Positions 1-64,000 of a DNA stretch of 64,000 nucleotides are shown piece by piece; positions within the stretch are counted from its first letter, which is position 1; every line of letters begins with the position of its first letter. The position numbers and the translations under genes were made by a program. The notes under the pieces are model-generated. The model made no database searches and was not told the origin of the DNA. It was given only the letters and a program-made list of their open reading frames with translations. This DNA comes from Candidatus Latescibacterota bacterium (GTDB lineage Bacteria; Latescibacterota; UBA2968; UBA8231), in contig CBDFJF010000002.1 of NCBI GenBank assembly GCA_965248265.1, positions 2,720,001 through 2,784,000 on the forward strand, in the 5' to 3' direction.

Positions 1-308
1 ACTTTGCGCCGATTGCCATGAGGCTGGCCTGGCTCCTGGCCACCTCGCCGAAAGCAGAATTCCGCAACGGCAAGGAGGCGATCGAGCTTGCCAAATCCGC
101 TTGTGAAGAATCCGATTTTCAGGATCCAGAAGCCTTGGACGTACTGGCAGCCGCCTACGCTGAGACGGGACAGTATGAAAAGGCGGTGACCACCGCGCGT
201 GACGCTCTTGACAAGGTCGCAGCAACAGACAAGCACGAGGCGAGACAAATTGAGTACCACCTCAAGTTTTTTGAATCTCGCAGGCCATACAGGCAAGGCG
301 GTGGCTGA
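1..308 (+). CDS. TPR-repeat protein, C-terminal part (5' end outside window)
   Basis: LAWLLATSP..RNGKEAIELAKSAC...LDVLAAAYAETGQYEKAV is a typical TPR C-terminal motif. Confidence 0.75.
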   Translation, partial: FAPIAMRLAWLLATSPKAEFRNGKEAIELAKSACEESDFQDPEALDVLAAAYAETGQYEKAVTTARDALDKVAATDKHEARQIEYHLKFFESRRPYRQGGG

Positions 309-335
309 ACCTTATTTTCGAAAGAGGAGCACTCC

Positions 336-1136
336 ATGGAAGCCTTCACTTTTCCTCACGACCAGCACGACGACATCCTGCAGTTCTTCAAGGAGAACAA
401 CTATGTCGTTATTGAAGACGCGCTCAGTGAAGAGGAGGTGAGCACGCTCAATACATTCGTCGACCGTTGCAAACGCGAGGATCCCGAGGGATGGGCAGTC
501 AAAGAGCGAGAGATGTACGGCCATGGCCAGATCCTGGTGGAGCACCCGGAACTGGATCGCCATGTGCGACCACCTCGTTCCTATCCGATTGTCGAGGCGA
601 TCTTGGGGAAGGGCGTTCGATTCGCCCAGTTTGATTTCCGCATTGCTCCCCCGGGAGCGGCCGGCGACTGCGCCATGCATTTCCATCGAGATCGGGCCCT
701 TGTTCCGCTGAACCGCCGTACAGAGAATCCCTACCACAGCGGCTATCTTTGCGCCATTTACTATCTGTGGGACGTCCACGACTGTTGCCCCTGCTTCGCC
801 GTGTTACCCAACAGCCACACCTATCCAAAGCTGGAGGACGCTCAAGCTCAGATGACCGACTACCAGGAGGTACCGATTCGTGGCAAGGCGGGAACCTGCA
901 TCCTCTACAACATCGATATCTTCCACGCCCGCATTACCGGCGTTGACGCGTGCACCCACGGACGCCGTACCCAGCATACGTACTACAGCCATGTGACCAA
1001 CCAGCCTCTCACTTACTGGATGTTGGTGCCGGAGAGTCTGGCGCGACATCCCGACCCGGTGACTCGTGAGTTCTACAGCCAGTGGACGGAGAGTATGGCG
1101 GAACACGCAGCGGAGCACTTTCCGACGGAGGGATGA
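336..1136 (+). CDS. Phytanoyl-CoA dioxygenase (PhyH) family Fe(II)/2OG oxygenase
   Basis: FFKENNYVVIEDAL start, HxD (FHRD), GKAGTCILYNIDIFH distal His; GAGGAG RBS upstream. Confidence 0.85.
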   Translation: MEAFTFPHDQHDDILQFFKENNYVVIEDALSEEEVSTLNTFVDRCKREDPEGWAVKEREMYGHGQILVEHPELDRHVRPPRSYPIVEAILGKGVRFAQFDFRIAPPGAAGDCAMHFHRDRALVPLNRRTENPYHSGYLCAIYYLWDVHDCCPCFAVLPNSHTYPKLEDAQAQMTDYQEVPIRGKAGTCILYNIDIFHARITGVDACTHGRRTQHTYYSHVTNQPLTYWMLVPESLARHPDPVTREFYSQWTESMAEHAAEHFPTEG

Positions 1137-1143
1137 GGAAACC

Positions 1144-2772
1144 ATGATGGATCAAGCGAGACGCGACGCGCGTTGGCGCAAGAGACGAATCATCTTCAAT
1201 AACGACGGCGACGATGCCCTTTACGCTCGCGACGGTATCGAGCACGAACACGACGTCGCCGAAGGCCTGACCGTGCGCACCTCTGGCGAGCTCATCGATG
1301 ATTTTCTAGCCGCCCGCAGCACGCCGTTGATCGGATCCCAGGTCGACAGCAACTGGTACGCCAGCTGCATGGCCGGTTTGACCTTTTCACATAACACCAA
1401 ACTGGGCGGTTTCTACGGCAAGGAGCTGCCGTTGGAGCTGGTGGAGAAGTATGGAAAGGATCCTCTGCAGGTACAGCTGGACTTCAGTCGGGAAAACGGC
1501 ATGGAAGCGGTGTGGGCCCTGCGCATGAACGACGCCCACGACGCCTATCCGATGGGCTCGCGCCGCTGGACCTACGGTTTGGCGCCGTTCAAGGTGGAAC
1601 ATCCCGAATGCATGTTCGGAGAAGATGGGGACTGGGAGAAGTTCGAAGGCGGCCGCAAGGCGCCCTGGACCAGGCTCGACTTTCCCCAGCCGATCGTGCG
1701 CGACCACATCTTCGGCATCATCGAAGAGGTCGCCCAGAACTACGACGTGGATGTCATCGGCATGGAGTTCTTCAAGTACGACCCGTTTTTCCGCGAGTCG
1801 TGGGAGGGCGAAGCCGTCACTCCTGAGCACGTCGAGATCATGACCGATCTCTTGCGGCGCATCCACAGGATGGCGATTGAAGAAGGGCAAAAGCGTGGTC
1901 GACCCATTCTACTGGCGGCGCACACACCCCCAGGGCTCGAATATTCCCGGTTCATTGGTCTCGATCTGGAAACCTGGCTCGCCGAAGGGTTGATCGACCA
2001 GCTGATCCCCGGCCATCTGAATGAGTCAGTGTACTGCGATTCGCACCGGGACATGATCGAATTCGGGCATCGCCACGATGTCCCCGTTTACCCTTGCCTG
2101 GGGTGGGGATTCTGGACCGCGTGGGCTTATCTCGACCTGGCCAAGGGCAAGTATCGAACCGCGGGTTCGTACCTCGAAAACCTGTATGGCGGCCAACCCG
2201 ATCGCCTCGGTAAACCCTCCTACATCCTGGAGTACAACGGGTGGGAGCACACGCTCGCTGCCTGGCGTGGAGCGGCGATGAATTTGTTCAACGATGGCGC
2301 CGATGGGCTCTACATCTTCAACCCTGCCCTGGGCGAGCCGCATTGGTGGCTGGAGATCGGCGATACCGCCACCATGGCGGGCAAGGACAAACTGTTTGGC
2401 GTGGATCAATTTCCGGAGGAAACCGGAAACGGCCAGGAGGTGGAACTGGTGCAGGGCGAGAAACTGGGGCTGAGTTTTCTGGTCGGCGAAGACACATCTG
2501 CCGGCAACCCTCAGCTCCGTTTTCGCGCCCACATGTGGGATCTCACCACGGAGGACGAGGTCTCCGTTGAGCTCAATGGAAAGTCGTTGTCCGGGTTGAA
2601 GGTCAACGACGCGTTCACCTCACCCGAAGAAGGCCAATGGCTGGAGGGCGATCTCACCCCCGATCAGGTCGTTCACGGGGAAAATTCGGTGGAGCTGGTA
2701 TTGAACAGGCGCGCCGAGTCGCAGCAGTCGCCTCTATTGCTGAACACCATTCAGCTGGCCGTGCGGTACTAA
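1144..2772 (+). CDS. Glycoside hydrolase-like TIM-barrel protein (GHL10/DUF187-like)
   Basis: RRIIFNNDG, LRMNDAHD, LDF..P.VRD, YDVD..E, GADGLYIFN motifs; start moved to ATG 1144 after GAGG. Confidence 0.65.
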   Translation: MMDQARRDARWRKRRIIFNNDGDDALYARDGIEHEHDVAEGLTVRTSGELIDDFLAARSTPLIGSQVDSNWYASCMAGLTFSHNTKLGGFYGKELPLELVEKYGKDPLQVQLDFSRENGMEAVWALRMNDAHDAYPMGSRRWTYGLAPFKVEHPECMFGEDGDWEKFEGGRKAPWTRLDFPQPIVRDHIFGIIEEVAQNYDVDVIGMEFFKYDPFFRESWEGEAVTPEHVEIMTDLLRRIHRMAIEEGQKRGRPILLAAHTPPGLEYSRFIGLDLETWLAEGLIDQLIPGHLNESVYCDSHRDMIEFGHRHDVPVYPCLGWGFWTAWAYLDLAKGKYRTAGSYLENLYGGQPDRLGKPSYILEYNGWEHTLAAWRGAAMNLFNDGADGLYIFNPALGEPHWWLEIGDTATMAGKDKLFGVDQFPEETGNGQEVELVQGEKLGLSFLVGEDTSAGNPQLRFRAHMWDLTTEDEVSVELNGKSLSGLKVNDAFTSPEEGQWLEGDLTPDQVVHGENSVELVLNRRAESQQSPLLLNTIQLAVRY

Positions 2773-3521
2773 TTAGGCTCCGCTAGAGGTCTATCCGGGC
2801 CGTTGCCATACTTCTCCACAAAGGATTCGATCAGAGAGGTCCCGGGCATCTGGCGCGCCACGAAACTGCAGTTGCGGACAACGGCCTCGAAGACGCGATT
2901 GGCGATTATTCTGTGTCCAAGGTCGTTGGGATGGCAATGGTCCTCGTCGATGATCCAGTCCACGCCGATCTCCGCGGAGTAGATATCAGCGAGTATGAGG
3001 CCGTTCGCCTCTGCGATCTGCTGAATGACGAGGTTGTACACCTCGGTGAGGTCGTAGCTGCTCTCCTCCCAGTGTTCGCAGTGCGAGTAGAGGATCTCGT
3101 GCATGTAGTAGGTGTTTATGATCACGATAACGGGGTCGATCCTGGCTCGAATGCGATCGATGAGCTCCTGATAAGCACGGCGGAAGGTCTCCGGAGGAGT
3201 GCCGCCACGCGAATCGTTGAGGCCGTATGACAGGAAGACCAGATCCGGGTCGTGGGCAATCAACTCATCGTCCACCCGTTCGAGCGCCGATGGCTTCGCG
3301 GAAAACTCATAGGACGGACAGTCCGGTGTCAGCACGTTGCTGCCGATGCCCTGGTTGATCAGCTCGATCGCCGCACCTTGGAACTCCTCGAGCATGGCGG
3401 CTACCTGGCTCACCCAGCATTTGCTCTTGTCGGACACCGAGTAGCCCCAGGTCGTGCTTTCTCCCAGTGCAATGATCCGCTCGACCGGCTCCGACCTCAG
3501 ATCGGTCTGACGCTTGAACAC
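2769..3521 (-). CDS. SGNH/GDSL hydrolase
   Basis: ALGESTT (block I), NQGIG, GLNDS, DHCHPN (DxxH). Confidence 0.85.
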   Translation of the reverse strand: MFKRQTDLRSEPVERIIALGESTTWGYSVSDKSKCWVSQVAAMLEEFQGAAIELINQGIGSNVLTPDCPSYEFSAKPSALERVDDELIAHDPDLVFLSYGLNDSRGGTPPETFRRAYQELIDRIRARIDPVIVIINTYYMHEILYSHCEHWEESSYDLTEVYNLVIQQIAEANGLILADIYSAEIGVDWIIDEDHCHPNDLGHRIIANRVFEAVVRNCSFVARQMPGTSLIESFVEKYGNGPDRPLAEPN

Positions 3522-3564
3522 GCTTATCGCCTCCAGGTCTGTGGTTGTCGCCTCATGAACGCTT

Positions 3565-4060
3565 TTATGAGCGCGGGATCTGCTCGATCCATATGCAGTC
3601 CGAGGAGAAGCGTTCCGGCAGGGAAATGTCCAGGCCGTGTGTCATCAGGTCGCTACCGCTGCAGGTCTGCGAGGCAACCGAACCGTCTTCGGATGTGATG
3701 TGGTAAAGGCGCTTTGCCCCAAGGCCGCGCAGGACTACCTGTTGCCTCGGTGAGGGGTTATCGGGGCGGAATACGATCACTGCCCCGACATGGGATTCGG
3801 GATCGTAGTACTGCATGCCGTCCCACGTCTTCTCGTCCGGTCGTGGCAGGACCCTGTACAGGTTGCCGTCAGCGATCAAGGGGCGAAGCTCCCCAAGTTT
3901 TGCCGGGTTTCTCCTCCGATCACCTGCATATGCTGCTCACCGCTGTTCCGATTTCTGAGGTCGCATCTCCAGGCCCCGAGAAGGTAGTGCACTTGGTAGC
4001 TCGCCTCGCAGAACGTGGAGCCCTCGAGGTCCGACTTCTGAACCCGTATGCCATCGCATA
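3565..4060 (-). pseudogene. Degraded 3' fragment of a GH36-like alpha-galactosidase
   Basis: GNLYRVLPRPD..WDGMQYYDP...VIVFRP...LRGL resembles the GH36 C-terminal domain; upstream part frameshifted, no N-terminus. Confidence 0.5.
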
Positions 4061-4271
4061 GGACCAACAAGTCTGGATCATGAACCACTTGGGAATCGAC
4101 TGCCTGTCACTGCTCAGTTTCGAGCGCTAGCCCTTGCCGCGATGGCAGTCATAGTGCGGGGACACACGTCTGAGTAGCCTCATCGTTGTTCAGAATCACG
4201 AGAAGGTGACCATCACATCCATACAACGATTCCCGCCCCATCCCAAGCGCGCGCATAGACAAGCGGTAACA

Positions 4272-4277
4272 TGTCAA
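4272..4277 (-). promoter_or_regulatory. -35 box TTGACA in IS110 right end (half of circle-junction promoter)
   Basis: TTGACA 13 nt inside the CT core; same in copy at 44559-44564. Confidence 0.8.
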
Positions 4278-4308
4278 CACCGATCGTGGGCAAATATCGA
4301 GTCTCCGT

Positions 4309-5499
4309 TCAGTTGAGGATAGGTGTGTAGGGACGATTGTTCTTGAGGACGCTGAAGACGACGTGGAGCATCTTGTTGGCGACATGAGTGAGCGCGACGA
4401 GATGGTGCTTGCCGCGATCAATGTGTCGCTGATAGACCTGGGTGAAGAGGGGGTCATGGCTCTTGAAGACGGCGATCTCTGAGGCTTGCATGACGGCGGT
4501 GCGCAGGTAGCGACTGCCGCGCTTGGACATTCTGCCGCGACCGACCAGATCGCCGCTGTCGAACTGCTTGACGTCGAGGCCAGCGGTGGCGACGAATTTG
4601 CGAGCACCATGCTGATCCTCGGGATGAAACACGGGCAGGATCTCGGCCAGGATGGTGGGTGCCCACACGGGCCCCAGACCTGGGACGGAGCGCAGAAGGC
4701 ACTGCTGCTCGGTCACGAGATCTTGCAGTTGTTCGTCGAGTTGAGCGATCTGTTCGATGAGGAGGTTGACGCGCTCCATGACGAAGCGAATCTCCAGGGA
4801 CAAGTGCTGACTGCGATGAGTGAGGGCGAAGGAGTTTTTAGCGGAGGCCTTCAAGGCTTGTGCCTGGTCTCGTCCGAAGGCTCCCCGACTGGCGTCCTTC
4901 AACAGACGCGTCAGGCGGCGGATGTCGACGCGGGCCAGGTCCTCAGCGGTGGGAAACTGTGCCAGCACGGCTCGACTGGAGGCACCGAAGAGATCGGAGA
5001 AGTGCTGCCCGTATTCGGGAAAAGCCAAGTCGAGGAGGCTGACGAGATGACCCTTTTGGGACTTGACGGTCTGTGCGCACTGATAGCGCAATCGCGTCAG
5101 ATCGCGCAAGGACTGGACCTGTCGATCCGGGATAGCGCAGACCTTCAGATCGGTCTCCCGCAGCAGATGGGCGATCAGCAGGGCATCGGCGCTGTCGGTC
5201 TTGGTGCCACGGATGGTGATGTTGCGCCGCGCTGCCACGACCAGGGGATTGATGAGGTCAACGACATACCCTGCCTGGACCAGGGCTTCGTAGAGGACCA
5301 TCCAGTAGTGGCCGGTGGCCTCCATGCCGACGCGGATGTCGGCGGCGGGTTGTCCGGTCTCGGCCAGGCGTTGACACAACTGCTCGATGCCCTGGCGAGT
5401 CTGCTCCACGGCGAGATTACGGAAAACAGCCTGAGATTCCTCATCCAACAGCGTGGCGCGATGACTGCGTTTGGCCACATCAATTCCAAGTGTCCACAT
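4309..5499 (-). CDS. IS110 DEDD recombinase/transposase, apparently intact
   Basis: GIDVAK, MEATGHYW, KTDSADA (DEDD); SVPGLG, FDSG (putative catalytic Ser), MSKRGSRYLR; AAGGAG RBS. Confidence 0.95.
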   Translation of the reverse strand: MWTLGIDVAKRSHRATLLDEESQAVFRNLAVEQTRQGIEQLCQRLAETGQPAADIRVGMEATGHYWMVLYEALVQAGYVVDLINPLVVAARRNITIRGTKTDSADALLIAHLLRETDLKVCAIPDRQVQSLRDLTRLRYQCAQTVKSQKGHLVSLLDLAFPEYGQHFSDLFGASSRAVLAQFPTAEDLARVDIRRLTRLLKDASRGAFGRDQAQALKASAKNSFALTHRSQHLSLEIRFVMERVNLLIEQIAQLDEQLQDLVTEQQCLLRSVPGLGPVWAPTILAEILPVFHPEDQHGARKFVATAGLDVKQFDSGDLVGRGRMSKRGSRYLRTAVMQASEIAVFKSHDPLFTQVYQRHIDRGKHHLVALTHVANKMLHVVFSVLKNNRPYTPILN

Positions 5500-5514
5500 T
5501 CGGCGAGCTCCTTG

Positions 5515-5778
5515 ATCAAGTGACCGAAGCTGCCCACGATCGGGGTGACGCCAGCTGGCACATCCTCGTAGCCAGATCAGGGAACGAAGGTCCCGTCAAG
5601 CGGTAAGTGCATGTGCTGGCGCAATGGCGGTCTAAGCCAGAGGACTGAGCCTCGAGTGGAGGATAGCCAACCCAGCAGCTTCGCTGATCCAGGATCGCAT
5701 TGCTGGCATCAGGAAGCAAGCACTGAGAGTACGCAGCTGGTCGCCGTCTCGCGGGGCAGACACACCGAAGTGGTCTGT
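5515..5778 (-). ncRNA. Predicted IS110 bridge RNA
   Basis: 9-bp closing stem (5525-5533/5675-5683) encloses two loops with internal hairpins. Loop 1 has TATCCTCC and GCTTAG (target match); loop 2 has TTACCGCTTG and TACGAG (donor match). Transcript ends are estimates. Confidence 0.8.
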
Positions 5779-5782
5779 ACCC

Positions 5783-5788
5783 ATTATA
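5783..5788 (-). promoter_or_regulatory. -10 box TATAAT in IS110 left end (half of circle-junction promoter)
   Basis: CT-CG-TATAAT; joined ends give TTGACA-tgttaccgcttgtctcg(17)-TATAAT. Confidence 0.8.
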
Positions 5789-5790
5789 CG

Positions 5791-6075
5791 AGTGAGGATA
5801 AACGGCATTACATCGGTAGTCAGTCAAGCGGTTTTTGGGCTTTTCGAGGGCGTTGAGGGTCGTGCTTGTGCGTTGATCGTGGTGCGGTGAACGATGGGGC
5901 AGTGGATAGGTGCCCGGATCAGCGCCTGCGGGCGCCGCGGCAGCTGTCAGCGAGAGATGGGAACGCAGCGGTGTCCGGCCGGTCGGTCTCAGGCGGCAAA
6001 GTCGAACTCGTGTTGGGGATGAGGCCGTGGTGGAGCGATGGGCGGCGCGCGCGACGGTAGACCGACGCCCTCCAG
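5791..6075 (-). mobile_element. IS91/ISCR family-A remnant: transposase C-terminus + oriIS, split by IS110
   Basis: LEGVGLPSRAPPIAPPRPHPQHEFDFAA* then ~200 bp ending GTTTATCCTCA-CT; homologous to 39491 and 48302. Confidence 0.8.
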
Positions 6076-6413
6076 AACGGCGGAATGCGGGGTTGGGGCT
6101 TTAGACGGGCATGCCGAAGGAGAGGGATCCAGGGCTGAGCGTGGTTTTCCCCCTTTTTCGCGACTCAGATGATCAGTTGGGGCGCAGCAGTCCAAGCGCG
6201 CTGCGGTTAGGCCGCGTATTCGAACTCAGCCTGCTGATCGTGCCTTGCCGGAGCAATTGGTGGAGGCCTTGCTGGCAGGCCCACCCCCTCGAGGTATGAG
6301 CGAATCGAGGCAGGCTCAGTCAAGGCAGCTACTATTTTCATCTGGCCGCCGCAGTCGGGGCATTCTGAAACGTCAATTGAAAACACGCGCGCCAGCAACT
6401 CGCACCAGGACAG
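6075..6413 (-). mobile_element. IS91/ISCR family-B remnant (transposase C-terminus 6207-6413 + part of 3' region)
   Basis: SWCELLARVFSIDVSECPDCGGQMKIVAALTEP..YLEGVGLP is the IS91-type C-terminal motif; 6075-6160 matches 49753-49839 and 60244-60306. Confidence 0.85.
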
Positions 6414-6525
6414 GGTCTTCGAGGAACAGCGAGTGTGGATGTTCAAGACAGATCTGATATTCTATCGGAAATGAGGCTTAGCGGCGCAGCTAAGCAAGGA
6501 TATGCAGTGCTATATGGGAAATCCC
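6413..6525 (+). repeat. ~110-bp promoter/leader element, copy 1
   Basis: Similar to reverse complement of 56956-57064 (near-identical over the 3' ~70 bp); TGnTATTCT and hairpin GCTTAGC-N6-GCTAAGC. Confidence 0.75.
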
Positions 6526-6561
6526 CGCTAAACAGACACTTACTGTAAGGAGATACTAGCT

Positions 6562-7893
6562 ATGACAAAATCACCCCAACACACCAATACTGGCTCATCC
6601 CGGAAGCGGTTGCGGAGCTATGGCGCAAGCTGTCTGATGCTCATCGGGATCATCTTCCTGAACGCATTGCCGACGCAGGCGGTTCCGCCCCCGCCGGTGG
6701 AGCGCGTGGAGATTCGCGGAAAAGCTCTCTATGTAAACGGGAAACCGTTTTTCCCGGTGAGCATAGGCTTTGTCGCGCACAATCATTATTCTCTGCCAGA
6801 GGCTGGTGAGAAGGGCTTCAATCTCGCCGAAACCCACGCAGGGACGCCACAGGCTTTCCGTATGGACATCGATGACGCCTATGCTAACGGTATGTACTCC
6901 GAGGCTTCACTCAGCAATGGTGTGTGGAAAGACCTGGAGATGGTCGAGCGGATAGTGAAGGCCTGCCGCGATGCCCCCGGACTGCTGGTGTGGGCGTTGG
7001 AGGATGAGCCCAACCATCCCAACAAACCTTCCTACAGGTATCCACCCGAGCAGTTCAAGCCGGTGGTCGACCTGATCAAGCGGCTCGATCCGCTGCACCC
7101 GGTATACCTCAACCTGGCCTGCGGACGTCTCAAGGACCATCAGGACTACCGGGATGTGGCGGACATCCACTCGGACGACATCTATCCGGTTCCCACCTCT
7201 CCCCTGGCGCATGTTGCCCAATACTCCGATAGTGTGGTGAAGGGCGCGGCGGGCGAGCCGGGCTGGCTGTGGATTCAGATGTCTCCCGTGCAGGGCCCCG
7301 GTTATATATGGGAAGGTGGCATCCCCGATCGAGCCCCGACCATGACAGAGGTCCGTTGCATGACCTATATGGCTGTGGCGCACGGCATCAGCGGCGTCCA
7401 GTACTTAGCTTTCCACTTCCAAAATAAGGGGGGCGACTGGTGGATCAACCAGTCAGAGCCGGCGTTCTGGGCGCAGTGGGCGGACCTGACGGCGGAATTG
7501 CGCCTTTTGACGCCTTACCTCTTGGCACCGGAGGCGCCCGGGCTCGTGTCGGAAATCATCGAAGGGTCCAAGGCCAGAGAACTTGGATATACAGCACTGC
7601 ACCTGTCACTGCGGCAAACTGACAGCGGCTACTTCCTGATCGCGGTCAACGGCTTCAATTCGCCGATCAAAGCTCGGTTCAAGGTTCCTGTTCCTGATGG
7701 CGGATTGGCACCAGATGGTGCTGCGGTGCGTTCTGAGCATCGACTGGTGGCCGTCAAGAATGGCGTGTTTGAAGACTCCTTTGAGCCTTATGCCGTACAT
7801 CTATACGAGATACCGTTCAAAGTGAAGTTTACAGGTCACCCCATCAAAGAGACGATCAGTTGGCCGCGGTGGCAACGGCGGCCCCGGCCGTGA
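6562..7893 (+). CDS. Secreted glycoside hydrolase-like protein (clan GH-A-like barrel)
   Basis: Signal-like N-terminus, LYVNGKPFFP, WALEDEP, DPLHPV, DIYPVP; AAGGAG RBS. Confidence 0.6.
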   Translation: MTKSPQHTNTGSSRKRLRSYGASCLMLIGIIFLNALPTQAVPPPPVERVEIRGKALYVNGKPFFPVSIGFVAHNHYSLPEAGEKGFNLAETHAGTPQAFRMDIDDAYANGMYSEASLSNGVWKDLEMVERIVKACRDAPGLLVWALEDEPNHPNKPSYRYPPEQFKPVVDLIKRLDPLHPVYLNLACGRLKDHQDYRDVADIHSDDIYPVPTSPLAHVAQYSDSVVKGAAGEPGWLWIQMSPVQGPGYIWEGGIPDRAPTMTEVRCMTYMAVAHGISGVQYLAFHFQNKGGDWWINQSEPAFWAQWADLTAELRLLTPYLLAPEAPGLVSEIIEGSKARELGYTALHLSLRQTDSGYFLIAVNGFNSPIKARFKVPVPDGGLAPDGAAVRSEHRLVAVKNGVFEDSFEPYAVHLYEIPFKVKFTGHPIKETISWPRWQRRPRP

Positions 7894-8131
7894 CTGCGCC
7901 GGTTGGCGATGGTGGGACTTCGGAGGTCAGAAACGGTGACTGAAGCAGACGGACGTGGGCTGCTGCCAGCAGACCTTCTATCCGTCGCTTCACTCTGTGC
8001 TGACTCACTGCGGAAAGGGTATCAGGCGTTGATGGTGCTGATACCGTTGATATCTAACTCCAATAAAAGCCCTTGGAGAAACCTTTTGATTCTGCTATTC
8101 TACCGCTGATCTCAGCGCAGGAGGCCTTATT

Positions 8132-8420
8132 ATGATCCACTATTCGTGTGATCTATGTGGCAAGGGTTTGCCCCCCCGAAATTCCCCGTTATGTAGTCCG
8201 CATAGGAGTTTTTGCCGCCGCCAAGCCTGACCTTGTGGACAAGCCCGACGAGGTTATTCAGGAGATGCTCGCCAAGATGGAGCAGATGTCTCTCAAGGAG
8301 ATCGAGGACGGTTCTTATCGTATTTACCGTTATGATTTATGCCGTTCGTGCCAGACCAAGTTTTTGGACAACCCGCTGACCAACACCACTCTCCTCCCCC
8401 AACTACACTCAAATAATTAG
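8132..8420 (+). pseudogene. Small CxxC...CxxC zinc-binding protein with +1 frameshift in a C7 run (8171-8177)
   Basis: GGAGG RBS then MIHYSCDLCGKGL; removing one C joins it to PEIPRYVVRI...YDLCRSC. Confidence 0.7.
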
Positions 8421-8429
8421 TCCATATAT

Positions 8430-8643
8430 GCATAGGGAGGATAAACGGTGTTATCGGGAGTCGGTCAAGTGGGTTTTTTTTTGGATTCGATGGTGGTGCT
8501 TGCTGTCGCCAGGGCGCTTGGGTGCCGGCCGTGGGTCGGGTGGGGTGCGATGGGACCGTCGATTCGGCCTTGGGACCGGCTTGATCCGCAATGCCATGGG
8601 TGGTGCCGATGAAAATCTGAGCTTTTGTGATGGACGGCGGTGC
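8430..8643 (-). mobile_element. IS91/ISCR oriIS remnant (family-A variant)
   Basis: GCATAGGGAGGATAAACGGTGTTATCGGGAGTCGGTCAAG parallels family-A ends; inner boundary approximate. Confidence 0.7.
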
Positions 8644-9068
8644 ACCATAGGCCGGCCGCAGTCGGTGAACGGGCTTTCCGTGAGCATGACGTGCGGTCTC
8701 ACCTCGAGGATGAGTTCCGCTATGCGATCGATAACCTCTGGATGCTCTGAGATGAGAAACGGCTTGTCCGGGAAGTTCAGCATGCGGATGTCAGTGACGT
8801 CGAAGATGGCGGCCGCGTTGCGCAGTTCATCCTCTTTCTGCTGGATGTATCTTTCGGCCGAAGCATTGACGACTGACGCATCTCGCTCCGACACCGGTTT
8901 GCGCAACTCCTCCATCCATTCCTCTCGATGGGTGCTGCCTCCGTGGGTCACCACGCATACCGTGGCTTCGTCCCCCCGTTCGACGTGTTTTCCGAGCGTC
9001 CCGGAAAACCAGGTGAAATCGTGGGGGTGGGCAGACACTGTCAGTATGCGCAGCTTGCGATCGGTCAT
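8644..9068 (-). pseudogene. PIG-L/LmbE family deacetylase, 3'-truncated at the oriIS remnant
   Basis: SAHPHDF, VCVVTHG, LNFPD, ILEVRPHVMLTES; reads into non-coding element sequence. Confidence 0.8.
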
Positions 9069-9313
9069 GCTCTCTCTCCTCTGTCGAGTCGGGTTTCTTC
9101 GTTCGCTCCGAATTTCCTCGGCTTGGGTCGATAGTTCTCGATTCCAGAACAATAATGCGGATTGCTTATCGAAGTAGTGGGTCGGTATTGACCTTCGTCT
9201 CGCCGCCGATCATTCTCACCATCGCCGCCATTGGCCGAAAATCGGGTCGTGTGGTTGGCAACCCGACCGGCAGTCGCAACAAAAAACCCCCAAATAAGCA
9301 CTGAGTGGCATCT

Positions 9314-10288
9314 ATGAACGTTCTCTATTTGGCCGACCGGAACAACGAAGACCAGTATTACCCTTTGGGCCCGTACCTTGAGAAGGCGTTACATCATCGT
9401 CATGATCTCCGGTTCTTTGATCCGTCACAGCCCGGTGTGGCCCAAATCAAAGGGATGGACGCGGTGATCGATGACGGCTTGATAGAGAACACTGAGCAGA
9501 TGGTCGAGGCCGCCGTGGATCTGAAACTCTGGCAGGTTGCCAAGACGGGTTTCGAGGATGCTCCGTTGGCGGCTCTGAAGGCCAAGGGTATTCCCACATG
9601 TAATTGTCCGGGTGTTACCAGCGGCATCTCGCTGGCAGAATGCGCCATGATGTTCATTCTGATGCTGACACGCCACTACAATGGCTGTCAGGACAACTTT
9701 TTCAATTCGAAGGCATGGTGGCAACCGATGGGCCGGGAACTGGCCGAACTCAAGCTGGGCATCGTCGGCTTCGGGGCCAGTGGCCAGGCATTGGCCCGCC
9801 GTGCCCGCTCTTTCGACATGGGAATTCGCGCCATCAATCGCAGCCCAATCAAACGAGAAATGCTCGAAAAAATACCTCTGGAACTCGCCGGCACTCCTGA
9901 CGATTTGGACCCGGTGATCAGCGAGTGTGATATCGTCTCGCTGCACCTTCCTCTCAACGACACGACTCGACAGATCATGAGTGCGAGACGGATCGGGCTG
10001 ATGAAGCAGGATGCGTATTTGATCAACGTGGCCCGCGGCGGGCTGGTTGATCAGGACGCATTGTTCGAGGCCTTGACGGATGGAAAGATTGCGGGAGCCG
10101 GCCTGGATGTATTTGCCGAGGAACCGCCTGATCCGAACCATCCGGCCTTTCGGTTGCCCAATCTGCTGATCACACCCCACATTGCGGGGAGCACGAACGG
10201 CACCTACCGCAAACGCGGCCTCTGTATGGCTGATAATCTCGACCGGATTGCCGACGGCCTGGAACCGCTCTACCGGGTCGACACCTGA
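9314..10288 (+). CDS. D-isomer-specific 2-hydroxyacid dehydrogenase
   Basis: GIVGFGASG, SLHLPL, LINVARG, GAGLDVF..EP, TPHIAG. Confidence 0.92.
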   Translation: MNVLYLADRNNEDQYYPLGPYLEKALHHRHDLRFFDPSQPGVAQIKGMDAVIDDGLIENTEQMVEAAVDLKLWQVAKTGFEDAPLAALKAKGIPTCNCPGVTSGISLAECAMMFILMLTRHYNGCQDNFFNSKAWWQPMGRELAELKLGIVGFGASGQALARRARSFDMGIRAINRSPIKREMLEKIPLELAGTPDDLDPVISECDIVSLHLPLNDTTRQIMSARRIGLMKQDAYLINVARGGLVDQDALFEALTDGKIAGAGLDVFAEEPPDPNHPAFRLPNLLITPHIAGSTNGTYRKRGLCMADNLDRIADGLEPLYRVDT

Positions 10289-10321
10289 ATCGTCTGGGTC
10301 CACGAATTGTAATACCGACAG

Positions 10322-13300
10322 CTAATACAGCACGCTCTGCGCATACCCCAGGAACAGGCGCACGAAGATCGACGTCGTGTCGAAGCTCTCGAGGAAGCGG
10401 AATTCGTCTTTGTACTCAAGCTTGTCCTGCTTGACCCCCAGATTGGCGGAGATTCGATACCCCGAGTAGTCCGACATATTGGAGAGGACGACCGTCATCG
10501 TCTGCCGCTCGAAGCTGTTGCGCGGCTCGGCCACATCGGTTTGCCGAAACCACCAGCCCGGAACCCCCTGAATCCCCACCTTCAGCTCCGTCGCCAGGGA
10601 GAGTTGATATCGGGCCGTGACGAGAGGGACGACCGTTTGGGTGTGGACCAAAGCCCGGCCCGCCTGCTGGCGGGTCCGCTTCAACCAGAGTCCTTTCAGG
10701 GCGGGCTGCAGCGTCAAATCCCCGAAACGCCACGTGTAGTCGGCTTGCTGCACCCACGCCAGGGAACGAACCCGATCCTCGGCTTGCTCCGAACCGTCTC
10801 CCAGCCGACCCCCATACTGACGGTTGTGTTCCAGTTTCACCCGAGTGATGATGCGCCAGCCGGGAAGCCACCTCAGGATGCCCGATACGTACATCCGGTT
10901 CACCAAGCTGTCGCGATAGCTCAACGGATCCGTAACAAACGTCGGCGCATAGGAGAATCGCCCCGACGCGAGCGTTAAATTTTGTCTGTTGACAGCCGTG
11001 GTGGCCGCTGTCCAGCTGTACACATCATCCCGCACATCGTCCCACACCCGCTTCAACTCATCCTCGATCAGCCATTCACCCACCCCAGGATGCTCCCCGC
11101 CATACCTCAGCCGGATGTAGCGCTGGTCGTTGCGGCCCCCGCCGGCGATCTGATGGGACTGCAGCCATCCCAGCGTTGCCCCCGCGCCCATCCATGGCTT
11201 CCAGCGGACATAAGCATGGCCCCCCCGCAGATCCTGGTCATAGGGAAGATCCGCCTCCTGGTCGTCCTCCCGCTCATCCACGACATCGTTGTTGTTGAAA
11301 TCCAGACCATACACGTATTCATCCGGATCCACCTCGTAGAGCAGAAAGGGCTCCAGATAGTCCGGCAGCTGATTCAGGTTGCGGTTCGTATCCGGGATGC
11401 CATCGTTGTCCGCATCCTGCCCGGGGAACACGGATAGATCACCGGGGGCCACGCCCGGTATCTTGCCCTCCGGATTGCTATCCTGATCGTCATTGTCGTC
11501 GAGAAGAGAGAAGAAGGTCGTCCTGTTCTCCACTGACCGCTGGCCTTGCATCTGGAGCACAAGATCTCCTGGCCTCGCCGTCAGTCGCTGGTTGAACATG
11601 GGCCCGATGGAAAACAGCTCTCCCCCAAAACCATAGCGCTCCGTCTCCCGCTCGAGCTGGACATACCCTGCCCGATCCCCACCGCGGTGACGTGCGCCAT
11701 TTGCCTCCCGAAGCTCCGGCTTGCCGGCAACCCAAACTACCTGCTCTCCAGGCACCCCATCCCGGTAGCGGCTGTACGTGAAGCTCTCCGCAAACTCCCC
11801 GCGCACCCGTAGACCCACAAGGTCCAGCGCCATATTCACACCCCATACCGACTGCCCGGTCTCGGTCCCGATCGGAATTCGTATCCGCTCCACATTGGAC
11901 AGATCCTGCACATTCCCCTCCGCACGACGCACGGTCTTATAGAACGGGGCACTATAACGAGTCTCATACGGGGTACCTTCCCTCGGATTCGACACACTCA
12001 GGTCAGCGACTTCGATGCGGTAATCATTGCCCACCGACGCCTCCACCTCCACCGAGCGCACGTGGGTCAGCCCCTCCAGATCGAAGTAATACACCAGGGC
12101 CTCGGTCCCATCCGCACGCTGAGCCTGGCTCGGATCCTCCCACCCCACAAACTCAACCAGACGATCTACGTCCGTGTTGTTGGCCACATTCGGATCGTCC
12201 GGGTCAAGTGCATAATCCCGCCGGTACAGGTAGTCGGCAAACAACGGCGTTTCCATCCCCCAATAGGGGCCCGGGGTGCGTGCAATGCCGGGTTGGTAGT
12301 AGAAGCTGGGCCCGAAACGCCCATCGACCGAGCTGGTCTTTCCAACCACCGTAAACCGATCCGTGAGATCCCGACGCACCACGTCCGGAACCAGATCCGG
12401 ACGCCTTTGACCATTGACCACCAACTGCACCCCGTACACTACGGGGCCACCTCGTCCATCGGCCGGCGAATCGTCCGAAATCCGTACCGCCAGCAGCGCC
12501 GGGATCGACTGAGTGGCATGCAGATCCCCCCTCAAGTCGGTCGTCGCATAGCGCACGTCGAACATGTGCTGGTTCGCAAACGTGGCGCCCACACGCAACG
12601 GCCCCGTCTCGCGCTCGTAGTGTCCTGCCAGCAGAATACCCGAATCGTTGTCGGTACCGGCTGCGGTCCCCCCTGCCCGATATACCGAATAACTGTAGGC
12701 CGCTACGAGGCTCAAGGCATCTCCAAACGGGCTCAGCACATCCGCCCGGGCTCCCTGCAGCGACACTCGATTCAACGTCAGCGGCGTGAACCGAGTGATG
12801 ATCCCGCGCGTCCACCAAAACTGTTGAGTCATGTGCCCTGTGAAGATGAGATTACTTGCCCATCCCGAGTGGGTCTGTCCTCCCATGGACAAAACCCCGT
12901 GGAAATTACTGAGGTTAGATCTGAGAATACTGCCTCCACGCCGTCTTGCCCCCTCCCTGGACTGTTCCGCGGTCCAGGTGCCCAATTCCCGACCGCTGAT
13001 CAGGAAGTTACCCAGGGGATCGTAGATATTCGACCACGGCGGACGATCCGTCAGCGCCTCGTAGTTTTGATACTCCGTGAACGCGTAGTTTCGATACGAC
13101 TCCCCCGGGTCCCCCAAAAACATCTGATCCGGCACGATCGCAGGCACCATCGGGGTTTCCTTCCACCGACGCTCCGCCTCCCATCTCCCCTCGCCCACCA
13201 CAGTCGTCACGAGAAGAAGATGGAATGCAAATGACAGACGTCTCCCTCGGAAGCCCAAGCGGCACCCTACCCCTTCCAGCCTTTTGCCTTTACGCACGAT

Positions 13301-13357
13301 GCAGGGCCTCGCTTCTGTCTTGTCGTTGGTTTCGCAGTTCGTATATGAAGGGCTCAC
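10322..13357 (-). CDS. Large hypothetical protein, probable outer-membrane/secreted, with Asp-rich Ca-binding repeats (true start probably downstream of 13357)
   Basis: ~1000-codon ORF, DDNDDQD / DADNDGIPD / DFNNNDVVD motifs, beta-strand-like C-terminus. Confidence 0.6.
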   Translation of the reverse strand: MSPSYTNCETNDKTEARPCIVRKGKRLEGVGCRLGFRGRRLSFAFHLLLVTTVVGEGRWEAERRWKETPMVPAIVPDQMFLGDPGESYRNYAFTEYQNYEALTDRPPWSNIYDPLGNFLISGRELGTWTAEQSREGARRRGGSILRSNLSNFHGVLSMGGQTHSGWASNLIFTGHMTQQFWWTRGIITRFTPLTLNRVSLQGARADVLSPFGDALSLVAAYSYSVYRAGGTAAGTDNDSGILLAGHYERETGPLRVGATFANQHMFDVRYATTDLRGDLHATQSIPALLAVRISDDSPADGRGGPVVYGVQLVVNGQRRPDLVPDVVRRDLTDRFTVVGKTSSVDGRFGPSFYYQPGIARTPGPYWGMETPLFADYLYRRDYALDPDDPNVANNTDVDRLVEFVGWEDPSQAQRADGTEALVYYFDLEGLTHVRSVEVEASVGNDYRIEVADLSVSNPREGTPYETRYSAPFYKTVRRAEGNVQDLSNVERIRIPIGTETGQSVWGVNMALDLVGLRVRGEFAESFTYSRYRDGVPGEQVVWVAGKPELREANGARHRGGDRAGYVQLERETERYGFGGELFSIGPMFNQRLTARPGDLVLQMQGQRSVENRTTFFSLLDDNDDQDSNPEGKIPGVAPGDLSVFPGQDADNDGIPDTNRNLNQLPDYLEPFLLYEVDPDEYVYGLDFNNNDVVDEREDDQEADLPYDQDLRGGHAYVRWKPWMGAGATLGWLQSHQIAGGGRNDQRYIRLRYGGEHPGVGEWLIEDELKRVWDDVRDDVYSWTAATTAVNRQNLTLASGRFSYAPTFVTDPLSYRDSLVNRMYVSGILRWLPGWRIITRVKLEHNRQYGGRLGDGSEQAEDRVRSLAWVQQADYTWRFGDLTLQPALKGLWLKRTRQQAGRALVHTQTVVPLVTARYQLSLATELKVGIQGVPGWWFRQTDVAEPRNSFERQTMTVVLSNMSDYSGYRISANLGVKQDKLEYKDEFRFLESFDTTSIFVRLFLGYAQSVLY

Positions 13358-13375
13358 GACTCCCGGAAACAGGTA

Positions 13376-15307
13376 CTAGTAGGCCATTCTCAATCCATTA
13401 CCCATCATCCCGGTGAAATAGTCCACGATCAGCCAGAATCCCCCGGCCACGAACTGACCCAGGATCAACCCGTAGAAAAGAGGAGCGAGCGAGCGATAGG
13501 CTTTGAGGCCACCATACTTCAAGAGAACCGACTTGGTCAGCCAGGCCAGAAACACCGGAAACCAGGCCGTACCCATCACCCTGTCCATACTGACCACAAA
13601 TCCCAGAGGGTGTAACGGCCACCACAGGAAGCGGCGATGCAAGATCAGCAGACCTGCCATCATCCCGCCACCCAGCAGCCGGGTGAACCAACCCAGCCAG
13701 TTCGGTCCCACATTCTCGTCGACCCTGTGCGCCACATAGTCCCAAGTGAACTGGGGTAGATAGCTTACGTAACCAGCTACATTGATACCCCCCTCCCGAT
13801 AGGTTACCCACAACGTCATCCAGAACGTACTGACCGCAGAAACCCCGATAGCGATCGCAATCGCCAGCAACAACCATCGCTTCCGATGCGCGATCTCCCC
13901 ACTCAACTTCAACCCCGTGGCCGTATGCGCCATCATCGTGCTCGCCAGTGATTCCGTCCATATCACCGTCGGCCCCAGCGCCGCTATCCCTGAAGGCCCT
14001 ATGTACTTTGCCCCAATCCCCGAGATGACGACGTCCAGGGGGACATTTCGGGGAAACACCATGGGCAGTCCCGCCTCAGCGATGATGCGCGTCAGGCTGA
14101 TAAAGGTCACCAGCGCCCCAAACAGAAACAGCGGCGTTACCCACATGGGCAATCCCGCCCGCCACAGCCACACGCTCATTGTGACCAGTCCGAGGATCAC
14201 CCCCCATACCGCGGTTCGGTAGGACACGATTTCGTCGGCATCGTCCACCGAAGCGTCCCCTCTGAACGCCTTCCGAAACACCTCCTGCAGATGCCCCCGG
14301 GCAATCCAGAGCCCGAAGAGCACCAGCGCCGTCATGGCACCTAGACTCTGATGTGCGAACAGTCCACCGCCATAACCAGACACAGGTTCCCCCATGCCAG
14401 CCCTCACCATGACCAGCGCACCCTCAACCAGTTGCCGCAACAGAGTGAACACCCACATCCCGAGCATGACGTCCGGTTTGAGGAAGTACGCAAACCCCAG
14501 GATCATCAGATTCAGGTAGAAAGAAATGCCGACAAAACCTCGCAACAGGTTTATGTCTCCGAAACTTGCCGGAACCACGGGCACAAAGGGGAAGTAGTGG
14601 TTCAGGGCATTGAGGCTCACCCGACCAAACGCCAGCAGCAATCCCACCCACATCAGGCTGCTCTTGAAAAAGGGCGCCACCAACCCGCCACCAGACGGGG
14701 CCTCCACCATGGCCAGGGGCACTTTGGTGATCGGATAGATCAGGTGCTCGTGCTCCACCCACTGGCGGCGGAGGATCACCATCGCGCAGATGCTCACCGT
14801 CCACAGCGCCACCATGAACAGCGTCCACCAGAACAGCGGCGGCAACCACATGTCCCAGGGAATCGACTCACCCTCCGGCATCCCCTCGAAGAACCACCGG
14901 ATGCCCAGCTCATCCTGTGGCACCATCCACCTGGCCACGTAGGGATGAACCCGCTCCGACCACGCGTTTTCCGGCGTCGCCAGGTAGGACATCCCGGCCG
15001 TGGACGACAACAGCATCAAGCAGAAGCCGTTGCGCTCGCCCCCCGAGAACGAAGTCGCCACGACCATCATGATGTAAATGGTCAGCAACTCCCCCCGGCC
15101 AAGGACCAGCCGTCGGTGAATGACCCCCAGCAGGACCTGTACGACACCCACCCACAGGAAGAACAGGAAGAAGGCGGCGGGCGCATTCAGCGAGCTCATG
15201 TGGCTGCCCATGATGACGAACGCGCCGTAGGGCACCCCCACACCGATCACCAGACTGAGTCCGGCTCCGATGACCAACGAGCGCGGCGTCACGCCCGACG
15301 CCGACAT
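13376..15307 (-). CDS. Polytopic membrane protein, DUF6785/DUF6784 (OPT-like transporter)
   Basis: ELLTIYIM, ILRRQWVEHEHLIYPI, RIIAEAG, WWPLHPLG, LKYGG; many TM segments. Confidence 0.75.
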   Translation of the reverse strand: MSASGVTPRSLVIGAGLSLVIGVGVPYGAFVIMGSHMSSLNAPAAFFLFFLWVGVVQVLLGVIHRRLVLGRGELLTIYIMMVVATSFSGGERNGFCLMLLSSTAGMSYLATPENAWSERVHPYVARWMVPQDELGIRWFFEGMPEGESIPWDMWLPPLFWWTLFMVALWTVSICAMVILRRQWVEHEHLIYPITKVPLAMVEAPSGGGLVAPFFKSSLMWVGLLLAFGRVSLNALNHYFPFVPVVPASFGDINLLRGFVGISFYLNLMILGFAYFLKPDVMLGMWVFTLLRQLVEGALVMVRAGMGEPVSGYGGGLFAHQSLGAMTALVLFGLWIARGHLQEVFRKAFRGDASVDDADEIVSYRTAVWGVILGLVTMSVWLWRAGLPMWVTPLFLFGALVTFISLTRIIAEAGLPMVFPRNVPLDVVISGIGAKYIGPSGIAALGPTVIWTESLASTMMAHTATGLKLSGEIAHRKRWLLLAIAIAIGVSAVSTFWMTLWVTYREGGINVAGYVSYLPQFTWDYVAHRVDENVGPNWLGWFTRLLGGGMMAGLLILHRRFLWWPLHPLGFVVSMDRVMGTAWFPVFLAWLTKSVLLKYGGLKAYRSLAPLFYGLILGQFVAGGFWLIVDYFTGMMGNGLRMAY

Positions 15308-15411
15308 CTTCGTTCTCCTTGGGTGGTCCTGAGCCGTCGGCGCGCTCCCAGTCCGATGCGGTACCGACGGCGGTGATTGGCAAGATCGACGACTGGTCGT
15401 GGGGCACCTAG

Positions 15412-15528
15412 GGCGTGCCGGGCCTGATGTGTGAGGCCGGCCTGGAGGGCGTCAGCCGCCGTAAGCGGGCGCAAACGACGTGACGCATCGGGACGGGGCG
15501 GGTGGCTTTGAACCTGGTGGATGTGCGG
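15412..15528 (+). pseudogene. Degenerate IS3-family transposase fragment
   Basis: LMCEAGLEGVSRRKRAQTT*...ALNLVD resembles the IS3 OrfB RLMR..GL....RRK...TT....DLV segment. Confidence 0.55.
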
Positions 15529-15594
15529 CCGGTCCCTCTCGTTGCAGTACTGTGCTCGGGAGATCCCCTGAGCAGCGCATTTTGGAGATAGCCT

Positions 15595-15636
15595 GAAAAC
15601 AGAGATGGAGGAGGGACATAACCCCTCCTCCACCTC
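15595..15636 (-). terminator. Intrinsic terminator after the FlgD-tail gene
   Basis: TGGAGGAGGG / CCCTCCTCCA stem followed on minus strand by TCTCTGTTTT. Confidence 0.65.
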
Positions 15637-15660
15637 GATGATCCGGTCGGGTGACCCTCC

Positions 15661-17595
15661 TTATTTGAGCAGGGTCATCTTCTTGGTCAACTCATGGTCC
15701 CCGACCCGCAGGCGATAGAAGTACATCCCGCCGGCAACGATCTCTCCGCCGACGCTATTGCCATCCCAGCTGGTACGATAGGAGCCCGCTCGCAGGAACT
15801 CGTTGACCAGCGTGCTCACCTGCTGACCCTGGCTGTTGAGTACCGTCAACAGCGCTTGGCCCCCAACCGGAATAGAGAACTCGATCGTCGTCTGGGGATT
15901 GAACGGGTTCGGATAGGCATCACCCAGCTCGTATTCGTCGGGTGTTGCGTCGGAAGTCGTTTCCACGATTGCCGTCGGCAAGTTGGTACCGATCAGTGCC
16001 GTGGAAATCCGGAACGGCAGATGGGCAATCTGATAGCCATGACCATCACCGTGGAACTCCTGTTCAGTAGCCAGAAGATAGAGTCCGTCGTGCTCCGAAT
16101 GCTCGTGGACCATATAAACGCCCGTCCCGGTCGCGTTGTTATGCGACGTCGGAGCCCTGGCTGCGTCAACGTGAAGGAGTCCCGAGCCATCGGGGCCGTA
16201 GAGCGCCCCCCAGTGGGGCTGGACCTCGTTCTGCGTACCCTCAGCCAAGAAAGCGAACCCCTCGGCACTGCCGCTGATCACGTGAGCGTCACCATCCAGC
16301 GTTGACTCAATGCCCAGGGCCTGGGCTTGGGCGTCAAAGATCATGTCGTTGAAGCCGTCCCCGGCATCGTTTATGTAGATGGCGTTCCCGTCCCAGTCGA
16401 CCTTCATCGGGCTTCTTGTTGACGAATCCCCGCCCCAGCCTCCAGCGCAGACGATGAACCCCGAGTCATCGATGACCATAGTCCCAACCATACTGGCAAC
16501 GGGCGAAGTTGACCCATCCTCATTGTAGCGATCCCATACATAGTGTTCGCTGATGTCGATGATGTCCGTGACGTCGCCCGTATTGGAATCCAGTTCGTAG
16601 ATATCGCTGACCGGGGGATTGGTAAAGAACCCATGGCCCAGGTACAGGTTGTCTTCATAGAATTGAAGCGAATTGAAAATGTTCGAGTTTTCGTCGACAA
16701 CAATCCTCTCCTTCCAGCTGGCGGGCGGGTCCCCGAAGCCTTCCATGGGTTCGGCCGTGAGCTGGTCCAGAGATACGGTAGCGCCAAGTATGCCACCATC
16801 CCAGAACTGGTACGACCACCAGCGGGTGAAGTCGTCCGGATCGACGACAGAGCCATGGCTCGTGCCCCCCAGTATCGCTCTCGGGTTCCCGTCAGCGTCC
16901 GTCAGGCCGTAGTCCGGGTATTCGGTGAGCTGGACGAGCTCCATCTCGTCGTTTTCCAGGAAATTGCCCGGTGCGATCGGATATCTCACGAAGGCCCCTT
17001 GACCCGCGATATCCACTCTCGGGCCACCCGGCCTCGTGCCCAAGGGCCCGCCGGTGCCGATGACCCATCCTTCCCCTTGGGCGTTCTGAAGGTAGACAGC
17101 GCGCTGCCGCATTCCCCAACCCGAGACGCCTACCCAGTTGGCATCATCCTGGTCGTTGACGCCGATACAGTAAAGGGTGTACGTGCCCGAGTCGACGGCG
17201 TTCCCTTCCCAATCTCTCCCATCCCACGTGCCACTGTGCGTTCCCTCCTCAAATGACCCCAGCTCGATCACTCGTACCAGGTTGGGGATCCCCGCTTTGC
17301 GGAACACGGCGTGGCCTTCATTTATCTGGGGGATACCAGGGCCACCCCAGCCACCTTCAGTGGGCTGATCCTTGGTGTACACCGCCAGCCAGACGGAGGC
17401 CCGGCTGCCCCGCAGAGTGAAGGGAACGTCCACATTGCCGCTGAAATCGTAGTTCACATTCCCCAGGTCGATCTCCAGCACCTGCAGCGGCTCGCTACGC
17501 ACGTATCGGTAGTCCGGGGTCCCCGCCTGGCCGTAAGCTTGTCCCGCGCAGACCGCGAGGAGGATCATGGACAGAAAGACAGTTCTCGGTTGCAT
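15661..17595 (-). CDS. Secreted protein with FlgD Ig-like domains / T9SS-like C-terminal tail
   Basis: Signal peptide, WDGRDWEGNAVDSGTY, YPNPFNPQTTIEF...WDG...GMYFYRL...KKMTLLK. Confidence 0.8.
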   Translation of the reverse strand: MQPRTVFLSMILLAVCAGQAYGQAGTPDYRYVRSEPLQVLEIDLGNVNYDFSGNVDVPFTLRGSRASVWLAVYTKDQPTEGGWGGPGIPQINEGHAVFRKAGIPNLVRVIELGSFEEGTHSGTWDGRDWEGNAVDSGTYTLYCIGVNDQDDANWVGVSGWGMRQRAVYLQNAQGEGWVIGTGGPLGTRPGGPRVDIAGQGAFVRYPIAPGNFLENDEMELVQLTEYPDYGLTDADGNPRAILGGTSHGSVVDPDDFTRWWSYQFWDGGILGATVSLDQLTAEPMEGFGDPPASWKERIVVDENSNIFNSLQFYEDNLYLGHGFFTNPPVSDIYELDSNTGDVTDIIDISEHYVWDRYNEDGSTSPVASMVGTMVIDDSGFIVCAGGWGGDSSTRSPMKVDWDGNAIYINDAGDGFNDMIFDAQAQALGIESTLDGDAHVISGSAEGFAFLAEGTQNEVQPHWGALYGPDGSGLLHVDAARAPTSHNNATGTGVYMVHEHSEHDGLYLLATEQEFHGDGHGYQIAHLPFRISTALIGTNLPTAIVETTSDATPDEYELGDAYPNPFNPQTTIEFSIPVGGQALLTVLNSQGQQVSTLVNEFLRAGSYRTSWDGNSVGGEIVAGGMYFYRLRVGDHELTKKMTLLK

Positions 17596-17733
17596 TTCTC
17601 AAACTCCTCAGGTACGATTGATGGTGAACGTTCGTCGAGCAGTGAGTTGGGCAAAAAACACTTCCTCCCTCCCCCTTCACCCGCACCAGCACGTTCAGAT
17701 TACACTTCTCCTCTCTGGCTGGCGTCACATCAC

Positions 17734-17791
17734 GATATATCCCTCCGATTGGTGTACATAATGATATATCCCTCCGATTGGTGTACATAAT
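17734..17791. repeat. Perfect 29-bp tandem duplication in the upstream region of the FlgD-tail gene
   Basis: GATATATCCCTCCGATTGGTGTACATAAT x2. Confidence 0.95.
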
Positions 17792-17837
17792 ACTGACTCC
17801 TCCGGCCGCATTCAAGCGAAATCGGCTCTGATCGTGC

Positions 17838-19007
17838 TCATCTGCCTGAATCCGCCGACAGTGGAACCGTTGACAAGGTTATCGGAATATAGTTCAGCTT
17901 GTACAGACTTATATCCTGATAGTTGCCCGACACATAAAGCATGGCGGTCACCGTGTTCGCATCGCTGAGCTTCTGGAACTTTTGACCCACGATAGGCACG
18001 TACCAGCCCAACCTGTCTGTGTCCATGGTCTTGAATTTCGTCCAAGGGCCCCAGGGCTTGGGCGCTTCGTACCACTCAACGATCGTTCTCGGATCCACGC
18101 GCAGGTTGTAGGTGGTATAGTGCCATACTGCCATGACATACCTTCCCAAGGCCGGTATGTATGTCATGCCGGTCATGCTGCAATTCAAGGGATCCTCCAG
18201 CACAGGCTTTGCCGAATTCATGTCACCAACCCAGTTGTTCTCCGGTATTCCATCTTCCCCCGCGCAAAATTGCCAATCGGCCGCGTTCAGATTCGACAAT
18301 TTGCTTTTCAAGACGCGGCCCAGGACATAGTTGTCGCCATCTTCAAAGTGGCCGTTGGTGGAAACCGCGTAGACATATCTGTCAGCATTGTCCACCGTCG
18401 CGGCGCCATCCTTGCCGTACCAAACGAAATAGGGAGCACCGAACCGCAATCCGGGAAACATCGGCTTCTCGAAGTTGTCGGCTGCTGATCTTGTCCAGGT
18501 GACGCCTCTATCGATGGATTTGATGATGCTTGCATTCTTGAAAACATGTCGGTTCTCGGTATCGCCGGACTTCTCGGGATAAAGGCATCGAGTCACAAAC
18601 ATGTACAAAATGCCATCCACGCAGTACGAATTCATGGTTTTCCAGTTGGCGCCGTCCGTTGCGTACTCCGTTTCCCCATAGTCCGTCAAGTCGCTTATGG
18701 TGGTACCGATGAGATTGAACGGATCATCGCCGGTGAGCTTGCCAAACGCGACGCTGCGTTGTGGCATGCCTCCGAAACAGGTTCCATCGTTGTTGGCGGT
18801 GTACAAGTCGTCGTCATCCGCCCACGTGGGTGCCCACTCGTCGCCATGACTGTTGGCGATCTGCCGGTATTCGGCATCAAATCGAATATCCACAATCGGT
18901 CTGCCACCGGATGGGGGCAGATTCACTTCGTTCATGATGATTCTCCTGGTGGTCTCCATGGAGGCAGCGCCTTCAACAGCCCTGACAGTTCTGTCCGCGG
19001 CAGTCAT
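17838..19007 (-). CDS. Hypothetical beta-propeller protein (DUF4185-like); start uncertain
   Basis: GDEWAPTWADDD, YVYAVS, MTYIPALGRY, YEAPKPWGPW. Confidence 0.6.
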   Translation of the reverse strand: MTAADRTVRAVEGAASMETTRRIIMNEVNLPPSGGRPIVDIRFDAEYRQIANSHGDEWAPTWADDDDLYTANNDGTCFGGMPQRSVAFGKLTGDDPFNLIGTTISDLTDYGETEYATDGANWKTMNSYCVDGILYMFVTRCLYPEKSGDTENRHVFKNASIIKSIDRGVTWTRSAADNFEKPMFPGLRFGAPYFVWYGKDGAATVDNADRYVYAVSTNGHFEDGDNYVLGRVLKSKLSNLNAADWQFCAGEDGIPENNWVGDMNSAKPVLEDPLNCSMTGMTYIPALGRYVMAVWHYTTYNLRVDPRTIVEWYEAPKPWGPWTKFKTMDTDRLGWYVPIVGQKFQKLSDANTVTAMLYVSGNYQDISLYKLNYIPITLSTVPLSADSGR

Positions 19008-19059
19008 GGGTAAGTACCTCGCTACGAGCAGATGATTGCCAGACCCTGGATGGAGCTGA

Positions 19060-20328
19060 CTAACCTGCGCCGACGGGTTGTTCCATCAAGGCGCAGATGC
19101 CGCGCTCGAGGGTGACATCGGCCGGCAATTCTTCGAAATAGTATTCGGTTGGTTTTCCCAGGAATCCACGTACGTGGGTGGCATCGGCGGACCGCAGCAA
19201 CGCGTCCAACCGTTCGAATCGCTCCCACAGCTGATCCATTTCAGGCGTGGACAACCTTGTCAGCAGTTCCTGTTTCAGCACTGTGCTGAGCGGGGGGTGA
19301 TGGGGACCAATAACGGCCGTCGAAGTATCAACCCCGGCATCCGCTGACTGCCGCTGTGCCTCGATGTCACTTGCCAGGCGTGTCAGGATGATCAGGCAGC
19401 ATAGCCGGCCATCGGGTCCGGGGTGGAGCTTTCCTATCCCTGTCTGCAGGCGGGCACGGTCGCCGGCGATCACGGCGCGATAGATATCCTCGAACAGGCG
19501 GTACTCGGATCGGTAGAGCTCGAAGGCACGGGAAAGTCTGCCGCTGGCCGGTTCATCCAACAATCGGTAAAGATGCGGTGACACGGTGGTGCCGAGTTGG
19601 TGGGGCAGAATGTTGCCGAAGGAGCGGTAAGCGTAGTGCAGTGTCCGTCGCTTCTCGCGGCTCGTGTACTTGCTGCCCCAGTGGAGGAGCATGTTGTTAT
19701 AGACGACACCATCGCCAACCTTCAGGTCGACGCTGATGCTGCCATCGAGAGGGGTGGTGGTTCCTCCTTTTCTGTTCAGCTGCCGGGATTCCACCTCGGA
19801 GTTGAGCCGGCGATGACTGCCCGGAATCACGTTCAGGATGGCCTCGTCGTAGAGGGCGATGTTCCACTGCACGTGAGCGGGTCCGTTGGCATTCTCATCG
19901 GCGATGAGTTCGCCCAGTGGTCCGTTGTGGTCAGGTCGCACGTCCCGATGCCAGTTGCGCGGGTCGGTGCCCCAAGGCTGACCGCTGGGTTGCGGTTGCT
20001 CGGGTTCGAACTCGGGATTGCACAACACCGACACCATGTTGACGCCGATGGCATCTATAGAACAGTCTAGCAGCTGGGCGCTGACCCCCATGGTGTTGTC
20101 GTGGAGGGCGAGCTGAAAGCAGGTACGGGTGTCTCGGTCGCAGTGCTTGTCGATCAGGGTCCGCGGAAACGGCGTCGTGTCCCAGGTGGGATCGGCGGCG
20201 CGGGCGCGGGCGACGACGGTGTCGGTACTGGCGCGCACCGATTCGGTCTGATCCGGAGGCACGACCTGGTTGAGAATGACGAAACCATCCTCGAGGAATT
20301 GCTGCTTCATGGCATTGGTGATATACAT
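19060..20328 (-). CDS. PhyH family dioxygenase with C-terminal extension
   Basis: QFLEDGFVIL, WHRD, QWNIALYD, VIPGSH, LLHWGS. Confidence 0.85.
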   Translation of the reverse strand: MYITNAMKQQFLEDGFVILNQVVPPDQTESVRASTDTVVARARAADPTWDTTPFPRTLIDKHCDRDTRTCFQLALHDNTMGVSAQLLDCSIDAIGVNMVSVLCNPEFEPEQPQPSGQPWGTDPRNWHRDVRPDHNGPLGELIADENANGPAHVQWNIALYDEAILNVIPGSHRRLNSEVESRQLNRKGGTTTPLDGSISVDLKVGDGVVYNNMLLHWGSKYTSREKRRTLHYAYRSFGNILPHQLGTTVSPHLYRLLDEPASGRLSRAFELYRSEYRLFEDIYRAVIAGDRARLQTGIGKLHPGPDGRLCCLIILTRLASDIEAQRQSADAGVDTSTAVIGPHHPPLSTVLKQELLTRLSTPEMDQLWERFERLDALLRSADATHVRGFLGKPTEYYFEELPADVTLERGICALMEQPVGAG

Positions 20329-20430
20329 CCTGTGGCCCTTCGTTCCGTTTGTTGCCCACGTCGGTTACGTGGATGAAGCCCTTCAATGGTTGTGCCTCGC
20401 GGCTCGAAGGTCAAGAACTGGGGCGATTCT

Positions 20431-21822
20431 TCAGTCTTCGGGCCGTTCACCGTGGGGCGCCATCTTTACCAATCTGGGGTCGAAGCGAGCCACCACATCC
20501 ACCAAGTCGGCCTGGTCCGCCATCACTGCCTCGATGTCCTTGTAAACGAACGGAACCTCGTCCAAGCCCGCCGAGAGCAGGGTGACCCTCTTTGCGGCCA
20601 GGACCTTCTCCGCGTCCTGCCAATTGAGCGTTTTTTTCGCCGCCTTGCGACTCATGACCCGCCCTGCTCCGTGCGCGGCAGAGCATAGCGATTCCGGCTG
20701 CCCCTTGCCGCGCACGGCAAAGGCCGGACTCGCCATCGATCCCGGAATAATCCCCAATACATCCGCACCGGCAGGGGTAGCGCCCTTGCGGTGGACGATC
20801 ACCTCCCTGTCTCCGTGCTCTTCCTTCCAGGCGAAGTTGTGGTGATTCTCGATATCGAGGAGCACCTCGGCCCCCAGATGCTCCACGATATGCCGGTGGA
20901 TGCAGGCGTGGTTGGCAGCGGCGTACTGGCCCATCAGTTCCATCGCCTCCCAGTATTCCTGGCCCTCTGCCGCATCCATGTCCAACCAGGCGAGATGTCT
21001 TAGCTCTCGCGGCAGATCCGGCAGGAGTTGCTGCGCCAACTTGCTATAGTGGTCGGCGATCGCCGCGCCGGTCCCCCTGCTCCCGCTATGGCTCAGAAGC
21101 GCGAGATACGTACCGGGGGCGAGCCTTTCCAACGTGTCCTCGACCGAAAACGTGCCAAATTCGACGAAGTGGTTGCCGCTGCCGCTCGTGCCCAGCTGTT
21201 TCCAAGCCCTCTCTTTGTCTGACTTTGCAACCCTCGACAGTACCGACCAGTCGGCATCCATTACCGCGTGCTGGCGCCTGCGCTGGCCCTTGAACGAAGC
21301 GCCGATTCCAAACCGGGTTTCCGCTTTGATCGCCTGCGTCAGCCGATCCTCTCTGTTGTCGAGTGTCTCGACAGGCATATCAAGCACCGACATCTTGACG
21401 CGGCAAGCGATGTCGACGCCGACCGCGTAGGGGACCACCGCGTTGTCGGTGGCCAACACCCCGCCGATGGGCAACCCGTATCCTGGATGCGCGTCCGGCA
21501 TCAGCGCCCCCGCCACCGCCACCGGCAACGCGCAGGCATTTTCGATCTGACGGATGGATTCAGACTCGATGTTGCTCCCCCACTGCTTGTAGGGCGCCGG
21601 CTCTTCGCGCTCGACGTAGCTCCTCTGGATCAGCAACTGAGCCAGTTCCCCGTACGCCGAGTCGTCGCCGAAGGCCTGCGGGTCTTTGACGACCGCGGCA
21701 ATGGCGGTCTTTATTTCCTCGACGTTATGGCCGTCTGCGACTAGGCCGCCGATCATGTCGAAAGCGTGGGTCAACGGCGCTCCTCGCGGGATGCCCAGTT
21801 CCTGTAATTCTTTACTCTTCAT
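20431..21822 (-). CDS. rtcB: RNA 2',3'-cyclic phosphate ligase RtcB
   Basis: MPDAHPGYGLPIG, VGVDIAC, LGTSGSGNHF, HSGSRG, NHHNFAW, HRKGATPA, IPGSM, AHGAGR, DEVPFVYK. Confidence 0.95.
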   Translation of the reverse strand: MKSKELQELGIPRGAPLTHAFDMIGGLVADGHNVEEIKTAIAAVVKDPQAFGDDSAYGELAQLLIQRSYVEREEPAPYKQWGSNIESESIRQIENACALPVAVAGALMPDAHPGYGLPIGGVLATDNAVVPYAVGVDIACRVKMSVLDMPVETLDNREDRLTQAIKAETRFGIGASFKGQRRRQHAVMDADWSVLSRVAKSDKERAWKQLGTSGSGNHFVEFGTFSVEDTLERLAPGTYLALLSHSGSRGTGAAIADHYSKLAQQLLPDLPRELRHLAWLDMDAAEGQEYWEAMELMGQYAAANHACIHRHIVEHLGAEVLLDIENHHNFAWKEEHGDREVIVHRKGATPAGADVLGIIPGSMASPAFAVRGKGQPESLCSAAHGAGRVMSRKAAKKTLNWQDAEKVLAAKRVTLLSAGLDEVPFVYKDIEAVMADQADLVDVVARFDPRLVKMAPHGERPED

Positions 21823-21917
21823 TTCATCCACTCCTGCCGCGTTTTCCTGCGTGGATGTAACGCCTCGGCAGCATGTGCTCGGCGAGTCGGGTACACTCAG
21901 CAATCAGCAAAGACAAT

Positions 21918-21965
21918 GCATGGTGGATAAAAAGCGGATTATCATTAGTCGGTCAAGTGGGTTTC
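21918..21965 (-). mobile_element. Short IS91-type oriIS remnant
   Basis: GCATGGTGGATAAAAAGCGGATTATCATTAGTCGGTCAAGTGGGTTT resembles 8430-8475. Confidence 0.6.
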
Positions 21966-22019
21966 GCGCCTTGCGACGCTGCAAGAGCTAGTTATCGCCT
22001 AACAACAGGGAGCAGAGAC

Positions 22020-23624
22020 ATGGCAAAGCCTCGCATGATGTTCTACCACGACGGACGTCACCCGCTGATCTACATGTACGAGCCACCGATGCAGAAGGAG
22101 GAGTACGAGGCGGGTGTGGACGAGCTGGTGGGCACGTCCATCGAGGCGATCATGTTCTGTCTGGGGGATGGGCGTACGATGTTGCATGACACCAAGGTAG
22201 GAGAGCTATGGGGCACTCCTACCCAGAAGTGGCCCCACCTGGGCTTCCGCAGGGCATACCAGAACGCCAAACACCTTATCGAGGAGGGGAACGACCCCCT
22301 GCAGGTGATCTGTGACCGGGCTCATGCCAAGGGTCTGCTGCTGTACCCCACGCTGCTGGTGCAGCAGTGGAGCGGGGATCCCGAGGCCGATCCCGGTAAC
22401 TTTGCCCGCACCTCCAGCTTCCGCCTGGAGAACAAGCATTTGGAGATCGGTGCCAGGGGGGATCTGGATCCAGAAGCTCGGTCGACCCATTACCTGGACT
22501 TCAAGCACGAAGAGGTGAGGGGGGAGCGGTTCGCGCTGATCCAGGAGACCGTGGACCGGTACCCGGTGGATGGTTTCGAGCTGCAGTTGAACTACGGGCT
22601 CGCCTACTTCCACCCTGACGAGATGGAGGAAGGCCGTCGGACCATGACCGGCTGGATTCGCCGCGTGTATGAGGCGGTCAAGAAGGGTGGCCCGGACCGA
22701 GAGCTGGTACTCCGTGTACCTACCAGCATCGAGATGGCGCATTCCATCGGGCTGGACCTGCGGGAGTGGATCGATCAGGGCATCGTGGACGTGCTCGTGG
22801 GTGAGGAGTTCCACAGGTCCACTTCGCTGAGTTTCTCCTTCGCGAATCCGGGCATCGATTTCACCGAGCTGGTCGAGGTTGCCAGAGGCTCAGGCTGCCG
22901 TGTGCACGCCTCGATCTACAGCCACCTGGACTCGGACCGCCTGAGCCAGGCGACTATCGAGATGATCCGGGCTTCGGCGTGTAACTACTGGGAGCAGGGC
23001 ATCGACGGGATGTACCTGTCGCACTGGTTCAGCAACTGGCCGTACCAAGGGTCATTCTACGAAAAGCTGCGCGAGCTGCCGCACCCTGATGTCATGGCAC
23101 CCAGAGACAAGATCTACCATGTACCGACCAGTACCGGAGTCTACCCTGACCCAGCATCGGAGCCTGGGGTGCCGATGCAGCTGCCGGCGGACCTGGAGGT
23201 GAACGAGCCAATCGAAATAGCGCTTACGATTGCCGACGACCTAGCTCGCTGGGATGCCGCGGGTCGTGTCCACGAGGTGCTGTTGCGGGTGCGAATGATC
23301 GAGACAACGGAGCTAGACCGGTATCGCTTCAAGCTGAATGGCAGCGAGCTGCCCGACCGGCTGCTGCGCAAGATCAACCGGATGTACATGATGGGCGCGC
23401 CCCGATACCGGGTGAGGGGCTACTGGTACGTCTTCAGGCTGGACCGCGAGCACTGGCCCCAGAAGGGACACAATAACGTCGAGGTAACCCTTCTTGAGCG
23501 GGATCCTGACGTGACCCCCCAGGTTCGGCTGCGCGACGTGGAGCTTGAGATCAAGTACCTGATGGGCAAGAACTTCCATCGTGACTTCGTAGACCCGGAC
23601 CTTGGACCGTATGAGCACTCGTAG
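22020..23624 (+). CDS. Glycoside hydrolase-like protein (GHL10-like)
   Basis: MFYHDGRHPLIY, LDFKHEEVR, YPVDGFELQL, GIDGMYL. Confidence 0.65.
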   Translation: MAKPRMMFYHDGRHPLIYMYEPPMQKEEYEAGVDELVGTSIEAIMFCLGDGRTMLHDTKVGELWGTPTQKWPHLGFRRAYQNAKHLIEEGNDPLQVICDRAHAKGLLLYPTLLVQQWSGDPEADPGNFARTSSFRLENKHLEIGARGDLDPEARSTHYLDFKHEEVRGERFALIQETVDRYPVDGFELQLNYGLAYFHPDEMEEGRRTMTGWIRRVYEAVKKGGPDRELVLRVPTSIEMAHSIGLDLREWIDQGIVDVLVGEEFHRSTSLSFSFANPGIDFTELVEVARGSGCRVHASIYSHLDSDRLSQATIEMIRASACNYWEQGIDGMYLSHWFSNWPYQGSFYEKLRELPHPDVMAPRDKIYHVPTSTGVYPDPASEPGVPMQLPADLEVNEPIEIALTIADDLARWDAAGRVHEVLLRVRMIETTELDRYRFKLNGSELPDRLLRKINRMYMMGAPRYRVRGYWYVFRLDREHWPQKGHNNVEVTLLERDPDVTPQVRLRDVELEIKYLMGKNFHRDFVDPDLGPYEHS

Positions 23625-23701
23625 GACTGGATATGTATTACGTGCGGGAGTTTGCCGCAGGCAAACCCAAAGAGACCGATCGTTAGATCGGTCTCTCCTA
23701 T

Positions 23702-24781
23702 TCAGGGGAATAACGGGTGCTCCAGGGCCTCCTCGTAGGTCTGCGCTCGTCCCGAGTGGTCGCCGCCGAGCCATCGGTAGGGCTTGGGGTAGAGCGTCAG
23801 TGAACGGTCCTCCAACGGAAGCTTCAGTGGCACACTGCCCCACAGCGCCGAGTACTTGGCGGCAATCGCCACCTCCAGTGACTGCCGCAGGTCGTGTCCA
23901 GATACGAACAGCTCGCCGCCATTCGATACCACGTCGAGGAAGGACAGGATCGTGGTGCCCAGGTACGAGAACCGGGGGTATCGCTCGGGTGCGTACGCCC
24001 GGTCTACCTTGATTCGGGCGCCGCTCGGGTCGAAACCCTGGTAGATTTCGGGCGTCACCCAGTCCCAGCGGACGAGGGTATCGTCGGTCCATACGTCGAC
24101 CCCGTGACATGGGGTCCGCTGGCCGAAAACAGGACAGCTGAGGCCGTTGGTCAAGCTGAACAGCCCGTTGATGATCAGACCTTCGTCCGTGTCGCTCTTG
24201 AGCGCCTCTTCGGGGGTACCCCAGGCGATGACTTCACTCACCTCGGCCTGGGCCAGGAGCCGCAGCACGGCGATATGCTGGCACCCACCACCCGAAACCT
24301 CGCCGCTGCCCCATCCATGCACGCTGGCGCCGCGCAACTCCCCGTAGTCGCCGGCGCGCAGCCAACCGGCGACCTCCTGGATCGGCGACATCGCCCGCTT
24401 GAGGTTACCGCCGGCAAAGACGACGCCGCGCTCGGCACACACGTCGACCATTTCGTCGGCATCTGCCAGACACGCCGCGATCGGCTTGTCCGTGGACACC
24501 CCCTTGACCCCCGCCTGGGCGCTGGCGATCACCGCCTCCTTTATGTGCTTGGCGGGCAGCACGACGGCGGCCAGGTCAGGCACGATCTCCCGGTACATGG
24601 CCTCCGCGTCCGGGTAGAGCGCTTTGATACCGAAGCGTTCACCGACTGCCCGCCGCCGGTCCGGGTTGATCTCTGCAATGGCGACCAATTCAGTATCTGG
24701 GAGCGTCTGATAGACCTCGGCATAGTGCTGACCGAGGCGCCCGCCACCAATTACGGCAACGGTATGTTTGGGCTCAGCCAT
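23702..24781 (-). CDS. Gfo/Idh/MocA oxidoreductase
   Basis: VAVIGGGRLG, LVAIAE, DKPIA. Confidence 0.85.
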   Translation of the reverse strand: MAEPKHTVAVIGGGRLGQHYAEVYQTLPDTELVAIAEINPDRRRAVGERFGIKALYPDAEAMYREIVPDLAAVVLPAKHIKEAVIASAQAGVKGVSTDKPIAACLADADEMVDVCAERGVVFAGGNLKRAMSPIQEVAGWLRAGDYGELRGASVHGWGSGEVSGGGCQHIAVLRLLAQAEVSEVIAWGTPEEALKSDTDEGLIINGLFSLTNGLSCPVFGQRTPCHGVDVWTDDTLVRWDWVTPEIYQGFDPSGARIKVDRAYAPERYPRFSYLGTTILSFLDVVSNGGELFVSGHDLRQSLEVAIAAKYSALWGSVPLKLPLEDRSLTLYPKPYRWLGGDHSGRAQTYEEALEHPLFP

Positions 24782-24990
24782 GATTGACTCCACCTGAAGG
24801 TCGCGAGTGCCGAGCGAGTTACGTCTGTTCCGACTCACCTTTGCAACCAATGCTGCACTGGTCTGTCAAGAAACTCGTCCAGCGGTACGCCGTCGCCACC
24901 CACCAGCAGCGTGCGATCTGGCTGGAAGGCGTCGGAACACCAATCGTGGGCAAATGTCGGGTCTAATGCGTCGGCGAAAATCCATGTGCT

Positions 24991-26139
24991 TTAGGCTTGG
25001 ATCAGACGAAACGCAGGATCGAACAGATCGCCGATCTGACTTTGATCGCCAGACATGAAGGCACTGTAAATCCTGGCTTCTCGTTGTTCCATGCGGTCGC
25101 CGTCGAATGCGTGGGCGCGTGTTCTGGCCGCAATCCCCAAGCTACGACGCAGGTTCACATCGTCCATGAGACGGGCAAATCCGTCCCTGAAGGCATCTGC
25201 ACTACGGTCGACGATCAGTCCCGTGTCCCCCAACAATTCCGGAATTGGCTCCGTCGGACAGGCGACAACGGGAAGCCCAGACGCCATAGCCTCTAACACA
25301 GGTATGCAGAATCCCTCATACAGCGTAGACATCGCAAAAACGTCCGCTGCACGGTAAGTCTCATGAATGCGATCATTGGGAACGGACGGGACAAAGGACA
25401 CCCTCGCGCCCATATCGAGTTCCTCGACGAGCCGATGTAGCTTGTCTTCCAACTCCCCCTGACCGACCAAGACGAGATTCGCATCGAGCGGCTTGATCGC
25501 ACGGATGATCGTCTCCGGATCTTTCTGGGGATCCAGGCGCATGACTGAAAGAATGGTGAGAGGTCTGTTCTCCGAATACTTGCGTTCATGAACGAACTGA
25601 GAAGTGTAGACCCGATTGTAGTTCGTGATCGTACGTTCGGACCCGTGCCGCTTCGCGTATCGGTGCAGGTAGTTGCTCACGCAGATGACGGCCGACGCCT
25701 TGCTCATGGTATATCTCTCGAGCGGTCGGACCAGGTTGAGCAAGACGGGCCGCTCGTATCGTCGCACCACGTCGATGTCGTTGTGGATCGAGGCCACGCA
25801 CGGAATGCCCAGGCATCTGCCAGCATACACACCTAGGCTCCCACATTGCCAGGGGCCATGAGCACGAATGATGTCTGGCTCGATCCTACTGACTAGACTG
25901 CGAACGCGCGGATAGTAAAAGGGAAGGGTAGCCATGTTCGGCCGCCCAATTTCATGGATGTAGAGCTTCGCATTCCCCACGAGGGCCTGTACGGAGCTTG
26001 GCTCGACATCTTTCTTGCACAGCGAGATGATGTGGACCTCGTCGAAGAGGCCCTGCGGGTTCCAATACCGAGTCTTTATCTCGCCCTTCTGATAGTACTT
26101 GTAGAGAGGATCTCCAGGTACTACCACAAGTCTACTCAT
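24991..26139 (-). CDS. GT4 glycosyltransferase
   Basis: RLDPQKD, ADVFAMSTLYEGFCIPVLEAMASGLPVV. Confidence 0.9.
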   Translation of the reverse strand: MSRLVVVPGDPLYKYYQKGEIKTRYWNPQGLFDEVHIISLCKKDVEPSSVQALVGNAKLYIHEIGRPNMATLPFYYPRVRSLVSRIEPDIIRAHGPWQCGSLGVYAGRCLGIPCVASIHNDIDVVRRYERPVLLNLVRPLERYTMSKASAVICVSNYLHRYAKRHGSERTITNYNRVYTSQFVHERKYSENRPLTILSVMRLDPQKDPETIIRAIKPLDANLVLVGQGELEDKLHRLVEELDMGARVSFVPSVPNDRIHETYRAADVFAMSTLYEGFCIPVLEAMASGLPVVACPTEPIPELLGDTGLIVDRSADAFRDGFARLMDDVNLRRSLGIAARTRAHAFDGDRMEQREARIYSAFMSGDQSQIGDLFDPAFRLIQA

Positions 26140-26449
26140 CGACCGACCTCGGTTTTCTGGTTCATCTTCTTGAAAAAAGCCACGAAGGAGCTCGACGTGC
26201 CACTGATGTTGGCGATGACCCGGTTTTGTAGGTATAGGGATCATGCTCCGATACTGTCAACTCTGTGAAAATTGCCTTAGCAGCAATCCTTCGTCGGGAT
26301 GACACAATCAAGCTTCGATGGTATCTTAGTACTCCCCCCACTCTGCAGTGCAATACTCTCCAACTCCCTTCCGTGAATTCATCTCGCGCCAGTCAGGTTG
26401 CTGCCGTGAGTATCTGAGCTGTCGATCCGAATCGCATGGGAGCATCTGT

Positions 26450-28270
26450 ATGTCTGTGATCCTGGGTCTGCATGTCGGCCACGACGGGACGGCCGGTCTC
26501 GTCATCGACGGGCGGATCGTGGCCGCCATAGGTGAGGAACGGCTCAGTAGAACCAAGCAGCACTATGGCTATCCATATCTCGCGATCGCCGAAGTGTTGA
26601 GTGAAGGGGGCGTAAGTCCGGAGCATGTCGAACAGATCGCGATCGGTGGCGATGAGGTGATGAATCTGAATCCATGGCAGATCCGACATATCTATTCACG
26701 GGAAGAGAAGGGGATCACGGATTTCTCCAATGCCGTGCCTCGTATGGTTGGCTGCGAGGCAGTGATCGGAGCACTGGGGATTGGTACTCGTAAGGTTCTC
26801 GGACTCGCAGACGCAAGGCCAGTACGGGCACGACGAGCACTGGAGGGTGCCCTGCGCGACAGTGGTCTCGACCCCGGGCGGATGAGGAACTTCGACCATC
26901 ACCTATGTCATGCTGCCGGCGCCTACGGTACATCACCCTTCGACGAAGCGCTCGCCGTCACCATCGATGGATACGGGGATGGCGTGAACACGGCGTTATG
27001 GCGCTGTTACCCCAAGGGCATTGAGAGGATCGCCTACGGTCCCAGACCGGATGATGCAGCCGCCTATTCCCCCGGCGACTTCTACTCCTACGCAACGTGC
27101 ATGCTCGGCTATAAACGCAACCGACATGAGGGTAAGATCACAGGGCTGGCGGCGCTCGCCGACCCCAACGATCTCTACGCAACACTCGAGGATCTACTCG
27201 TCGTGGATGAGGAAAACGCTGCATTCTCCTCGAGTGTCACGGCTTTCCGCAATACAGGTGAACGCCGCCCACACGTGATCCTTGAGCGCCTGGCACGCTG
27301 GGCCTTCACCGGCAAGCTGTGGGACCCGCTCCTGGTGCGCGAATTGGAGAGACGATGTGATGGGGCGTCCCCGGCACAGGTGGCAGCGGCAGTTCAACAG
27401 TTGGTTGAGAATCGCATCGTCAGCGTTGTCGACCACTGGGTGCAGAAGACGGGTCAGCGAAATATCTGCCTCGCCGGGGGTGTCTTCGCCAACGTGAAGA
27501 TCAACCAACGCATCGCCGAATTGCCGGGCGTAGATGAAGTCTACATCCACCCCAACATGGGAGACGGTGGACTAGCGATGGGTGCCGCCCTGCTCGCCAG
27601 CGGCAATGGTGTTTTACCAAGACAGATGATAGACGACGTCTTCCTTGGCCCAACCTACTCCGACAACCAGATCGAGAAGGCTCTACGCGCCGCAGATGTC
27701 ACCTTCGCGCACGACCCTCAGATCGAACACAGAATCGCCGACGCTGTCCACAATGGGCGCATCGTGGCTCGTTTCGACGGTCGCATGGAATATGGGCCAC
27801 GTGCCCTGGGGAATCGTACGATCATCGCTTCCCCGACCGATGCCAGTATCAACGACTGGCTCAACAAACGCCTACATCGAACCGAGTTCATGCCCTTCGC
27901 GCCGGCGGTACTTGCCGAAGACGGGCCGAAAGTTTTTGAGAACTTCCGAGCAACACAAGCCTTGAAATTCATGACGATCACGATGGATGTGAAACCGGAA
28001 TGGATCGAGCGCGCGCCAGCAGTGTGCCATGTTGACGGCACAGCTCGGCCACAGCTTCTCGATCCAGTCAACACGCCTTCCTTCTACAAGACCGTGCAGG
28101 CTTACAAAGCCCTCTCCGGTCTGCCGCTACTGATCAACACCAGCTACAACATGCACGAAGAGCCAATCGTCTGTAGTCCGAGTGATGCCATTCGGGCATT
28201 CAAATTGGGCCACCTCGACGTGTTAGCCATCGGACCTTTCTGGGTCTCCCAGCCGCGCCAGGCCGACTGA
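26450..28270 (+). CDS. Carbamoyltransferase (NodU/CmcH/TobZ family)
   Basis: GHDG..A, EERLSRTK, HHLCHA, DGYGD, EGKITGLA, AGGVFANVK, EYGPRALGNR, HVDGTAR, NTSYN. Confidence 0.93.
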   Translation: MSVILGLHVGHDGTAGLVIDGRIVAAIGEERLSRTKQHYGYPYLAIAEVLSEGGVSPEHVEQIAIGGDEVMNLNPWQIRHIYSREEKGITDFSNAVPRMVGCEAVIGALGIGTRKVLGLADARPVRARRALEGALRDSGLDPGRMRNFDHHLCHAAGAYGTSPFDEALAVTIDGYGDGVNTALWRCYPKGIERIAYGPRPDDAAAYSPGDFYSYATCMLGYKRNRHEGKITGLAALADPNDLYATLEDLLVVDEENAAFSSSVTAFRNTGERRPHVILERLARWAFTGKLWDPLLVRELERRCDGASPAQVAAAVQQLVENRIVSVVDHWVQKTGQRNICLAGGVFANVKINQRIAELPGVDEVYIHPNMGDGGLAMGAALLASGNGVLPRQMIDDVFLGPTYSDNQIEKALRAADVTFAHDPQIEHRIADAVHNGRIVARFDGRMEYGPRALGNRTIIASPTDASINDWLNKRLHRTEFMPFAPAVLAEDGPKVFENFRATQALKFMTITMDVKPEWIERAPAVCHVDGTARPQLLDPVNTPSFYKTVQAYKALSGLPLLINTSYNMHEEPIVCSPSDAIRAFKLGHLDVLAIGPFWVSQPRQAD

Positions 28271-28699
28271 CAGAGAGGTTCGGGAAATGAAGGCCAGGAA
28301 TGCGAGCGTCTTCGCTGGCATTCATTGCCCTGGGTGTCCTGCTCTTTGCCCTTGGTGGCGCTCAGGTAGCGGAATTTACCCCAGAAGGTGCAGCCTCGGA
28401 ATCTAGCTGGGGACGGGGGCGCGCCGGGGTGATCGGCCGGGGTACCATGTCGGGGATGTGTAGTTATAAACATCATAGTCGTTACAAACGTCATAGTCGT
28501 GAGTCTATATCGGTCTGAGCGTGTGTCGAGATAGTTTCTTCACATTACACCCTCCCCGGAAACGATCGCCCCCGCACCTGCTTGAACGGTGGCATCTTCG
28601 GCGCATCAGTGACCGCATCGTCTTTGAATGACCTCGCCCGCATGTAGTGGACAGCGCAACCGCGGCGACGGGCGGCAGATTGGTTGGCACCGCTGCAGT

Positions 28700-29405
28700 G
28701 CAGGGTGAGACTGTGATGGAAGCTGATGCTGCCAGACCCCAGCGGTGCTAGCACAGACGGCCATCGACCCTGGTTGAGGTCATCCACGAAGGGAGCTACC
28801 CGCTCCAAGTTGCCGCCGCTGCCATCAGGCACCAGAACCAGGACACTCTCTACTCCATGGCCAGCGGTAGTGACAAACAGGGGCGGAAATTCACTGGCGT
28901 CGGTGCGGATGACGTTGGGACGGAAGTAGGCGTCGTCAATGAAGCCATCGTAATACTGCCATGGCCGCTCGATCCTACCCTCGCCCTCGAGGATCTCGAT
29001 CCCGACAAACGGCTCCGTTACCAAGATGGGCCCATCGCTCGGAAAGAAGGCGATTCTGAAGTCATGCAGGCCAGCGTCGGAGTGCTTGAAGACCAGGGGA
29101 TGTTCCACGCGGCCGTTAACGACAAGAGCGCGGTGCTCGAGGATCCCTCGTGATGAGTCGAACTCGAACGTCAACGCCGGAATTCCCTCATCTGCGACGC
29201 TGCCCCTGACCCAATATGTCTCGCCCGTCGTGAACCGCGTGGGCAATGGTGCGTCCAAGGCGATGATCCCATCAAGATACTCCTCCGGAACTGACTGTCC
29301 GAACGCGGCCGTGCTCACGACGCAACCAGCCAACCAGGCTACCACGAGACGGTTGGTTCCTGAGTGAAGCGCTGCTTGGTAGCCATTGAGATGAACGTGA
29401 GGCAT
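28700..29405 (-). pseudogene. Hypothetical secreted protein, probably 3'-truncated
   Basis: Signal-like N-terminus, coherent for ~200 aa then low-quality tail. Confidence 0.4.
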
Positions 29406-29433
29406 AGTGTCGCAATCACCGGCGGCCTACAAC

Positions 29434-30075
29434 CTAACCAACCTTGACCTCGGTACCCGCCATCTGCTCTTCAACATGTGCGACGCAGTCGGCAACCGAC
29501 TTGAAAGGGTGATTGGGGTAAGCCTCGAGGCTGAAGTCCAGGTCGTTGGGGCCAAAGGCGAACATGTCCACACCCGGCTTGGCGAGTAGTCTGGCATTGG
29601 TCACCGCATGCACGGACTCGAGCTGGAGGATGAGGATACCCGTCTGGTTCCACCACTCGGCGTATTCCAGCCGCTCGCTGCTGTCGTCGAAGCCGTATCC
29701 CCAGAGCGGGCCCCAGCTCCTCTTGCCGAGGGGCGGGTAGTAGAAAGCATCGATCGCCTCGTCGACAGTCGCTTCGGTTTCAACCTGAGGCACCATGATT
29801 GCCATCGGACCGAGGTCGACGTAATTGCCGATCAAATAGGCGTGGCGAGTGTGCTTGATGCGCAGTTGCACGGGGATGTCGAGTTCGTCAGCCGCGGCAC
29901 AGATGGACACCAGGCTCTCTTCATTGAGAGGGCCGTGCTGTCCGTCCACCGAGAACATGTCGACGGTGCTTCGCGCGGCGATCTCTTCGAGCTGTTGCCT
30001 GGTTGCCGTCAGGGGCGCGGGCACGACTTCGACGTCAGCTCCGCTACGTAGTCTCTGTTTGAGTGATTCGGGCAT
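29434..30075 (-). CDS. HpcH/HpaI aldolase family protein
   Basis: VDGQHGP, IMVPQVET, YYPPLGKRSWG, QLES, FGPNDL. Confidence 0.85.
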   Translation of the reverse strand: MPESLKQRLRSGADVEVVPAPLTATRQQLEEIAARSTVDMFSVDGQHGPLNEESLVSICAAADELDIPVQLRIKHTRHAYLIGNYVDLGPMAIMVPQVETEATVDEAIDAFYYPPLGKRSWGPLWGYGFDDSSERLEYAEWWNQTGILILQLESVHAVTNARLLAKPGVDMFAFGPNDLDFSLEAYPNHPFKSVADCVAHVEEQMAGTEVKVG

Positions 30076-30211
30076 GTTGCCACCTTCCTGGTTCACTACC
30101 GAGTTTTGCGCTTGGTTTGTTATGTCCTGGAATATGACCAGTGGCTGAATGTGCCTATCCCGTTGAGGATCTGGCAAGACCCCCGACACCTCTTCTTATA
30201 GAGGCAACGAC

Positions 30212-32314
30212 ATGAAGGCAGTGTTGAGCGACTACAACGCCGCTTGCTCGCTCGAGCCGCATCATCCATCACTGAACCACGGAATCTGGTCGGCAGAATT
30301 GGGTAAGGCCCGCCTTGCGGGGGGTGAGCTCTTCACATCTGATACGTCAACGGATGACCACCGCGGGGGGCGGGGGAGGTACTACCGTCGACGATTGACC
30401 CCCGAGGAGTTCGCCCAGGGTGCTGATCTGCGGGTCGAAGCGACATTTCGCGTACTGCAGAGCATCGGTAGCCCGGCAGCCACCTGTGTGGCCGTCACCA
30501 CGCCCGACGGCAGGACGTTTGGCGTCGGATTCCTCAAAGAACTCGTCTCGCCCGAACCCGATCAGGTCCTCTTTTTCGCTGACAGTGGCCAAGCGCTACA
30601 GGGCCATGGTGATTATCACTGGCCTGATTGGCTGCTCAATCCGGTGGTGCTGGGCAATTACGAGATGCCGCTCGACGTGACGCGGACCTACGTCCTGGAA
30701 CTCCTCCGGCTCGGCAGGGAAGCGAACCCGCTGGTTCGTCTTTCGATCCGGGACGCGGACCTCGAGCCCATGGAAACACCTCTGATGGAAACACCTCTGG
30801 TTGACCTCAGGAGTCGACCTGCTTTGCCGGGGGTCCTGTTCGGCCATCCGGTGATTCACGGGTACGGCGGCGCCGTCTGGCAGCGGTTGACGATCTTCAC
30901 CACGACCACCGACTCGATTGGTGTGGCCGACACGGTTCGTCATATCGGTCAACGGCGGCAGCTGTTTCTGGATGATTGGATCGTTGAGGAATCCCAAAGA
31001 CTCGAGCGTCGACTGGGGCAGCCGGTCAAGCATCCAGGAAATCCGGTTCTCAAGCGTGAGCATCCGTGGGAGGCGGTGCAATGCGATCTGTACGGCAGCG
31101 CATTGTGGGACCCGCAGATGAAGAAGCTTCGCCTCTATTACGAGACAAGAGGCAATCCCAATGGCGGAGACGACAAGCTCGCCTACGCCGAGTCAACCGA
31201 CGGCGGCTGCACGTGGGTCAAGCCGGAGCTCGCCTTGTTTCCCTTCGAGGACCATGAGCGAACGAACCTCGTCTGGCTTCCGATGGGCCGTGCGCTGGCT
31301 GGGCCGAGCGTGTTCTGTGATGAGGACGACACCGATCCGGTACGAAGGTACAAATTGTTTGCCGGGGACTATGAGCACGACTCCGATCACGCGGAGGCGA
31401 AGGGGATCCATGTGGCGTTCTCACCGGACGGGATCCACTGGGAGGGCTCGAAGCTCAACCCGGTGACAACGTTTGTCAGCGACACTGGCCACTGTGCTTT
31501 CTGGGATCCGCAGATCAACAGGTACGTGGCCTATGTCCGAGCCAAGCTCGAGAATTGGCGGCGGTGTGTGGCTCGTATCGAAAGCGAGGATTTCGAGCAC
31601 TGGACGGAGCCGGAGATCTGCTTCCATCCGCCGGTGTACCAGTACTACAGCATGGGCGTGACTCCCTACCAAGGGATCTACATCGGTACGCCCTGGGTTG
31701 TCTGGGAGAAATCAAAGGATCGCACAGCCCATACGCCCGTGATTTCCCCCGGTCTGGCAGTGAGCCGTGACGGCTGGGATTGGCAGCAACTGTTTCTGGG
31801 TCAGGCGCTGCTTCCCACGGGCGAACCGCACAGTGGCGACAATCGGCAGATCCGCATGGCCAGTTCGCTGGTGGTACTGGAGGATCGCATCCTCCTGTTC
31901 TATGGGCAGAGCGACGACCCCCACGTCAAGGACATGGGAGTGGACATCGGCATGGCCACGCTGCGCCTGGATGGCTTTGTCAGCATGGCCGGCGGCAAAC
32001 GGCAGGGGCAGTTGTTGACAAGGCCTTTTGTCCTGGAAGGCCGGGAGCTTTTCGTCAACGCTGCCTGCGAACCGGGCGGAGATATTTCGATCGCAATGCT
32101 CGACGGAGACGGCAAGGTCCTGCCGGGCTTTGGGCATACCGAGTGCGTATCTATCGATGGTGACGGGATCAAACAGCGCGTGGTGTGGCAAGAGCAGGCG
32201 ACACTGAGTCCATTCTGCCACCAGGTCGTACGCCTGGAGTTTCGCATCAACCAGGCCAGGCTCTACTCATTCTGGTGCCAGGACTCCTCTGGCACTGCGC
32301 AATCCAGCGGGTAG
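30212..32314 (+). CDS. Five-bladed beta-propeller glycosidase-like protein with N-terminal extra domain
   Basis: RQLFLDD, PVKHPGNPVL, YAESTDG..W.KP, SPDGIHW, LRLDGFVS. Confidence 0.7.
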   Translation: MKAVLSDYNAACSLEPHHPSLNHGIWSAELGKARLAGGELFTSDTSTDDHRGGRGRYYRRRLTPEEFAQGADLRVEATFRVLQSIGSPAATCVAVTTPDGRTFGVGFLKELVSPEPDQVLFFADSGQALQGHGDYHWPDWLLNPVVLGNYEMPLDVTRTYVLELLRLGREANPLVRLSIRDADLEPMETPLMETPLVDLRSRPALPGVLFGHPVIHGYGGAVWQRLTIFTTTTDSIGVADTVRHIGQRRQLFLDDWIVEESQRLERRLGQPVKHPGNPVLKREHPWEAVQCDLYGSALWDPQMKKLRLYYETRGNPNGGDDKLAYAESTDGGCTWVKPELALFPFEDHERTNLVWLPMGRALAGPSVFCDEDDTDPVRRYKLFAGDYEHDSDHAEAKGIHVAFSPDGIHWEGSKLNPVTTFVSDTGHCAFWDPQINRYVAYVRAKLENWRRCVARIESEDFEHWTEPEICFHPPVYQYYSMGVTPYQGIYIGTPWVVWEKSKDRTAHTPVISPGLAVSRDGWDWQQLFLGQALLPTGEPHSGDNRQIRMASSLVVLEDRILLFYGQSDDPHVKDMGVDIGMATLRLDGFVSMAGGKRQGQLLTRPFVLEGRELFVNAACEPGGDISIAMLDGDGKVLPGFGHTECVSIDGDGIKQRVVWQEQATLSPFCHQVVRLEFRINQARLYSFWCQDSSGTAQSSG

Positions 32315-32330
32315 CTCGTCCTGTGGGAGA

Positions 32331-33515
32331 TCATATTACCCTGATGGTCCTGGCCTCGATCTGCTCCCAATCGATCTCTCGCCCCAACCCCGGTGTTTGG
32401 GGAACATACATGTACCCGTCGCGTACTTCGGACGTCTCTTTGATCAATTCCGAGGCAGCCAGACTCAGCGGACGCCGTGGCATGTTGTCCCCTCGCTGGA
32501 ACGCCTCTCTGGCGTGATGCTCGTACCAGTCGTCATTGCGAATGGCGGCGAGCACCTGAGCATGTCCACCGTGCGTGTTCTTCCCGAACATTTCCGCCAG
32601 GTTGGCCAGCTTCATCTGACCCGTGATTCCCATCGCCTGGTTGCGGACGATGTCGACGACATTGTTCTGCAGGTACGGCGTGGCGAGGTAGGGGAGACCT
32701 TCAACCGATTCCAATGCCAGCACCGGCAGGTCGATGGCATCAGACAGGCGCTTGAGCCCGATCATGTCGAATTCCTGTAGCGGTTCTTCGATCCAGAGAT
32801 AGTCGAGCTCCCACAGTCTGCGCCCCACTTTGATTGCATCATCCACGGTGTACTGTTGGACCGGATCGTGCATCAGGACCATTTCATCGCCCACCAGGTC
32901 CCTCAGGTCCGTCGCCAGCGCAAGGTTCGCCTCGACTCCCAGCATCGAGTGATCCTTGAATCCCTTGTAGCCCAGATCCATTGCGCGTTGGGCCACCTCG
33001 AGCGCTTCCTGGTGACTACAACTGGCCTCTGTCAGGTACGCCGGCACGCGATCCCTGAAGCCGCCAAGCAGTTTGTGGACAGGCAGTTTGGCCTTGAGAC
33101 CGGCCAGGTCCCACAGGAGCTCATCGATTGTTGCCAACGGTGCCACCGATGACATGTGGTAGTAGCGCCGAGCCATCCACATCTTGTGCCACATGTACTC
33201 CCGATCGAGCGCGTTCGCGCCCACGAACTCGGGCTCCCACTGCAGCTTGAAGGTCTGCGCCTCCCACTCGACCTGCTCTCGACTGAAGCCGGAGCCGAAA
33301 ACCGCGCACGTCTCGATGTTCTCATTCGTCCGAATCCGGAACACACGGGTATAGGAAGGTCGGGCGCTAAGCTTGATTCCTTCACCCTCGAACGGCTTGT
33401 GGCCGAAGCGAACCGTGGGCGTACCGGGATACTCGATCATTGTCCGGTACGGCTGCCACTGCGGCACGACAAGATCACCCTCGAGGATGAGAAAGTCTAT
33501 GGCTTCAATTTTCAT
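32331..33515 (-). CDS. Mandelate racemase/muconate lactonizing enzyme (enolase superfamily)
   Basis: LWDLAG..A.LPVHKLLGG, GFKDH, MHDP, WIEEP, ALES, PGLG. Confidence 0.9.
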   Translation of the reverse strand: MKIEAIDFLILEGDLVVPQWQPYRTMIEYPGTPTVRFGHKPFEGEGIKLSARPSYTRVFRIRTNENIETCAVFGSGFSREQVEWEAQTFKLQWEPEFVGANALDREYMWHKMWMARRYYHMSSVAPLATIDELLWDLAGLKAKLPVHKLLGGFRDRVPAYLTEASCSHQEALEVAQRAMDLGYKGFKDHSMLGVEANLALATDLRDLVGDEMVLMHDPVQQYTVDDAIKVGRRLWELDYLWIEEPLQEFDMIGLKRLSDAIDLPVLALESVEGLPYLATPYLQNNVVDIVRNQAMGITGQMKLANLAEMFGKNTHGGHAQVLAAIRNDDWYEHHAREAFQRGDNMPRRPLSLAASELIKETSEVRDGYMYVPQTPGLGREIDWEQIEARTIRVI

Positions 33516-33662
33516 TTCCCCAACTTACTCCGGCTTCGCCCCTGATGCGAACGGCGTCCACATCGTAGGCGCATTGATCGCAATTGACTACAATTGCCTG
33601 TGAGCTGACAATCCCATGAAAATCCCTACGAAACACGCACCGCTGACTGCCAATTGATTGAA

Positions 33663-35438
33663 ATGTCCGACTCCGAACACACGCAGCCCAGCCACATCGG
33701 GGTGGTGGGCCTCACCGCCGAGCAGAGGCAGAAGTATGCTCGCGACGGGTGGGTTGTCGTGCCCTCACTCTTCACGGCCGACGAGTGCGACGGGCTCATC
33801 CGACACATGGACGCCGTGCACGCGGGTGAGATCACCGTCGAGGGATTTGTCCCGCCGGCGGAAGGCGCCGACCATCTCATCGACGCAGACCAGTGCCACA
33901 TCCACGATCCCGAATGCCGCGCTTTCATGCTACACCCGAAGCTCCGCGGACCGCTCAGGGACGCTCTGGGCGGGAACGAGCCCGAGGGCATCAAGAGCCA
34001 CTACTGGTGGAAGGGCAGCCAGTGGTCGCAGAAATGGCATTGTGACGGAACCCCGCTGCCGGGCTGCATCGGTGTGTGGATTCCGCTCGTGGACGTGGAC
34101 GAGGAGATTGGCACTCTCGGGCTGCAGACAGGCGGCCACCTCCGCCGCAAGCTTCACCACGACGACCTCCGGCACGGAAAGTGGGCGGGCATTCGTACCC
34201 ACGGTGGCGACCCGGAGCTGGGCAAAAGGCTGCGGAAGGAAATCTTCGAGGAGAACGAGACGGCAGGGGCGGAAGAAGTGCACATAGTCGTTGAGAGGGG
34301 AGCCGCCGTGATCTTCGACGGCCATTTGTGGCACCGGGGGTTGATGGGGCGCGATCCGACCGTTTTTCGCCAGGTCTACGCGTGCCACTATGTCTCCAGC
34401 AGCTTCGCGGAGTGGCCACACGTGTTGTGGGAGCGCGTCGATTTCGATGGAACCACACGCTGGTCCACCGGCGACGAGCCGACGCCGGCTGCTCGGCACA
34501 ACGCGCGACTGTCGCGGCACCCGGCCATGGAGTTCAGCAGCTCGAGCAAGCACCCATCGCTCTTGCCGACGCGCAAGGATGCTCCTCTCCAGATCCTCGG
34601 CAAGAATCAGGCGGACGATATGGATTTTCAGGGGTTCACTGTGGTCGAGGATGCCTTCAGCGCTGCGGAGATCGGGCCGCTTCGGGATGAAATCGATCGG
34701 CTCGAGCACGAGAGTGTGCTGCGCCTCGAAGCCCAGGGGCAGCCGCCGCCGTCGCGTCCCATTGCGAGCGCTGATCAGATCACCTTTACGAGTGGCCTGG
34801 CCCAGCAGTCGGCGCTTGTGCGCTCATTCTGCGCCAGCCCGTTCTTCCAGAAGGTTTGCCACGACGTGCTCAACTGCGACGATGTGCGACTGTACCACGA
34901 GCAGGCGGTGTACAAGAAGCCCTGCCCCGGCCGGGTCTTCCCCTACCATCAGGACAATGGCTATACCTACATCGAACCCCTGCAATACCTGACGTGCTGG
35001 GTTGCGCTCAACGATGCAACCGAGGAAAATGGCTGCCCGTGGTTTGTGCCGGGGCTCTTCCGGCGAGGGCCACTGCTGCACGAGTTTGATGAGAGCAACG
35101 GTGGCTGGACGATCAGCGGCCTTCGGTCCGACGATGCCGTCTGTGTTCCGGTCGTGGCGGGCTCGGTGGCGATCTTCTGGAGCCTGACGCCGCACATGAC
35201 AGGGGCCAACAACACCGATAGCGTTCGCAAAACCTACATCTGTCAGTATGCTCCTGATGGGTACGATAACAGAATTTGGGACAAAGATGAGAACGGTGGG
35301 CACGGCGGGCCCATGAAGGTGGACTCCGCCGAGAAGGCTGCTGCGAACGAGGCCAGGAACTTCCTGGTGTTGAAGGGGGCGAAGGGCGTGCCACCACCGT
35401 ATCCAGATCCAGCTCCTCATCCTCCGTCTCGCGCGTAG
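33663..35438 (+). CDS. Tandem two-domain PhyH family dioxygenase
   Basis: Domain 1 RDGWVV..WHCD..LWH; domain 2 QGFTVV..YHQDNGY..WVALND..FVPG..TPH. Confidence 0.8.
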   Translation: MSDSEHTQPSHIGVVGLTAEQRQKYARDGWVVVPSLFTADECDGLIRHMDAVHAGEITVEGFVPPAEGADHLIDADQCHIHDPECRAFMLHPKLRGPLRDALGGNEPEGIKSHYWWKGSQWSQKWHCDGTPLPGCIGVWIPLVDVDEEIGTLGLQTGGHLRRKLHHDDLRHGKWAGIRTHGGDPELGKRLRKEIFEENETAGAEEVHIVVERGAAVIFDGHLWHRGLMGRDPTVFRQVYACHYVSSSFAEWPHVLWERVDFDGTTRWSTGDEPTPAARHNARLSRHPAMEFSSSSKHPSLLPTRKDAPLQILGKNQADDMDFQGFTVVEDAFSAAEIGPLRDEIDRLEHESVLRLEAQGQPPPSRPIASADQITFTSGLAQQSALVRSFCASPFFQKVCHDVLNCDDVRLYHEQAVYKKPCPGRVFPYHQDNGYTYIEPLQYLTCWVALNDATEENGCPWFVPGLFRRGPLLHEFDESNGGWTISGLRSDDAVCVPVVAGSVAIFWSLTPHMTGANNTDSVRKTYICQYAPDGYDNRIWDKDENGGHGGPMKVDSAEKAAANEARNFLVLKGAKGVPPPYPDPAPHPPSRA

Positions 35439-35699
35439 GGCACAGTTGAAGCGGGCGATGGTTTCTGTGGCAACTGCCTATGCGTCGCGGATCGTGACAC
35501 CAGTCGCCAAGTCATCGTTCCCAGTCGTCGGCCGGAGATTGTCGTCTGCTACTGCCAGCCGTGGTATGCGATTCGCCAGAAGGTGCAGATCTCCGCGCGG
35601 CCTTTGACATGCGCATTCAGGACGAACAGAATCGCCAAGAGTGGGTCGAATTGGACAGGGTCAGGTTCATTTGTGAACTCGTAGCCGGGGGCTAACGGC

Positions 35700-37259
35700 A
35701 TGGCCAGGGTTAGCGACGTAAACACCACCGACATCGTCGACGCCATTCGCCTCGGCTGTCGTTCCATGCAACGGATGTTCAACGCCGACGACGGTGACAT
35801 ACCGTACTTCCGCGTCATCGTGCGTCCGGACGCCTATCTGGATATGAGTCTGGAGGACCACGTCCCCGGGCGCCATCTCAACGCGCTGCTCAACGCCGAG
35901 GACGACGCCGGCATAGAGATCGACGAGGAGGCCGTGGAGAAACACGCTCGCGCCGCCTTCTTCTCCTTCAGCGGTCCCCTCCCCCTCTGCCTTGGCCGCC
36001 GCGACTACCAGGGCGAGCCGGTGAAGTTCAGCGGCCACAACATCCGCGAGGGATTCCACGCCCTCTATCCACTGGTGCAGTACCGCCACTCGGAAGAGGC
36101 GCGCAAAGTAGCGGAAGCTTGCATCAATACCATCTTCAAATATTTCGACCCGGACCTTGGTTGCGACGTCAACCGGCTGGAGTCCGAATGCGGCATCGAG
36201 AGCGCCCGCGGGGGCACCTTCGTCACCCGCGTCGGCCGCGCCATCGGGCCGTTGGTGAAATATTTCCGGGCCTCTGGATACGGTCCAGCCCTCGACCTGG
36301 CGATCGTGCTCAAGGAGATCGCCATCGACAGGTTCTACAAGGCGGACGGGGCCTACGACGCCGAATCCTTCGGCACCCACGCCCACTCCGTCACCTGCAC
36401 CCTCTCGTCGCTGGCGCAACTGGCCGACCTCACCGGCGACTCGGTGCTGATGAATCACGTGAAAGCCTTTTTCGACAACGGCCTGTGGCAGATGCGTGAC
36501 CAGACCGGCTGGTCGGTAGAGAGCTCGCGACCCAGGCCTGAACGCTCGGACGAAGGGGAGATGAACAACACCGGCGACATCCTCGAGACCGCCCTCATTC
36601 TGGGCCGCTGGGGCCACACCGACTACTACCACGATGCCGAGCGCATCCTCCGCTGTCACCTGCTGCCGTCGCAACTGCGCGACGTCTCCTTCATAGAGGA
36701 ACCCGACAATCCCGACGGCCTGGATCGCCTCACCAATGTCGCCGACCGGGTGCGCGGCCTCTACGGTTTTCCCGCCCCCTACGGCCACGAGCCCATCGGC
36801 AACAACCGCATCCGCTTCAACACCGACGTGGTCGGCGGCTCGGTCGGCTCTCTATGCGAGGCCTGGCGCGAAGTTACCCGGACCGAAGCCACCGGCCACC
36901 GGGTCAACCTGCTCTTCGACCACGACACCGAAAACATCGAAATCCAGTCGCCCTACACTCATTCACACCTGCGCATACGGGTCAAGAAACCAGCGCCATT
37001 GTTCGTTCGCATTCCACCCTGGGTCGAGCGAAATCAGTTGAAGGTGAGCACTATCGCCGGCGACCTCACTTTCACAAACGACTACCTGTTCATCGCCCAT
37101 CCCCCCGTGAATCGCCCCATCGACATCGAGTTTCCACTCCGGGAAGAGGAGATCACCCTGGTCCATCAAGAGCGCGAGATCCGCACTCGACTACGCGGCG
37201 ACACCGTAGCGGCGATGGAGAATTTCGGTGCCGACTTAACCTTCTTCGACCCACTGTAG
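35700..37259 (+). CDS. GH127/(alpha/alpha)6-like glycoside hydrolase
   Basis: HVPGRHLNAL, HAHS, GEMNNTGD, AERILR, VRIPPW. Confidence 0.6.
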   Translation: MARVSDVNTTDIVDAIRLGCRSMQRMFNADDGDIPYFRVIVRPDAYLDMSLEDHVPGRHLNALLNAEDDAGIEIDEEAVEKHARAAFFSFSGPLPLCLGRRDYQGEPVKFSGHNIREGFHALYPLVQYRHSEEARKVAEACINTIFKYFDPDLGCDVNRLESECGIESARGGTFVTRVGRAIGPLVKYFRASGYGPALDLAIVLKEIAIDRFYKADGAYDAESFGTHAHSVTCTLSSLAQLADLTGDSVLMNHVKAFFDNGLWQMRDQTGWSVESSRPRPERSDEGEMNNTGDILETALILGRWGHTDYYHDAERILRCHLLPSQLRDVSFIEEPDNPDGLDRLTNVADRVRGLYGFPAPYGHEPIGNNRIRFNTDVVGGSVGSLCEAWREVTRTEATGHRVNLLFDHDTENIEIQSPYTHSHLRIRVKKPAPLFVRIPPWVERNQLKVSTIAGDLTFTNDYLFIAHPPVNRPIDIEFPLREEEITLVHQEREIRTRLRGDTVAAMENFGADLTFFDPL

Positions 37260-37599
37260 ACGACAGCACGGTTGTCTTGAAGCTGAAGTTGGCAGTTGGG
37301 TCTCATCCCAGTGGTCGGCGCATAGTGAGAGTGGTGTGTGCGGGGTGATGGTGTCGATGTTGATGAAACTGCCGAGATCAAAGTTGCCCGGGTGTCAGAT
37401 CCGTTCAGGGCATGGCATGCCGCGCATGATCTATAGCTTCAATTTTCGCTGGCCCGCCGCTATTCGAGAGTCACGCTGCTTGCGGCGGTTGCCTCGAGGT
37501 GTTCCCGTCGGAGCCCCGGGCCGTTCACTCCTCGCGAGACGCGCATAGCATCACATCTAAGCGGGACCAAGAGTCGCCCTGGCAGGTCATTGAGGACTG

Positions 37600-37628
37600 T
37601 TGACTTATTAAATTTAATTAGGTATTAT
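37600..37628 (+). promoter_or_regulatory. Sigma70 promoter of TA operon with palindromic operator
   Basis: TTGACT-N17-TATTAT; spacer contains TTAAATTTAA palindrome. Confidence 0.8.
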
Positions 37629-37636
37629 TATTAATA

Positions 37637-37909
37637 ATGTGGCGTATTCTTGAACATCATGGAATCGGCCGGTCCTCCCGAAAGCTCCCACCGCAGGTGC
37701 TCAAAAAATACGAGCTGTGGAAGGACATCGTGTTCCGCCACAGCCCCGGCAAGCTCCGCGAGTTTCCCGGGTTTCACGATGAGGCACTGAAGGGCGACCG
37801 AACCGGTCAGCGGTCTTCCCGGTTAAGCCTGCAATATCGAGTGATATATGCCGTTGAGCGTGCGGTCGTGACAGTCTATGTACTGGAGATCATTCCTCAT
37901 GATTACTGA
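37637..37909 (+). CDS. higB: RelE/HigB-family mRNA interferase toxin
   Basis: GFHDEALKGDRTGQRSSRLSLQYRVIY...PHDY; toxin-first order. Confidence 0.85.
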   Translation: MWRILEHHGIGRSSRKLPPQVLKKYELWKDIVFRHSPGKLREFPGFHDEALKGDRTGQRSSRLSLQYRVIYAVERAVVTVYVLEIIPHDY

Positions 37910-37923
37910 TCTGGAGGTTAGTC

Positions 37924-38193
37924 ATGGCTAAGGACACATTCACCCCGGCGAAGAAGCGTGCGACACTCACCACAGGCGAGGTGATTCGTATGTTGCGTGA
38001 GTTGAAGGGGTGGACTCAGGAAGAACTGGCGCGCAGGTCGGGTGTGAACGCCAAGAACATCAGTCTGCTCGAGAACGATCGGGTAGACATCGGCAAGCGT
38101 CGGACCGAGCAACTTGCCAGGGCGTTCAAGGTGCACCCCGCGATCATCATGTTTCCTGAATACGAAGCGGAGCTGATAAGCAAGGCCGCTTAG
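37924..38193 (+). CDS. higA: Xre HTH antitoxin (HigA-like)
   Basis: LRELKGWTQEELARRSGV....ISLLEN; GGAGG RBS; follows toxin. Confidence 0.85.
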   Translation: MAKDTFTPAKKRATLTTGEVIRMLRELKGWTQEELARRSGVNAKNISLLENDRVDIGKRRTEQLARAFKVHPAIIMFPEYEAELISKAA

Positions 38194-38232
38194 AACATCC
38201 CTGTGACCACAGTTGCCTGCGAGCCAACACCA

Positions 38233-39402
38233 ATGAAAATCGAATCGATCGACTTCCAAATCCTGGAAAGCGACCCCGTTGAACCGGAGTGGCGTCCACT
38301 GCGGACGATGCGGGAGTATCCGGGGTCAACGAAGGTGCGGTTCGGGCATCGGCTGTACAGCGGGGACGGGATTCGCCTGGAGCCCAGGCCGGCCTACTCG
38401 TGTATGCTGCGGATCCGCACCGATACGAATCTCGAGACCATCGGATCCTTCTCCCACGGCTGGGGAAAAGAGGATCTTGAGTGGGGGGCGCGCACCTTCA
38501 AGGTCCAGTGGGAGCCGGAACTGGTCGGGCAGGATGCACTCAATCGCGAGTACGTGTGGCACAAAATGTGGATTGCCCGTCGGTACTTTCATATGACATC
38601 GACAGGTCCTCTCGCTTTGATCGACACGCTTTTGTGGGATCTGGCGGGGCTCCACGCCAACTTGCCTGTCCACAAGCTACTCGGTGGATTTCGTGATCGG
38701 GTCCCGGCCTATCTCACCGAGACGGGCATTCCTTACGAAGACACGCTGAAGTCGGCCCAACGGGCAGTGGACGAGGGGTACAAGGGGTTCAAAGACCACT
38801 CGATGTTGGGCGTCGAAACCAATCTCGCCCTCGCCAAGGATATTCGCGATCTGGTCGGCGACGAGATGGCTTTAATGCACGATCCTGTCCAGCAATACAG
38901 CGTTGAAGATGCCATCAAGGTATCACGGGGGTTGGAAGAGCTGGGTTACATATGGATCGAAGAGCCCCTGCAGGAGTTCGACATCAACGGGCTCAAGCGT
39001 CTTGCGGACGCGGTCGAGCTACCGGTGATGGCACTCGAATCGATACAGGGCAATCCCTACCTGGCCACGCCCTATCTCGTGGCTGGGGCGATCGATATCG
39101 TGCGCAATACCGGGCTCGGGATCACCGGAAAGATGAAGCTTTCAAATCTTGCAGAGATGTTCGGGCTGAATGTCCACGGTGGAGGGGCGCAGGTTGTGGC
39201 TGCGACTCGAAACGACGACTGGTGGGAAGTGGGGGCGTGGAAACCGCACGTCGCTGACCGGTCAATTTCGGCGGCATTTGCCGGCCTGATTCGGGACACC
39301 ACACAGGTCAGGGACGGCTATATGTACGTGCCACAGACGCCCGGGTTGGGACGAGAGATAGACTGGGAGCAGATTGAGGCCAGGACCATCATGACGATAT
39401 GA
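38233..39402 (+). CDS. Mandelate racemase/MLE family protein, paralogue of 32331-33515
   Basis: Same motifs; long identical peptides such as GYKGFKDHSMLGVE and VRDGYMYVPQTPGLGREIDWEQIEARTI. Confidence 0.9.
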   Translation: MKIESIDFQILESDPVEPEWRPLRTMREYPGSTKVRFGHRLYSGDGIRLEPRPAYSCMLRIRTDTNLETIGSFSHGWGKEDLEWGARTFKVQWEPELVGQDALNREYVWHKMWIARRYFHMTSTGPLALIDTLLWDLAGLHANLPVHKLLGGFRDRVPAYLTETGIPYEDTLKSAQRAVDEGYKGFKDHSMLGVETNLALAKDIRDLVGDEMALMHDPVQQYSVEDAIKVSRGLEELGYIWIEEPLQEFDINGLKRLADAVELPVMALESIQGNPYLATPYLVAGAIDIVRNTGLGITGKMKLSNLAEMFGLNVHGGGAQVVAATRNDDWWEVGAWKPHVADRSISAAFAGLIRDTTQVRDGYMYVPQTPGLGREIDWEQIEARTIMTI

Positions 39403-39490
39403 AATCTACAGTTCCTCAACCCCCACGAACCTGCCCGTGCCACGACTGCTGACAGCTGCCTCTACCAACGCAAGAGTGTGAATCGCATCA

Positions 39491-39735
39491 GCATAGTGAG
39501 GATAAACAGCCTAAAGAGATCGGTAGTCAGTCAAGCGGTTTTGGGCTTTTCGATTGCGTTGAGGGCCGTGCTTTTGCGTTGATCGTGGTGCGGTGAACGA
39601 TGGGGCAGCGGATAGGGTGCCCGGACCAGCGCTTGCGGGCGCAGCGGCAGCTGTCAGCGAGAGATGGGGACGCAGCGCTGTCTGGGGTGGGGCTCAGGCG
39701 GCAAAGTCGAACTCGTGTTGGGGATCGGGCCGTGC
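39491..39735 (-). mobile_element. IS91 family-A oriIS mini-element
   Basis: Near-identical to 48302-48542; encodes ARPDPQHEFDFAA*; ends GTTTATCCTCACTATGC. Confidence 0.85.
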
Positions 39736-39762
39736 GCGTGACGGCACCGCCCGAGCAGTGCT

Positions 39763-42700
39763 TTACCTCAAGAACAACAGCTTGCGTGTCTCCGTCTGCC
39801 CACCGGCCAGCAAGCGATACATGTACACGCCGCTGGCTAGATCGCGGCCGTGGGCATCGCGGCCGTCCCAGTGGACGGTGTAGGTGCCGGCTTGGTGGGG
39901 GCCCTCGACCAGGGCGGCTACTTTCTGGCCGGCCAGGTTGTAGAGGGCCAGGTCGACAGGGCCGCTGGTGGGCAGGCCAAAACGGATCACGGTGTCGCTG
40001 TTGAAGGGATTGGGATAATTCTGCGAGAGGGTATAGGTGGTGGGTAGGTCGGAGATACTCTCCGCCACCTCGACCACCGCTGTGGACGGTTTCGAGAGAT
40101 GCACCAGCCGGTATACAAAATCAACCATGACGGGAATAAATTGGGAAGCAAGTGATATGGGATAATGGCCGGCTCCTGGTAGAGGATATAGTTCATAGTG
40201 GACTTTTGCTGCCGCTATTTTATCTATCAAATCCAGGCTTGTCCGGTAGGGAACTATAGAATCCTCTGTACCGTGGATCAAAAGCGTTGGGGGGGTCCCC
40301 GGTTCGATGGGACCAGGATAAATAGGCGCATCAAAACCACCAGGATCACTGCGATCATACATCCCACCCCACAAGTCAATACAGGCTGCGGCTCCCACTG
40401 AAGCTGCATTCCCGTAGCACAAGTTGACGGCTATGGCACCCCCGGCCGAATCACCGGCAATGGTCATTTTGTTCGGGTCTACTCCATATTCGTCCTGGTT
40501 GGTTTCGAGCCAGTTCAGGGCGGTGAGTGCATCGGCCACGGCGGTATCAATTATGGCCGGATTGGCGCTGGGATTAGCCAATCTGTAGTTGATCGAAACG
40601 GCGACATAACCGCGTTGGGCGAACGCGGTGGCCATTTCCTGATATAGATCCGACTGTTTATCTCCACGACTGAATCCCCCTCCGTGGATCAACATGAGTG
40701 CAGGTCGGTTTACTTCCGTATCGCCCTCAGGTTCATATACGTCGAGCCGGAGTTGTTCCAGCTGACGGCTGGAACCTATGGCCTCGCCGAAAGGAAGATC
40801 TAGGGTGAGGTGCACCTCCGAGAACACGGGATCCACATACCTCAGGAGGCTGGTCCGGATATCGGCCCTGACGCGGACCTCTCTGCGCTCCCCCTGGGGG
40901 GTCGTGAGCACCAGGGTCGCCTCTTGCGGTCCGGCCGGCGCTTGTTGCCGATCGATGCGCACCTCGATGTATGCGGGGACGTTTGTGGTTTGCCCCTCAC
41001 GAGGGCTCACCGAAATCCAATCTTCGGAAGGCGGCTCAAGGGACCAGGAGAGGATACCGCTCCCGGCGTTGCGGAGGCTCAGAGACAGGCTGCTGATGGC
41101 CACGCCAAAATCCAGGTAGTCCTGGTCGACCGCCAGCACGGGATCGCCCACACCGGAGTCTACCAAGCGATTCAACAAGATTGAGACCGTGTTGGCGTCC
41201 TGATTCGTCACAGCCAGGTCAATGTCACCATCCCCATCGAAGTCAGCTCCGACAACCTCATATGGACCACGCCCCACAGCGTATTCCAGCTTCACACCGA
41301 AGGTCCCATCGCCGTTGTTGAGCAGCACGGACACTCTGCGGTTGACATGATCCGGCGCAACGAGGTCGTTGTCCCCATCATTGTCGAGATCCGCACTGAA
41401 AATGCCCCATCGTTCGGGGCCGTCATAGTCGACTCTAGGTGCAAAGCTGCCATCGCCATTGTTTAGCCATACCGATACAGCAGCAGAGCCAAAATGGCGC
41501 GCGGCTATGTCATGGTCTTCATCGCCATCGAAGTCCGCACTGAAAACATTCACTGGCCTATCCAACGCGTCGTACTCGACCTTGGGCGCAAAGGTCCCAT
41601 CACCATCGTTTAGGAGCACCGATACACCACCGCTGTGATTCGCCACAACCAAGTCGTTGTCCGTATCTCCATCGAGATCCGCACTAAAGACATCCAACGG
41701 AGCTTTCCCAGCGACGTAGTCGATGGGCGGTCCAAAGGTTCCATCGCCGTTGTTCAACAAGACAGAGACATTAGAGCCCGTTACCCTGGCGACGACGAGG
41801 TCGTGAATTCCATTCCCGTCGAAATCGGCACTGAATAGAGACACCGGAGCCTCGCCAGTTGCATAGTCGACTTTATCCGCAAAGGTCCCGTCGCCATTGT
41901 TCAGGAATACGGAGACGTTAGCATCGCTACCATTGGCGACTGCCAGGTCGTGATCGCCATCTGAGTCGAAATCCGCGCCGAAGACTGGATGAGAGCCTCT
42001 CCCAAGGGCATAGTCGACTTTGTCCGCAAAGGTCCCATCGCCACGGTTCATCAACACGGAGACCGTATTACTACCTGTGCTGGCGACGGCCAGGTCATGA
42101 TCACCATCGCCATCGAAATCCGCGGTTGAGAGTTCGAGGGGTACCCGTCCAACAGGATAGTCTGTCGGGAGTGCGAAAAGGGCCGGAACGAACGTAAAAC
42201 CTTTCTCGAGTTTACCCGTTTCTTGACTTCGATTGGTGATGGTGACATCCACGCTACCTAGAGCGTGCGGAGGGGTGGTAGCCTGGATTAAGAAAGGCGA
42301 CAGGCGACTTCTACGGGCGGCCTCAATACCCCCGAACGCAACCGTGGTACCCAGGTAGAAATTGCTCCCGCGTATTTCCACCTGCATGTCGCCCCGTTCC
42401 ACGCCGTGCGGGGGCGTAATCGAGGTCACGATGGGAGCGTCGTCCGGAGCGTGCACCAGGCGCAGATCGTCCAGGTAAAACGTGCCACTGACATTTCCGA
42501 GGAAGGAGATCCGTTCAAATCGATCGCCAAGGTCAAATTCGGATAGATCCATCTCGACCACCTGCCACTCCGTCCAGTTCAAGTCGATCAGCCCTTCCTG
42601 GAGAAGGTCAATGCTTCTTCCCGGTTGGACGGCGACCGCTAGGCGAGGCGAATCGGGAGGGACGACACTTTCCGGATGGAAGGCGAAACGCAGGGTCGTA

Positions 42701-42969
42701 AAGCCCAGAAGATCTCGACTATCAGAGGTCCGGAGCTGTAAGGTCCAACCCGAACTTCTTGCCTTCTCTACGCGCAATACGGCGGCGGTTTCACCTTCAA
42801 AGACGGGTCCTTCGGGAGAGATATCAACCAGTTCAATGCCCCCTAATGCTGTGGTGGTCCAGTCAGCGGCGATCTCGTCGCCCAGGATCACCAGATCCTC
42901 CTGGGTATGGGCCGGCGCATTCCAAGCGACGGCCAGTGCCAGCGCAGTATGCGGGATGATCATTTTCAT
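39763..42969 (-). CDS. Multidomain secreted protein: CBM-like + IPT/TIG + FG-GAP repeats + BACON-like + alpha/beta hydrolase + FlgD/T9SS-like tail
   Basis: ADFDGDGDHDLAV repeats, HGGGF, GDSAGG, IHGTED..VP, AGH, QNYPNPFN. Confidence 0.85.
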   Translation of the reverse strand: MKMIIPHTALALAVAWNAPAHTQEDLVILGDEIAADWTTTALGGIELVDISPEGPVFEGETAAVLRVEKARSSGWTLQLRTSDSRDLLGFTTLRFAFHPESVVPPDSPRLAVAVQPGRSIDLLQEGLIDLNWTEWQVVEMDLSEFDLGDRFERISFLGNVSGTFYLDDLRLVHAPDDAPIVTSITPPHGVERGDMQVEIRGSNFYLGTTVAFGGIEAARRSRLSPFLIQATTPPHALGSVDVTITNRSQETGKLEKGFTFVPALFALPTDYPVGRVPLELSTADFDGDGDHDLAVASTGSNTVSVLMNRGDGTFADKVDYALGRGSHPVFGADFDSDGDHDLAVANGSDANVSVFLNNGDGTFADKVDYATGEAPVSLFSADFDGNGIHDLVVARVTGSNVSVLLNNGDGTFGPPIDYVAGKAPLDVFSADLDGDTDNDLVVANHSGGVSVLLNDGDGTFAPKVEYDALDRPVNVFSADFDGDEDHDIAARHFGSAAVSVWLNNGDGSFAPRVDYDGPERWGIFSADLDNDGDNDLVAPDHVNRRVSVLLNNGDGTFGVKLEYAVGRGPYEVVGADFDGDGDIDLAVTNQDANTVSILLNRLVDSGVGDPVLAVDQDYLDFGVAISSLSLSLRNAGSGILSWSLEPPSEDWISVSPREGQTTNVPAYIEVRIDRQQAPAGPQEATLVLTTPQGERREVRVRADIRTSLLRYVDPVFSEVHLTLDLPFGEAIGSSRQLEQLRLDVYEPEGDTEVNRPALMLIHGGGFSRGDKQSDLYQEMATAFAQRGYVAVSINYRLANPSANPAIIDTAVADALTALNWLETNQDEYGVDPNKMTIAGDSAGGAIAVNLCYGNAASVGAAACIDLWGGMYDRSDPGGFDAPIYPGPIEPGTPPTLLIHGTEDSIVPYRTSLDLIDKIAAAKVHYELYPLPGAGHYPISLASQFIPVMVDFVYRLVHLSKPSTAVVEVAESISDLPTTYTLSQNYPNPFNSDTVIRFGLPTSGPVDLALYNLAGQKVAALVEGPHQAGTYTVHWDGRDAHGRDLASGVYMYRLLAGGQTETRKLLFLR

Positions 42970-43236
42970 GGTCGTTCGCCTCACCTCCAGTACAGCGGAA
43001 GATGGCTTCAGAATGTGGCTCGGTGCGCCAATGGAAGACCTACTCTAGGACCAGGATCAAGAGATCACCGTGAAGAATCGGGGATGTCAGCCTCGGTTGC
43101 CGTCTGACAATGGCTCCGTTTCGCCAGCGTTTCTCGCACGATGGGCTACCATGAACGCGACAGCAGCGATGGAAAACGAGATGAGACTGCCGCCGATTTC
43201 CGCGGACCCCCAAGGCTCTCGCAAGAACAAGCGACT

Positions 43237-43259
43237 AGTGAGGATAAACAGCATTACAT
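43237..43259 (-). mobile_element. Tiny family-A oriIS fragment
   Basis: AGTGAGGATAAACAGCATTACAT, one mismatch to 5791-5813. Confidence 0.7.
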
Positions 43260-43382
43260 ACTCTTAGGCGCAAACAAAGAGGGCTTCTCTTTCAGATATT
43301 CGGAGGTGTCCCATAAGACCCTCAAAGACGTGAGCACCACGTCTGCATCTGAAAAGGAGAAGCCCGTAAGAAATCTACTAAG

Positions 43383-44527
43383 ATGACTTCGGCTGTCCAA
43401 CTCGATCAGGTCCTCGATATCTGTGTCGATGTCAGCAAGAGCAAACTCAATGTCTACTTCGAGATGGGCGATCAGACCGTCGATGACGAGTGGCCCAATA
43501 CGACCCGGCAGATCGAGAAGAAGCTGCGAGCCTGTGGGCGCTTGGCGAGAGAGCACGGCTTCAAATCACTGCGAGTCATCTGCGAGCCTTCAGGCGGATA
43601 CCAGGACAAGCTGTTGCGCACAGCACGACGACTCGGTCACCTGACGGCCTACGTCAACGGCGAGGCGGTTGCCAAATTTCGTGTCGTCGAGACCAATGAC
43701 GGCGGCAAGACGGATCTCAAAGACCCGCACATCATCAATACGCTGGCGCGGCTCAATAAAGTCCTCCGGCATCGAGATCTACCTGAAGAGTATGAGCTGC
43801 TGCGCAAATGCGGCGTCCTCTATGAGAGGGCAGACCGAGCTCTCATGGCGGTGCGCTGCCGACTGCACCGCGTGCTGATGGAGCTGTATTGCGACTTCTC
43901 CTTCACCAAGAGCTTTCTCTACAGCACCTCGGGGCGCGCCTTGATCAGCAGGGGAGCCTTCGGACGAGGCCAGGCACAGGCCTTGAAGGCCTCCGCTAAA
44001 GCCTCCTTCGCGCTCACTCATCGCAGTCGGCACTTGTCCCTGGAGATTCGCTTCGTCATGGAGCGCGTCAACCTCCTCATCGAGCAGATCGTGCAACTCG
44101 ACGAACACCTGCAAGATCTCATGACCGAACAGCAGAGCCTTCTGCGGTCCGTCCCAGGTCTCGGGCCGTGTGGGCACCGACCATCCTGGCCGAGATCCTG
44201 CCTGTGTTTCATCCCGAGGATCAGCATGGCGCTCGCAAGTTCGTCGCCACCGCTGGCCTCGACGTCAAGCAGTTCGACAGTGGCGATGTGGAGGGTCGCG
44301 GCAGAATGTCCAAGCGCGGCAGCCGCTACCTGCGCACCGCCGTCATGCAGGCCTCAGAGATCGCCGTCTTCAAGAGTCACGACCCGCTCTTCACCCAGGT
44401 CTATCAGCGACACATTGATCGCGGCAAGCACCACCTCGTCGCTCTCACCCACGTCGCCAACAAGATGCTCCACGTCGTCTTCAGTGTCCTCAAGAACAAC
44501 CGTCCCTACACACCTATCCTCAACTGA
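43383..44527 (+). pseudogene. Chimeric, frameshifted IS110 transposase
   Basis: N-terminal DEDD domain of a second family (VDVSK, CEPSGGY, KTDLKD) fused near 43946 to the C-terminal half of the 4309-5499 type; -1 frameshift near 44170. Confidence 0.85.
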
Positions 44528-44579
44528 ACGGAGACCAGATATTTGCCCACGACTGGTGTTGACATGTTACCGCTTGTCT
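44528..44579 (+). mobile_element. IS110 right end with -35 box and CT core
   Basis: GGTGTTGACATGTTACCGCTTGT-CT identical to the reverse complement of 4257-4281. Confidence 0.9.
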
Positions 44580-44998
44580 ATACGTCCGGGCAGGACAGTA
44601 ACAGAGCGAGGTTGGTGATCGTGCGAGACAACAAGATGAGGTAGCGTGTGCGAGCAGGCATTGTCGTCTTCCTTTCGACCTGATTGATGCGATTCCGCCG
44701 TCGCCTGGCGCGCACTCAATGCAATGGTGCTCTTTCGCGCGCCAAGCGCTCTGCCGAAAAGCATGCAACCAGCAGAAACTAAACAGAAAACTATGGAACG
44801 AATAGTGGGGTTGGCTCTTAGACGCGCAGCAAAGGCTACGGCGGAGACTTGCCCGACGATCTGCCTCCGAAGCCGCATGTGGGTCCGGATCCGATGATCG
44901 TACGGCCTGTGCGAGTGAATCCGCCTTGACACAGTGCCCATAATGGTCCTTCATAGTGTAGTCGGTGCGAATGTTTCCCGAACGAGGGTTTTCCGACC

Positions 44999-47344
44999 AT
45001 GAGATATTCTCTGCGGAAACCGGTTGCGGATGCGGGTGCAGGGCGCAACCGCCGGATCGCTATTTGCCGCATCGGCTGTTGTTTCATGCTGTCATTGGCC
45101 TGCCCTGGAGTGGCCGATGTCGGGGGGCATGGCGCGGAGGCGCATGCTGCAGAGGGGCGTGATGAGGCCGAAGTCGCAGAAGAGTCCGCAGGAACAACCT
45201 GGTTCGAGACGCACCGCTACGATCCGCTGAACATGACCCTGGTCGACAGCCTTCATCTCGAAGGCGTGACCGATCTGTATGTCGCCGGCAACCACGCCTA
45301 TGTCGGCGATGACGAGCGGGGCGTTCTGCACATCGTGGATATCTCCCAGCCACAAGACATGCGTCTGGACACGTCGTTGACCCTGTTCGACATACCTTCC
45401 GTGGATGTGAAGGTGAGCGGAAATCTGGCCGTCGTCGGGGCGCAGAGAGACTTCGCCGGTGAGGCGATCTTCATCGACATTTCCGATCCATCCAATCCCG
45501 AGGTCCTCTCGAGGTTCGAGGCGTCGGACCGCGGCGGGGTACACAACCTCTTCCTCTACAAGGATCGCGCCTATCTGGCCAGCTCTATAGAGGAGGGTCT
45601 GACGATCGTGGACATTTCGGACCCCACTCGACCGTTTCAGTCGGGCTTCTGGATGAACGAGTCCGAGGAGGTCGGCAGTTACGTCCACGATGTGTTCATC
45701 CGCGACGACATGGCTTTCCTCAGCGTCGATAACCACCGGGCGTACAGCGGCGGTCTGGTCATTCTCGACCTGGCCGATCCCGACCATCCTGTCACTCTGT
45801 GCTCGATGCCCATTGCCGCGGGGCTGCACAGCGCCTGGATGGAGGAGGGATTCGTCTACTGCAACCAGGAATACGGCGACTGGCGACGGAGGCTGCACGT
45901 CATTGACGCGACGGATCCGCGCCACCCCGTCGAGGTCAGTACCTTCGGCCCTCATCCGCCCCCTTTCGTGGAAATAATGGGCCCCCACAATCCCCATGCC
46001 CGGGACGGCCTGCTCTACTGGGCCTACTACGACGCGGGGGTACGCGTTTTCGACCTGGCCACCCCGGATCAGCCGGTGGAGATCGCCTATTTCCCCTCGT
46101 CCGGCGCCTGGGGTGCCCAGCCCCACACGGACGGCCTCGTCTATGTGGCGGACCACGCACACAATGTGCATGGTATCGCCCAGCATGCCCTGCTGGCCCT
46201 TCGTTTCGATGAGCCGGCCCACGGCATCAGGCAGATATCGCTGAGTGCGGACTCTTCGATTGCGGGCCGCTCGGACTGGATAGCGGTAAGGGCGACCACG
46301 ACGCCGTCGCCGCGCGGCATCAGCGGCCAAATCGCTCGGGTTTCCGCCCGCTTCTTCAATGAGGAGGAGACGGAAGAGTGGATGTTGGCGGACGACGGCG
46401 AGACCGGAGATGCGGCACGTGGAGGGCGGTCATTCAGGGGGCAAATTCCGGTGCCGCCGGCCTTGCCTAGTGGCAAGCATCGGATAAGGGTTCAGTTGGA
46501 AGATGATCAGGCTCGAGTGTATCCCCACGATGTCCCTTTCTATCTTTTCCCCGAGGATCTGGTATTGTACGGAGATGGGTTGGCAGGCGAGTGGCGAGAA
46601 ATAGAGCGGATGGGGGGCGGCGAATTTGATCTCCGAGAGAGCGAGATCGTCTACCGGGGCGAGTCGGCGCTGGCATTCAGGGACATCTCCAACTTCTTTC
46701 GCGTGCTCTATGAGCCCATCGAACCCGTCGACGCTTTCGGATTCGCGTCCCTGCACCTTGCCCTTCACCTGGGCGACGTGGGGGCCAACTTCAGGGGTCT
46801 TACCGTAGACATAAATGAGGAGTTGGTGCCCCTGGTGAATGCTGGCAAGGGATACAACGGCGTGGATTTGGACTCCAGACAGTGGCAGTTGATTGACATC
46901 CCGCTCGATTTCCTGGAGCTGGATGAGATCACCCGGATCGGTTTCGTAGGGAGGTTGTCGGGCACCCTTTACTTAGACGATATACGTGTGGTTGCTGGCA
47001 CCCCGTCCTCGCTAGCCGATGTAGTGGCCACCGCGGTGCGGCAAGAGCACACAACCAGTCTTCCGCGATCCTTCAACCTGCACCAGAACTATCCCAATCC
47101 GTTCAACAGCGGTACGGAGATCCGTTTCTCTTTGCCCGAGGGCGAGAACGTCGAGCTGACCCTCTACAATCTGGCCGGGCAGAGGGTGGCCGAGCTCGCT
47201 TCAGGTCGCCGTGACGCTGGGACCTACACGGTTTACTGGGATGGCCGCGGCGATGACGGCGGGGTATTGGCCAGTGGTGTGTACCTGTATCGGTTGGAGG
47301 CTGGCGCCCGCGCAGACACGCGCAGGCTTCTACTTCTCAGATAA
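44999..47344 (+). CDS. LVIVD-repeat protein with CBM-like module and FlgD/T9SS-like tail (start uncertain)
   Basis: LHIVDISQP, IFIDISDPSNP, LTIVDISDP, LVILDLADP; HQNYPNPFN...SGVYLYRL. Confidence 0.85.
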   Translation: MRYSLRKPVADAGAGRNRRIAICRIGCCFMLSLACPGVADVGGHGAEAHAAEGRDEAEVAEESAGTTWFETHRYDPLNMTLVDSLHLEGVTDLYVAGNHAYVGDDERGVLHIVDISQPQDMRLDTSLTLFDIPSVDVKVSGNLAVVGAQRDFAGEAIFIDISDPSNPEVLSRFEASDRGGVHNLFLYKDRAYLASSIEEGLTIVDISDPTRPFQSGFWMNESEEVGSYVHDVFIRDDMAFLSVDNHRAYSGGLVILDLADPDHPVTLCSMPIAAGLHSAWMEEGFVYCNQEYGDWRRRLHVIDATDPRHPVEVSTFGPHPPPFVEIMGPHNPHARDGLLYWAYYDAGVRVFDLATPDQPVEIAYFPSSGAWGAQPHTDGLVYVADHAHNVHGIAQHALLALRFDEPAHGIRQISLSADSSIAGRSDWIAVRATTTPSPRGISGQIARVSARFFNEEETEEWMLADDGETGDAARGGRSFRGQIPVPPALPSGKHRIRVQLEDDQARVYPHDVPFYLFPEDLVLYGDGLAGEWREIERMGGGEFDLRESEIVYRGESALAFRDISNFFRVLYEPIEPVDAFGFASLHLALHLGDVGANFRGLTVDINEELVPLVNAGKGYNGVDLDSRQWQLIDIPLDFLELDEITRIGFVGRLSGTLYLDDIRVVAGTPSSLADVVATAVRQEHTTSLPRSFNLHQNYPNPFNSGTEIRFSLPEGENVELTLYNLAGQRVAELASGRRDAGTYTVYWDGRGDDGGVLASGVYLYRLEAGARADTRRLLLLR

Positions 47345-47399
47345 CTCACCTGCCGCCAATCGAGTCTTGGTGCTATGCCAGTCCTGAGCTCCGTGGCAC

Positions 47400-48301
47400 C
47401 GGCACACTGGTAGATGTCGGGTTGTTCGCGGAAGCTCTCATCTACTATGACCAGCTTCTTGTAAACCCCACGACACAGCCGCAATTTGCGGCTCTCCTTG
47501 AATGGGCGCAGAACCAGTCTTCGCTCGACAAGCTGCTTGGTTTGGCCAAGGACGGTGTAATCAAGATTTACGACTACTCATTTGCCACCTCCGCAGTGCA
47601 ACAAGGTGCCAGCTATGCGATCATGAATATTCAGGATGAAGTCCAGGCTCAACCCAATACGTTTGACCGTCGATTCTTGTATCATGACTCGGTTGAGGCG
47701 CTCTTCCCAAAGGCACGGCACCGCAGAAAAATCTATGAGGCGTTTCATGGAATTCGATAGAGGCTAAGGCCAATGATTTTGGTGAAGCCGTGGAAAACGC
47801 GGGCCGTGACTACTATGACGAACGTCGGTGTGCCCTGATCGTCCAGGCTCTGGTCGATGTGGTGTATCGCGACAAGCAACTGGGGGCACCACCTCTCGTC
47901 GAGGCAACTTTGTCGCGCACCGAAGGCAGCACCCAACACAGCATAACTTGGAACGTGAATTTCAAATGGCTATCCGAGAAACTCGGGGCCAATCTGAATT
48001 TTCACTCTTCTACGCCCCTGACTGCTGGAGCGGTGGCCAATCGCCTTATTTGGTCCGCTGCGCAATTGGACTGTGACCTCTACTTACCATCTCCGATGAG
48101 TAGCCTTGTCGGCGACAAGCTCTACGAAACGTCATTAAGGGCTGACAAGACTGACACGGTTATTCAATCCCTCCAGGAGGCAGTTGAGTTTCCTGATATT
48201 CGGACGCTCGTGAATACCGGACAACTCTCCCTTGATGAAGTTCTGGAGATTAGAACGAAGTCTAAGAGGTTCCGTGCCTGGTTACAGCAGGAGTCGGAGG
48301 C
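47400..48301 (+). pseudogene. Lower-GC hypothetical gene; no clear start, frameshift near 47751, interrupted by oriIS at 48302
   Basis: Two consecutive ORFs joinable by one base (FHG-NSIEAKAND). Confidence 0.6.
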
Positions 48302-48542
48302 GCATAGTGAGGATAAACAGCATTATCGGTAGTCAGTCAAGGTGTTTTGGGCTTTTTCGATTGCGTTGAGGGCCGTGCTTTTGCGTTGATCGTGGTGCGG
48401 TGAACGATGGGGCAGCGGATAGGGTGCCCGGATCAGCGCTTGCGGGCGCAGCGGCAGCTGTCAGCGAGAGATGGGGACGCAGCGCTGTCTGGGGTGGGGC
48501 TCAGGCGGCAAAGTCGAACTCGTGTTGGGGATCGGGCCGTGC
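48302..48542 (-). mobile_element. IS91 family-A oriIS mini-element
   Basis: Near-identical to 39491-39735 with the same two endpoints. Confidence 0.85.
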
Positions 48543-48633
48543 TTGATGAGAAGGCTATACATGTGATCTTGTATGTGGACGAACGAACCGCGGAAAACTG
48601 GAAAATTCCGGACTAACACTCAGGAGATCCCCC

Positions 48634-49551
48634 TTGCAGGCCCAAAACACAGACCTTCCGCCCGGCGGTAATAGCAGTGCCCCCACGGCCGCTTCCGTCG
48701 GAGTGACGCCGACCCGCGATCCGGCCGTGGCCGGCGAGCAGATGCGCCGGCACGGTTTCTGCATCATAGAAGGCGTCCTTCCGCCCTCTGCCATACCGGC
48801 CCTGAGGGAGAGCGCCGAACGCACCGCGATGGCGCACGACGACTGGCACCTCGACGGTTCCAAGGCGACATGGCACGTGGGGAGCGTGCTCACCTACGAC
48901 CAGACGATGGCCGCCTGGATCGGCGAGAGCCGCGTGCTCGACGTCGTCGAAGAGGCCTTCGCCACGGCCGAGATCCAGATCAGCTATACCACGCTGCAGG
49001 TCAACAAGCCGCACTGCCAGCAGCAGATCTGGCACGCGGATGGACACCTGGCGCAAACGGAACAGTACCCGCCGCCGCACGAGGCGCTGCGCCGTCCCGC
49101 GCACATCAACGCGCTCTACATGCTGAGCGACTTCACGGTTGCCAACGGCGGGACCTGGATGGTGCCCGGCTCGCACGCGCGGCCGGCTTCTGAAGATCCG
49201 TGCCGAGCGTGGTCGACCGAAGCCCAGTACTCGCCTTACCCGGAGGCCGTCCACGCGACCGCGGCCGCCGGCTGCGTGTGCGTGCTCGACTGCCGATTGT
49301 GGCACTGCATGCCGCCGAACCTGACGGACGCGGCGCGGGTCATGGTCAACGTGCGCTATGCACCGAGCCGGGTGCCCATCGAGCTACTGGTGAATCGGGG
49401 TGCCGGCCAGCCCCCGTGGCCGCCCATGCCGCAGGCAGTGTACGAGGCGCTTCCCTCCAGGTTGAAGCCGCTGTACGCGCACGCCCCGCTTCCTCCTCCG
49501 CCACCTTATACGCACGAGTTGGGCCTGTTCCTGAACGACAAACGGGTCTAG
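48634..49551 (+). CDS. PhyH family dioxygenase (start uncertain)
   Basis: RHGFCIIEGVL, WHADG, LSDFTVANGGTWMVPGSH, RLWH. Confidence 0.85.
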   Translation: MQAQNTDLPPGGNSSAPTAASVGVTPTRDPAVAGEQMRRHGFCIIEGVLPPSAIPALRESAERTAMAHDDWHLDGSKATWHVGSVLTYDQTMAAWIGESRVLDVVEEAFATAEIQISYTTLQVNKPHCQQQIWHADGHLAQTEQYPPPHEALRRPAHINALYMLSDFTVANGGTWMVPGSHARPASEDPCRAWSTEAQYSPYPEAVHATAAAGCVCVLDCRLWHCMPPNLTDAARVMVNVRYAPSRVPIELLVNRGAGQPPWPPMPQAVYEALPSRLKPLYAHAPLPPPPPYTHELGLFLNDKRV

Positions 49552-49629
49552 CGCGGCGTCCTGGAAGCAGGATCGTTAACGATCAAAGCCAGAGCCTTAG
49601 TCTGGAACACTTCATGGGAGATCCGAATG

Positions 49630-49679
49630 ACCCTCGCAGGGCCAGACCTACCCGAAGTGGTCCGCACCTATTATACGAG
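49630..49679 (-). mobile_element. Left-end remnant of a sibling IS110 element
   Basis: CT-CGTATAAT-AGGTGCGGACCACTTCGG..GTCTG.CCC.GCGAG parallels 5748-5792. Confidence 0.8.
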
Positions 49680-49839
49680 GACAAATAAGTGGCGTTATGG
49701 TGAGTTTAGATCCGTGTGGGCAGTGGTGTCGAGCGAATCAATGAATCTTTTTGAACGGCGGAATGCGGGGTTGAGGCCATCGACGGGCATTCCGAAGGAG
49801 AAGAATCCAGGGCTGAGCGGTGGTTTTTCCCGTTTTTCG
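49678..49839 (-). mobile_element. IS91 family-B oriIS remnant, cut at its CT by IS110
   Basis: Matches 60168 onward; the terminal ATAC is replaced by the IS110 left end. Confidence 0.8.
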
Positions 49840-49849
49840 GAAGTGCGGC

Positions 49850-50109
49850 TCCTCATTTCGGGCCTCAGCGTTGTGGCCGCAGCAGAGACGATCGAAACCA
49901 GAATCAACAACCTGTTGCTCGGACCATCGCGTGGGGAGCCGGCAGCCAACAGGGAGAGCAACTCTGACGAGGAGTGGCTGGCGTTCGATGTGCCCCCGAG
50001 GTTTCTCGCCGTCGGCGACAATCTCGTCGGTATCCGACTGAGCACGCCGGTAGACGGAACCGTTAAGGTCGAGAGGCTGGAGCTTCCCGTTTTCTACGGC
50101 GGAGACTGA
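49850..50109 (+). pseudogene. Orphan C-terminal beta-sandwich fragment of a GHL10-like protein
   Basis: WLAFDVPP..LAVGDNLVGIRL...VERLELPVFY resembles C-termini of 1144-2772 and 22020-23624. Confidence 0.55.
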
Positions 50110-50119
50110 GCTGATGCGG

Positions 50120-51100
50120 TCACTGCCATTTGAGCAGAACACCAATCAGAGCGGGGTCCCACTGTGTCAACATCGCAAACGCGTCGGCGGCGTCTTCAGC
50201 GGCAAATCGATGGCTGATCAGGTGATCCACCTCGAGCCGTCCGTAGCGCAGGAGCTGCAGCACGGCGGAGGCATCGTCAGCCATCGTCCACACACCCGGG
50301 CGCGTGCTCGGGGGCCGGGCACCGTGGTGGGCCCCGTGCACGATGACGCCTTTGGCGTGCACGGTGCTGTAGAAGTTCACCTCTGACACCCCACGCGTGC
50401 TGGCCAACAGAACGACGCGGCCATGTGGACGCACCAGCTCAAAAGCCGTGTTTGCTGGTTCGGGATGACCGGTGGCTTCGATGACGACCGCGGGACCGCC
50501 GTCGAGATCCGCCGACAGTGTCTGCAGCGCGCTATCTGTACTGACGTCGACGATGAGATCTGCACCGTTGCGGCGACTCACTTCGAGTCGTGAGGCGTCG
50601 GTGTCGATGCCGATCACCGGCAGTCCGCCTTGCAGCCGAGCCAGCTGCAGCGCCAGCAGCCCTACGAGGCCCTGCCCGATCACCGCCACTGACTCCCCGA
50701 GCTCGATCGCCGGTCTGCGCACGCCCTGCAGGGCGATGGCACCCATGTGAAAGAAGACGGCATGCTCAATGTCGAGGCCCTCGGGAACACGGGAAACGGT
50801 GTCAGCCGACACGACCGCGTGCCTTGCATGCGGAGCCGCGGCGACGATGCGATCGCCGACGGCGAACTGGTCGACATCCGGTCCCAGAGCAGCGACACGG
50901 CCGGCGAAGCTGTAGCCCGTCTGTTGCGGAAACTTCGAGGCCGTATTCGGCAAACCCAGAAGCCAGGCGCGCTCGATACCCGGGCTGATGAGCGTACATT
51001 CCGCCTCGAGCAGTAGATGCCCATGAGTCAGCTCAGGCAGGTCGAGGTTCTGAAGCTCGACGCGCCCGGGCTCAGTACAGATGACGGCTGTCGTTTCCAT
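50120..51100 (-). CDS. MDR (zinc-binding type) alcohol dehydrogenase
   Basis: ISPGIE, GYSFAG.V, VIGQGLVG, VIEATG, LISHRF. Confidence 0.88.
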   Translation of the reverse strand: METTAVICTEPGRVELQNLDLPELTHGHLLLEAECTLISPGIERAWLLGLPNTASKFPQQTGYSFAGRVAALGPDVDQFAVGDRIVAAAPHARHAVVSADTVSRVPEGLDIEHAVFFHMGAIALQGVRRPAIELGESVAVIGQGLVGLLALQLARLQGGLPVIGIDTDASRLEVSRRNGADLIVDVSTDSALQTLSADLDGGPAVVIEATGHPEPANTAFELVRPHGRVVLLASTRGVSEVNFYSTVHAKGVIVHGAHHGARPPSTRPGVWTMADDASAVLQLLRYGRLEVDHLISHRFAAEDAADAFAMLTQWDPALIGVLLKWQ

Positions 51101-51190
51101 GATTGCCCCTTTGCTGTTCGCGCAGCTCCTGATCGCGAATGGCGTATTTATTATATTGAACGACCCAGCGTCAAGGAGGCGGATTCGAAG

Positions 51191-53239
51191 GTGGCCAAAC
51201 GAATCAGCGTTGCAGTCAGAGAACGAGGTACAGAACGAGGGATCGCCGGCGTCGCTGTGACGACGGGTGAAGGCGTCGAAACCACAGATACGAACGGTCG
51301 ATGCGCGATCGACGTCGACGCGCTCGCCCGCTGGGTATGGATCTCGTGCCCCCAGGGAAAACGCGCGATAGACAGCTTCTACCGCCCGCTGCCAGCCGGT
51401 GAGGCGGTCTTCGAGCTGGCCGATGAGCCCGCCTCGACTGGCGACGAAGCACGTCTCGTACAGTTTACTGACACCCACGTAGTCGGCGTCGGCGACAGGG
51501 TCGCCGCGGCCGACCTGGCCGCTGCCCTCCGAGCGCTCGTAGCAGAATCAGATCCAGACCTGATCATCGCCAGCGGTGACCTCACCAATCTCGGCACAGA
51601 AGCGGAGCTGGCCGAGCTGCAGAGCGGTCTCAAGGCTGTCGACAGGCCGTTGTTCCTGATGTTCGGGGGACACGACGGTAATTCGGAGCGCCACCTCGAA
51701 GGCAGCGAGCCGCCCTTCACACTCAACTGGGAGGCCTGCTTCGGGCCGACGTACTACAGCTTCGACTGGGGAGGACGCCACATCGCTGTGTGGCCCAATG
51801 AGGAACATTTTTTCTCGGATGCCGAGCGCGAGCGCAAGAGGCGGTGGCTGGACGCCGATCTCGCGTTACATGCGGACAATGGCAACACGATCCTCGTCAT
51901 TCACACACCGCCGTCGACAGCTGAGTTTATCAATCAGATGCGCGAACTGGGTGTCTCTCTGATCCTGCATGGCCACTGGCATTCATCGAAAGCCTTCGCA
52001 TATAACGGCGTGACTGTGGCAGCGACCGCCCCACTGTGTTTCGGCGGCATCGACACAACAGCCAGAGGGTATCGCGTCATCGAGTGGAAGGGGTCGACAA
52101 CACCGCCGACGCGATTGGTTGCGCTCGGGGCGGAACATCTGCAACCGGCAACTCCGGAGCGTATTGGCCCGTTTCAGCTGGCCTGGGCGAAGGACGTTGC
52201 CACCGACTCTGGCAAGTCCTTCACCCCGGCTCACCGGGCGGCGCCGGCGGTACGTGGAGATTGTCTTCTTATCGGTGGAGGCTGCGACGACGCCGGCGCT
52301 GTGCAGTGCCGCTCAGCTTCTACGGGCGAACTGATATGGACAGCAGATCTGGAGTCGTCACCCCGCAACAGCGTGACGGTAGTCGATAAACGTGCGCTGG
52401 CTCTGGCGATGACCGGGGCGTTGTACAGTCTGAGAGTTGATGACGGCAGCGTCGAATGGCGCACAGATCTCGAGGGATGGCCTGGTCGCTGGCTGTACAC
52501 CGCTCCCGTCCACGCCGACGGGATCGTCTACGCCGGTGGCAAGGCAGGTTTCGGGGCCTATCGAACAGATTCGGGTGAACCCACATGGTACACCGAGCTC
52601 GAACAGAACGACGCGTGGTCATGTTACGCGAATCCTCTTATCGCCGAGGATGTCATCGTGCTGTTTGTGTCGAGGAGAGGTCTGCTCGCTCTGTCGCGCA
52701 TCGACGGCAGCATCGCCTGGGAAACCGAGCTCGATGTCGAATACTATTACGCAGCTCCCGTGCGCGTTGGGGAAGACCTTGTCACAGGCGGCAATCGACA
52801 GAGCCTGGCGCGCTTGCGCGTAAACAACGGCGAGATCATTTGGCACGAAGAGAGCCTGGCCGGCAATTACGCCTCCGGACTGGCCGCGGACGACCAGCGC
52901 ATCTATGTGTCGACCCCTGCGGGCGCGATTCAAGCCCTCGAGGCGGAGACCGGCCGGGAGCTGTGGCGAATGAATACGGGAAGCGATCTGCTCGACATGA
53001 CACCGTACGAGCGGGGCGTCTGCTCGCTGCTGGCCTCACCCGTGCGCATGGGGCCCTGGCTGATCGCCGGCGCCAACGACGGTGTGCTCAGGCTGCTCGA
53101 TCCCTCCAGCGGCGAAGTGCACGCGCAGGTTGGACTGGGAACGCCAATCACAGCGCCTGTGCAACCCATTGGCGAGACGGCCTTCCTGATGACGACGTGG
53201 GACGGAAGACTGCTTCGCTACGACAGCGCGGAAGTCTGA
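51191..53239 (+). CDS. Metallophosphoesterase fused to PQQ-like beta-propeller
   Basis: TDTH, SGDL, GGHD, HTP, HGHWH; repeated ..G...W motifs; AAGGAGG RBS before GTG. Confidence 0.85.
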   Translation: MAKRISVAVRERGTERGIAGVAVTTGEGVETTDTNGRCAIDVDALARWVWISCPQGKRAIDSFYRPLPAGEAVFELADEPASTGDEARLVQFTDTHVVGVGDRVAAADLAAALRALVAESDPDLIIASGDLTNLGTEAELAELQSGLKAVDRPLFLMFGGHDGNSERHLEGSEPPFTLNWEACFGPTYYSFDWGGRHIAVWPNEEHFFSDAERERKRRWLDADLALHADNGNTILVIHTPPSTAEFINQMRELGVSLILHGHWHSSKAFAYNGVTVAATAPLCFGGIDTTARGYRVIEWKGSTTPPTRLVALGAEHLQPATPERIGPFQLAWAKDVATDSGKSFTPAHRAAPAVRGDCLLIGGGCDDAGAVQCRSASTGELIWTADLESSPRNSVTVVDKRALALAMTGALYSLRVDDGSVEWRTDLEGWPGRWLYTAPVHADGIVYAGGKAGFGAYRTDSGEPTWYTELEQNDAWSCYANPLIAEDVIVLFVSRRGLLALSRIDGSIAWETELDVEYYYAAPVRVGEDLVTGGNRQSLARLRVNNGEIIWHEESLAGNYASGLAADDQRIYVSTPAGAIQALEAETGRELWRMNTGSDLLDMTPYERGVCSLLASPVRMGPWLIAGANDGVLRLLDPSSGEVHAQVGLGTPITAPVQPIGETAFLMTTWDGRLLRYDSAEV

Positions 53240-53263
53240 GGAGCTCCACATTCGAAGGCCACG

Positions 53264-53716
53264 ATGATCGACGCGAATAGAGACGAGTTTCTCGAGCAAG
53301 GATATGTGATCCTCCGCGGGGTGATCCCGCCGGATCACCTCGAAGAGCAGAGAAGTCGCTGGGAGATGCTCGTCGATCGGCAGCGGGAGATCTGGACTCG
53401 CGAACGCGGACCGGACGACCCGCCGGGCGGCCAGTGGGAGATCGGTGCGCAGCCGCGACTGAGCCTGACTCGGAAGGGACTGATAGACGCTGAGACAGCC
53501 AACGCTGCCGAGCTCTGGATGCATGAGAACCTGCAGGGTGTGAGCAGCCACCTGCTGCAAGAGGAGGATGTTCCGGTCACGGCGATGGCGCTGATGTGCA
53601 ATCCCGTCAGCGATCGCGGTCCTGCCGCGTGGCATCGAGACTTCTACCCGCCGCTGAATGCTCCGCTGATGGCGTACGTCGACGACATTCTCGAGAGCGG
53701 ACCGCAACTTAGCTAG
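53264..53716 (+). pseudogene. PhyH family dioxygenase, 3'-truncated
   Basis: EFLEQGYVIL, WHRD, ends at ESGP before the QWN/PGSH/distal His seen in 19060-20328. Confidence 0.75.
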
Positions 53717-53731
53717 CCGGAGGTCTTTGCT

Positions 53732-55273
53732 ATGATGTCAGATATCTTGGATATCGGTGATCGCAGGCAGGTCTTTATCGATGGCCGTTTTCTTCAGGTC
53801 TGTCGAGGTATCGAGCTGGTGGTTCATCCCCCTAGGAAGACTGGGGAGCTCACTATTAAGCCAGAACATCCTTGGGAGGCTCGGATCGATGGTTCCTGTT
53901 CGGTTTTGAAAGTGGGAGATTTGTATCACTTATGGTATAAAGCCGTAAGTAAGGGGGGCATAGCTTACGCCAGTTCTAAAGATGGCATTCGCTGGGAAAA
54001 GCCAATGCTAGGATTAGCAGAGGTCTTCGAATCAAAGCGGAACAACATTGTGCTTGGCTATGGTGCCGGCGGAGTTAAGGGCGGTGTTCAAACAGCGATT
54101 GTGTTTCTGGATCCGAATGGCACCGAAGGGCAACAATTCCGTATGGTGGCCTTTGTGGGTGAGCTCGGACGTGGTCTCCATGTGTTTTCTTCTGGAGATG
54201 GTATTCAATGGAAATTGATGCACCAGTGTGTAGTGTCTGACCGTAACAAGAGGCATCTAGATACTCTGAACGTGATCTTATGGGATGATCGCATCAATGA
54301 GTATGTTTCTTATGTGCGGCGAAATCTATGTCGCGATAGAGTGCGTAGCCGGACAGTAGCCAGAGGGCAATCCGCCAAGCTCTCCAGTTTTCCTGACGTG
54401 GAAGATTCTCCGGTGGTACTTGGTTTCGACCATCTCGATCCCCGAAATTATGATCCCGGTAAGAACGCATCTATACCAGTCATCGATTTCTATACTAATG
54501 CCACAATCAAGTATCCATGGGCGGAAGACGCTTACTACATGTTCCCCTCCGCGTACTATCACTATCGCTCTGAATTCTTGGCTGAATTCAAGGGTGAAGT
54601 ACCCCCTCCTCACCCAACTCTTGCTTACTCCACCTTCAATGCAGGCACGGTTGATGTACGCTTCGCTGCCAGCCGCGACGGAATCCACTGGAACAGGTAT
54701 GACCGTCGGGCCTTTGTGCCCTTAGGGATGAAGGGAGATTTTGATTCCAAGAGCAATTACATGATTCACGGATTGGTTCCTGCTCTTAACGAACGGGAAA
54801 TGTACATGTACTATGGAGGAAGCGACCGCCCGCACGGTTGGGGGGCACACGGTCGTCTTGAACGTAACAATCAGCTCCTTACTCAAGCAGGTCTGGCTCC
54901 CACAGAGGACATCTCCGCGATCAGCCGCTTGGTCTTCCGTCGTGACGGGTTCATATCAGCCCGAGCTGCCTATACTGGAGGAGAGTTCACGACTCCAGTA
55001 CTGAGATTCAATGGAAACGAGCTAATGTTGAACGTGGACACGTCAGCGGTAGGAGAACTTCGGGTGGAGATCCTGGATGAGCTGGGAGCTATCACTCTCT
55101 CTGGATCAGCTGGCTACAGACTCGAAGATTGCGACCGCATTCACACAACCAACGAAATCAACAGAGTTGTAACCTGGCAAGGAAAATCAGACATCAGTGA
55201 ATTGGCTGGAAAACCTATTCGACTGCGTTTCGTTATGCGTGATGTCGACCTTTACGCATTCCAATTCAGCTAG
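53732..55273 (+). CDS. Five-bladed beta-propeller glycosidase-like protein (lower GC)
   Basis: RQVFID, YASSKDGIRWEKP, SRDGIHW, RRDGFIS. Confidence 0.7.
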   Translation: MMSDILDIGDRRQVFIDGRFLQVCRGIELVVHPPRKTGELTIKPEHPWEARIDGSCSVLKVGDLYHLWYKAVSKGGIAYASSKDGIRWEKPMLGLAEVFESKRNNIVLGYGAGGVKGGVQTAIVFLDPNGTEGQQFRMVAFVGELGRGLHVFSSGDGIQWKLMHQCVVSDRNKRHLDTLNVILWDDRINEYVSYVRRNLCRDRVRSRTVARGQSAKLSSFPDVEDSPVVLGFDHLDPRNYDPGKNASIPVIDFYTNATIKYPWAEDAYYMFPSAYYHYRSEFLAEFKGEVPPPHPTLAYSTFNAGTVDVRFAASRDGIHWNRYDRRAFVPLGMKGDFDSKSNYMIHGLVPALNEREMYMYYGGSDRPHGWGAHGRLERNNQLLTQAGLAPTEDISAISRLVFRRDGFISARAAYTGGEFTTPVLRFNGNELMLNVDTSAVGELRVEILDELGAITLSGSAGYRLEDCDRIHTTNEINRVVTWQGKSDISELAGKPIRLRFVMRDVDLYAFQFS

Positions 55274-55528
55274 CTGGCAGTTCGTTCGATCGATCCTGCT
55301 GACCTAGAAACGATTCAAATCAACCTGTTCAATCTAGCCGCTCGCTCATAGCCGCTCTCTCGCCTTTTCACCAGAGCTAGCCAACTTTGGCTGGAAAACC
55401 ATGTTCTGTCAATGCTATTGACCTGACGGTCTCCTACTAATTCCCCATCCTCGATCTCCAGGAAAACGTGAAGAGCGCTTCTGTCAAGCGTGAGGGCGAG
55501 GCCTGCCGGGCATCCCGCTTTTGGGTAC

Positions 55529-55844
55529 GCTTAGTGGTTATAAGGTAGGTTATCGTTAGTCGATCCGGTGTTGTTTTTTCGCTTTTTTCGTGTTGATGGC
55601 GGTCGCTTTGGGTTGACGGTCTTCGAGTGAGCACTTGAGGCTGCGAATAGGGCCGGAGGGGAGTGGCTGTGAACGAAGATGGGATTCACAGCGATGGATC
55701 GGGACACAGCGGTGCCGTTGCTGCGACGGCGAATCGATCTCAGGCGGCGAAATCCAGCTCAGCTTGGGGATTGGGGCGTGCCGGGGCGATCGGCGGTGCC
55801 CGTGATGGCAGGCCGACGCCCTCCAGATAACGAACAATAGAACG
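55529..55844 (-). mobile_element. IS91 family-C oriIS remnant, copy 1
   Basis: SIVRYLEGVGLPSRAPPIAPARPNPQAELDFAA* + 3' region ending TTATAACCACTAAGC; direct repeat of 57394-57710. Confidence 0.85.
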
Positions 55845-55970
55845 CTTGGCAAGTTATGAGGATACTAATGATGCTGAACGGCTATGTGTTGATCCGCCAT
55901 GCGTCAGGGTGTCGGAGAACGAGCAAAGGATAAAACGGTAGGTTTTGTGGGCGTGATTTCGCCTTCAATA

Positions 55971-56842
55971 TTATTGTTCCCCTTGCTGCACTGCTCGCCA
56001 TGCTGGCAATGGCAAAACTCGGTTACTCTCGCGGCCGAAGCCAGTTATCTCCAGTCTGTCACCGGGGACTCTGACAATTGCATAAGCATTGGCAGTCGGC
56101 GTTTCGACCATTCCTTTGAAGGTAACATGGTGTATACCTTTCTGGAAACCGTAACCCCCGGCATGAGCGTGGCCCGCAAACCACGCCACGACGCAGCCGG
56201 AATTTTCGATGACTTCCAGCACGGGCTCAGTGACTGTCGAGTACATTGAACCAGGGCTAGATGGTAGTATTGGGTAATGGCAAAAACAGATTACCTTCTC
56301 GCCTTTTTTTATTGCCTGATCTAGAGTCGAACGAAGCCAGGCCAATTGCTCGTCCCCAATGATCCCAGATCCTGCATCCATGCCATCGAGCACGACGAAA
56401 CGCCAACCCTTCCTGGAGGGGATAGTGAAGTCGTAATAGAATCTCTCCAAGCCGAGTTCTTCGCGCAGAGTCTCCTTGCCCACCGAGACGCAATGATTGC
56501 CGATTACATGGTAGCGAGGCGCTTCAGCCTGATTGTAAATCTTTAAAACTGCTTGCAGGTACTCTCTGGGGCGGCTTTCGACGATGTCTCCGGTTGTATC
56601 ACAAAATCCAGATCCCTATTATTCAGATCCGCAATGCATTTGGTGAGTTTTCCAAGGGAAGCTCGGAAGTAACGTGATGACATGGTGTCATAGTCGCCAT
56701 ACTGGATATCCGCCAACACACCAAAAGTCAGCGGCCTGTCCTCTTTTTCCTGAGTCTGTGAGGACTTACCACACCCTGATAAACACAGGTATGCCACCGA
56801 AAGAGCGATGACTGTAATTCTGTCGACGCCTTTGGATCTCAT
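55971..56842 (-). pseudogene. Metallophosphoesterase lipoprotein (Mn-dependent ADP-ribose/CDP-alcohol diphosphatase-like), frameshift near 56592
   Basis: LSGC lipobox, ADIQY, (L)GD, GNH, HYP, AGHAH split over two frames. Confidence 0.75.
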
Positions 56843-56955
56843 TCTGTGCTCCTTCAAAACCTAGTGGGATAGAGCACAATTTCCCACATACGCACCCGCC
56901 TATGGCAATCTGCCTTAAATGTGGATCTGCTTTTTATAACCGACATTTCCCAGCT

Positions 56956-57064
56956 GGGATTTCCCATACTGCATATCCTTGCTTAGCTACGCCGCTAAGC
57001 CTCATTTCCGATAGAATACCAGATCTGTGAATATCCACGGTTTTTCGCCGTTACTGGAAGACCT
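56956..57064 (-). repeat. ~110-bp promoter/leader element, copy 2
   Basis: Reverse complement aligns with 6413-6525. Confidence 0.75.
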
Positions 57065-57393
57065 TTCAGTCAAAAGGTAATCGGAGAAATACGAATTTAC
57101 CAGCGTATAATTACTCCTGAGACGTACCTCAACCACCAAAGCGGCAAGAAAACCATTTTTTCCAGTAATGCTCAGCGTCATCGAGCCCCTGGAGTCTGTG
57201 GGCGGTTTGACTGATAGGAGATTGCTGTCTGGACGATAGCGCAGAGTCTGGAGAAAACAAGGTGTGAGAGACCACTGGCTCCCCCGAGCTTACCCTCTCA
57301 ATCATTGCGGGTAACGATCCAGCCTGGGTGTTGGTCAGTGCTGGCGAGGCCGTCGGTATTGGCGAGGAAGTCGAAGGCTTTGGTGTCGCGAAC

Positions 57394-57849
57394 GCTTAGT
57401 GGTTATAAAGTAGGTTATCGTTAGTCGATCCGGTGTTGTTTTTTCGCTTTTTTCGTGGTTGATGGCGGTCGCTTTGGGTTGACGGTCTTCGAGTGAGCAC
57501 TTGAGGCTGCGAATAGGGCCGGAGGGGAGTGGTTGTGAACGAAGATGGGATTCCCAGCGATGGATCGGGACACAGCGGTGCCGTTGCTGCGACGGCGAAT
57601 CGCTCTCAGGTGGCGAAATCCAGCTCAGCTTGGGGATTGGGGCGTGCCGGGGCGATCGGCGGTGCCCGTGATGACAGGCCGACGCCCTCCAGATAACGAA
57701 CAATAGAACGGGGCTCGGTAAGGGCCGCGACGACGGAGACCGGTCTGATGACCGGTCTCTTGGAGTTTGCCTACGGCAAACTCCCCTTCATTGCGGCCGC
57801 CGCAGGCCAGGCATACGGTAACGTCCACGCGAAACATGCAGCAACCGGG
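57394..57849 (-). mobile_element. IS91 family-C remnant, copy 2 (longer transposase stub)
   Basis: FRVDVTVCLACGGR..MK[insert]VVAALTEPRSIVRYLEG...; ori end followed by GTTC. Confidence 0.85.
57735..57785. repeat. 51-bp double-hairpin insertion
   Basis: GAGACCGGTC-TGAT-GACCGGTCTC and GGAGTTTGCC-TAC-GGCAAACTCC between the MK and VV codons. Confidence 0.85.
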
Positions 57850-59163
57850 TGCAGCAACCGGGCTGATAGGTAACAGTCTAAACCGGGTTGATGGGTGACA
57901 CTATTGTTTTGATTGAATTCACTCCCGTACGATCATGTCCCTCTCGTCGACGGTGGCTAGGAGGACGGTGTTGAAGTAGATGGCCCAGACGCCGTCGTCG
58001 ATCTCCTCGAGACCGATGTCGAGATGCTTGAGAGACTGAGCGATGAAGATGAGCTTGTGGCCGAGGCGTATGGTCCCGGCTCGGGTGACGTGCTTGATGA
58101 CGAAGTGACCGGGGTACTCAATGGTCGGCATGCGGCCGGGATAGGGCCGGGGTGATGGGTGGTACCGGGAGCCAGGAGTCTTGCCGTTGAGGGCGTCATG
58201 GGGACGCTCGTCGTTGTAGAGCTGTCGGAAGCGCTGGAAGGATCGCTGCTGGGCGGCCTTGTTGGCGGCGGGTGGCCGACAGGTAGCGGCCTTCAAGGTG
58301 CGATGCATGCGTTCGTGGGCGCCATTTTCCTGCGGCGATGCCGGGCGGATCCGCTGGTGCACGATGCCGAGCCTCATCCACCAAACGTTGAGTCGGCATA
58401 GCCCATGCAATCCTCTGGAAGCAAAGGGAACGCCGTTGTCGGTGCGAATGGCCTGAGGCAGGCCGAATTCGCGGAAGGCTCTCTCGAAGACCGGACGCGC
58501 ATGCAAGGTCTTGATGTCGGGCAGGGCGCGGCAGGTCAGGAGATAGCGAGTGTGCTGATCGCTGATGGTGAGAGGGAAACACCAAACTCCGTTCTTGGTA
58601 GGAAATTGGCCTTTGAAGTCGGCCGTCCACAGATCGTTGGGGTTGTCGGTGGTCGGCGGCACGGCTCCGGGGTGCTGACGTGGGCGTCGTCGTCGTCGCT
58701 TCTTCACCAGGCCTTCGCGCACCAGCAGATCGCCTGCCGTACTGACCGCCGGCCAGGAGCAGATGTGCGGATGTCGAGGCGCCAGCCAGTCCAACAGTTT
58801 GTTCGGTCCCCAATCGGGGTGCCGTGTGCGCGCTCCGAGAATGAGCTCGGCAATCTCTGGCGCCATGCGATGCGGACAGGTGTGGGGCGCGTGACTGCGG
58901 TCCTGTAACCCGGGCACCCCCTCTTCGGCGTGCCGCTGAAGCCACTTGTATCCGGTTTTGCGGCTGATCCCGTATCGCTCGCACAGCTCCGCTCTCGAGT
59001 AGTGCCCGCGCTGATCGTCGGCGATAAATCGCTTACGTTGTTCCATGGGTGCTGTCTCCATCCAGGGCATCGACCAACCTCCCAATTGGGGTTGGTCAAA
59101 AAGTAGAAGGAGTGTCACCCATCAACCCGGTCAGATGTGTTACCAATCTACCCGGTTTGTACC
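57850..59163 (-). mobile_element. IS481-family element (outer limits approximate)
   Basis: Perfect 21-bp inverted repeat 57882-57902 / 59111-59131 within longer imperfect IRs. Confidence 0.85.
57919..59070 (-). CDS. IS481-family DDE transposase
   Basis: MPW.E, YGISRKTGYKW, WTADFKG, IRTDNGVPF, PQENGAHERMHRTLK, YNDERPH. Confidence 0.95.
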   Translation of the reverse strand: MPWMETAPMEQRKRFIADDQRGHYSRAELCERYGISRKTGYKWLQRHAEEGVPGLQDRSHAPHTCPHRMAPEIAELILGARTRHPDWGPNKLLDWLAPRHPHICSWPAVSTAGDLLVREGLVKKRRRRRPRQHPGAVPPTTDNPNDLWTADFKGQFPTKNGVWCFPLTISDQHTRYLLTCRALPDIKTLHARPVFERAFREFGLPQAIRTDNGVPFASRGLHGLCRLNVWWMRLGIVHQRIRPASPQENGAHERMHRTLKAATCRPPAANKAAQQRSFQRFRQLYNDERPHDALNGKTPGSRYHPSPRPYPGRMPTIEYPGHFVIKHVTRAGTIRLGHKLIFIAQSLKHLDIGLEEIDDGVWAIYFNTVLLATVDERDMIVRE

Positions 59164-59312
59164 ACACGCGTGCTAACAAGGCGGCCCAGGCCCGGCGATG
59201 ACGGCGGGCGGGTGCTGATTCAGCAGCTTCGCCGGGGACTGTCTCTGGGTCCTGGGACACTTCTTCCAGCCACGAGCCTGTGCAGGGTCAGCAGGGGCTC
59301 CCAGCCGTGGAC

Positions 59313-60062
59313 CTACCTGGCCATCATCAGCTCGCGCGTCGTCACGCCGTCGTCGGTCAGGCGCACGAGCAGGAAGCCGGTGGGCACGTCGTCGAAGTTC
59401 CAGGCCGCCGAGCGCAGGACCCAGGCTGGTGAGGTGCCGATCGTGAAGCATCGTGTCGGCAGGTGCTGGTGACCGAAGAACAGGGCCGCGGGACGGGTGC
59501 GCGTGACCAGGTCGATGAAATAACGGGCGTCGTGTGGTCCCATCGACATGTCGTCCTCGATCGCCTCGGGATGCGGCGGGATGTGGGCGAAGACCACCTT
59601 GTGCGGCTCGGGCCGTGCCAGCTCGGTCTCGAGCCAGGCGCACTGTCCCCGAGGCTGAATGTCCTGACTGACCAGGTGGCCCACGTGATCGCCGCCGGCC
59701 CCGCCATCGCAGACGACGATGAACCGTACCCCGGCGTGCACGAAGGAGTAGTAGTCGGAGGGCTCGCCGTCGACACGGAAGTCGTGGGGGAAGATGGAGT
59801 GCAGCTGCTCCTTGCGCTCGCGTCCGTGCTCGTGGTTGCCGGCCACGGCGTGCACCGGCACGCCGGCGGCGGCCAGTTCCGCCGGGTCGAGCGCCCAGAG
59901 GTGGATGTCCCCGAGCAGGAAGAGGAACTCCGGCTGCTCGGCCGCTGGCAGCTCGCGGATCAGCTCCAGGCAGCGACCGAGGCGCTCGGCGCCGAGGATG
60001 CCGGTCTCGGGACGCTGCTGCGAGCAGTGCAGGTCGGCGATGACGGCGAAGGGAAAATCCAT
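59313..60062 (-). CDS. Calcineurin-like metallophosphoesterase
   Basis: ADLH, LGD, AGNHE, HIPP, GHQH. Confidence 0.88.
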   Translation of the reverse strand: MDFPFAVIADLHCSQQRPETGILGAERLGRCLELIRELPAAEQPEFLFLLGDIHLWALDPAELAAAGVPVHAVAGNHEHGRERKEQLHSIFPHDFRVDGEPSDYYSFVHAGVRFIVVCDGGAGGDHVGHLVSQDIQPRGQCAWLETELARPEPHKVVFAHIPPHPEAIEDDMSMGPHDARYFIDLVTRTRPAALFFGHQHLPTRCFTIGTSPAWVLRSAAWNFDDVPTGFLLVRLTDDGVTTRELMMAR

Positions 60063-60163
60063 GGCGGTCTCCGGCGTCAGCTCAGGTCGGCAAGGACGCG
60101 CGCGAAGAGGTGCGGTTGGATCTCAGGGCGCCGGTCTCTTCGTGCAGCTTCCTGGCCGCGGGA

Positions 60164-60310
60164 GTATAGGACAAATAAGTGGCGTTATGGTGAGTTTAGA
60201 TCCGTGGGGGCCGTGGTGTCGAGCGAATCATGAATCTTTTTTTGAACGGCGGAAGGGGGGGTGGCCATCGACGGGCATTGCGAAGGAGAGGAATCCAGAG
60301 CTGAGCCTGT
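60164..60310 (-). mobile_element. IS91 family-B oriIS remnant with intact end
   Basis: Minus strand ends CACTTATTTGTCCTATAC, like the CCTATAC terminus of ISCR/IS1294 oriIS. Confidence 0.8.
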
Positions 60311-60564
60311 TTTGCACGGTTTTCAAACCGTTCGAGTGCCTTGATGAAGCAGTGGAGCTGTATCGGCACTGGTTGCCGTCGGCGGCAGCGGCGGAATAGA
60401 GCTCAGTAGCAAGGAGAACACGGATGAATGACGGGCAGGGCACCCGTTCGACCTTACGGGGCACGCGGTGCCGCTCGCCGATGACCGACGACTCCGCTCT
60501 CTGACGCGTAGCTTCGGCCCGTCAAACATGCTCAGTCGCTTTCAAGTGTCGGGCTGCATTTGCC

Positions 60565-63204
60565 TCAGCGCTCAGCCAGCTTCGTCAACGCCGCCAACAC
60601 CTGAATCCGCGCCTTGTCCGCCAGCGTCCGGTCCAGGTCGATCAGCCAGTGGAAGCCGCCCAATGGCTTGTCGTCGTCAAGCTCATCCGAGTGGCCGCCC
60701 GCTTCACAGACACTGGCTGGCAGGGTCTCCAGCAGCCGACGAGCTTCGTCCAATTCCGGACCTGTGATCCCCCGGGCGGAGGCGTCCTTGATCGCCCGGT
60801 CCAGCATCACGAAGTACTCATAATCCTGGATCCCTTCCCGGGCGGCCTCGAGGTGTTTGCCGGCCGTTATCGAATCCCTGTCGATGAACAGGGGCGCGAA
60901 CGTGCTCTTGAAGGCCAGGTACTCGTTCCACGATGAGGCACCGCCCGTGTCGCCGAACGACCACATGTGGATGGCTTCCGCCCCGTAGTGCCAGCTCGTC
61001 CACGCCATCAGCCGGCCCGCGTACGGATCCTTGGTCCGACCCATCCACGCCTTGTAGAACTCGAGGGCGATCCCCTGATCGCGCTTGTTCAAGAAGTAGT
61101 TGCGATACTCCTCGCCCTGTCTCAAAAAGGAACCGTAGTTGGGGCTCAGTACATGGCAGGCGTCGATCATGTCCTGATTCGCCTCGAGCATATCCATGTG
61201 GGTCACATCCTCCCAAACGCGGACTCCCGTGTCCGCTGCGCGGATCGGCTTCGCCCACAGGAGGATGCGCTCGTCGAGATACGGCTCGTCAGGCTCATCC
61301 ACGAGCAGCAGCGCGAACTGCTCCGGTGATATCCCTTTCGACTTCATGTGCCGCGCCCAGAAGCTTACCCACGCTTTTACTGCAGTATTGAATTCGGGCG
61401 TCCCCATGGGCAACGACTCGAAATCGGTGCCGACTTTCGCGAACACCATGTACTGGGCAGCATCCGGCCATAGTTCGATCCAGGCGTCGAAGTAGCCGGT
61501 GGCGGGTGGCGCCGTCATCGCTCCCGTCGCATCGTGCGTGCCGCGCGGCAGCACCAGCTTGAGGCCCCACGGTGAGTCGACGCGGTGTTCGCGCAGGTGC
61601 TCGACAAGCGCTGAGCGGTTCTGCTCTGTTATGAGGGGAAAGTGACCGATCCGGTCCGTGTAATCCCATCCGCCGAAGTGCAGCGTCTGCTTCTGAGGGA
61701 AGTCCAGGGGATACAGGTGCATGCGTAACGGAAACCGCTTGGCGCTGGGTGTCGATTCTACGACGATCTCGCCCTCGTATGTGCCGGGCTCGACGTCGAC
61801 CGGATTGAAGGTCAGCCACACTTGTCGCGTCATGCCGGAGGGCACGGTCACCGTATACAGGTCGTTCTCGGTGACGGCCTCGGGTAGCGCGGCCGCGACC
61901 GGCACGCCGCCGCGCGTGTCCGTCCAGATCACCTCGTGAACGGTCACGTATTCCGGATTGTCACCCCCGGGCAGACCGCTCAGCTTGAACGCCACCTGCA
62001 CAGGCTCATCGCTGCTGTTGCTGACATTGAACGAGCCCGCGCGGTGTTCCTTGCGCATCAGGTGCACGTCGACCGCTAGTTCAGCCTCCGAGTCCGGGGT
62101 GCCGATGAGCGGAAGTGCGTCCCACAGATCAGAGCGCCAGAACGTGAGCGGCTCAAGACTTCTCGCGCGCCAGAGCCAGGCCTGGGTTCGCAGCACCCGT
62201 TCGTGCCACGAATTCAGCGGCAGCACGGCCTCGAAGTCCTCCCCGAACGTCGCGCTGGCCTGTCCCAGGTTCTCTTCGACGGCCGCCAGCTCTCCCAGGA
62301 CGTCGTCTCGTATCGAAACCGGGATACCTTCCGCTGCGGCCGCATTCCGCAAGGCCTCGATGTCCTGCGTGAGGCGCGTGCGAATCCCTTTCTGGTTGGC
62401 GAGCCCACGTGCGAAGGTGCTGACGTCGCCGACGGACGGTCCTGGCAGCGGCTCATACACCCACTCCGGCTCTCCCGCGTAGACCTCGATCTCGTCTACG
62501 AAGGTGTACGGCTCGTTCCACACCACCAGGCTAACGTAGCGCCCGTGTGTCCGCAGCCGGTCGGTCCAGTAGCGGTACGTCGCATACTGCTCGGCTCGAG
62601 TTTTGTAGGCATCCTCGATGACCCGCTCACGAACCTCGGGAGTCATTTTCTCCGGAAAGCGCTCCCGGTACTGGTTGTAGTGGTGGTGCACTTCGGCCTG
62701 ACTGAACACCATCTCGTCGACGGCCCACATGGCGTCGGGTGCCTTCACTGGTGCGAACGGTCCGTGCTGTTCCTCACTCAGCTGAACCAGGTCGCCGATT
62801 TCGTGAAACTGCTCGTCTTCACCGGCCACGAGGACGCGGATCGTCAGCGGCCATTTCACATTGGCAAACCCGCCAGCGGTGTGGTAGGATACCCCCCGTA
62901 TCGGCTTCACCTCGCCCAGGTCAATCGTCACCATGGAGGGCGTCTTTTCCGCGTAGCCGACCGTCGACTTCTGCACCCAAAAATAACCCTCCGTGTAGAC
63001 CCCGTCCGTCAGCTGCTCGTAATCACCCGGGTCCGAGCAATGCCCGTAATTCGGTCGAGGCTCGATCGTGTAGCTGGCCCCGAGGGCGATGTTTGCGCTC
63101 GGACGCTCCGTCGGGACCGTTCGGTGTGCCGTTGGTGAAAGGGCCGCTTCCTGCGCCCACGTCTGTACTGCCATCAATAACGCTATCGCTGTCGACCACT
63201 TCAT
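60565..63204 (-). CDS. Secreted glycoside hydrolase-like protein (discoidin-like N-terminus, DUF4091/GH123-like C-terminus)
   Basis: Signal peptide, NIALG..QLTDG..VTIDLG, LVDEP, EAAREGIQDYEY. Confidence 0.65.
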   Translation of the reverse strand: MKWSTAIALLMAVQTWAQEAALSPTAHRTVPTERPSANIALGASYTIEPRPNYGHCSDPGDYEQLTDGVYTEGYFWVQKSTVGYAEKTPSMVTIDLGEVKPIRGVSYHTAGGFANVKWPLTIRVLVAGEDEQFHEIGDLVQLSEEQHGPFAPVKAPDAMWAVDEMVFSQAEVHHHYNQYRERFPEKMTPEVRERVIEDAYKTRAEQYATYRYWTDRLRTHGRYVSLVVWNEPYTFVDEIEVYAGEPEWVYEPLPGPSVGDVSTFARGLANQKGIRTRLTQDIEALRNAAAAEGIPVSIRDDVLGELAAVEENLGQASATFGEDFEAVLPLNSWHERVLRTQAWLWRARSLEPLTFWRSDLWDALPLIGTPDSEAELAVDVHLMRKEHRAGSFNVSNSSDEPVQVAFKLSGLPGGDNPEYVTVHEVIWTDTRGGVPVAAALPEAVTENDLYTVTVPSGMTRQVWLTFNPVDVEPGTYEGEIVVESTPSAKRFPLRMHLYPLDFPQKQTLHFGGWDYTDRIGHFPLITEQNRSALVEHLREHRVDSPWGLKLVLPRGTHDATGAMTAPPATGYFDAWIELWPDAAQYMVFAKVGTDFESLPMGTPEFNTAVKAWVSFWARHMKSKGISPEQFALLLVDEPDEPYLDERILLWAKPIRAADTGVRVWEDVTHMDMLEANQDMIDACHVLSPNYGSFLRQGEEYRNYFLNKRDQGIALEFYKAWMGRTKDPYAGRLMAWTSWHYGAEAIHMWSFGDTGGASSWNEYLAFKSTFAPLFIDRDSITAGKHLEAAREGIQDYEYFVMLDRAIKDASARGITGPELDEARRLLETLPASVCEAGGHSDELDDDKPLGGFHWLIDLDRTLADKARIQVLAALTKLAER

Positions 63205-63517
63205 CGCCTATACCTCATATCTATTGGATTCCTCCTACTATAGGGCATCTGTGCTAGATGCGACACTCAAGGTCGTGCCTAGGCGAGCGTTGAGCGGCGC
63301 ACCTACCGCTTGAGTTGGTGCGTCTTGCTGGGCCGGGTATTTCATCTCGACGTGACGGTCTGCCCCGACCGCGGTTCGATCACCACTGCGTATTACTCGC
63401 TATGCCGAAGATAGCCATTGACACGGCCTGCCGACCGCCTACAATGCACATCGAACGGCGCGCCGTCTCGCTCGGTAACGGCGGCCAGATGGGAAATCCC
63501 GGGAGAAGGAGAAGAGG

Positions 63518-64000
63518 ATGACAGACGCAACTCAGGTATGGTCTGTCGGGACACGCAAACAGCTTCTGTTTGACCGTCGCTTCGTCGAGTCGTCCGCGGG
63601 CCTGCAGTTCACGGTCAATCCCCCCCTTCAGCGTACACCAGTCAATCTGCCGTCCCTCCGCGGTCTGCACCCGTGCGGCGGTTTGACGGTACTCGACGTC
63701 GACGGACGTTTGTGGCTGTACTACCTCACGATGCCGAACGAGGCGCGTGAGTCTGATCAGCTAAATTGCATGTGCTGCCTGGCGTACTCGGGCGACGGCA
63801 TCGACTGGGAACTGGCGCAGGTGGACCGGTTCGAGGTGGCGGGATTGGCTCAGAACAACGTGGTCATGCCCGGTGCGGTCGGCACGCCGTTCCTCGATCC
63901 CCGGGAGACATGCGGCTGCCGATTCTGGTTCGCGGGATCGCTGGGCGAGCGCACCGAGCCGCCCATCTGGGACGAAGCCCGGGAAACGTACTACGGCTAT
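63518..64000 (+). CDS. Beta-propeller glycosidase-like protein, 5' part (runs out of window)
   Basis: Hand translation: VGTRKQLLFD..FTVNPP..LWLYY..CLAYSGDGIDW, as in 53732-55273. Confidence 0.7.
   Translation, partial: MTDATQVWSVGTRKQLLFDRRFVESSAGLQFTVNPPLQRTPVNLPSLRGLHPCGGLTVLDVDGRLWLYYLTMPNEARESDQLNCMCCLAYSGDGIDWELAQVDRFEVAGLAQNNVVMPGAVGTPFLDPRETCGCRFWFAGSLGERTEPPIWDEARETYYGY

What the first reader, a model, noticed from the sequence alone, without database searches (positions are those of the whole stretch)
4251..5815. IS110 bridge recombinase whose RNA appears programmed against the oriIS of IS91/ISCR rolling-circle elements
Seen: the intact IS110 sits in GTTTATCCTCA-CT-ATGC (minus strand), the terminal motif of the IS91 remnants found empty at 39491 and 48302. 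Its left non-coding end has two loops inside a 9-bp closing stem. Loop 1 reads TATCCTCC (5665-5658), hairpin GAGG/CCTC, then GCTTAG (5637-5632). Loop 2 reads TTACCGCTTG (5606-5597), hairpin GGGA/TCCC, then TACGAG (5570-5565). TATCCTC(C) equals the left target, and matches 8/8 at the 8430 variant. GCTTAG is the reverse complement of CTAAGC, exact for family-C ends and one mismatch to CTATGC. TTACCGCTTG equals the left donor and TACGAG is the reverse complement of CTCGTA. Established: IS621 bridge RNAs have this target-loop/donor-loop layout and a CT core, and other IS110/IS1111 members target REPs, attC or Tn21 IRs. Inference: this family parasitises HUH origins, inserting 4-6 nt from the ori end and probably inactivating it. 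I do not know of a description of this target class. Caveat: the left guides stop short of the core, unlike IS621.
Basis: partly seen in the sequence, partly recalled or inferred. Interest (0 to 1): 0.93.

Follow-up and report, generated by a model that had tools for sequence, protein, structure and literature searches.

The report
Bridge-RNA IS110 targeting IS91/ISCR origin ends
A small mobile element of the IS110 family, which picks its landing site with its own guide RNA, is here aimed at the replication-origin end of a different kind of mobile element (IS91/ISCR type): a natural target I could not find described, reached by an already known mechanism.

Summary
Window 4257-5790 (minus strand) is an intact IS110-family element: a DEDD transposase, a 291-nt left end, and CT on both sides. 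It sits inside GTTTATCCTCA-CT-ATGC.

That 17-mer is the outer terminus of IS91/ISCR-like (Y2 HUH) elements. In intact genomic copies it lies about 160-240 nt downstream of the transposase stop. It resembles the ISCR1 and ISCR2 oriIS ends (GTTTAT-N5-CCTATAC).

All 8 right-end junctions of this IS110 in the genome are followed by A[AT][ACG]C. All 4 left junctions follow YTTAT-N5-6. Eight further insertion contexts in metagenome contigs hit the same motif, one identical to the ISCR2 17-mer.

The left end folds into two internal loops with compensatory base changes. The loop guides match their own flanks far better than shuffled flanks (0 of 20,000 shuffles for each guide).

A second IS110 lineage, 24% identical, inserts about 20 nt further in, in the same ends.

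Weak points:
- This copy's left guide fits only with a one-base bulge.
- The 12 best-matching sites in the genome are empty.
- There is no RNA or activity data.
- Inactivation of the origin is inferred, not shown.

Verdict: a real new member of a known RNA-guided family, with a natural target class I found no description of. Interest is moderate.

The parts
4257..5790 (-). IS110-family element (body plus the 3' copy of the CT core); the second CT copy is at 5792-5791
   Evidence: The ends were defined by comparing 4 full or partial copies and 4 right-end fragments in the genome. The strings were read back.
4309..5499 (-). Transposase / bridge recombinase, 396 aa
   Evidence: Pfam DEDD_Tnp_IS110 E 3.6e-39 and Transposase_20 E 2.6e-16. 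It aligns to the IS621 transposase 8wt6, E 9.1e-18, with the GID, EATG, KTDxxDA and RMSKxG motifs matched.
5520..5697 (-). Structured part of the left end (predicted bridge RNA). An outer stem, 5683-5675 with 5533-5525, encloses the target loop and the donor loop.
   Evidence: On the 19-sequence alignment A1, 93.7% of cells are paired against 41-52% when the partners are slid. 14 pairs change on both sides against 4.2 in shuffles, 0 of 500.
5655..5665 (-). Left target guide TATCCTCCACT (5' strand of loop 1, ending in the CT core)
   Evidence: It matches the left target TATCCTCACT with one extra C. In strict register only 3 of 7 non-core bases match. Across 22 non-redundant relatives the figure is 99 of 154 against 58.1 shuffled.
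5632..5637 (-). Right target guide GCTTAG, the reverse complement of CTAAGC
   Evidence: One mismatch to this copy's CT-ATGC and exact for copy c2's CT-AAGC. Across 20 relatives, 68 of 80 non-core matches against 39.4 shuffled.
5595..5606 (-). Left donor guide TTACCGCTTGAC (5' strand of loop 2)
   Evidence: Its first 10 nt equal the right end TTACCGCTTG(TCT) at 4269-4260. It is invariant in the relatives.
5565..5570 (-). Right donor guide TACGAG, the reverse complement of CT+CGTA (core plus the first bases of the left end)
   Evidence: CGAG is invariant in the alignment.
5783..5788 (-). TATAAT, the -10 half of a junction promoter
   Evidence: With TTGACA at 4277-4272, a circular right-end/left-end junction gives TTGACA-17 nt-TATAAT. 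No promoter-like site was found in the integrated state.
4272..4277 (-). TTGACA, the -35 half of the junction promoter, in the right end
5791..5803 (-). Left half of the split target, GTTTATCCTCA plus core CT (3' arm of the terminal hairpin and the spacer of the ori-like end)
4253..4256 (-). Right half of the split target, ATGC (last 4 nt of the IS91-like terminus)
5804..6446 (-). Remnant of the IS91/ISCR-like element: the subterminal ori-side region and two tandem fragments of the C-terminus of a Y2 transposase (ORFs 5989-6195 and 6207-6446)
   Evidence: The 150-nt upstream region is shared with the unoccupied ends. tblastn with the intact Y2 protein hits residues 420-465 at 72% identity.
39491..39507 (-). 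Unoccupied target GTTTATCCTCACTATGC
48302..48318 (-). Unoccupied target GTTTATCCTCACTATGC
8430..8446 (-). Unoccupied variant GTTTATCCTCCCTATGC
57394..57409 (-). Unoccupied end TTTATAACCACTAAGC, the same type as the site occupied by copy c2
   Evidence: genome C2:2777409.
55529..55544 (-). Unoccupied end CTTATAACCACTAAGC
   Evidence: genome C2:2775544.
43239..44584 (+). A 22-nt ori-end remnant (inverted), followed by the left end and N-terminal half of the second IS110 lineage ('IS110-B'), joined to the 3' 635 nt of the first lineage. Its right end is followed by CT-ATAC.

Best explanation
This is an intact, recently active IS110-family element. Its left end encodes a bridge RNA.

Loop 1 of the RNA carries the left guide TATCCTC[C]ACT and the right guide GCTTAG. 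These read the two strands of the 15-17-bp outer terminus of IS91/ISCR-like rolling-circle elements, YTTAT-N5-CT-AWVC. Loop 2 carries TTACCGCTTG and TACGAG, which read the element's own joined ends.

The DEDD/serine recombinase then exchanges strands at the CT core. The IS110 lands in one orientation, 4 nt inside the ori-side end, just after the 3' arm of the terminal hairpin (GATAA-N6-TTATC).

Expression probably comes mainly from a TTGACA-17-TATAAT promoter that exists only in the excised circle.

Shown here: family membership, boundaries, target identity and recurrence, RNA structure covariation, and guide-flank covariation.

Inferred: that the RNA is made; that it and not the protein sets the site; that the split origin no longer works; and that the ori end is used because it is an abundant, conserved, harmless landing pad carried from host to host by another mobile element.
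For: Family. Pfam finds both IS110 domains. The protein aligns to the IS621 transposase with the catalytic motifs matched.

Copies.
- blastn finds a 99.5% identical second copy, an 84.5% third copy, a deleted fourth copy and 4 right-end fragments.
- 8 of 8 right junctions are CT then A[AT][ACG]C.
- 4 of 4 left junctions follow YTTAT-N5-6, always in the same orientation, in four different end subtypes.

Target identity.
- The motif ends about 160-240 nt after the stop codon in 3 of the 4 intact Y2 genes. The fourth has the second IS110 lineage inserted there.
- The Y2 protein has Y2_Tnp and Zn_Tnp_IS91 domains. It is 38-43% identical to the ISCR1 and ISVsa3 transposases.
- ISCR1, ISVsa3 and a third ISCR-like element end 233-242 nt after their CDS in GGTTTATACTTCCTATACCC, GTTTATTCTTCCTATAC and GTTTGAACTTCCTATAC.
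- 42 unoccupied ends with the hairpin arm occur in the genome, against 0-2 in five shuffled genomes.

Elsewhere.
- A metagenome scan gave 23 loci. Two were chance hits (L100, L114).
- Eight distinct left-flank contexts have the same motif. L108's is identical to the ISVsa3 17-mer.
- Y2 fragments lie beside L094, L095, L101 and L112.

RNA.
- Structure: 93.7% of cells paired against 41-52% when slid; 14 pairs with double changes against 4.2 in shuffles, 0 of 500.
- Right guide: 68 of 80 non-core matches in 20 elements against 39.4 shuffled, 0 of 20,000.
- Left guide: 99 of 154 in 22 elements against 58.1 shuffled, 0 of 20,000.
- The junction promoter spacing is 17 nt.

Convergence. A 24%-identical IS110 lineage sits about 20 nt further in at 6 junctions in the genome. 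It is also present beside L108's occupied end.
Against: - This copy's own left guide matches only 3 of 7 non-core bases in strict register. It needs a one-base bulge. Copy c2's left target matches only CCACT.
- Twelve sites that fit best (YTTATCCTCACTAAGC) are unoccupied.
- No RNA run holds the sequence. Contigs of the likely source sample show no empty site and no circle joint.
- Rfam has no match.
- Single-sequence folds are not better than shuffles: z -1.63 and 0.13.
- Only copy c1 has a Y2 coding remnant within 3 kb upstream. c2-c4 sit in solo ends.
- The IS91-type flanking tetranucleotide (GTTC/CTTG) is not seen. The next two bases are mostly GT (15) or GC (12) of 42.
- The loose motif regex alone is not specific: 63 hits against 36-46 in shuffled genomes.
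- Within the ori-targeting group alone the right-guide signal is weaker: 32 of 40 against 26.2, with 68 of 20,000 shuffles as high.
- That these ends act as origins is by homology only.
Confidence: 0.85

Rival explanations
1. The link is more than a landing pad: the IS110 exploits or antagonises the rolling-circle element. In one version it is transcribed from an outward promoter in the ori end and/or carried along when the host element transposes. In another it spreads because it disables a competitor. Variation in the N5 and AWVC positions would then be an arms race with the guides.
For: - The ends carry TTGACT-17/19 nt-TTTATC pointing outward. The ISCR1 PCR1-2 promoter uses the homologous TTTATA as its -10 and is functional (passages of PMC6218425; sequence).
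- The IS110 always points outward.
- Two unrelated IS110 lineages hit the same end.
- The guide-covered positions are the variable ones among end subtypes.
Against: - TTTATC is a poor -10, and the promoter scan found nothing in the integrated state.
- Most ends are empty (42) and most occupied ends are solo remnants.
- Variation in the end may simply follow the specificity of each Y2 transposase.
- There is no functional data.
Confidence: 0.15
2. The IS110 is passive cargo. IS91/ISCR elements pick up DNA next to their ends, so the IS110 merely lies beside the terminus.
For: ISCR elements are known for variable DNA next to oriIS (passages of PMC6218425). Arrays of solo ends exist in this genome.
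Against: The IS110 interrupts the 17-mer. The last 4 nt of the terminus resume after the right end in 8 of 8 junctions, in several end subtypes and in other metagenomes. Near-identical copies sit in different subtypes.
Confidence: 0.03
3. The transposase protein, or DNA structure at the hairpin, chooses the site. The loop matches would then be by-products.
For: This copy's left guide fits poorly in strict register. A preprint on ISPpu10 reports a structural layer of recognition beyond base pairing (abstract only, in the listing). The target lies next to a hairpin.
Against: Guides differ between relatives and track their own flanks: 0 of 20,000 shuffles for each guide. Sister elements with very similar proteins and donor loops, but other loop-1 sequences, sit in unrelated sites.
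Confidence: 0.05

Closest known systems
IS621 / IS110-group bridge recombinases (Durrant et al. 2024, PMC11208160, passages read; Hiraizumi et al. 2024 structures 8wt6-9)
   Same: - DEDD plus serine-domain recombinase.
- CT core.
- RNA in the left end with a target loop followed by a donor loop.
- The 5' strand of each loop reads the bottom strand and the 3' strand reads the top strand, core included.
- A promoter rebuilt across the circle junction.
   Different: - The protein match to IS621 is remote (E 9.1e-18, two stretches).
- The right target guide is 6 nt (IS621: 4).
- Both loops lie inside a conserved outer stem.
- This copy's left guide has an extra base.
- The natural target is an IS91/ISCR-like origin end, not a REP.
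[quoted passage not shown]
   Same: An IS110-superfamily element that inserts at a fixed position and orientation in the functional end of another transposon.
   Different: The victim here is a rolling-circle HUH element without inverted repeats. The site is the origin-side terminus.
IS1111-attC group (ISKpn4, ISPst6) and the REP-targeting ISPa11 (PMC11187229, passages)
   Same: Targets are short, repeated, hairpin-prone sequences carried by mobile or repeated DNA. Selection is guided by an RNA from the non-coding region.
   Different: Those are IS1111-type elements with the RNA downstream of the gene. Only the second lineage seen here (IS110-B) has that layout.
ISCR1, ISVsa3 (ISCR2) and IS91 oriIS ends (PMC6218425 and PMC13181058, passages; sequences)
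   Same: The target lies downstream of the Y2 transposase gene at the element boundary, at a similar distance (233 nt in ISCR1 and ISVsa3). It has the same GTTTAT-N5-C(C)TA-TAC-like pattern. One metagenomic target is identical to the ISVsa3 17-mer.
   Different: The elements here are only 38-43% identical in protein. The last bases vary (ATGC, AAGC, ATAC, AACC, ATCC). No GTTC/CTTG follows. Origin function is untested for any of them.

Membership tests
IS110 family (bridge recombinase elements) | [quoted passage not shown] | tested here: met
   E 3.6e-39, profile positions 1-155 of 155; the GID, EATG and KTDxxDA motifs align to IS621.
IS110 family (bridge recombinase elements) | C-terminal domain PF02371 with the conserved serine | tested here: met
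   E 2.6e-16. RMSKRGS aligns to RMSKAGH of IS621. That this serine is the catalytic one is taken from Durrant's text ('highly conserved serine') and from my recall.
IS110 family (bridge recombinase elements) | No terminal inverted repeats; a short core dinucleotide present on both sides | tested here: met
   CT at 5792-5791 and at 4258-4257. The same holds in copies c2 and c3 and in relatives.
IS110 family (bridge recombinase elements) | Long left end encoding a structured RNA with two internal loops | tested here: met
   The left end is 291 nt. Covariation count. No Rfam family matched.
IS110 family (bridge recombinase elements) | Loop guides complementary to target and donor, core included | tested here: met
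   For this copy: right guide 5 of 6, donor guides 10 of 10 and 6 of 6, left guide only with a one-base bulge.
IS110 family (bridge recombinase elements) | Promoter reconstituted at the circle junction | tested here: met
   TTGACA-17 nt-TATAAT across right end, core and left end, by position count. In silico only.
IS110 family (bridge recombinase elements) | RNA made, bound by the recombinase, and needed for recombination | not testable with these tools
   No RNA run is listed.
IS91 / ISCR family (for the target element) | Y2 HUH transposase with the zinc-binding N-terminal domain | tested here: met
   Y2_Tnp E 6e-26 and Zn_Tnp_IS91 E 2.1e-19 for the intact copy; 16 matches in the genome, 4 with long open frames; 38-43% identity to the ISCR1 and ISVsa3 transposases.
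IS91 / ISCR family (for the target element) | oriIS at the boundary downstream of the transposase gene | tested here: met
   The motif ends 162, 225 and 242 nt after the stop codon in three intact copies (my count on the output). ISCR1 and ISVsa3 give 233 nt. The terIS-tnpA-oriIS layout is from passages of PMC13181058.
IS91 / ISCR family (for the target element) | Conserved oriIS sequence with a subterminal palindrome | tested here: met
   GTTTAT-N5-CT-AWVC against ISCR GTTTAT-N5-CCTATAC. The GATAA-N6-TTATC inverted repeat is seen.
IS91 / ISCR family (for the target element) | Target tetranucleotide GTTC/CTTG next to the ori end | tested here: not met
   The next two bases are GT (15), GC (12), AT (6), AC (4), TC (4) and TT (1) of 42. 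The family here may use another flanking sequence.
IS91 / ISCR family (for the target element) | The end works as a rolling-circle origin | not testable with these tools
   By homology only.

The most novel reading that the evidence does not exclude
A group of IS110 elements, and independently an IS1111-like lineage, are long-standing hyperparasites of IS91/ISCR rolling-circle elements. Their guide RNAs track the variable bases of the origin end. Insertion splits the hairpin from the nick site and silences that copy, and scarless excision could restore it. Because one natural target equals the ISCR2 (ISVsa3) 17-mer, such elements would be natural RNA-guided disruptors of the ISCR elements that travel with antibiotic-resistance genes.
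Probability: 0.3. Interest if true: 0.7.

Novelty: new member of a known kind. Interest (0 to 1): 0.5.

Why it matters
It adds a natural target class, the origin end of HUH rolling-circle elements, to the short list known for IS110/IS1111 elements (REP, attC, Tn21-family inverted repeats).

It gives an independent pointer to which bases of the poorly studied ISCR-type oriIS are the functional end. Transposition of ISCR elements has not been shown experimentally (passage of PMC6218425).

The set of natural guide/target pairs has a 6-nt right guide, an outer closing stem and tolerated bulges. That may be useful to people engineering bridge recombinases.

Two unrelated lineages converging on one 40-bp end suggests real pressure on that site.

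Tried and rejected
- Rfam at gathering thresholds over the whole window: 0 matches.
- Single-sequence folds of the left end: not better than shuffles, z -1.63 and 0.13. I relied on covariation instead.
- Promoter/terminator scan of 4150-5950: 0 sites.
- blastn ('distant') of the whole element against plasmids: no match.
- Sequencing runs: no RNA holder listed.
- Contigs of four runs of one sample laid on 3900-6150: no empty site, no circle joint, only repeat-induced breaks.
- tblastn with the Y2 protein against the 80 genome-contig loci: only L017, where the fragment is the N-terminus and the context is unclear.
- IS110 as cargo: rejected because the terminus is split.
- Chance guide matches: rejected by shuffles.
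- A third IS110 (347 aa, C2:930.3-931.3 kb) beside a truncated end was looked at, but its junction could not be read clearly.
- I did not build a tree. 'Group' here means shared loop and target type, not a proven clade.
- Rows dropped:
  - L100 and L114 (no IS110 loop) from all counts.
  - L017 (truncated after loop 2), L107 (3' part diverges), L101/L103/L115 (contig ends) and duplicates from alignment A1.
  - Identical guide-plus-flank rows from the shuffles.
- Copy c4's left flank is off by one base, which lowers its score.
- Literature searches for a prior description:
  - IS110+IS91+bridge RNA: 3 papers, none relevant.
  - IS110+oriIS: 2 papers, unrelated.
  - IS110+ISCR+inserted: 27 papers. 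From titles and abstracts I saw none on this; several bridge-recombinase papers probably matched on the name ISCro4 (not opened).
  - The seekRNA paper has 0 occurrences of IS91 or ISCR.
- Supplements are closed. Durrant's Supplementary Data 2 (target motifs per guide pair) might already list this motif, and ISfinder notes could not be seen.
- Toleman's ISCR review is not held.
Full report
WHAT IS THERE

On the minus strand, window 4309-5499 encodes a 396-aa protein. It has both IS110 domains: DEDD_Tnp_IS110 at E 3.6e-39 and Transposase_20 at E 2.6e-16. It aligns to the IS621 transposase of PDB 8wt6 at E 9.1e-18, with the GID, EATG, KTDxxDA and RMSKxG motifs in register.

Upstream of the gene lie 291 non-coding bases, and downstream about 50. 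The element starts with CGTATAATGG at 5790 and ends with TTACCGCTTGT at 4259. CT stands on both sides.

COPIES AND JUNCTIONS

The window is G000:C2:2720001-2784000. blastn of the element against the genome found:
- the window copy, c1;
- c2, 99.5% identical (C2:2703913-2705476);
- c3, 84.5% identical (C2:2786738-2788303);
- c4, internally deleted (C2:2652780-2653875);
- four fragments that keep the right end.

In one search all 8 right junctions read CT followed by ATGC, AAGC, AACC, ATCC, ATAC, ATGC, ATCC and AACC. All 4 left junctions follow GTTTATCCTCA, CTTTATAACCA, CTTATTTATC or CTTATCGTTCT.

The nearly identical c1 and c2 sit in different variants of the site. They are therefore separate, recent insertions. 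The orientation is always the same.

WHAT THE TARGET IS

The genome has 16 matches to Y2_Tnp, the IS91-family HUH transposase. Four of them have long open frames. One of these also has the Zn_Tnp_IS91 domain.

In three of the four, the motif stands at the point where similarity between copies stops. By my count on the output, that is 162, 225 and 242 nt after the stop codon. In the fourth, another IS110 is inserted there.

The literature places oriIS on this side of the gene:
- terIS-orf121-tnpA-oriIS in IS91 (passages of PMC13181058);
- a 232-bp oriIS region downstream of rcr1 in ISCR1 (PMC6218425);
- a 17-bp oriIS 167 bp after the CDS in a Sphingobium IS91 (PMC5737581).

The Y2 protein is 38-43% identical to the ISCR1 and ISVsa3 (ISCR2) transposases. 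I read the ends of those elements directly:
- ISCR1 ends in GGTTTATACTTCCTATACCC, 233 nt after its CDS.
- ISVsa3 ends in GTTTATTCTTCCTATAC, also 233 nt after.
- A third ISCR-like element ends in GTTTGAACTTCCTATAC.

The motif here, GTTTAT-CCTCA-CT-ATGC, follows the same pattern. The genome also has a CTTTATCGGTCCTATAC type. The YTTAT is the 3' arm of a small inverted repeat, GATAA-N6-TTATC.

A loose regex for the motif is not specific on its own: 63 hits against 36-46 in five shuffled genomes. With the hairpin arm required, there are 42 hits against 0-2. Forty of the 42 are on contig C2.

The IS91-type flanking GTTC/CTTG is not seen. GT or GC follows in 27 of 42.

Only c1 has a Y2 coding remnant within 3 kb upstream. 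c2-c4 sit in solo ends.

THE RNA

I aligned the left ends of c1 and 18 relatives. On that alignment a structure is strongly supported: an outer stem, a GGGG/CCCC stem, a first stem-loop with an internal loop, and a second one closed by CGCCAG/CUGGCG and GCAC/GUGC.
- 93.7% of cells pair, against 41-52% when the partners are slid.
- 14 pairs change on both sides, against 4.2 in shuffles (0 of 500).
- Every hairpin pair of loop 1 shows compensatory change.

The 6 nt before the closing stem of loop 1 are the reverse complement of CT plus the 4 bases to the right of the insertion. In 20 non-redundant elements, 68 of 80 non-core positions match, against 39.4 when flanks are shuffled (0 of 20,000). 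The signal is weaker inside the ori-targeting group alone: 32 of 40 against 26.2, with 68 of 20,000 shuffles as high.

The 5' strand of loop 1, ending in the CT core, repeats the left flank. In 22 elements, 99 of 154 positions match against 58.1 (0 of 20,000). This also holds within each target group. Clear cases:
- L097: 7 of 7.
- L109: guide TTTCCTCCCT against target TATCCTCCCT.
- L096: guide TTTTTTCCT against target ATTTTTCCT.

Loop 2 carries TTACCGCTTG, which equals the right end, and TACGAG, the reverse complement of CT+CGTA. It is nearly invariant.

This is the IS621 scheme as described by Durrant et al. (passages). It differs in having a 6-nt right guide and an outer stem.

For c1 itself the right guide is one base off (CTAAGC against CTATGC). 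The left guide fits only as TATCCTC[C]ACT against TATCCTCACT. In strict register it matches 3 of 7. For c2 the right guide is exact, but the left guide matches only CCACT.

The guide runs through the core with one extra base.

EXPRESSION

TTGACA at 4277-4272 and TATAAT at 5788-5783 would stand 17 nt apart across a circle junction. This is the arrangement described for IS110 elements. In the integrated state no promoter-like site is found.

No RNA run holds the sequence. Contigs of the probable source sample showed no empty site or circle joint.

BEYOND THIS GENOME

The closest genome contigs relatives are 50-65% identical in protein. They have the same ends and RNA layout. Mostly they sit in other sites, of the type CTCCT-TTCC, with matching guides.

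A pattern from loop 2 found 23 metagenome contigs. Two (L100, L114) were chance hits. Eight distinct left-flank contexts carry the YTTAT/CTTGT-N5-6-CT motif: the L094 group, the L096 group, L104, L106, L107, L108, the L109 group and L110.
- L107 has c1's exact loop.
- L108 is inserted in GTTTATTCTTC-CT-ATAC, the ISVsa3 17-mer.
- Y2 fragments lie next to L094, L095, L101 and L112.

A SECOND LINEAGE

An element with ends ACTCTTAGGCG...CGCCTAAAGAG encodes a 424-aa IS110-family protein that is 24% identical to c1's. Its long non-coding part lies after the gene, and it has an apparent AT core.

It is inserted about 20 nt further inside the same ori ends, in the opposite orientation. This is seen at C2:2689550-2691120 (next to an intact Y2 gene), at window 43250, and at four other junctions. 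L108 has an 88%-identical homologue in the same place. Two distant lineages thus use the same 40-bp end.

MECHANISM AND CONSEQUENCE

Most likely the RNA made from the circle guides the recombinase to the ori-side terminus. Strand exchange at CT then inserts the element 4 nt from the end, between the hairpin and the boundary where IS91-family transposases cut.

That this disables the origin, and that excision would restore it, is inference. So is the reason for the choice of site. I favour a safe, abundant, horizontally travelling landing pad, as with REP, attC and Tn21 ends.

The more active readings are kept as a rival at 0.15: transcription from an outward promoter homologous to ISCR1's PCR1-2, hitch-hiking on the host element, or antagonism.

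Against a very active element: the 12 best-fitting sites, YTTATCCTCACTAAGC, are empty.

NOVELTY

The mechanism and the family are known. I found no description of IS91/ISCR origin ends as an IS110 target. Supplements and ISfinder could not be checked.

I file it as a new member of a known kind with a new natural target class. Interest is 0.5.

Noticed in passing
window 43239-44618 (+); L119 (G000:C2:2689400-2691300): A second IS110-family lineage ('IS110-B'): 424 aa, terminal inverted repeats, long 3' non-coding region, apparent AT core. It inserts about 20 nt inside the same ori ends, antiparallel to the Y2 gene. The window copy is a chimera: IS110-B left end and N-terminal half, joined to the last 635 nt of the first lineage (93.7% identical). 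Pfam finds only the DEDD domain in its 411-aa ORF.
   Followed up: partly
window 39508-39520 (-): The unoccupied end at 39507 carries ctctttaggc between ccgat and GTTTATCC. These are the first 10 bases of the IS110-B end, so this may be a scar of a lost IS110-B copy. A similar nested remnant is at C2:1904943-1905063.
   Followed up: no
G000:C2:1134287-1156245: Ten near-identical ori-like ends (CTTATCCTCACTAAGC) lie within 22 kb, one of them with the terminal 16-mer doubled 2 nt apart (C2:1156227 and 1156245). All are unoccupied, although they fit c1's guides best. This may be an array made by one-ended transposition.
   Followed up: no
window 5823-5832 and 39530-39539 (-), compared with 5595-5604 (-): The 10-mer ACCGCTTGAC of the donor loop also stands in the subterminal region of some ori ends, about 30 nt from the insertion site. 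There are 3 matches in the window against 0.19 expected. It could be coincidence through a shared TTGAC, or a second contact.
   Followed up: partly
window 5622, loose end in the contigs of runs X1-X4: A contig identical to c1 on the donor-loop side continues into a different loop 1, with right guide GTATAG (target CTATAC). This suggests a guide-swapped sibling in the same sample.
   Followed up: no
G000:C2:929000-932300: A third, unrelated IS110 (347 aa) lies next to a truncated ori end and a Y2 remnant, with a 103-nt tandem duplication at its right side. The junction is not resolved.
   Followed up: partly
L013, L014, L093, L097, L098, L099, L102, L105, L113: Sister elements with the same donor loop target CTCCT-TTCC-type sites. 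In L014 and L099 the site is the ribosome-binding region of an opposite-strand gene. Those two share the left flank but not the right flank.
   Followed up: no
window 5989-6446 (-): Two tandem fragments of the C-terminus of a Y2 transposase, both ending ...GVGLP.R.PPIAP..., lie upstream of the occupied end.
   Followed up: no
L017 3342-3635: In a Latescibacterota genome a truncated relative lies right after the N-terminal part (residues 17-114) of a Y2 transposase gene, not after an ori end. The context is unexplained.
   Followed up: no

Follow-up and report, generated by a model that had tools for sequence, protein, structure and literature searches.

Truncated, co-oriented IS91-family ori ends in a plastic accessory region of a Candidatus Latescibacterota chromosome

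Remnants and inserted elements in the window

The window, as we call the whole 64,000-nt stretch of DNA that was analysed, is part of a ~115-kb plastic accessory region (C2:2.687–2.802 Mb) in a 7.3-Mb chromosome. It holds ten ori-end termini and one ori-less stub of IS91-family elements. In each of them the minus strand is the sense strand of the transposase, and all are truncated at the ter side. An earlier note on this DNA had listed ten such termini and the stub, all on the minus strand and without a full transposase; each terminus was recovered at or within 4 nt of its listed position, and no window copy carries a full transposase. Its count of at least three sequence families holds, with at least four (A–D) now discerned, and three of its coordinates needed amending: the copy at 5791 truly starts at 4254–4257, the copy at 49678 has lost 4 nt to an IS110 fragment, and the copy at 43237 starts at 43233, only 27 nt before an IS110-type element. 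Family A comprises the copies at 5791, 39491, 43233 and 48302; family B those at 8430 and 21918 (the latter 53 nt only); family C those at 49674/49678 and 60164 and the stub at 6075–6413; and family D those at 55529 and 57394. The remnants and the elements inserted among them are as follows.

4254–6075, minus: A-family ori-end remnant, ori nucleotides 1–4 at 4254–4257 (GCAT) plus 285 nt at 5791–6075; tail ..QHEFDFAA-stop; 99% to L003 (q32–296); cut in two by the next element
4258–5790, minus: IS110-family IS 'Z'; transposase 4309–5499 (DEDD_Tnp_IS110 3.6e-39, Transposase_20 2.6e-16)
6075–6413, minus: C-family ori-less stub, first 75 nt of the ori end missing; tail ..AEFEYAA-stop; joined to the A remnant's inner end
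8430–8637, minus: B-family ori-end unit, 208 nt, non-coding part only; one junction of a 17.7-kb inversion
8637–9758, no strand assigned: 1122-bp segment with 5' parts of PIG-L and 2-hydroxyacid dehydrogenase genes; inverted duplicate at C2:2709642–2710763
21918–21970, minus: B-like ori terminus of 53 nt, sited upstream of a GHL10-like gene; RtcB start codon (21903) 15 nt away
39491–39735, minus: A-family ori-end remnant; tail ..QHEFDFAA-stop; break at element position 240
43233–43259, minus: A-family ori terminus, 27 nt (GACTAGTG..), cut by IS110-type 'E'
43260–44578, plus: IS110-type element with an 'E' 5' half and a 'Z'-like 3' half; transposase 43383–44618 (DEDD_Tnp_IS110 2.3e-11)
48302–48542, minus: A-family ori-end remnant, 240 nt, 99.6% identical to the ori end of full-length L004
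49630–49677, minus: left-end fragment of IS110 'Z', ~50 nt, attached to a C ori at the usual position
49678–49850, minus: C-family ori-end remnant, ~170 nt, first 4 nt missing
55529–55850, minus: D-family ori-end remnant, ~318 nt; tail ..AELDFAA-stop
57394–57834, minus: D-family ori-end remnant, ~441 nt, 98% to the copy at 55529 over 319 nt; inner end abuts an IS481-type IS
57837–59163, minus: IS481-type IS with rve integrase core
60164–60330, minus: C-family ori-end remnant, ~165 nt

Window genes lie on both strands, and several of the intervals between remnants contain many genes each. Beyond 17.6 kb the window is a mosaic of single genes with best matches in differing genera. The cargo in the region resembles carbohydrate-active and PhyH genes, and the host is a marine bacterium. 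The earlier note held that several remnants abut truncated genes; this was confirmed for PIG-L only (233 versus 317 aa), and the majority of the other genes flanking remnants appear intact. The open reading frames at 47422–48332 and near 49850 returned no protein family and no paralogue in our searches. Among the 48 proteins scanned against Pfam there was no integrase, the sole rve match being the IS481 transposase, and the scan showed neither attC-type sites nor resistance genes.

The insertions at the remnants have a pattern of their own. 'Z' lies between GCAT(A) and AGTGAGG of the ori end, and all three full 'Z' copies (3/3) occupy this one identical position, in A-, D- and C-type ori ends; the ~50-nt 'Z' fragment replaces the first 4 nt of the 49678 copy. 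The right end of the 43260–44578 element abuts TATAC, the 5 nt with which an oppositely oriented C-type ori begins. The ori at 39491 carries an 8-nt footprint of 'E', CTAAAGAG, and ~12 more nt beyond a ~19-nt deletion may belong to this same copy. IS91 ori ends are specific insertion sites for two IS110 elements. The IS481-type IS recurs at 8 other genome sites with 99.8–100% identity, one copy being partial (863 nt).

Element identity and truncation

The earlier note had proposed to look for full-length IS91 transposases; near-full-length copies are present in the genome, a short way beyond the edges of the window. A profile search with PF04986 gave 16 matches in the genome, four of them near full length (L001–L004). 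L002 (483 aa) matches Zn_Tnp_IS91 (3.6e-19) and Y2_Tnp (2.7e-28), as does L004 (2.3e-19 and 6.5e-26); no Rep–helicase fusion was found, the full-length transposases carrying only these two domains. In alignments the window remnants match the near-full-length copies at their ori-proximal ends and at the 3' ends of the transposase genes, and the remnants are confirmed as ori ends of IS91-family elements (Zn_Tnp_IS91 plus Y2_Tnp). Of the four long transposase genes only L002 is apparently intact, the other three having frameshifts or changed tails, so that current activity would rest on L002.

On the plus strand the remnants start with GC(A/T)TAG.. or GTATAGG.., and next to the ori the minus strand encodes the last IS91-type transposase codons, ..QHEFDFAA, ..AELDFAA or ..AEFEYAA followed by stop. 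All families share a conserved terminus ~200–240 nt 3' of the transposase stop codon, with conserved blocks CGATAA, TTAT and CTAWRC-3'; RNAalifold, run with RNA parameters on the short first 60 nt of 20 ori ends, predicted no consensus helix on either strand. The upstream end of family A, placed where L003 and L004 diverge, is unlike its ori terminus, giving the element two different ends that form no terminal inverted repeats. A CTTG/GTTC-type target was not seen beside the ori among ~29 varied terminus flanks, save one (57394) that reads GAAC on the plus strand and GTTC on the transposase strand; GC always precedes L1-family copies. The target specificity of this clade may differ from CTTG/GTTC.

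Nearly all copies are 5'-truncated and keep 27–540 nt of the ori (3') end; the lengths retained in the genome include 53, 69, 165, 208, 212, 240, 285, 318, 370, 441, 476 and 540 nt. Copies in G018 are likewise cut at varying points with the ori end kept. The inner ends of 18 remnants have neither a common tetranucleotide nor a consensus, and deletion or rearrangement, not premature termination, may thus account for many remnants. The L1-212 remnant occurs in two different contexts with an identical inner end, and L1 tags that are 99–100% identical to L001 end at six different cut points in a 22-kb span. The 31 and 21 genomes searched, all from other genera, gave no empty site for any of the remnants.

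Orientation, rearrangement and transduced flanks

All 11 window copies (ten termini and the stub) point one way, and the genome has a run of 14. Genome-wide we mapped 53 ori termini (37 plus, 16 minus), 22 of which fall within C2:2.689–2.800 Mb, and neighbours ≤10 kb apart share orientation in 26 of 31 pairs (permutation p ~0.0008), upholding the non-random orientation and location that the earlier note's reading implied. Co-oriented runs occur in both directions in this genome. In G018, a genome of another genus, two arrays are co-oriented at 22/22 and 8/8 loci (28/28 HSPs plus in one, 13/13 minus in the other), with 18/22 and 6/8 loci reaching the transposase C-terminus; the relative G015 has co-oriented runs of 6 and 3. 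Co-orientation is a local, recurrent property of such clusters. A simple replication-strand rule, offered in the earlier note as a possible cause of the polarity, fails: the window transposases run head-on to replication and both G018 arrays are co-directional with it.

Three cases point to continued activity. The first is a 17.7-kb inversion with a 208-nt B remnant at both junctions and an 1122-bp inverted duplication. The B unit at 8430–8637 is 100% identical to C2:2709432–2709641 in inverted orientation, and the encompassing 1332-bp copies (window 8428–9758 and C2:2709432–2710763) are 100% identical, inverted and circularly permuted; in the duplicate the 9758 end borders on the other B ori terminus. 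The second locus alone has an intact PIG-L gene (317 aa, against a 233-aa read-through in the window), and the window alone an intact 2-hydroxyacid dehydrogenase gene. G015 is colinear with the un-inverted order. Other public runs were compared as assembled contigs: in X1, X23 and X24, from three other runs, the alignment starts at exactly 8637, a 4927-nt X24 contig spans 8637–10295 in three adjoining pieces, and an X19 contig bridges the 21918 terminus. A cargo|ori junction is already present in the chromosome and would look the same in a circle. Since both B-208 copies at the junctions are 100% identical, the tag seems to have been active after truncation; the inversion appears recent, and the B tag appears to have acted without a transposase of its own.

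The second and third cases concern adjacent DNA. Full-length L004 is followed by an enolase fragment (window 38902–38984 plus 39289–39490, 92–95% identity) that ends in GCATAGTG, the first 8 nt of the ori behind that enolase in the window; flanking DNA has evidently been transduced. A 162-bp segment beyond the L001 transposase-upstream region has a second, 96% identical copy in direct contact with another L1 ori terminus, and in three families the ter-side DNA of one copy is found again immediately beyond the ori of a different copy. At C2:1156212 and C2:2796042 the full ori ends have partial ori stubs of 16 and ~9–11 nt immediately upstream of them; a nick at the boundary of the element would not leave stubs of 8–16 nt. 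Products of one-ended type are represented by the 27–540-nt ori ends, by L004 with its enolase fragment and by B-208 at two junctions.

We favour a model, with a probability of roughly 0.6, in which the accessory region was shaped by rolling-circle IS91 sub-families whose tags were mobilised in trans and acted as breakpoints. Several sub-families would have been active here, one-ended or prematurely terminated transposition leaving ori-end remnants, and later rearrangements and insertions of other ISs would have added to the pattern. Some tags would have been mobilised after truncation, by transposase presumably supplied in trans; adjacent DNA would have been inverted, duplicated or transduced at them. 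The uniform polarity could stem from short-range, strand-preserving re-insertion, from read-through between one ori and the next co-oriented ori, or from both. The earlier note's proposal that tags are driven in trans and mobilise DNA fits B-208 at both inversion junctions and the transduced enolase; the action in trans, like the cause of co-orientation, we infer.

The earlier note's assembly of genes into an integron-like array fares less well. In a sharpened form of it, a solo tag and all DNA as far as the next co-oriented ori would make a unit that a transposase in trans mobilises, starting at the one ori and terminating at the other; re-insertion beside a further ori would let genes accrete into co-oriented, integron-like arrays free of an integrase. 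The stop of the L004-transduced segment 8 nt inside the next ori, the stubs, the ter-side recurrences and the single-gene mosaic all speak for such units, as do the similar cargo families in the G018 arrays, the PhyH gene at 48572–49574, which sits between two tags and shares its right-hand boundary with G004 and G018, and the circular gene units formed by co-oriented ISVsa3/ISCR2 copies in the cited report (PMC9557058). However, the PhyH gene of G004 has no tag ahead of it, and relatives have cargo genes without tags. The multi-gene blocks conserved with G015 (3–3674 and 10314–17613) end away from ori termini, against the expectation that synteny breaks fall at ori ends. The stub lengths (8, ~10 and 16 nt) define no single cleavage site, and genes on both strands, mostly intact at the junctions, are hard to reconcile with cassettes. 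The one combination of tag and cargo found in two contexts with the ori as common start, 8428–9758, is permuted and inverted and makes better sense as an inversion with staggered joints than as cassette capture; other tags have no shared cargo. We regard cassette assembly as unlikely. Equally doubtful is a wider picture for this bacterial family in which solo ori ends would be portable recombination tags, rolling-circle copying would run from one tag to the next co-oriented tag or a few bases into it, and the single-stranded unit set free would re-insert beside another tag. Accessory glycan and PhyH genes would in this way pass singly between genera and be stacked co-oriented, a transposase-driven counterpart of an integron in function, and homing into the tags would be an evolved trait of the IS110 elements.

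That the remnants are dead relics of full-length insertions, cut by deletions and other ISs, with polarity set by insertion-strand preference or selection and the inversion made by host recombination, would suit the lack of an inner-end consensus, the IS110 and IS481 elements interrupting or abutting several remnants, the mostly defective transposase genes and the 37 of 53 termini pointing one way, but is quite improbable: recombination of inverted B copies alone cannot, given the structure of the duplicate, yield an 1122-bp duplication with one intact gene per locus, the six cut points among near-identical L1 tags favour generation during transposition, and the polarity is local, runs both ways and is opposite relative to replication in this genome and G018.

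Comparison with known systems

Work on IS91/ISCR elements has dealt mostly with their transport of resistance and virulence genes on plasmids. In the present case IS91 chemistry apparently shapes large accessory regions in the chromosomes of marine bacteria, with dozens of co-oriented ori-only tags in several genera. If the tags do define ori-to-ori units, they would offer a general integrase-free route for gene-by-gene exchange; even if read conservatively, the region offers a good natural setting in which to ask why copies of rolling-circle ISs gather in a single orientation.

Integrons are characterised by a tyrosine-recombinase integrase, attI and co-oriented cassettes bounded by attC. The region resembles them in its co-oriented, recombination-site-like tags between unrelated genes, and differs in the absence of an integrase or attC-type sites among the proteins scanned, in genes on both strands and in multi-gene intervals. 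Helitrons, as described in the cited account (PMC4778049), share rolling-circle HUH chemistry, read-through capture of gene fragments and truncated copies, an analogy only and not a membership, for the transposase here is IS91-type and lacks a Rep/helicase fusion.

From the cited description of IS91 (PMC13181058), the elements share a transposase with Zn-binding and HUH/Y2 parts, ori and ter ends that differ from each other, and one-ended transposition, which in IS91 involves a single-stranded circular intermediate; they depart from it in the canonical CTTG/GTTC beside oriIS, seen in ~29 flanks only as the one GAAC. ISCR1 and ISCR2/ISVsa3, in the accounts cited (PMC6218425, PMC9557058), likewise lack terIS or are truncated in another way, and have variable genes on the oriIS side, a shared orientation with genes between the copies and circular gene-plus-element units; the window has the array layout of ISCR type: co-oriented copies, unrelated genes between them and ter-side truncation (11/11; the run of 14). 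ISCR arrays in these accounts number two or three copies, the transposase gene being intact in most, and lie on plasmids or in resistance islands, whereas the present ones consist mostly of solo ori ends of at least four diverged families, are chromosomal and have no resistance genes among the scanned proteins.

The remnants resemble the products of one-ended transposition described for IS801 of Pseudomonas syringae (PMC3189936). The inner ends here lack the consensus tetranucleotide, the co-oriented arrays are dense (14 in a row; 22 loci in G018), and the cargo is not virulence genes. In the IS801 study, right-end fragments of 229, 360 and 679 nt made up 26% of transposition events and full copies recruited 290–1431 nt of adjacent DNA, although its authors ascribed most natural fragments to reorganisation rather than premature termination (PMC3189936). 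Both systems have ori-end fragments of a few hundred nucleotides of one-ended type and full copies that occasionally carry flanking DNA, and the transposase of IS801 acts in trans, as one presumably does here.

The region is confirmed to be plastic and to carry IS91-family ori-end remnants, which were most likely produced by one-ended rolling-circle transposition and by rearrangements linked to it.

Identity of the ori-end remnants and the IS110 elements within them

The window corresponds to C2:2720001-2784000. Within the 7.32-Mb source genome (two contigs, C1 and C2; 59.6% G+C), a conserved terminus was present at every site where an earlier note had placed an IS91 remnant, with the + strand starting GC[A/T]TAG.. 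or GTATAGG..; the oriIS consensus of IS91/ISCR elements has a ..CCTATAC-like ending. The longer copies carry, ~200 nt past the terminus, the reverse complement of the last transposase codons, and the tails read from sequence are ..QHEFDFAA*, ..AELDFAA* and ..AEFEYAA*. The earlier note had proposed a hunt for full-length transposases; a whole-genome search with the Pfam Y2_Tnp profile returned 16 matches, four of them near full length, and the window is bracketed by two of these, L003 and L004. L002 and L004 possess both Zn_Tnp_IS91 and Y2_Tnp domains, which marks the elements as IS91-family, and the window copies represent the ori (3′) ends of such elements. They fall into at least four families with ~70–80% identity between families, where at least three had been claimed. 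The polarity reported earlier also stands, transposase sense being on the minus strand in all 11 window copies, none of which is full length. An IS91-type CTTG/GTTC motif was not seen in the ori flanks, and alifold, run with RNA parameters on the first 60 nt of 20 ori ends, predicted no conserved hairpin.

IS91-family copies and IS110-type elements (bare coordinates are window positions)
4254/5791, 39491, 43233 and 48302; minus strand; family A ori ends
8430 and 21918; minus strand; family B ori ends
49674, 60164 and stub 6075-6413 (first 75 nt missing); minus strand; family C, two ori ends and one ori-less stub
55529 and 57394; minus strand; family D ori ends
C2:1.157 Mb; L001, near full length, C-terminal tail shifted
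C2:1.843 Mb; L002, near full length, uninterrupted 483-aa frame, Zn_Tnp_IS91 + Y2_Tnp
C2:2.688 Mb; L003, near full length, frameshifted
C2:2.801 Mb; L004, near full length, C-terminal tail shifted, Zn_Tnp_IS91 + Y2_Tnp
4258-5790; IS110-family element Z, placed between GCAT(A) and AGTGAGG of an A ori
C2:2703919-2705451 and C2:2786744-2788278; other full copies of Z
43260-44578, C2:2691121, C2:582268 and C2:1904979; IS110-type element E

Element Z splits the A ori, and the true start of the copy at 5791 is therefore 4254. Each of the three full Z copies occupies an identical position, between G-N-W-T-A and A-G.., in ori ends of the A, D and C-like families; homologous IS110-plus-ori junctions are present in the family relatives G011 and G015, and a Z fragment of ~50 nt remains joined to the C ori at 49678. 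Z thus appears to be an insertion sequence that homes into the origin of another. Element E has its 3′ half in common with Z (94%) and a different 5′ half; in four of four left ends examined it had inserted after ..ACAT, ~27 nt inside the ori end. The window copy of E, which interrupts the A ori at 43233 after 27 nt, is a chimera of E and Z, with a right end that adjoins TATAC, the start of an oppositely oriented C-type ori; the 39491 copy retains an 8-nt E footprint. Adjoining the inner end (the truncation point away from the ori terminus) of the D remnant at 57394 is an IS481-type element with an rve core (57837-59163), found at eight further genome sites, one of just 863 nt, with 99.8–100% identity, which implies recent activity.

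Inversion, carried flanks and gene mosaicism

Window positions 8428-9758 are 100% identical to C2:2709432-2710763, a second copy that is both inverted and circularly permuted; in window orientation it reads X-[8637..9758][8428..8637]-Y. Only the second locus has a complete PIG-L (317 aa), and only the window a complete 2-hydroxyacid dehydrogenase, so a native PIG-L/dehydrogenase locus was split by a 17.7-kb inversion. Between the two break points lie 1122 bp that are now present twice, and each junction carries a 208-nt B unit. This duplication cannot arise by mere recombination of two B copies in inverted orientation; it could come from a replicative event mediated by transposase, with its target joints staggered. 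The inversion has independent support. The order in G015 is the un-inverted one, with window 3-3674 inverted (95%) beside C2:2717108-2720298 and followed by window 10314-17613 (85–88%). Contigs assembled from three other public sequencing runs (X1, X23 and X24) align from exactly 8637 and then continue into unlike sequence, and in one X24 contig of 4927 nt three adjoining pieces cover PIG-L through dehydrogenase (8637-10295). A further contig, from run X19 (probably the source organism), begins exactly at 8637, as expected for a repeat boundary. The dehydrogenase gene itself (9305-10288) has 88–90% DNA identity to genes in G018, G008 and G002, from two other genera, and no close match beside the neighboring G015-syntenic block; its G018 relative sits in an IS91-rich stretch at 5.38–5.50 Mb.

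At least some of the solo ori-end remnants, hereafter tags, appear to have been recently active without a transposase of their own and to shuffle adjacent DNA. Sequence is also carried between copies. Full-length L004 is followed by an enolase fragment matching window 38902-38984 and 39289-39490 (92–95% identity), just outside the 39491 ori; the fragment is followed by that ori's initial 8 nt, then unrelated DNA, a junction that looks like read-through halted at the next co-oriented ori. Likewise, a 162-bp segment beyond the transposase-upstream region of L001 recurs (96%) with the ori terminus at C2:1134272 immediately beside it; reading this junction (C2:1134108-1134272) as a head-to-tail tandem was rejected, as just 162 bp are common, with nothing further left. 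Two full ori ends, at C2:1156212 and C2:2796042, have incomplete ori stubs (16 and ~10 nt) immediately ahead of them.

Other candidate junctions were set aside. Window 3527-3889 is a 363-nt 3′ pseudogene piece of a paralogous, glycoside-hydrolase-like gene and not evidently IS91-linked; it is 96% identical to C2:2687155-2687517 in the flank of L003, where the intact gene abuts the ter end of that element. Contig joints within 12–24 kb, with 88% likeness and short sides, were taken as other organisms or paralogues. A 733-nt X1 contig that starts at 21916 with 98 nt unaligned may represent a different left neighbor of the 21918 tag; it was discounted for its shortness and divergence. Seawater-metagenome runs contain 6–25% of sampled words, which hints weakly at a marine host.

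The earlier note went further and proposed that non-autonomous tags assemble genes into an integron-like array. Recent activity of tags without their own transposase appears to be supported by the B unit at the inversion junctions; the ordered array is not supported, and the evidence on assembly, though mixed, is mostly against it. We consider an ori-to-ori cassette model of this kind unlikely. Genes in the window lie on both strands, ori-to-ori intervals contain from 1 to ~14 genes, and flanking genes are mostly intact; of the truncated genes said to abut remnants, PIG-L is the only proven case and is explained by the inversion. The G015-conserved blocks end at 3674 and 10314/17613, away from ori termini, although the tags do fall inside the gap that is non-syntenic with G015. 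In favor of the model, from 17.6 kb on each gene has its best match in a different genus (82–91%) with no multi-gene colinearity, a mosaic that would fit gene-by-gene flux, without tying that flux to the tags. Closest to a cassette is the PhyH gene at 48572-49574, which has a family A remnant retaining 240 nt on one side and a C ori on the other. Its right boundary at 49574 recurs in G004 (91%) and in G018 (95%, confined to the last 93 nt), the latter with an IS91 transposase tail ~170 nt past it; G004, however, has no tag before the gene. Across the two sets searched for synteny (31 and 21 genomes, none same-genus), multi-gene colinearity was found in G015 only, and none of the remnants yielded an empty site; the window contains no tRNA genes as island markers.

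PhyH (Pfam) matches seven window ORFs, one under the family cut-off, and the window also contains two GHL10-like and two enolase-superfamily genes; each of these three kinds has numerous further paralogues, both in this genome and in related ones. At 39763-42984 lies a gene for an FG-GAP/esterase protein (1073 aa) that bears a T9SS sorting tail; the gene includes six tandem coding repeats of 144–147 bp each at 41.2–42.1 kb.

Clustering and co-orientation of ori termini

Cataloguing ori termini genome-wide gave 53 (37 in + and 16 in − orientation), and neither their location nor their orientation is random, random placement being what the earlier note had named as contrary to its proposal: 22 lie within C2:2.689–2.800 Mb, and of 31 pairs of neighbors ≤10 kb apart, 26 point the same way (label-permutation p ~0.0008). 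The window is part of a run of 14 co-oriented termini; a second array, at C2:1.134–1.156 Mb, comprises seven co-oriented L1-family termini that are 99–100% identical to L001 over the retained part. Y2_Tnp matches occur in 14 of the 21 family genomes searched, the source genome included. For G018, from another genus, an nhmmer profile of our ori termini gave only one match in 200 kb of arrays, so tblastn with the L002 transposase was used instead. One G018 array has all 28 HSPs (22 loci, 140 kb) on the + strand and the other all 13 (8 loci, 60 kb) on the − strand; the C-terminus is kept at 18/22 and 6/8 loci, with variable 5′ truncation points, and the cargo of these arrays is of the same kinds as in the window: GH32-like, GHL10-like, PhyH, DUF6785 and T9SS-tailed proteins. 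Co-oriented arrays are not peculiar to the source genome.

Replication-strand bias, the alternative offered earlier, is ruled out as a universal rule of polarity, if on few arrays. In the source genome, dnaA is located at C1:2.96 Mb and GC skew switches sign near C1:2.9–3.0 Mb and C2:3.45 Mb, which puts the window where the + strand leads and its transposase remnants head-on to replication. In G018, dnaA (2.18 Mb) and skew (20 samples of 20 kb; positive at 2.5–4.6 Mb, negative at 0.2–1.2 and 5.0–5.7 Mb) make both arrays co-directional, and G015 runs, from dnaA position alone, are of both kinds. Co-orientation is local.

Comparison with known IS91-family systems

The remnants have the same anatomy as the right-end fragments described for IS801, where one-ended transposition yields fragments of 229, 360 and 679 nt in 26% of events, 290–1431 nt of adjacent DNA are recruited and the transposase acts in trans; the same source has natural IS801 fragments attributed to rearrangement by their authors (PMC3189936). 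For IS91, tetranucleotides at the target and at terIS have been described, as has a circular intermediate of single-stranded DNA (PMC13181058). Here, in contrast, no consensus tetranucleotide occurs among 18 inner ends examined and the ori flank lacks a CTTG/GTTC-type motif, and many remnants may therefore be rearrangement products. Identical inner ends do recur in pairs: the 208-nt B remnant, a 212-nt L1 remnant in two different contexts, and A position 240 (39491 and 48302). In the stretch 20431-21970, just 15 nt separate the start codon of RtcB (21903) from the ori terminus at 21918, so the RtcB promoter may lie in or beyond the 53-nt remnant, an arrangement that recalls the outward promoters described for the ISCR1 oriIS region (PMC6218425). 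A limited literature search for co-oriented arrays of truncated IS91 elements turned up ISCR2/ISVsa3 examples alone, all of them small. Two features exceed what the descriptions found there cover: the dense arrays, co-oriented locally and present in several genera, and the apparent homing of IS110 elements into ori ends.

Follow-up and report, generated by a model that had tools for sequence, protein, structure and literature searches.

The locus described here lies in a window, i.e. the whole stretch of 64,000 nt that was analysed, of a Candidatus Latescibacterota genome, and all searches of the genome covered its 7.32 Mb in two contigs (C1 and C2; coordinates without a contig prefix are those of the window). 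A PhyH gene with a Pfam match occupies 48634-49551 (stop codon 49549-49551) and is followed by an 80-nt spacer (49552-49631), by a stub that corresponds to nt 1-46 of an IS110-family left end (LE; 49632-49677, minus strand), by a CT dinucleotide (49678-49679, minus strand) and by a putative IS91-family end of the oriIS type, which we denote B-type (49680-49838, minus strand). Read on the minus strand, positions 49680-49689 are CTTATTTGTC, 49678-49679 are CT and 49670-49677 are CGTATAAT; the locus as a whole reads ...CACTTATTTGTC-CT-CGTATAATAGGTGCGGACCACTTCGGGTAGGTCTGGCCCTGCGAGG, with unrelated sequence after it. The 46-nt stub contains the CGTATAAT terminus, with its -10-like TATAAT, and the first hairpin, and breaks off before the predicted bridge-RNA loops, so that it has neither these loops nor a recombinase gene.

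The junction was checked on contigs of the runs X21 and X23, which come from one sample, probably the source of the assembly (runs X1 and X2 do not reach the junction). In both runs a 1195-nt contig spans 48513-49707 with 0 differences, so that the junction is not an assembly artefact. No joint or alternative allele was present at 49632 or 49679 in the X21 and X23 contigs.

A blastn search with 49540-49680 against the 7.3-Mb genome gave 89.8% identity over 49 nt (E 1.2e-10) at C2:2788234-2788281, together with weaker matches to three other IS110 left ends. The best match belongs to an intact element, hereafter the sibling, which spans C2:2786745-2788278, 2.8 kb past the end of the window, and whose LE is 90% identical to the stub. 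Direct alignment of 49632-49677 with the sibling LE scored 67 (46 of 47 columns aligned, 4 substitutions and 1 gap), compared with a score of 47 for the LE of the IS110 element inside the window (the main element, 4249-5790), and blastn-short gave 94% identity to the sibling LE over 36-37 nt (E 5e-9 and 8e-10). The stub hairpin, GGGTAGGTCTG, is likewise of the sibling type and not of the main type. The junction falls exactly on the CT that is used, with the same CT-CGTATAAT boundary, by the three intact copies in the genome (main, a second identical copy termed copy2, and sibling), and the likeness of these few nucleotides to IS110 is thus not a matter of chance.

These results bear on an earlier note made from the sequence alone, which had described 49552-49700 as a diverged IS110 left end at the equivalent CT of an IS91-type end. 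The left end, its position on the CT and its greater closeness to a sibling than to the main element were all borne out, but the extent was too generous, since only 49632-49679 are IS110-derived and 49552-49631 are unique. When the latter were aligned as a diverged or internally deleted LE, shuffled sequences reached the score in 24 of 300 cases against the main element and in 267 of 300 against the sibling, and this reading was rejected. The spacer was also rejected as a terIS or another repeat, as the genome search at E 1e-3 gave only the spacer itself; it marks the inner breakpoint of the deletion that we propose below.

Two further candidates were tried at this locus. The PhyH unit could have been an insertion into an IS110 element; no recombinase match or end fragment was found left of 48306, and the idea was dropped. 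A 29-nt intergenic piece at 24936-24964 resembles the interior of an IS110 right end (ATTTGCCCACGATTGG.GTT, E 0.02) and may be a relic or a chance match; it is too distant and too short to be relevant to the question of the PhyH unit. Rfam at gathering thresholds returned 0 families in the whole window.

The sequence into which the stub is joined belongs to a class of ends that is abundant in this genome. The Y2_Tnp domain of IS91-family transposases has 16 genome matches, and in four long Y2 frames (408-501 aa) an end motif lies 154-234 nt past the stop, the ends concerned being of types A, A3, D and G. The motif consists of a palindrome, (G)ATAA-N5-8-TTAT(C), 6-7 variable nt and then CTA(T/A)NC.., and subterminal palindromes on the end-motif side of the gene are described for IS91 oriIS regions in the part of PMC13181058 that concerns them. 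An nhmmer profile of the motif found 74 places in the genome, in many subfamilies. The palindrome stands 6-7 nt from the CT in the listed ends, including ATAAGTGGCGTTAT at 49685-49698, and the variable block is followed by CTA(T/A)NC(G/A)N, a subfamily-specific stretch of ~8 nt without CTTG or GTTC, at which the boundary between element and flank is not fixed. As the CT of IS110 is the CT of this CTA(T/A), IS110 insertion separates the palindrome from the terminal ~8 nt.

The B-type end at 49680-49838 (palindrome ATAA-N6-TTAT, nhmmer E 6.7e-6) supplies the left target CTTATTTGTC and has lost the last 8 nt past the CT, which read ATACTC.. in intact copies. Such an intact, unoccupied copy is present in the window at 60162-60324 (minus strand), with CTTATTTGTC-CT-ATACTC at 60160-60179 and the CT at 60168-60169, and the genome holds six B-type copies of 79-100% identity. 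None of the six adjoins a Y2 match, so that B-type ends were not found downstream of a Y2 gene; their assignment to the IS91 family relies on homology of the end motif, namely the shared end profile and the resemblance to the D type, which comes with an attached, intact transposase gene, and B-type sequences are therefore best taken as probable IS91-family ends. A search for B-type ends in 40 other genomes gave 0 hits at E 1e-5; many of these genomes are incomplete, and this count is not evidence of absence.

IS91-type ends are locally dense. The window has ten of them, all (+), at 5791, 8424, 21913, 39491, 43236, 48297, 49678, 55525, 57387 and 60159; the genes that follow them are ordinary ones for metabolism or surface proteins, and none of the ten ends has a Y2 transposase gene, nor was a Y2 transposase detected in the window among the 30 larger ORFs compared with Pfam or by a genome-wide PF04986 search. 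About 23 of about 74 genome ends (the nhmmer list plus one B-type copy found only by DNA search) form a head-to-tail array in the 110 kb of C2:2.689-2.801 Mb, which has a full IS91 copy on either side, each with its end pointing inward. Other repeats occur in the same region. An IS481-family element (57856-59157, with rve, HTH and LZ_Tnp_IS481 domains, a gene at 57919-59118 on the minus strand and 47-nt inverted repeats at 57856-57902 and 59111-59157) lies just past the second of two 95%-identical 271-nt A2-type segments (55574-55844 and 57440-57710), and a gene for a large secreted FG-GAP/esterase protein with a Por_Secre_tail sorting domain (39763-42984) contains periodic repeats of 144-147 nt, which are the repeat families D2, D4 and D5.

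The main IS110 element (4249-5790, minus strand) was delimited by Pfam matches, junctions and RNA fold; it comprises a recombinase gene (4309-5499; PF01548 at 3.6e-39 and PF02371 at 2.6e-16) and a left-end bridge-RNA region (5500-5790), has CT core copies at 4247-4248 and 5791-5792, and sits in an A-type IS91 end (5793-6075). By tblastn with the window recombinase we found two identical copies, 4309-5499 itself and C2:2703973-2705160 (copy2), one intact sibling of 89% amino acid identity (C2:2786798-2787985) and several fragments; a broken third copy lies at C2:2653095 (sib3). The sibling recombinase is a 396-aa frame whose D, E, D and D residues and SG align to the IS621 and ISCro4 chains, the catalytic residues being taken as named in the pertinent section of PMC11208158. 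A DEDD RuvC-like domain and a Tnp domain with SG are thus present in main and sibling; the stub has no gene. All three intact copies start with CGTATAAT and end with ..TTGACATGTTACCGCTTGT, and CT flanks them on both sides, before CGTATAAT and after ..ACCGCTTGT. In the wider set of compared elements, which includes 12 fetched loci, CT is also found in all except one locus (L026), which reads CC. As expected for IS110, the elements have no terminal inverted repeats and carry the same core at both junctions, of which the stub retains the left one.

The genome has six LE junctions, each of them inside an IS91-type end. This end is of type A for main, A2 for copy2, C for the sibling and B for the window stub; for sib3 it is F-like, and for a second stub (C2:2307792) it is E-like and degenerate. 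Four more LE junctions from three related sources are also in IS91-type ends, an A-like end for L102/L103 (77% amino acid identity) and E-like and other IS91-like ends for L012/L016 and L018 in two related genomes; more distant relatives (67% identity or less) use unrelated sequences as sites. The second stub (C2:2307756-2307792) comprises ~37-45 nt of LE at ..CTATTCTTC-CA-CGTATAAT; it is of similar length to the window stub, and the two breakpoints do not look identical. A further side product is a chimeric IS110 gene in the window (43383-44618, plus strand; feature 43236-44579). Its right end and its residues 278-396 match the main element at 96-98%, compared with an identity of only 42% for the N-terminal part, which is preceded by a different, short upstream region with a 28-nt A-type end fragment in front. 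The right end of this gene adjoins CT-ATACGT, the right half of a D-type end.

To compare the non-coding left ends, twelve relatives of 48-77% amino acid identity were taken from public genomes and metagenomes, and 11 of them were aligned with main, sibling and sib3. The consensus that RNAalifold gave for these 14 sequences has an outer stem and two internal loops; of its 39 pairs, 17 show compensatory changes. On this model the LE is predicted to encode an RNA with a target-binding and a donor-binding loop: the second loop (TTACCGCTTGA.. / ..CTACGAGG) agrees with the ends of the element itself, as a donor loop would, and the first loop changes along with the flanking sequence. A right flank is readable for 15 elements, and in these CT and the next 3-5 nt of that flank are complementary to the bases that precede a conserved AGAC; in most elements the 5′ loop pairs with the left flank beside CT.

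The guides so read are TATCCTCCA-CT and GCTTAG for the main element, and TATTCGTGC-CT and CGGATAG for the sibling. Between main and sibling, 8 of 14 positions of the target guides are different, against 39 of 281 positions elsewhere in the LE (Fisher p 3e-4), and the donor loop differs by 1 nt outside its terminal loop. Over the genome as a whole, a single conserved donor loop and scaffold is combined with three variants of the guides. The right guides fit their sites, GCTTAG of main with CTAAGC at copy2 and CGGATAG of sib3 with CTATCCG. Since main and sibling carry different target guides on a shared donor loop, the two lineages would address different IS91-end subfamilies. In this respect the earlier note did well: it had foreseen that BLAST would find a full sibling and that its target loop would be re-programmed, and it had judged the stub too short for a guide to be read, its own guides being indeed lost. 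The specific guides that it proposed, about TATTTGTC and about GTATAG, differ from those observed, and that pair was not found in the genome. Neither of the outcomes that would have contradicted it, guides equal to those of the first element or targets unrelated to IS91-type ends, was encountered.

On the left side, pairing of the guide with the occupied site requires a 1-nt bulge in both main and sibling. The left guide loop has 12 nt in these two elements compared with 11 in most orthologues, which gives an apparent register shift of 1 nt, the bulged base being position -2 from the core in the 12-nt loop. For the main element, the bulge register yields 8/8 pairing at its own site and 12 perfect 13-mers in the genome (ATCCTCA-CT-AAGC); the left flank resembles an IS91 end in every one of these, and the nhmmer profile flags 10. 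The straight register yields no perfect site, and the 42 hits that it gives with up to 2 mismatches all lie away from ends. The bulge register thus appears, from this distribution of sites, to be real for the main element and not ad hoc. The 12 perfect sites (C2:1134277-1156235, 1839012, 2411987, 2422548 and 2431633) are all unoccupied, and the two main copies sit in ends that match less well.

In the bulge register, the sibling guide pairs with the B-type end at 7/8 positions on the left and 3/4 on the right, and 7/8 left pairing with this guide was reached by only 5 of 71 scored ends, 4 of which are B-type; on those four the main guide pairs 3/8 on three and 5/8 on the fourth (C2:1906358). 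Without the bulge, the sibling guide pairs only 2/8 with the left target of the B-type end, and its guides instead match 13/13 at a G'-type IS91 end (C1:1110833, TCGTGC-CT-ATCCG) and G-type ends with 2 mismatches. The no-bulge register fits most relatives (sib3, L012/L016, L018, L024, L025, L107, L108 and L109), and for the sibling the two registers are not separable by sequence alone. The suggestion that the sibling tracks another IS91 family consequently stands in part: its predicted targets are IS91-end subfamilies other than ATCCTCA, but tracking of the B family in particular needs a bulge and mismatches, while a perfect match without a bulge is found elsewhere.

The present site of the sibling adds a complication, because its flanks are hybrid. 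The left target is C-type, and the right flank is AACCAT, the right half typical of G-type ends, instead of the ATACTC of the unoccupied C-type copy. In C2:2786743-2788400, the sibling is bordered by a truncated C-type end of ~45 nt on its left side and by CT-AACCATCG on its right side, and a G-type end (TATCGTGC-CT-AACCATGC) follows ~105 nt beyond the sibling. Such flanks suggest a past rearrangement, possibly recombination between two former copies, and the present site is therefore not clean evidence of the specificity of the sibling.

Taken together, these data make it likely that 49632-49679 is the decayed left junction of a sibling-lineage IS110 element that inserted in a B-type IS91 end and was later removed by a deletion. 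Because the copies start with CGTATAAT and end with ..TTGACATGTTACCGCTTGT, the junction of an excised circle, as read from these ends, would be TTGACA-N17-TATAAT, and the joined right and left ends would thereby form a promoter that drives bridge RNA and recombinase; IS110 circles are described as rebuilding a promoter in this way in the relevant part of PMC11208158. The donor loop (TTACCGCTTGA.. and ..CTACGAGG) would hold the RE-CT-LE junction of the circle (RE, right end), the target loop would pair with both sides of the CT of an IS91 end, between subterminal palindrome and terminus, and the element would be inserted by strand exchange at CT. The insertion step would follow the established bridge-RNA mechanism as set out in the main lines of PMC11208160 and PMC11208158. 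A later, unrelated deletion would have taken everything from nt 47 of the LE through the right end, along with the last 8 nt of the IS91 end, and would have fused the remaining stub to the 3′ flank of the PhyH gene. We infer the deletion, and with it the order of events, as the pre-deletion allele was not seen in the contigs.

The stub holds no guides, so those of its parent are not readable, and both a parent with the sibling guides in the bulge register and a parent with an exactly matched, since lost guide would be compatible with it. The latter is a serious rival, which we consider possible but distinctly less probable: a third, lost variant with guides exactly matching B and C ends (about TTT(G/A)TC-CT and GTATAG) would be the source of the stub and also of the C-type flank to the left of the sibling, and, as part of the same tentative reading, the surviving sibling would be aimed at G-type ends and its hybrid flanks would have arisen by homologous recombination between the two variants. 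It gains from the no-bulge matches of the sibling, 13/13 at the G'-type end and 2 mismatches at G-type ends, from the closest relatives, which pair without a bulge, and from the right flank of the sibling, AACCAT, which is a G-type right half with a G-type end ~105 nt from the left end of the sibling. A right guide of the proposed kind does exist in the clade, as L018, from a related genome, carries CGTATAG; however, no copy with such a left guide was present in the genome or among the fetched relatives examined, and the main element shows that the 1-nt bulge register is used in the clade.

Two other histories fit the junction much less well. An off-target insertion of a main-lineage element (TATCCTCCA-CT, GCTTAG) into the B-type end is very unlikely; imperfect sites are evidently tolerated, since 1 to 3 guide positions are mismatched in the A-type and A2-type ends that the two identical copies occupy, but the main guide pairs only 3/8 on the left and 2/4 on the right with the B-type end, and the hairpin GGGTAGGTCTG and the 46 nt in general lean to the sibling lineage, and it is this combination of a bad guide match with a sibling-like hairpin that makes the explanation fit poorly. 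We give still less credence to the reverse order, in which a B-type IS91 transposed beside or into a pre-existing IS110 left end. The head-to-tail density of IS91-type ends in this region would make such an arrival conceivable, yet an arriving IS91 would carry a complete terminus, whereas this end is missing its terminus (ATACTC..) exactly from the CT of IS110 onward, and no remainder of IS110 was found beyond the neighbouring unit. Thus insertion of a sibling-lineage element followed by deletion is the explanation that we prefer. The stub itself is an ordinary decay product, and the relic is real but small, within a modestly interesting system.

The wider picture can be drawn only tentatively: an IS110 clade in this bacterial family may be specialised on IS91 oriIS ends, with guides that diversify along with the end subfamilies and include a bulged register, and the stub could then be the fossil of a vanished variant. 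If this is true, insertion between palindrome and terminus would either disable the IS91 end or let IS110 ride inside the IS91 element, an RNA-guided relationship of a parasite with a parasite. Targeting of oriIS could in that case alter the mobility of elements of the IS91/ISCR type, which elsewhere spread resistance genes. Since IS110 bridge recombinases are under development as programmable tools for genome insertion, natural cases of guide drift and re-aiming are useful, and the dozens of near-cognate IS91-type ends in this genome, few of them occupied, form a natural test set for tolerance of mismatches and bulges, which includes the apparent bulge case (12-nt left loop; 12 perfect sites and none in the other register).

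Compared with the IS621/IS110 bridge-RNA systems, as these are characterised in the portions of PMC11208160 and PMC11208158 concerned with their architecture, the elements described here share the DEDD RuvC-like domain and the Tnp domain with SG, the CT core at both junctions, the non-coding left end upstream of the gene with two internal loops, and the circle-junction promoter (loops and promoter being predicted here); agreement of target motifs with guides is likewise reported for IS110 elements in PMC11208160. Unlike in IS621, the protein is distant (phmmer E 5.5e-18) and longer (396 compared with 326 aa), and the target would be the end of another transposon and not the REP sequence given for IS621. 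A closer parallel for the guide change is the pair ISEc11 and ISXne4, for which the relevant part of PMC11187229 describes natural re-direction by replaced target-matching parts of the seekRNA. In both cases close relatives (72% amino acid identity there, 89% here) keep the RNA scaffold and donor recognition, differ in short target-matching stretches and are found in different sequences. The cases differ in that ISEc11 and ISXne4, by the same account, belong to the IS1111 type, in which the RNA lies downstream of the gene, and come from different hosts, whereas ours are IS110-type paralogues in one genome, whose targets are variants of a single class of site, the IS91-type ends. The term 'IS91' occurs 0 times in PMC11187229, and the literature searched gave no IS110 element that targets IS91 oriIS ends, although such elements may be listed in the target tables that supplement Durrant et al. 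and Siddiquee et al. Natural reprogramming of bridge or seekRNA guides is thus already known, and the IS91-end target class is the part that was not found in print. Ends of other transposons are reportedly targeted within the same superfamily by IS4321/IS5075. The present system resembles an IS1111-subgroup case of this kind, in which a site-specific IS with a DEDD transposase lands on the conserved end of a mobile element or on another repeated, structured site; the prey of that case is the inverted repeats of Tn3-family elements, and here it would be the oriIS-type end of Y2 (HUH) rolling-circle elements.
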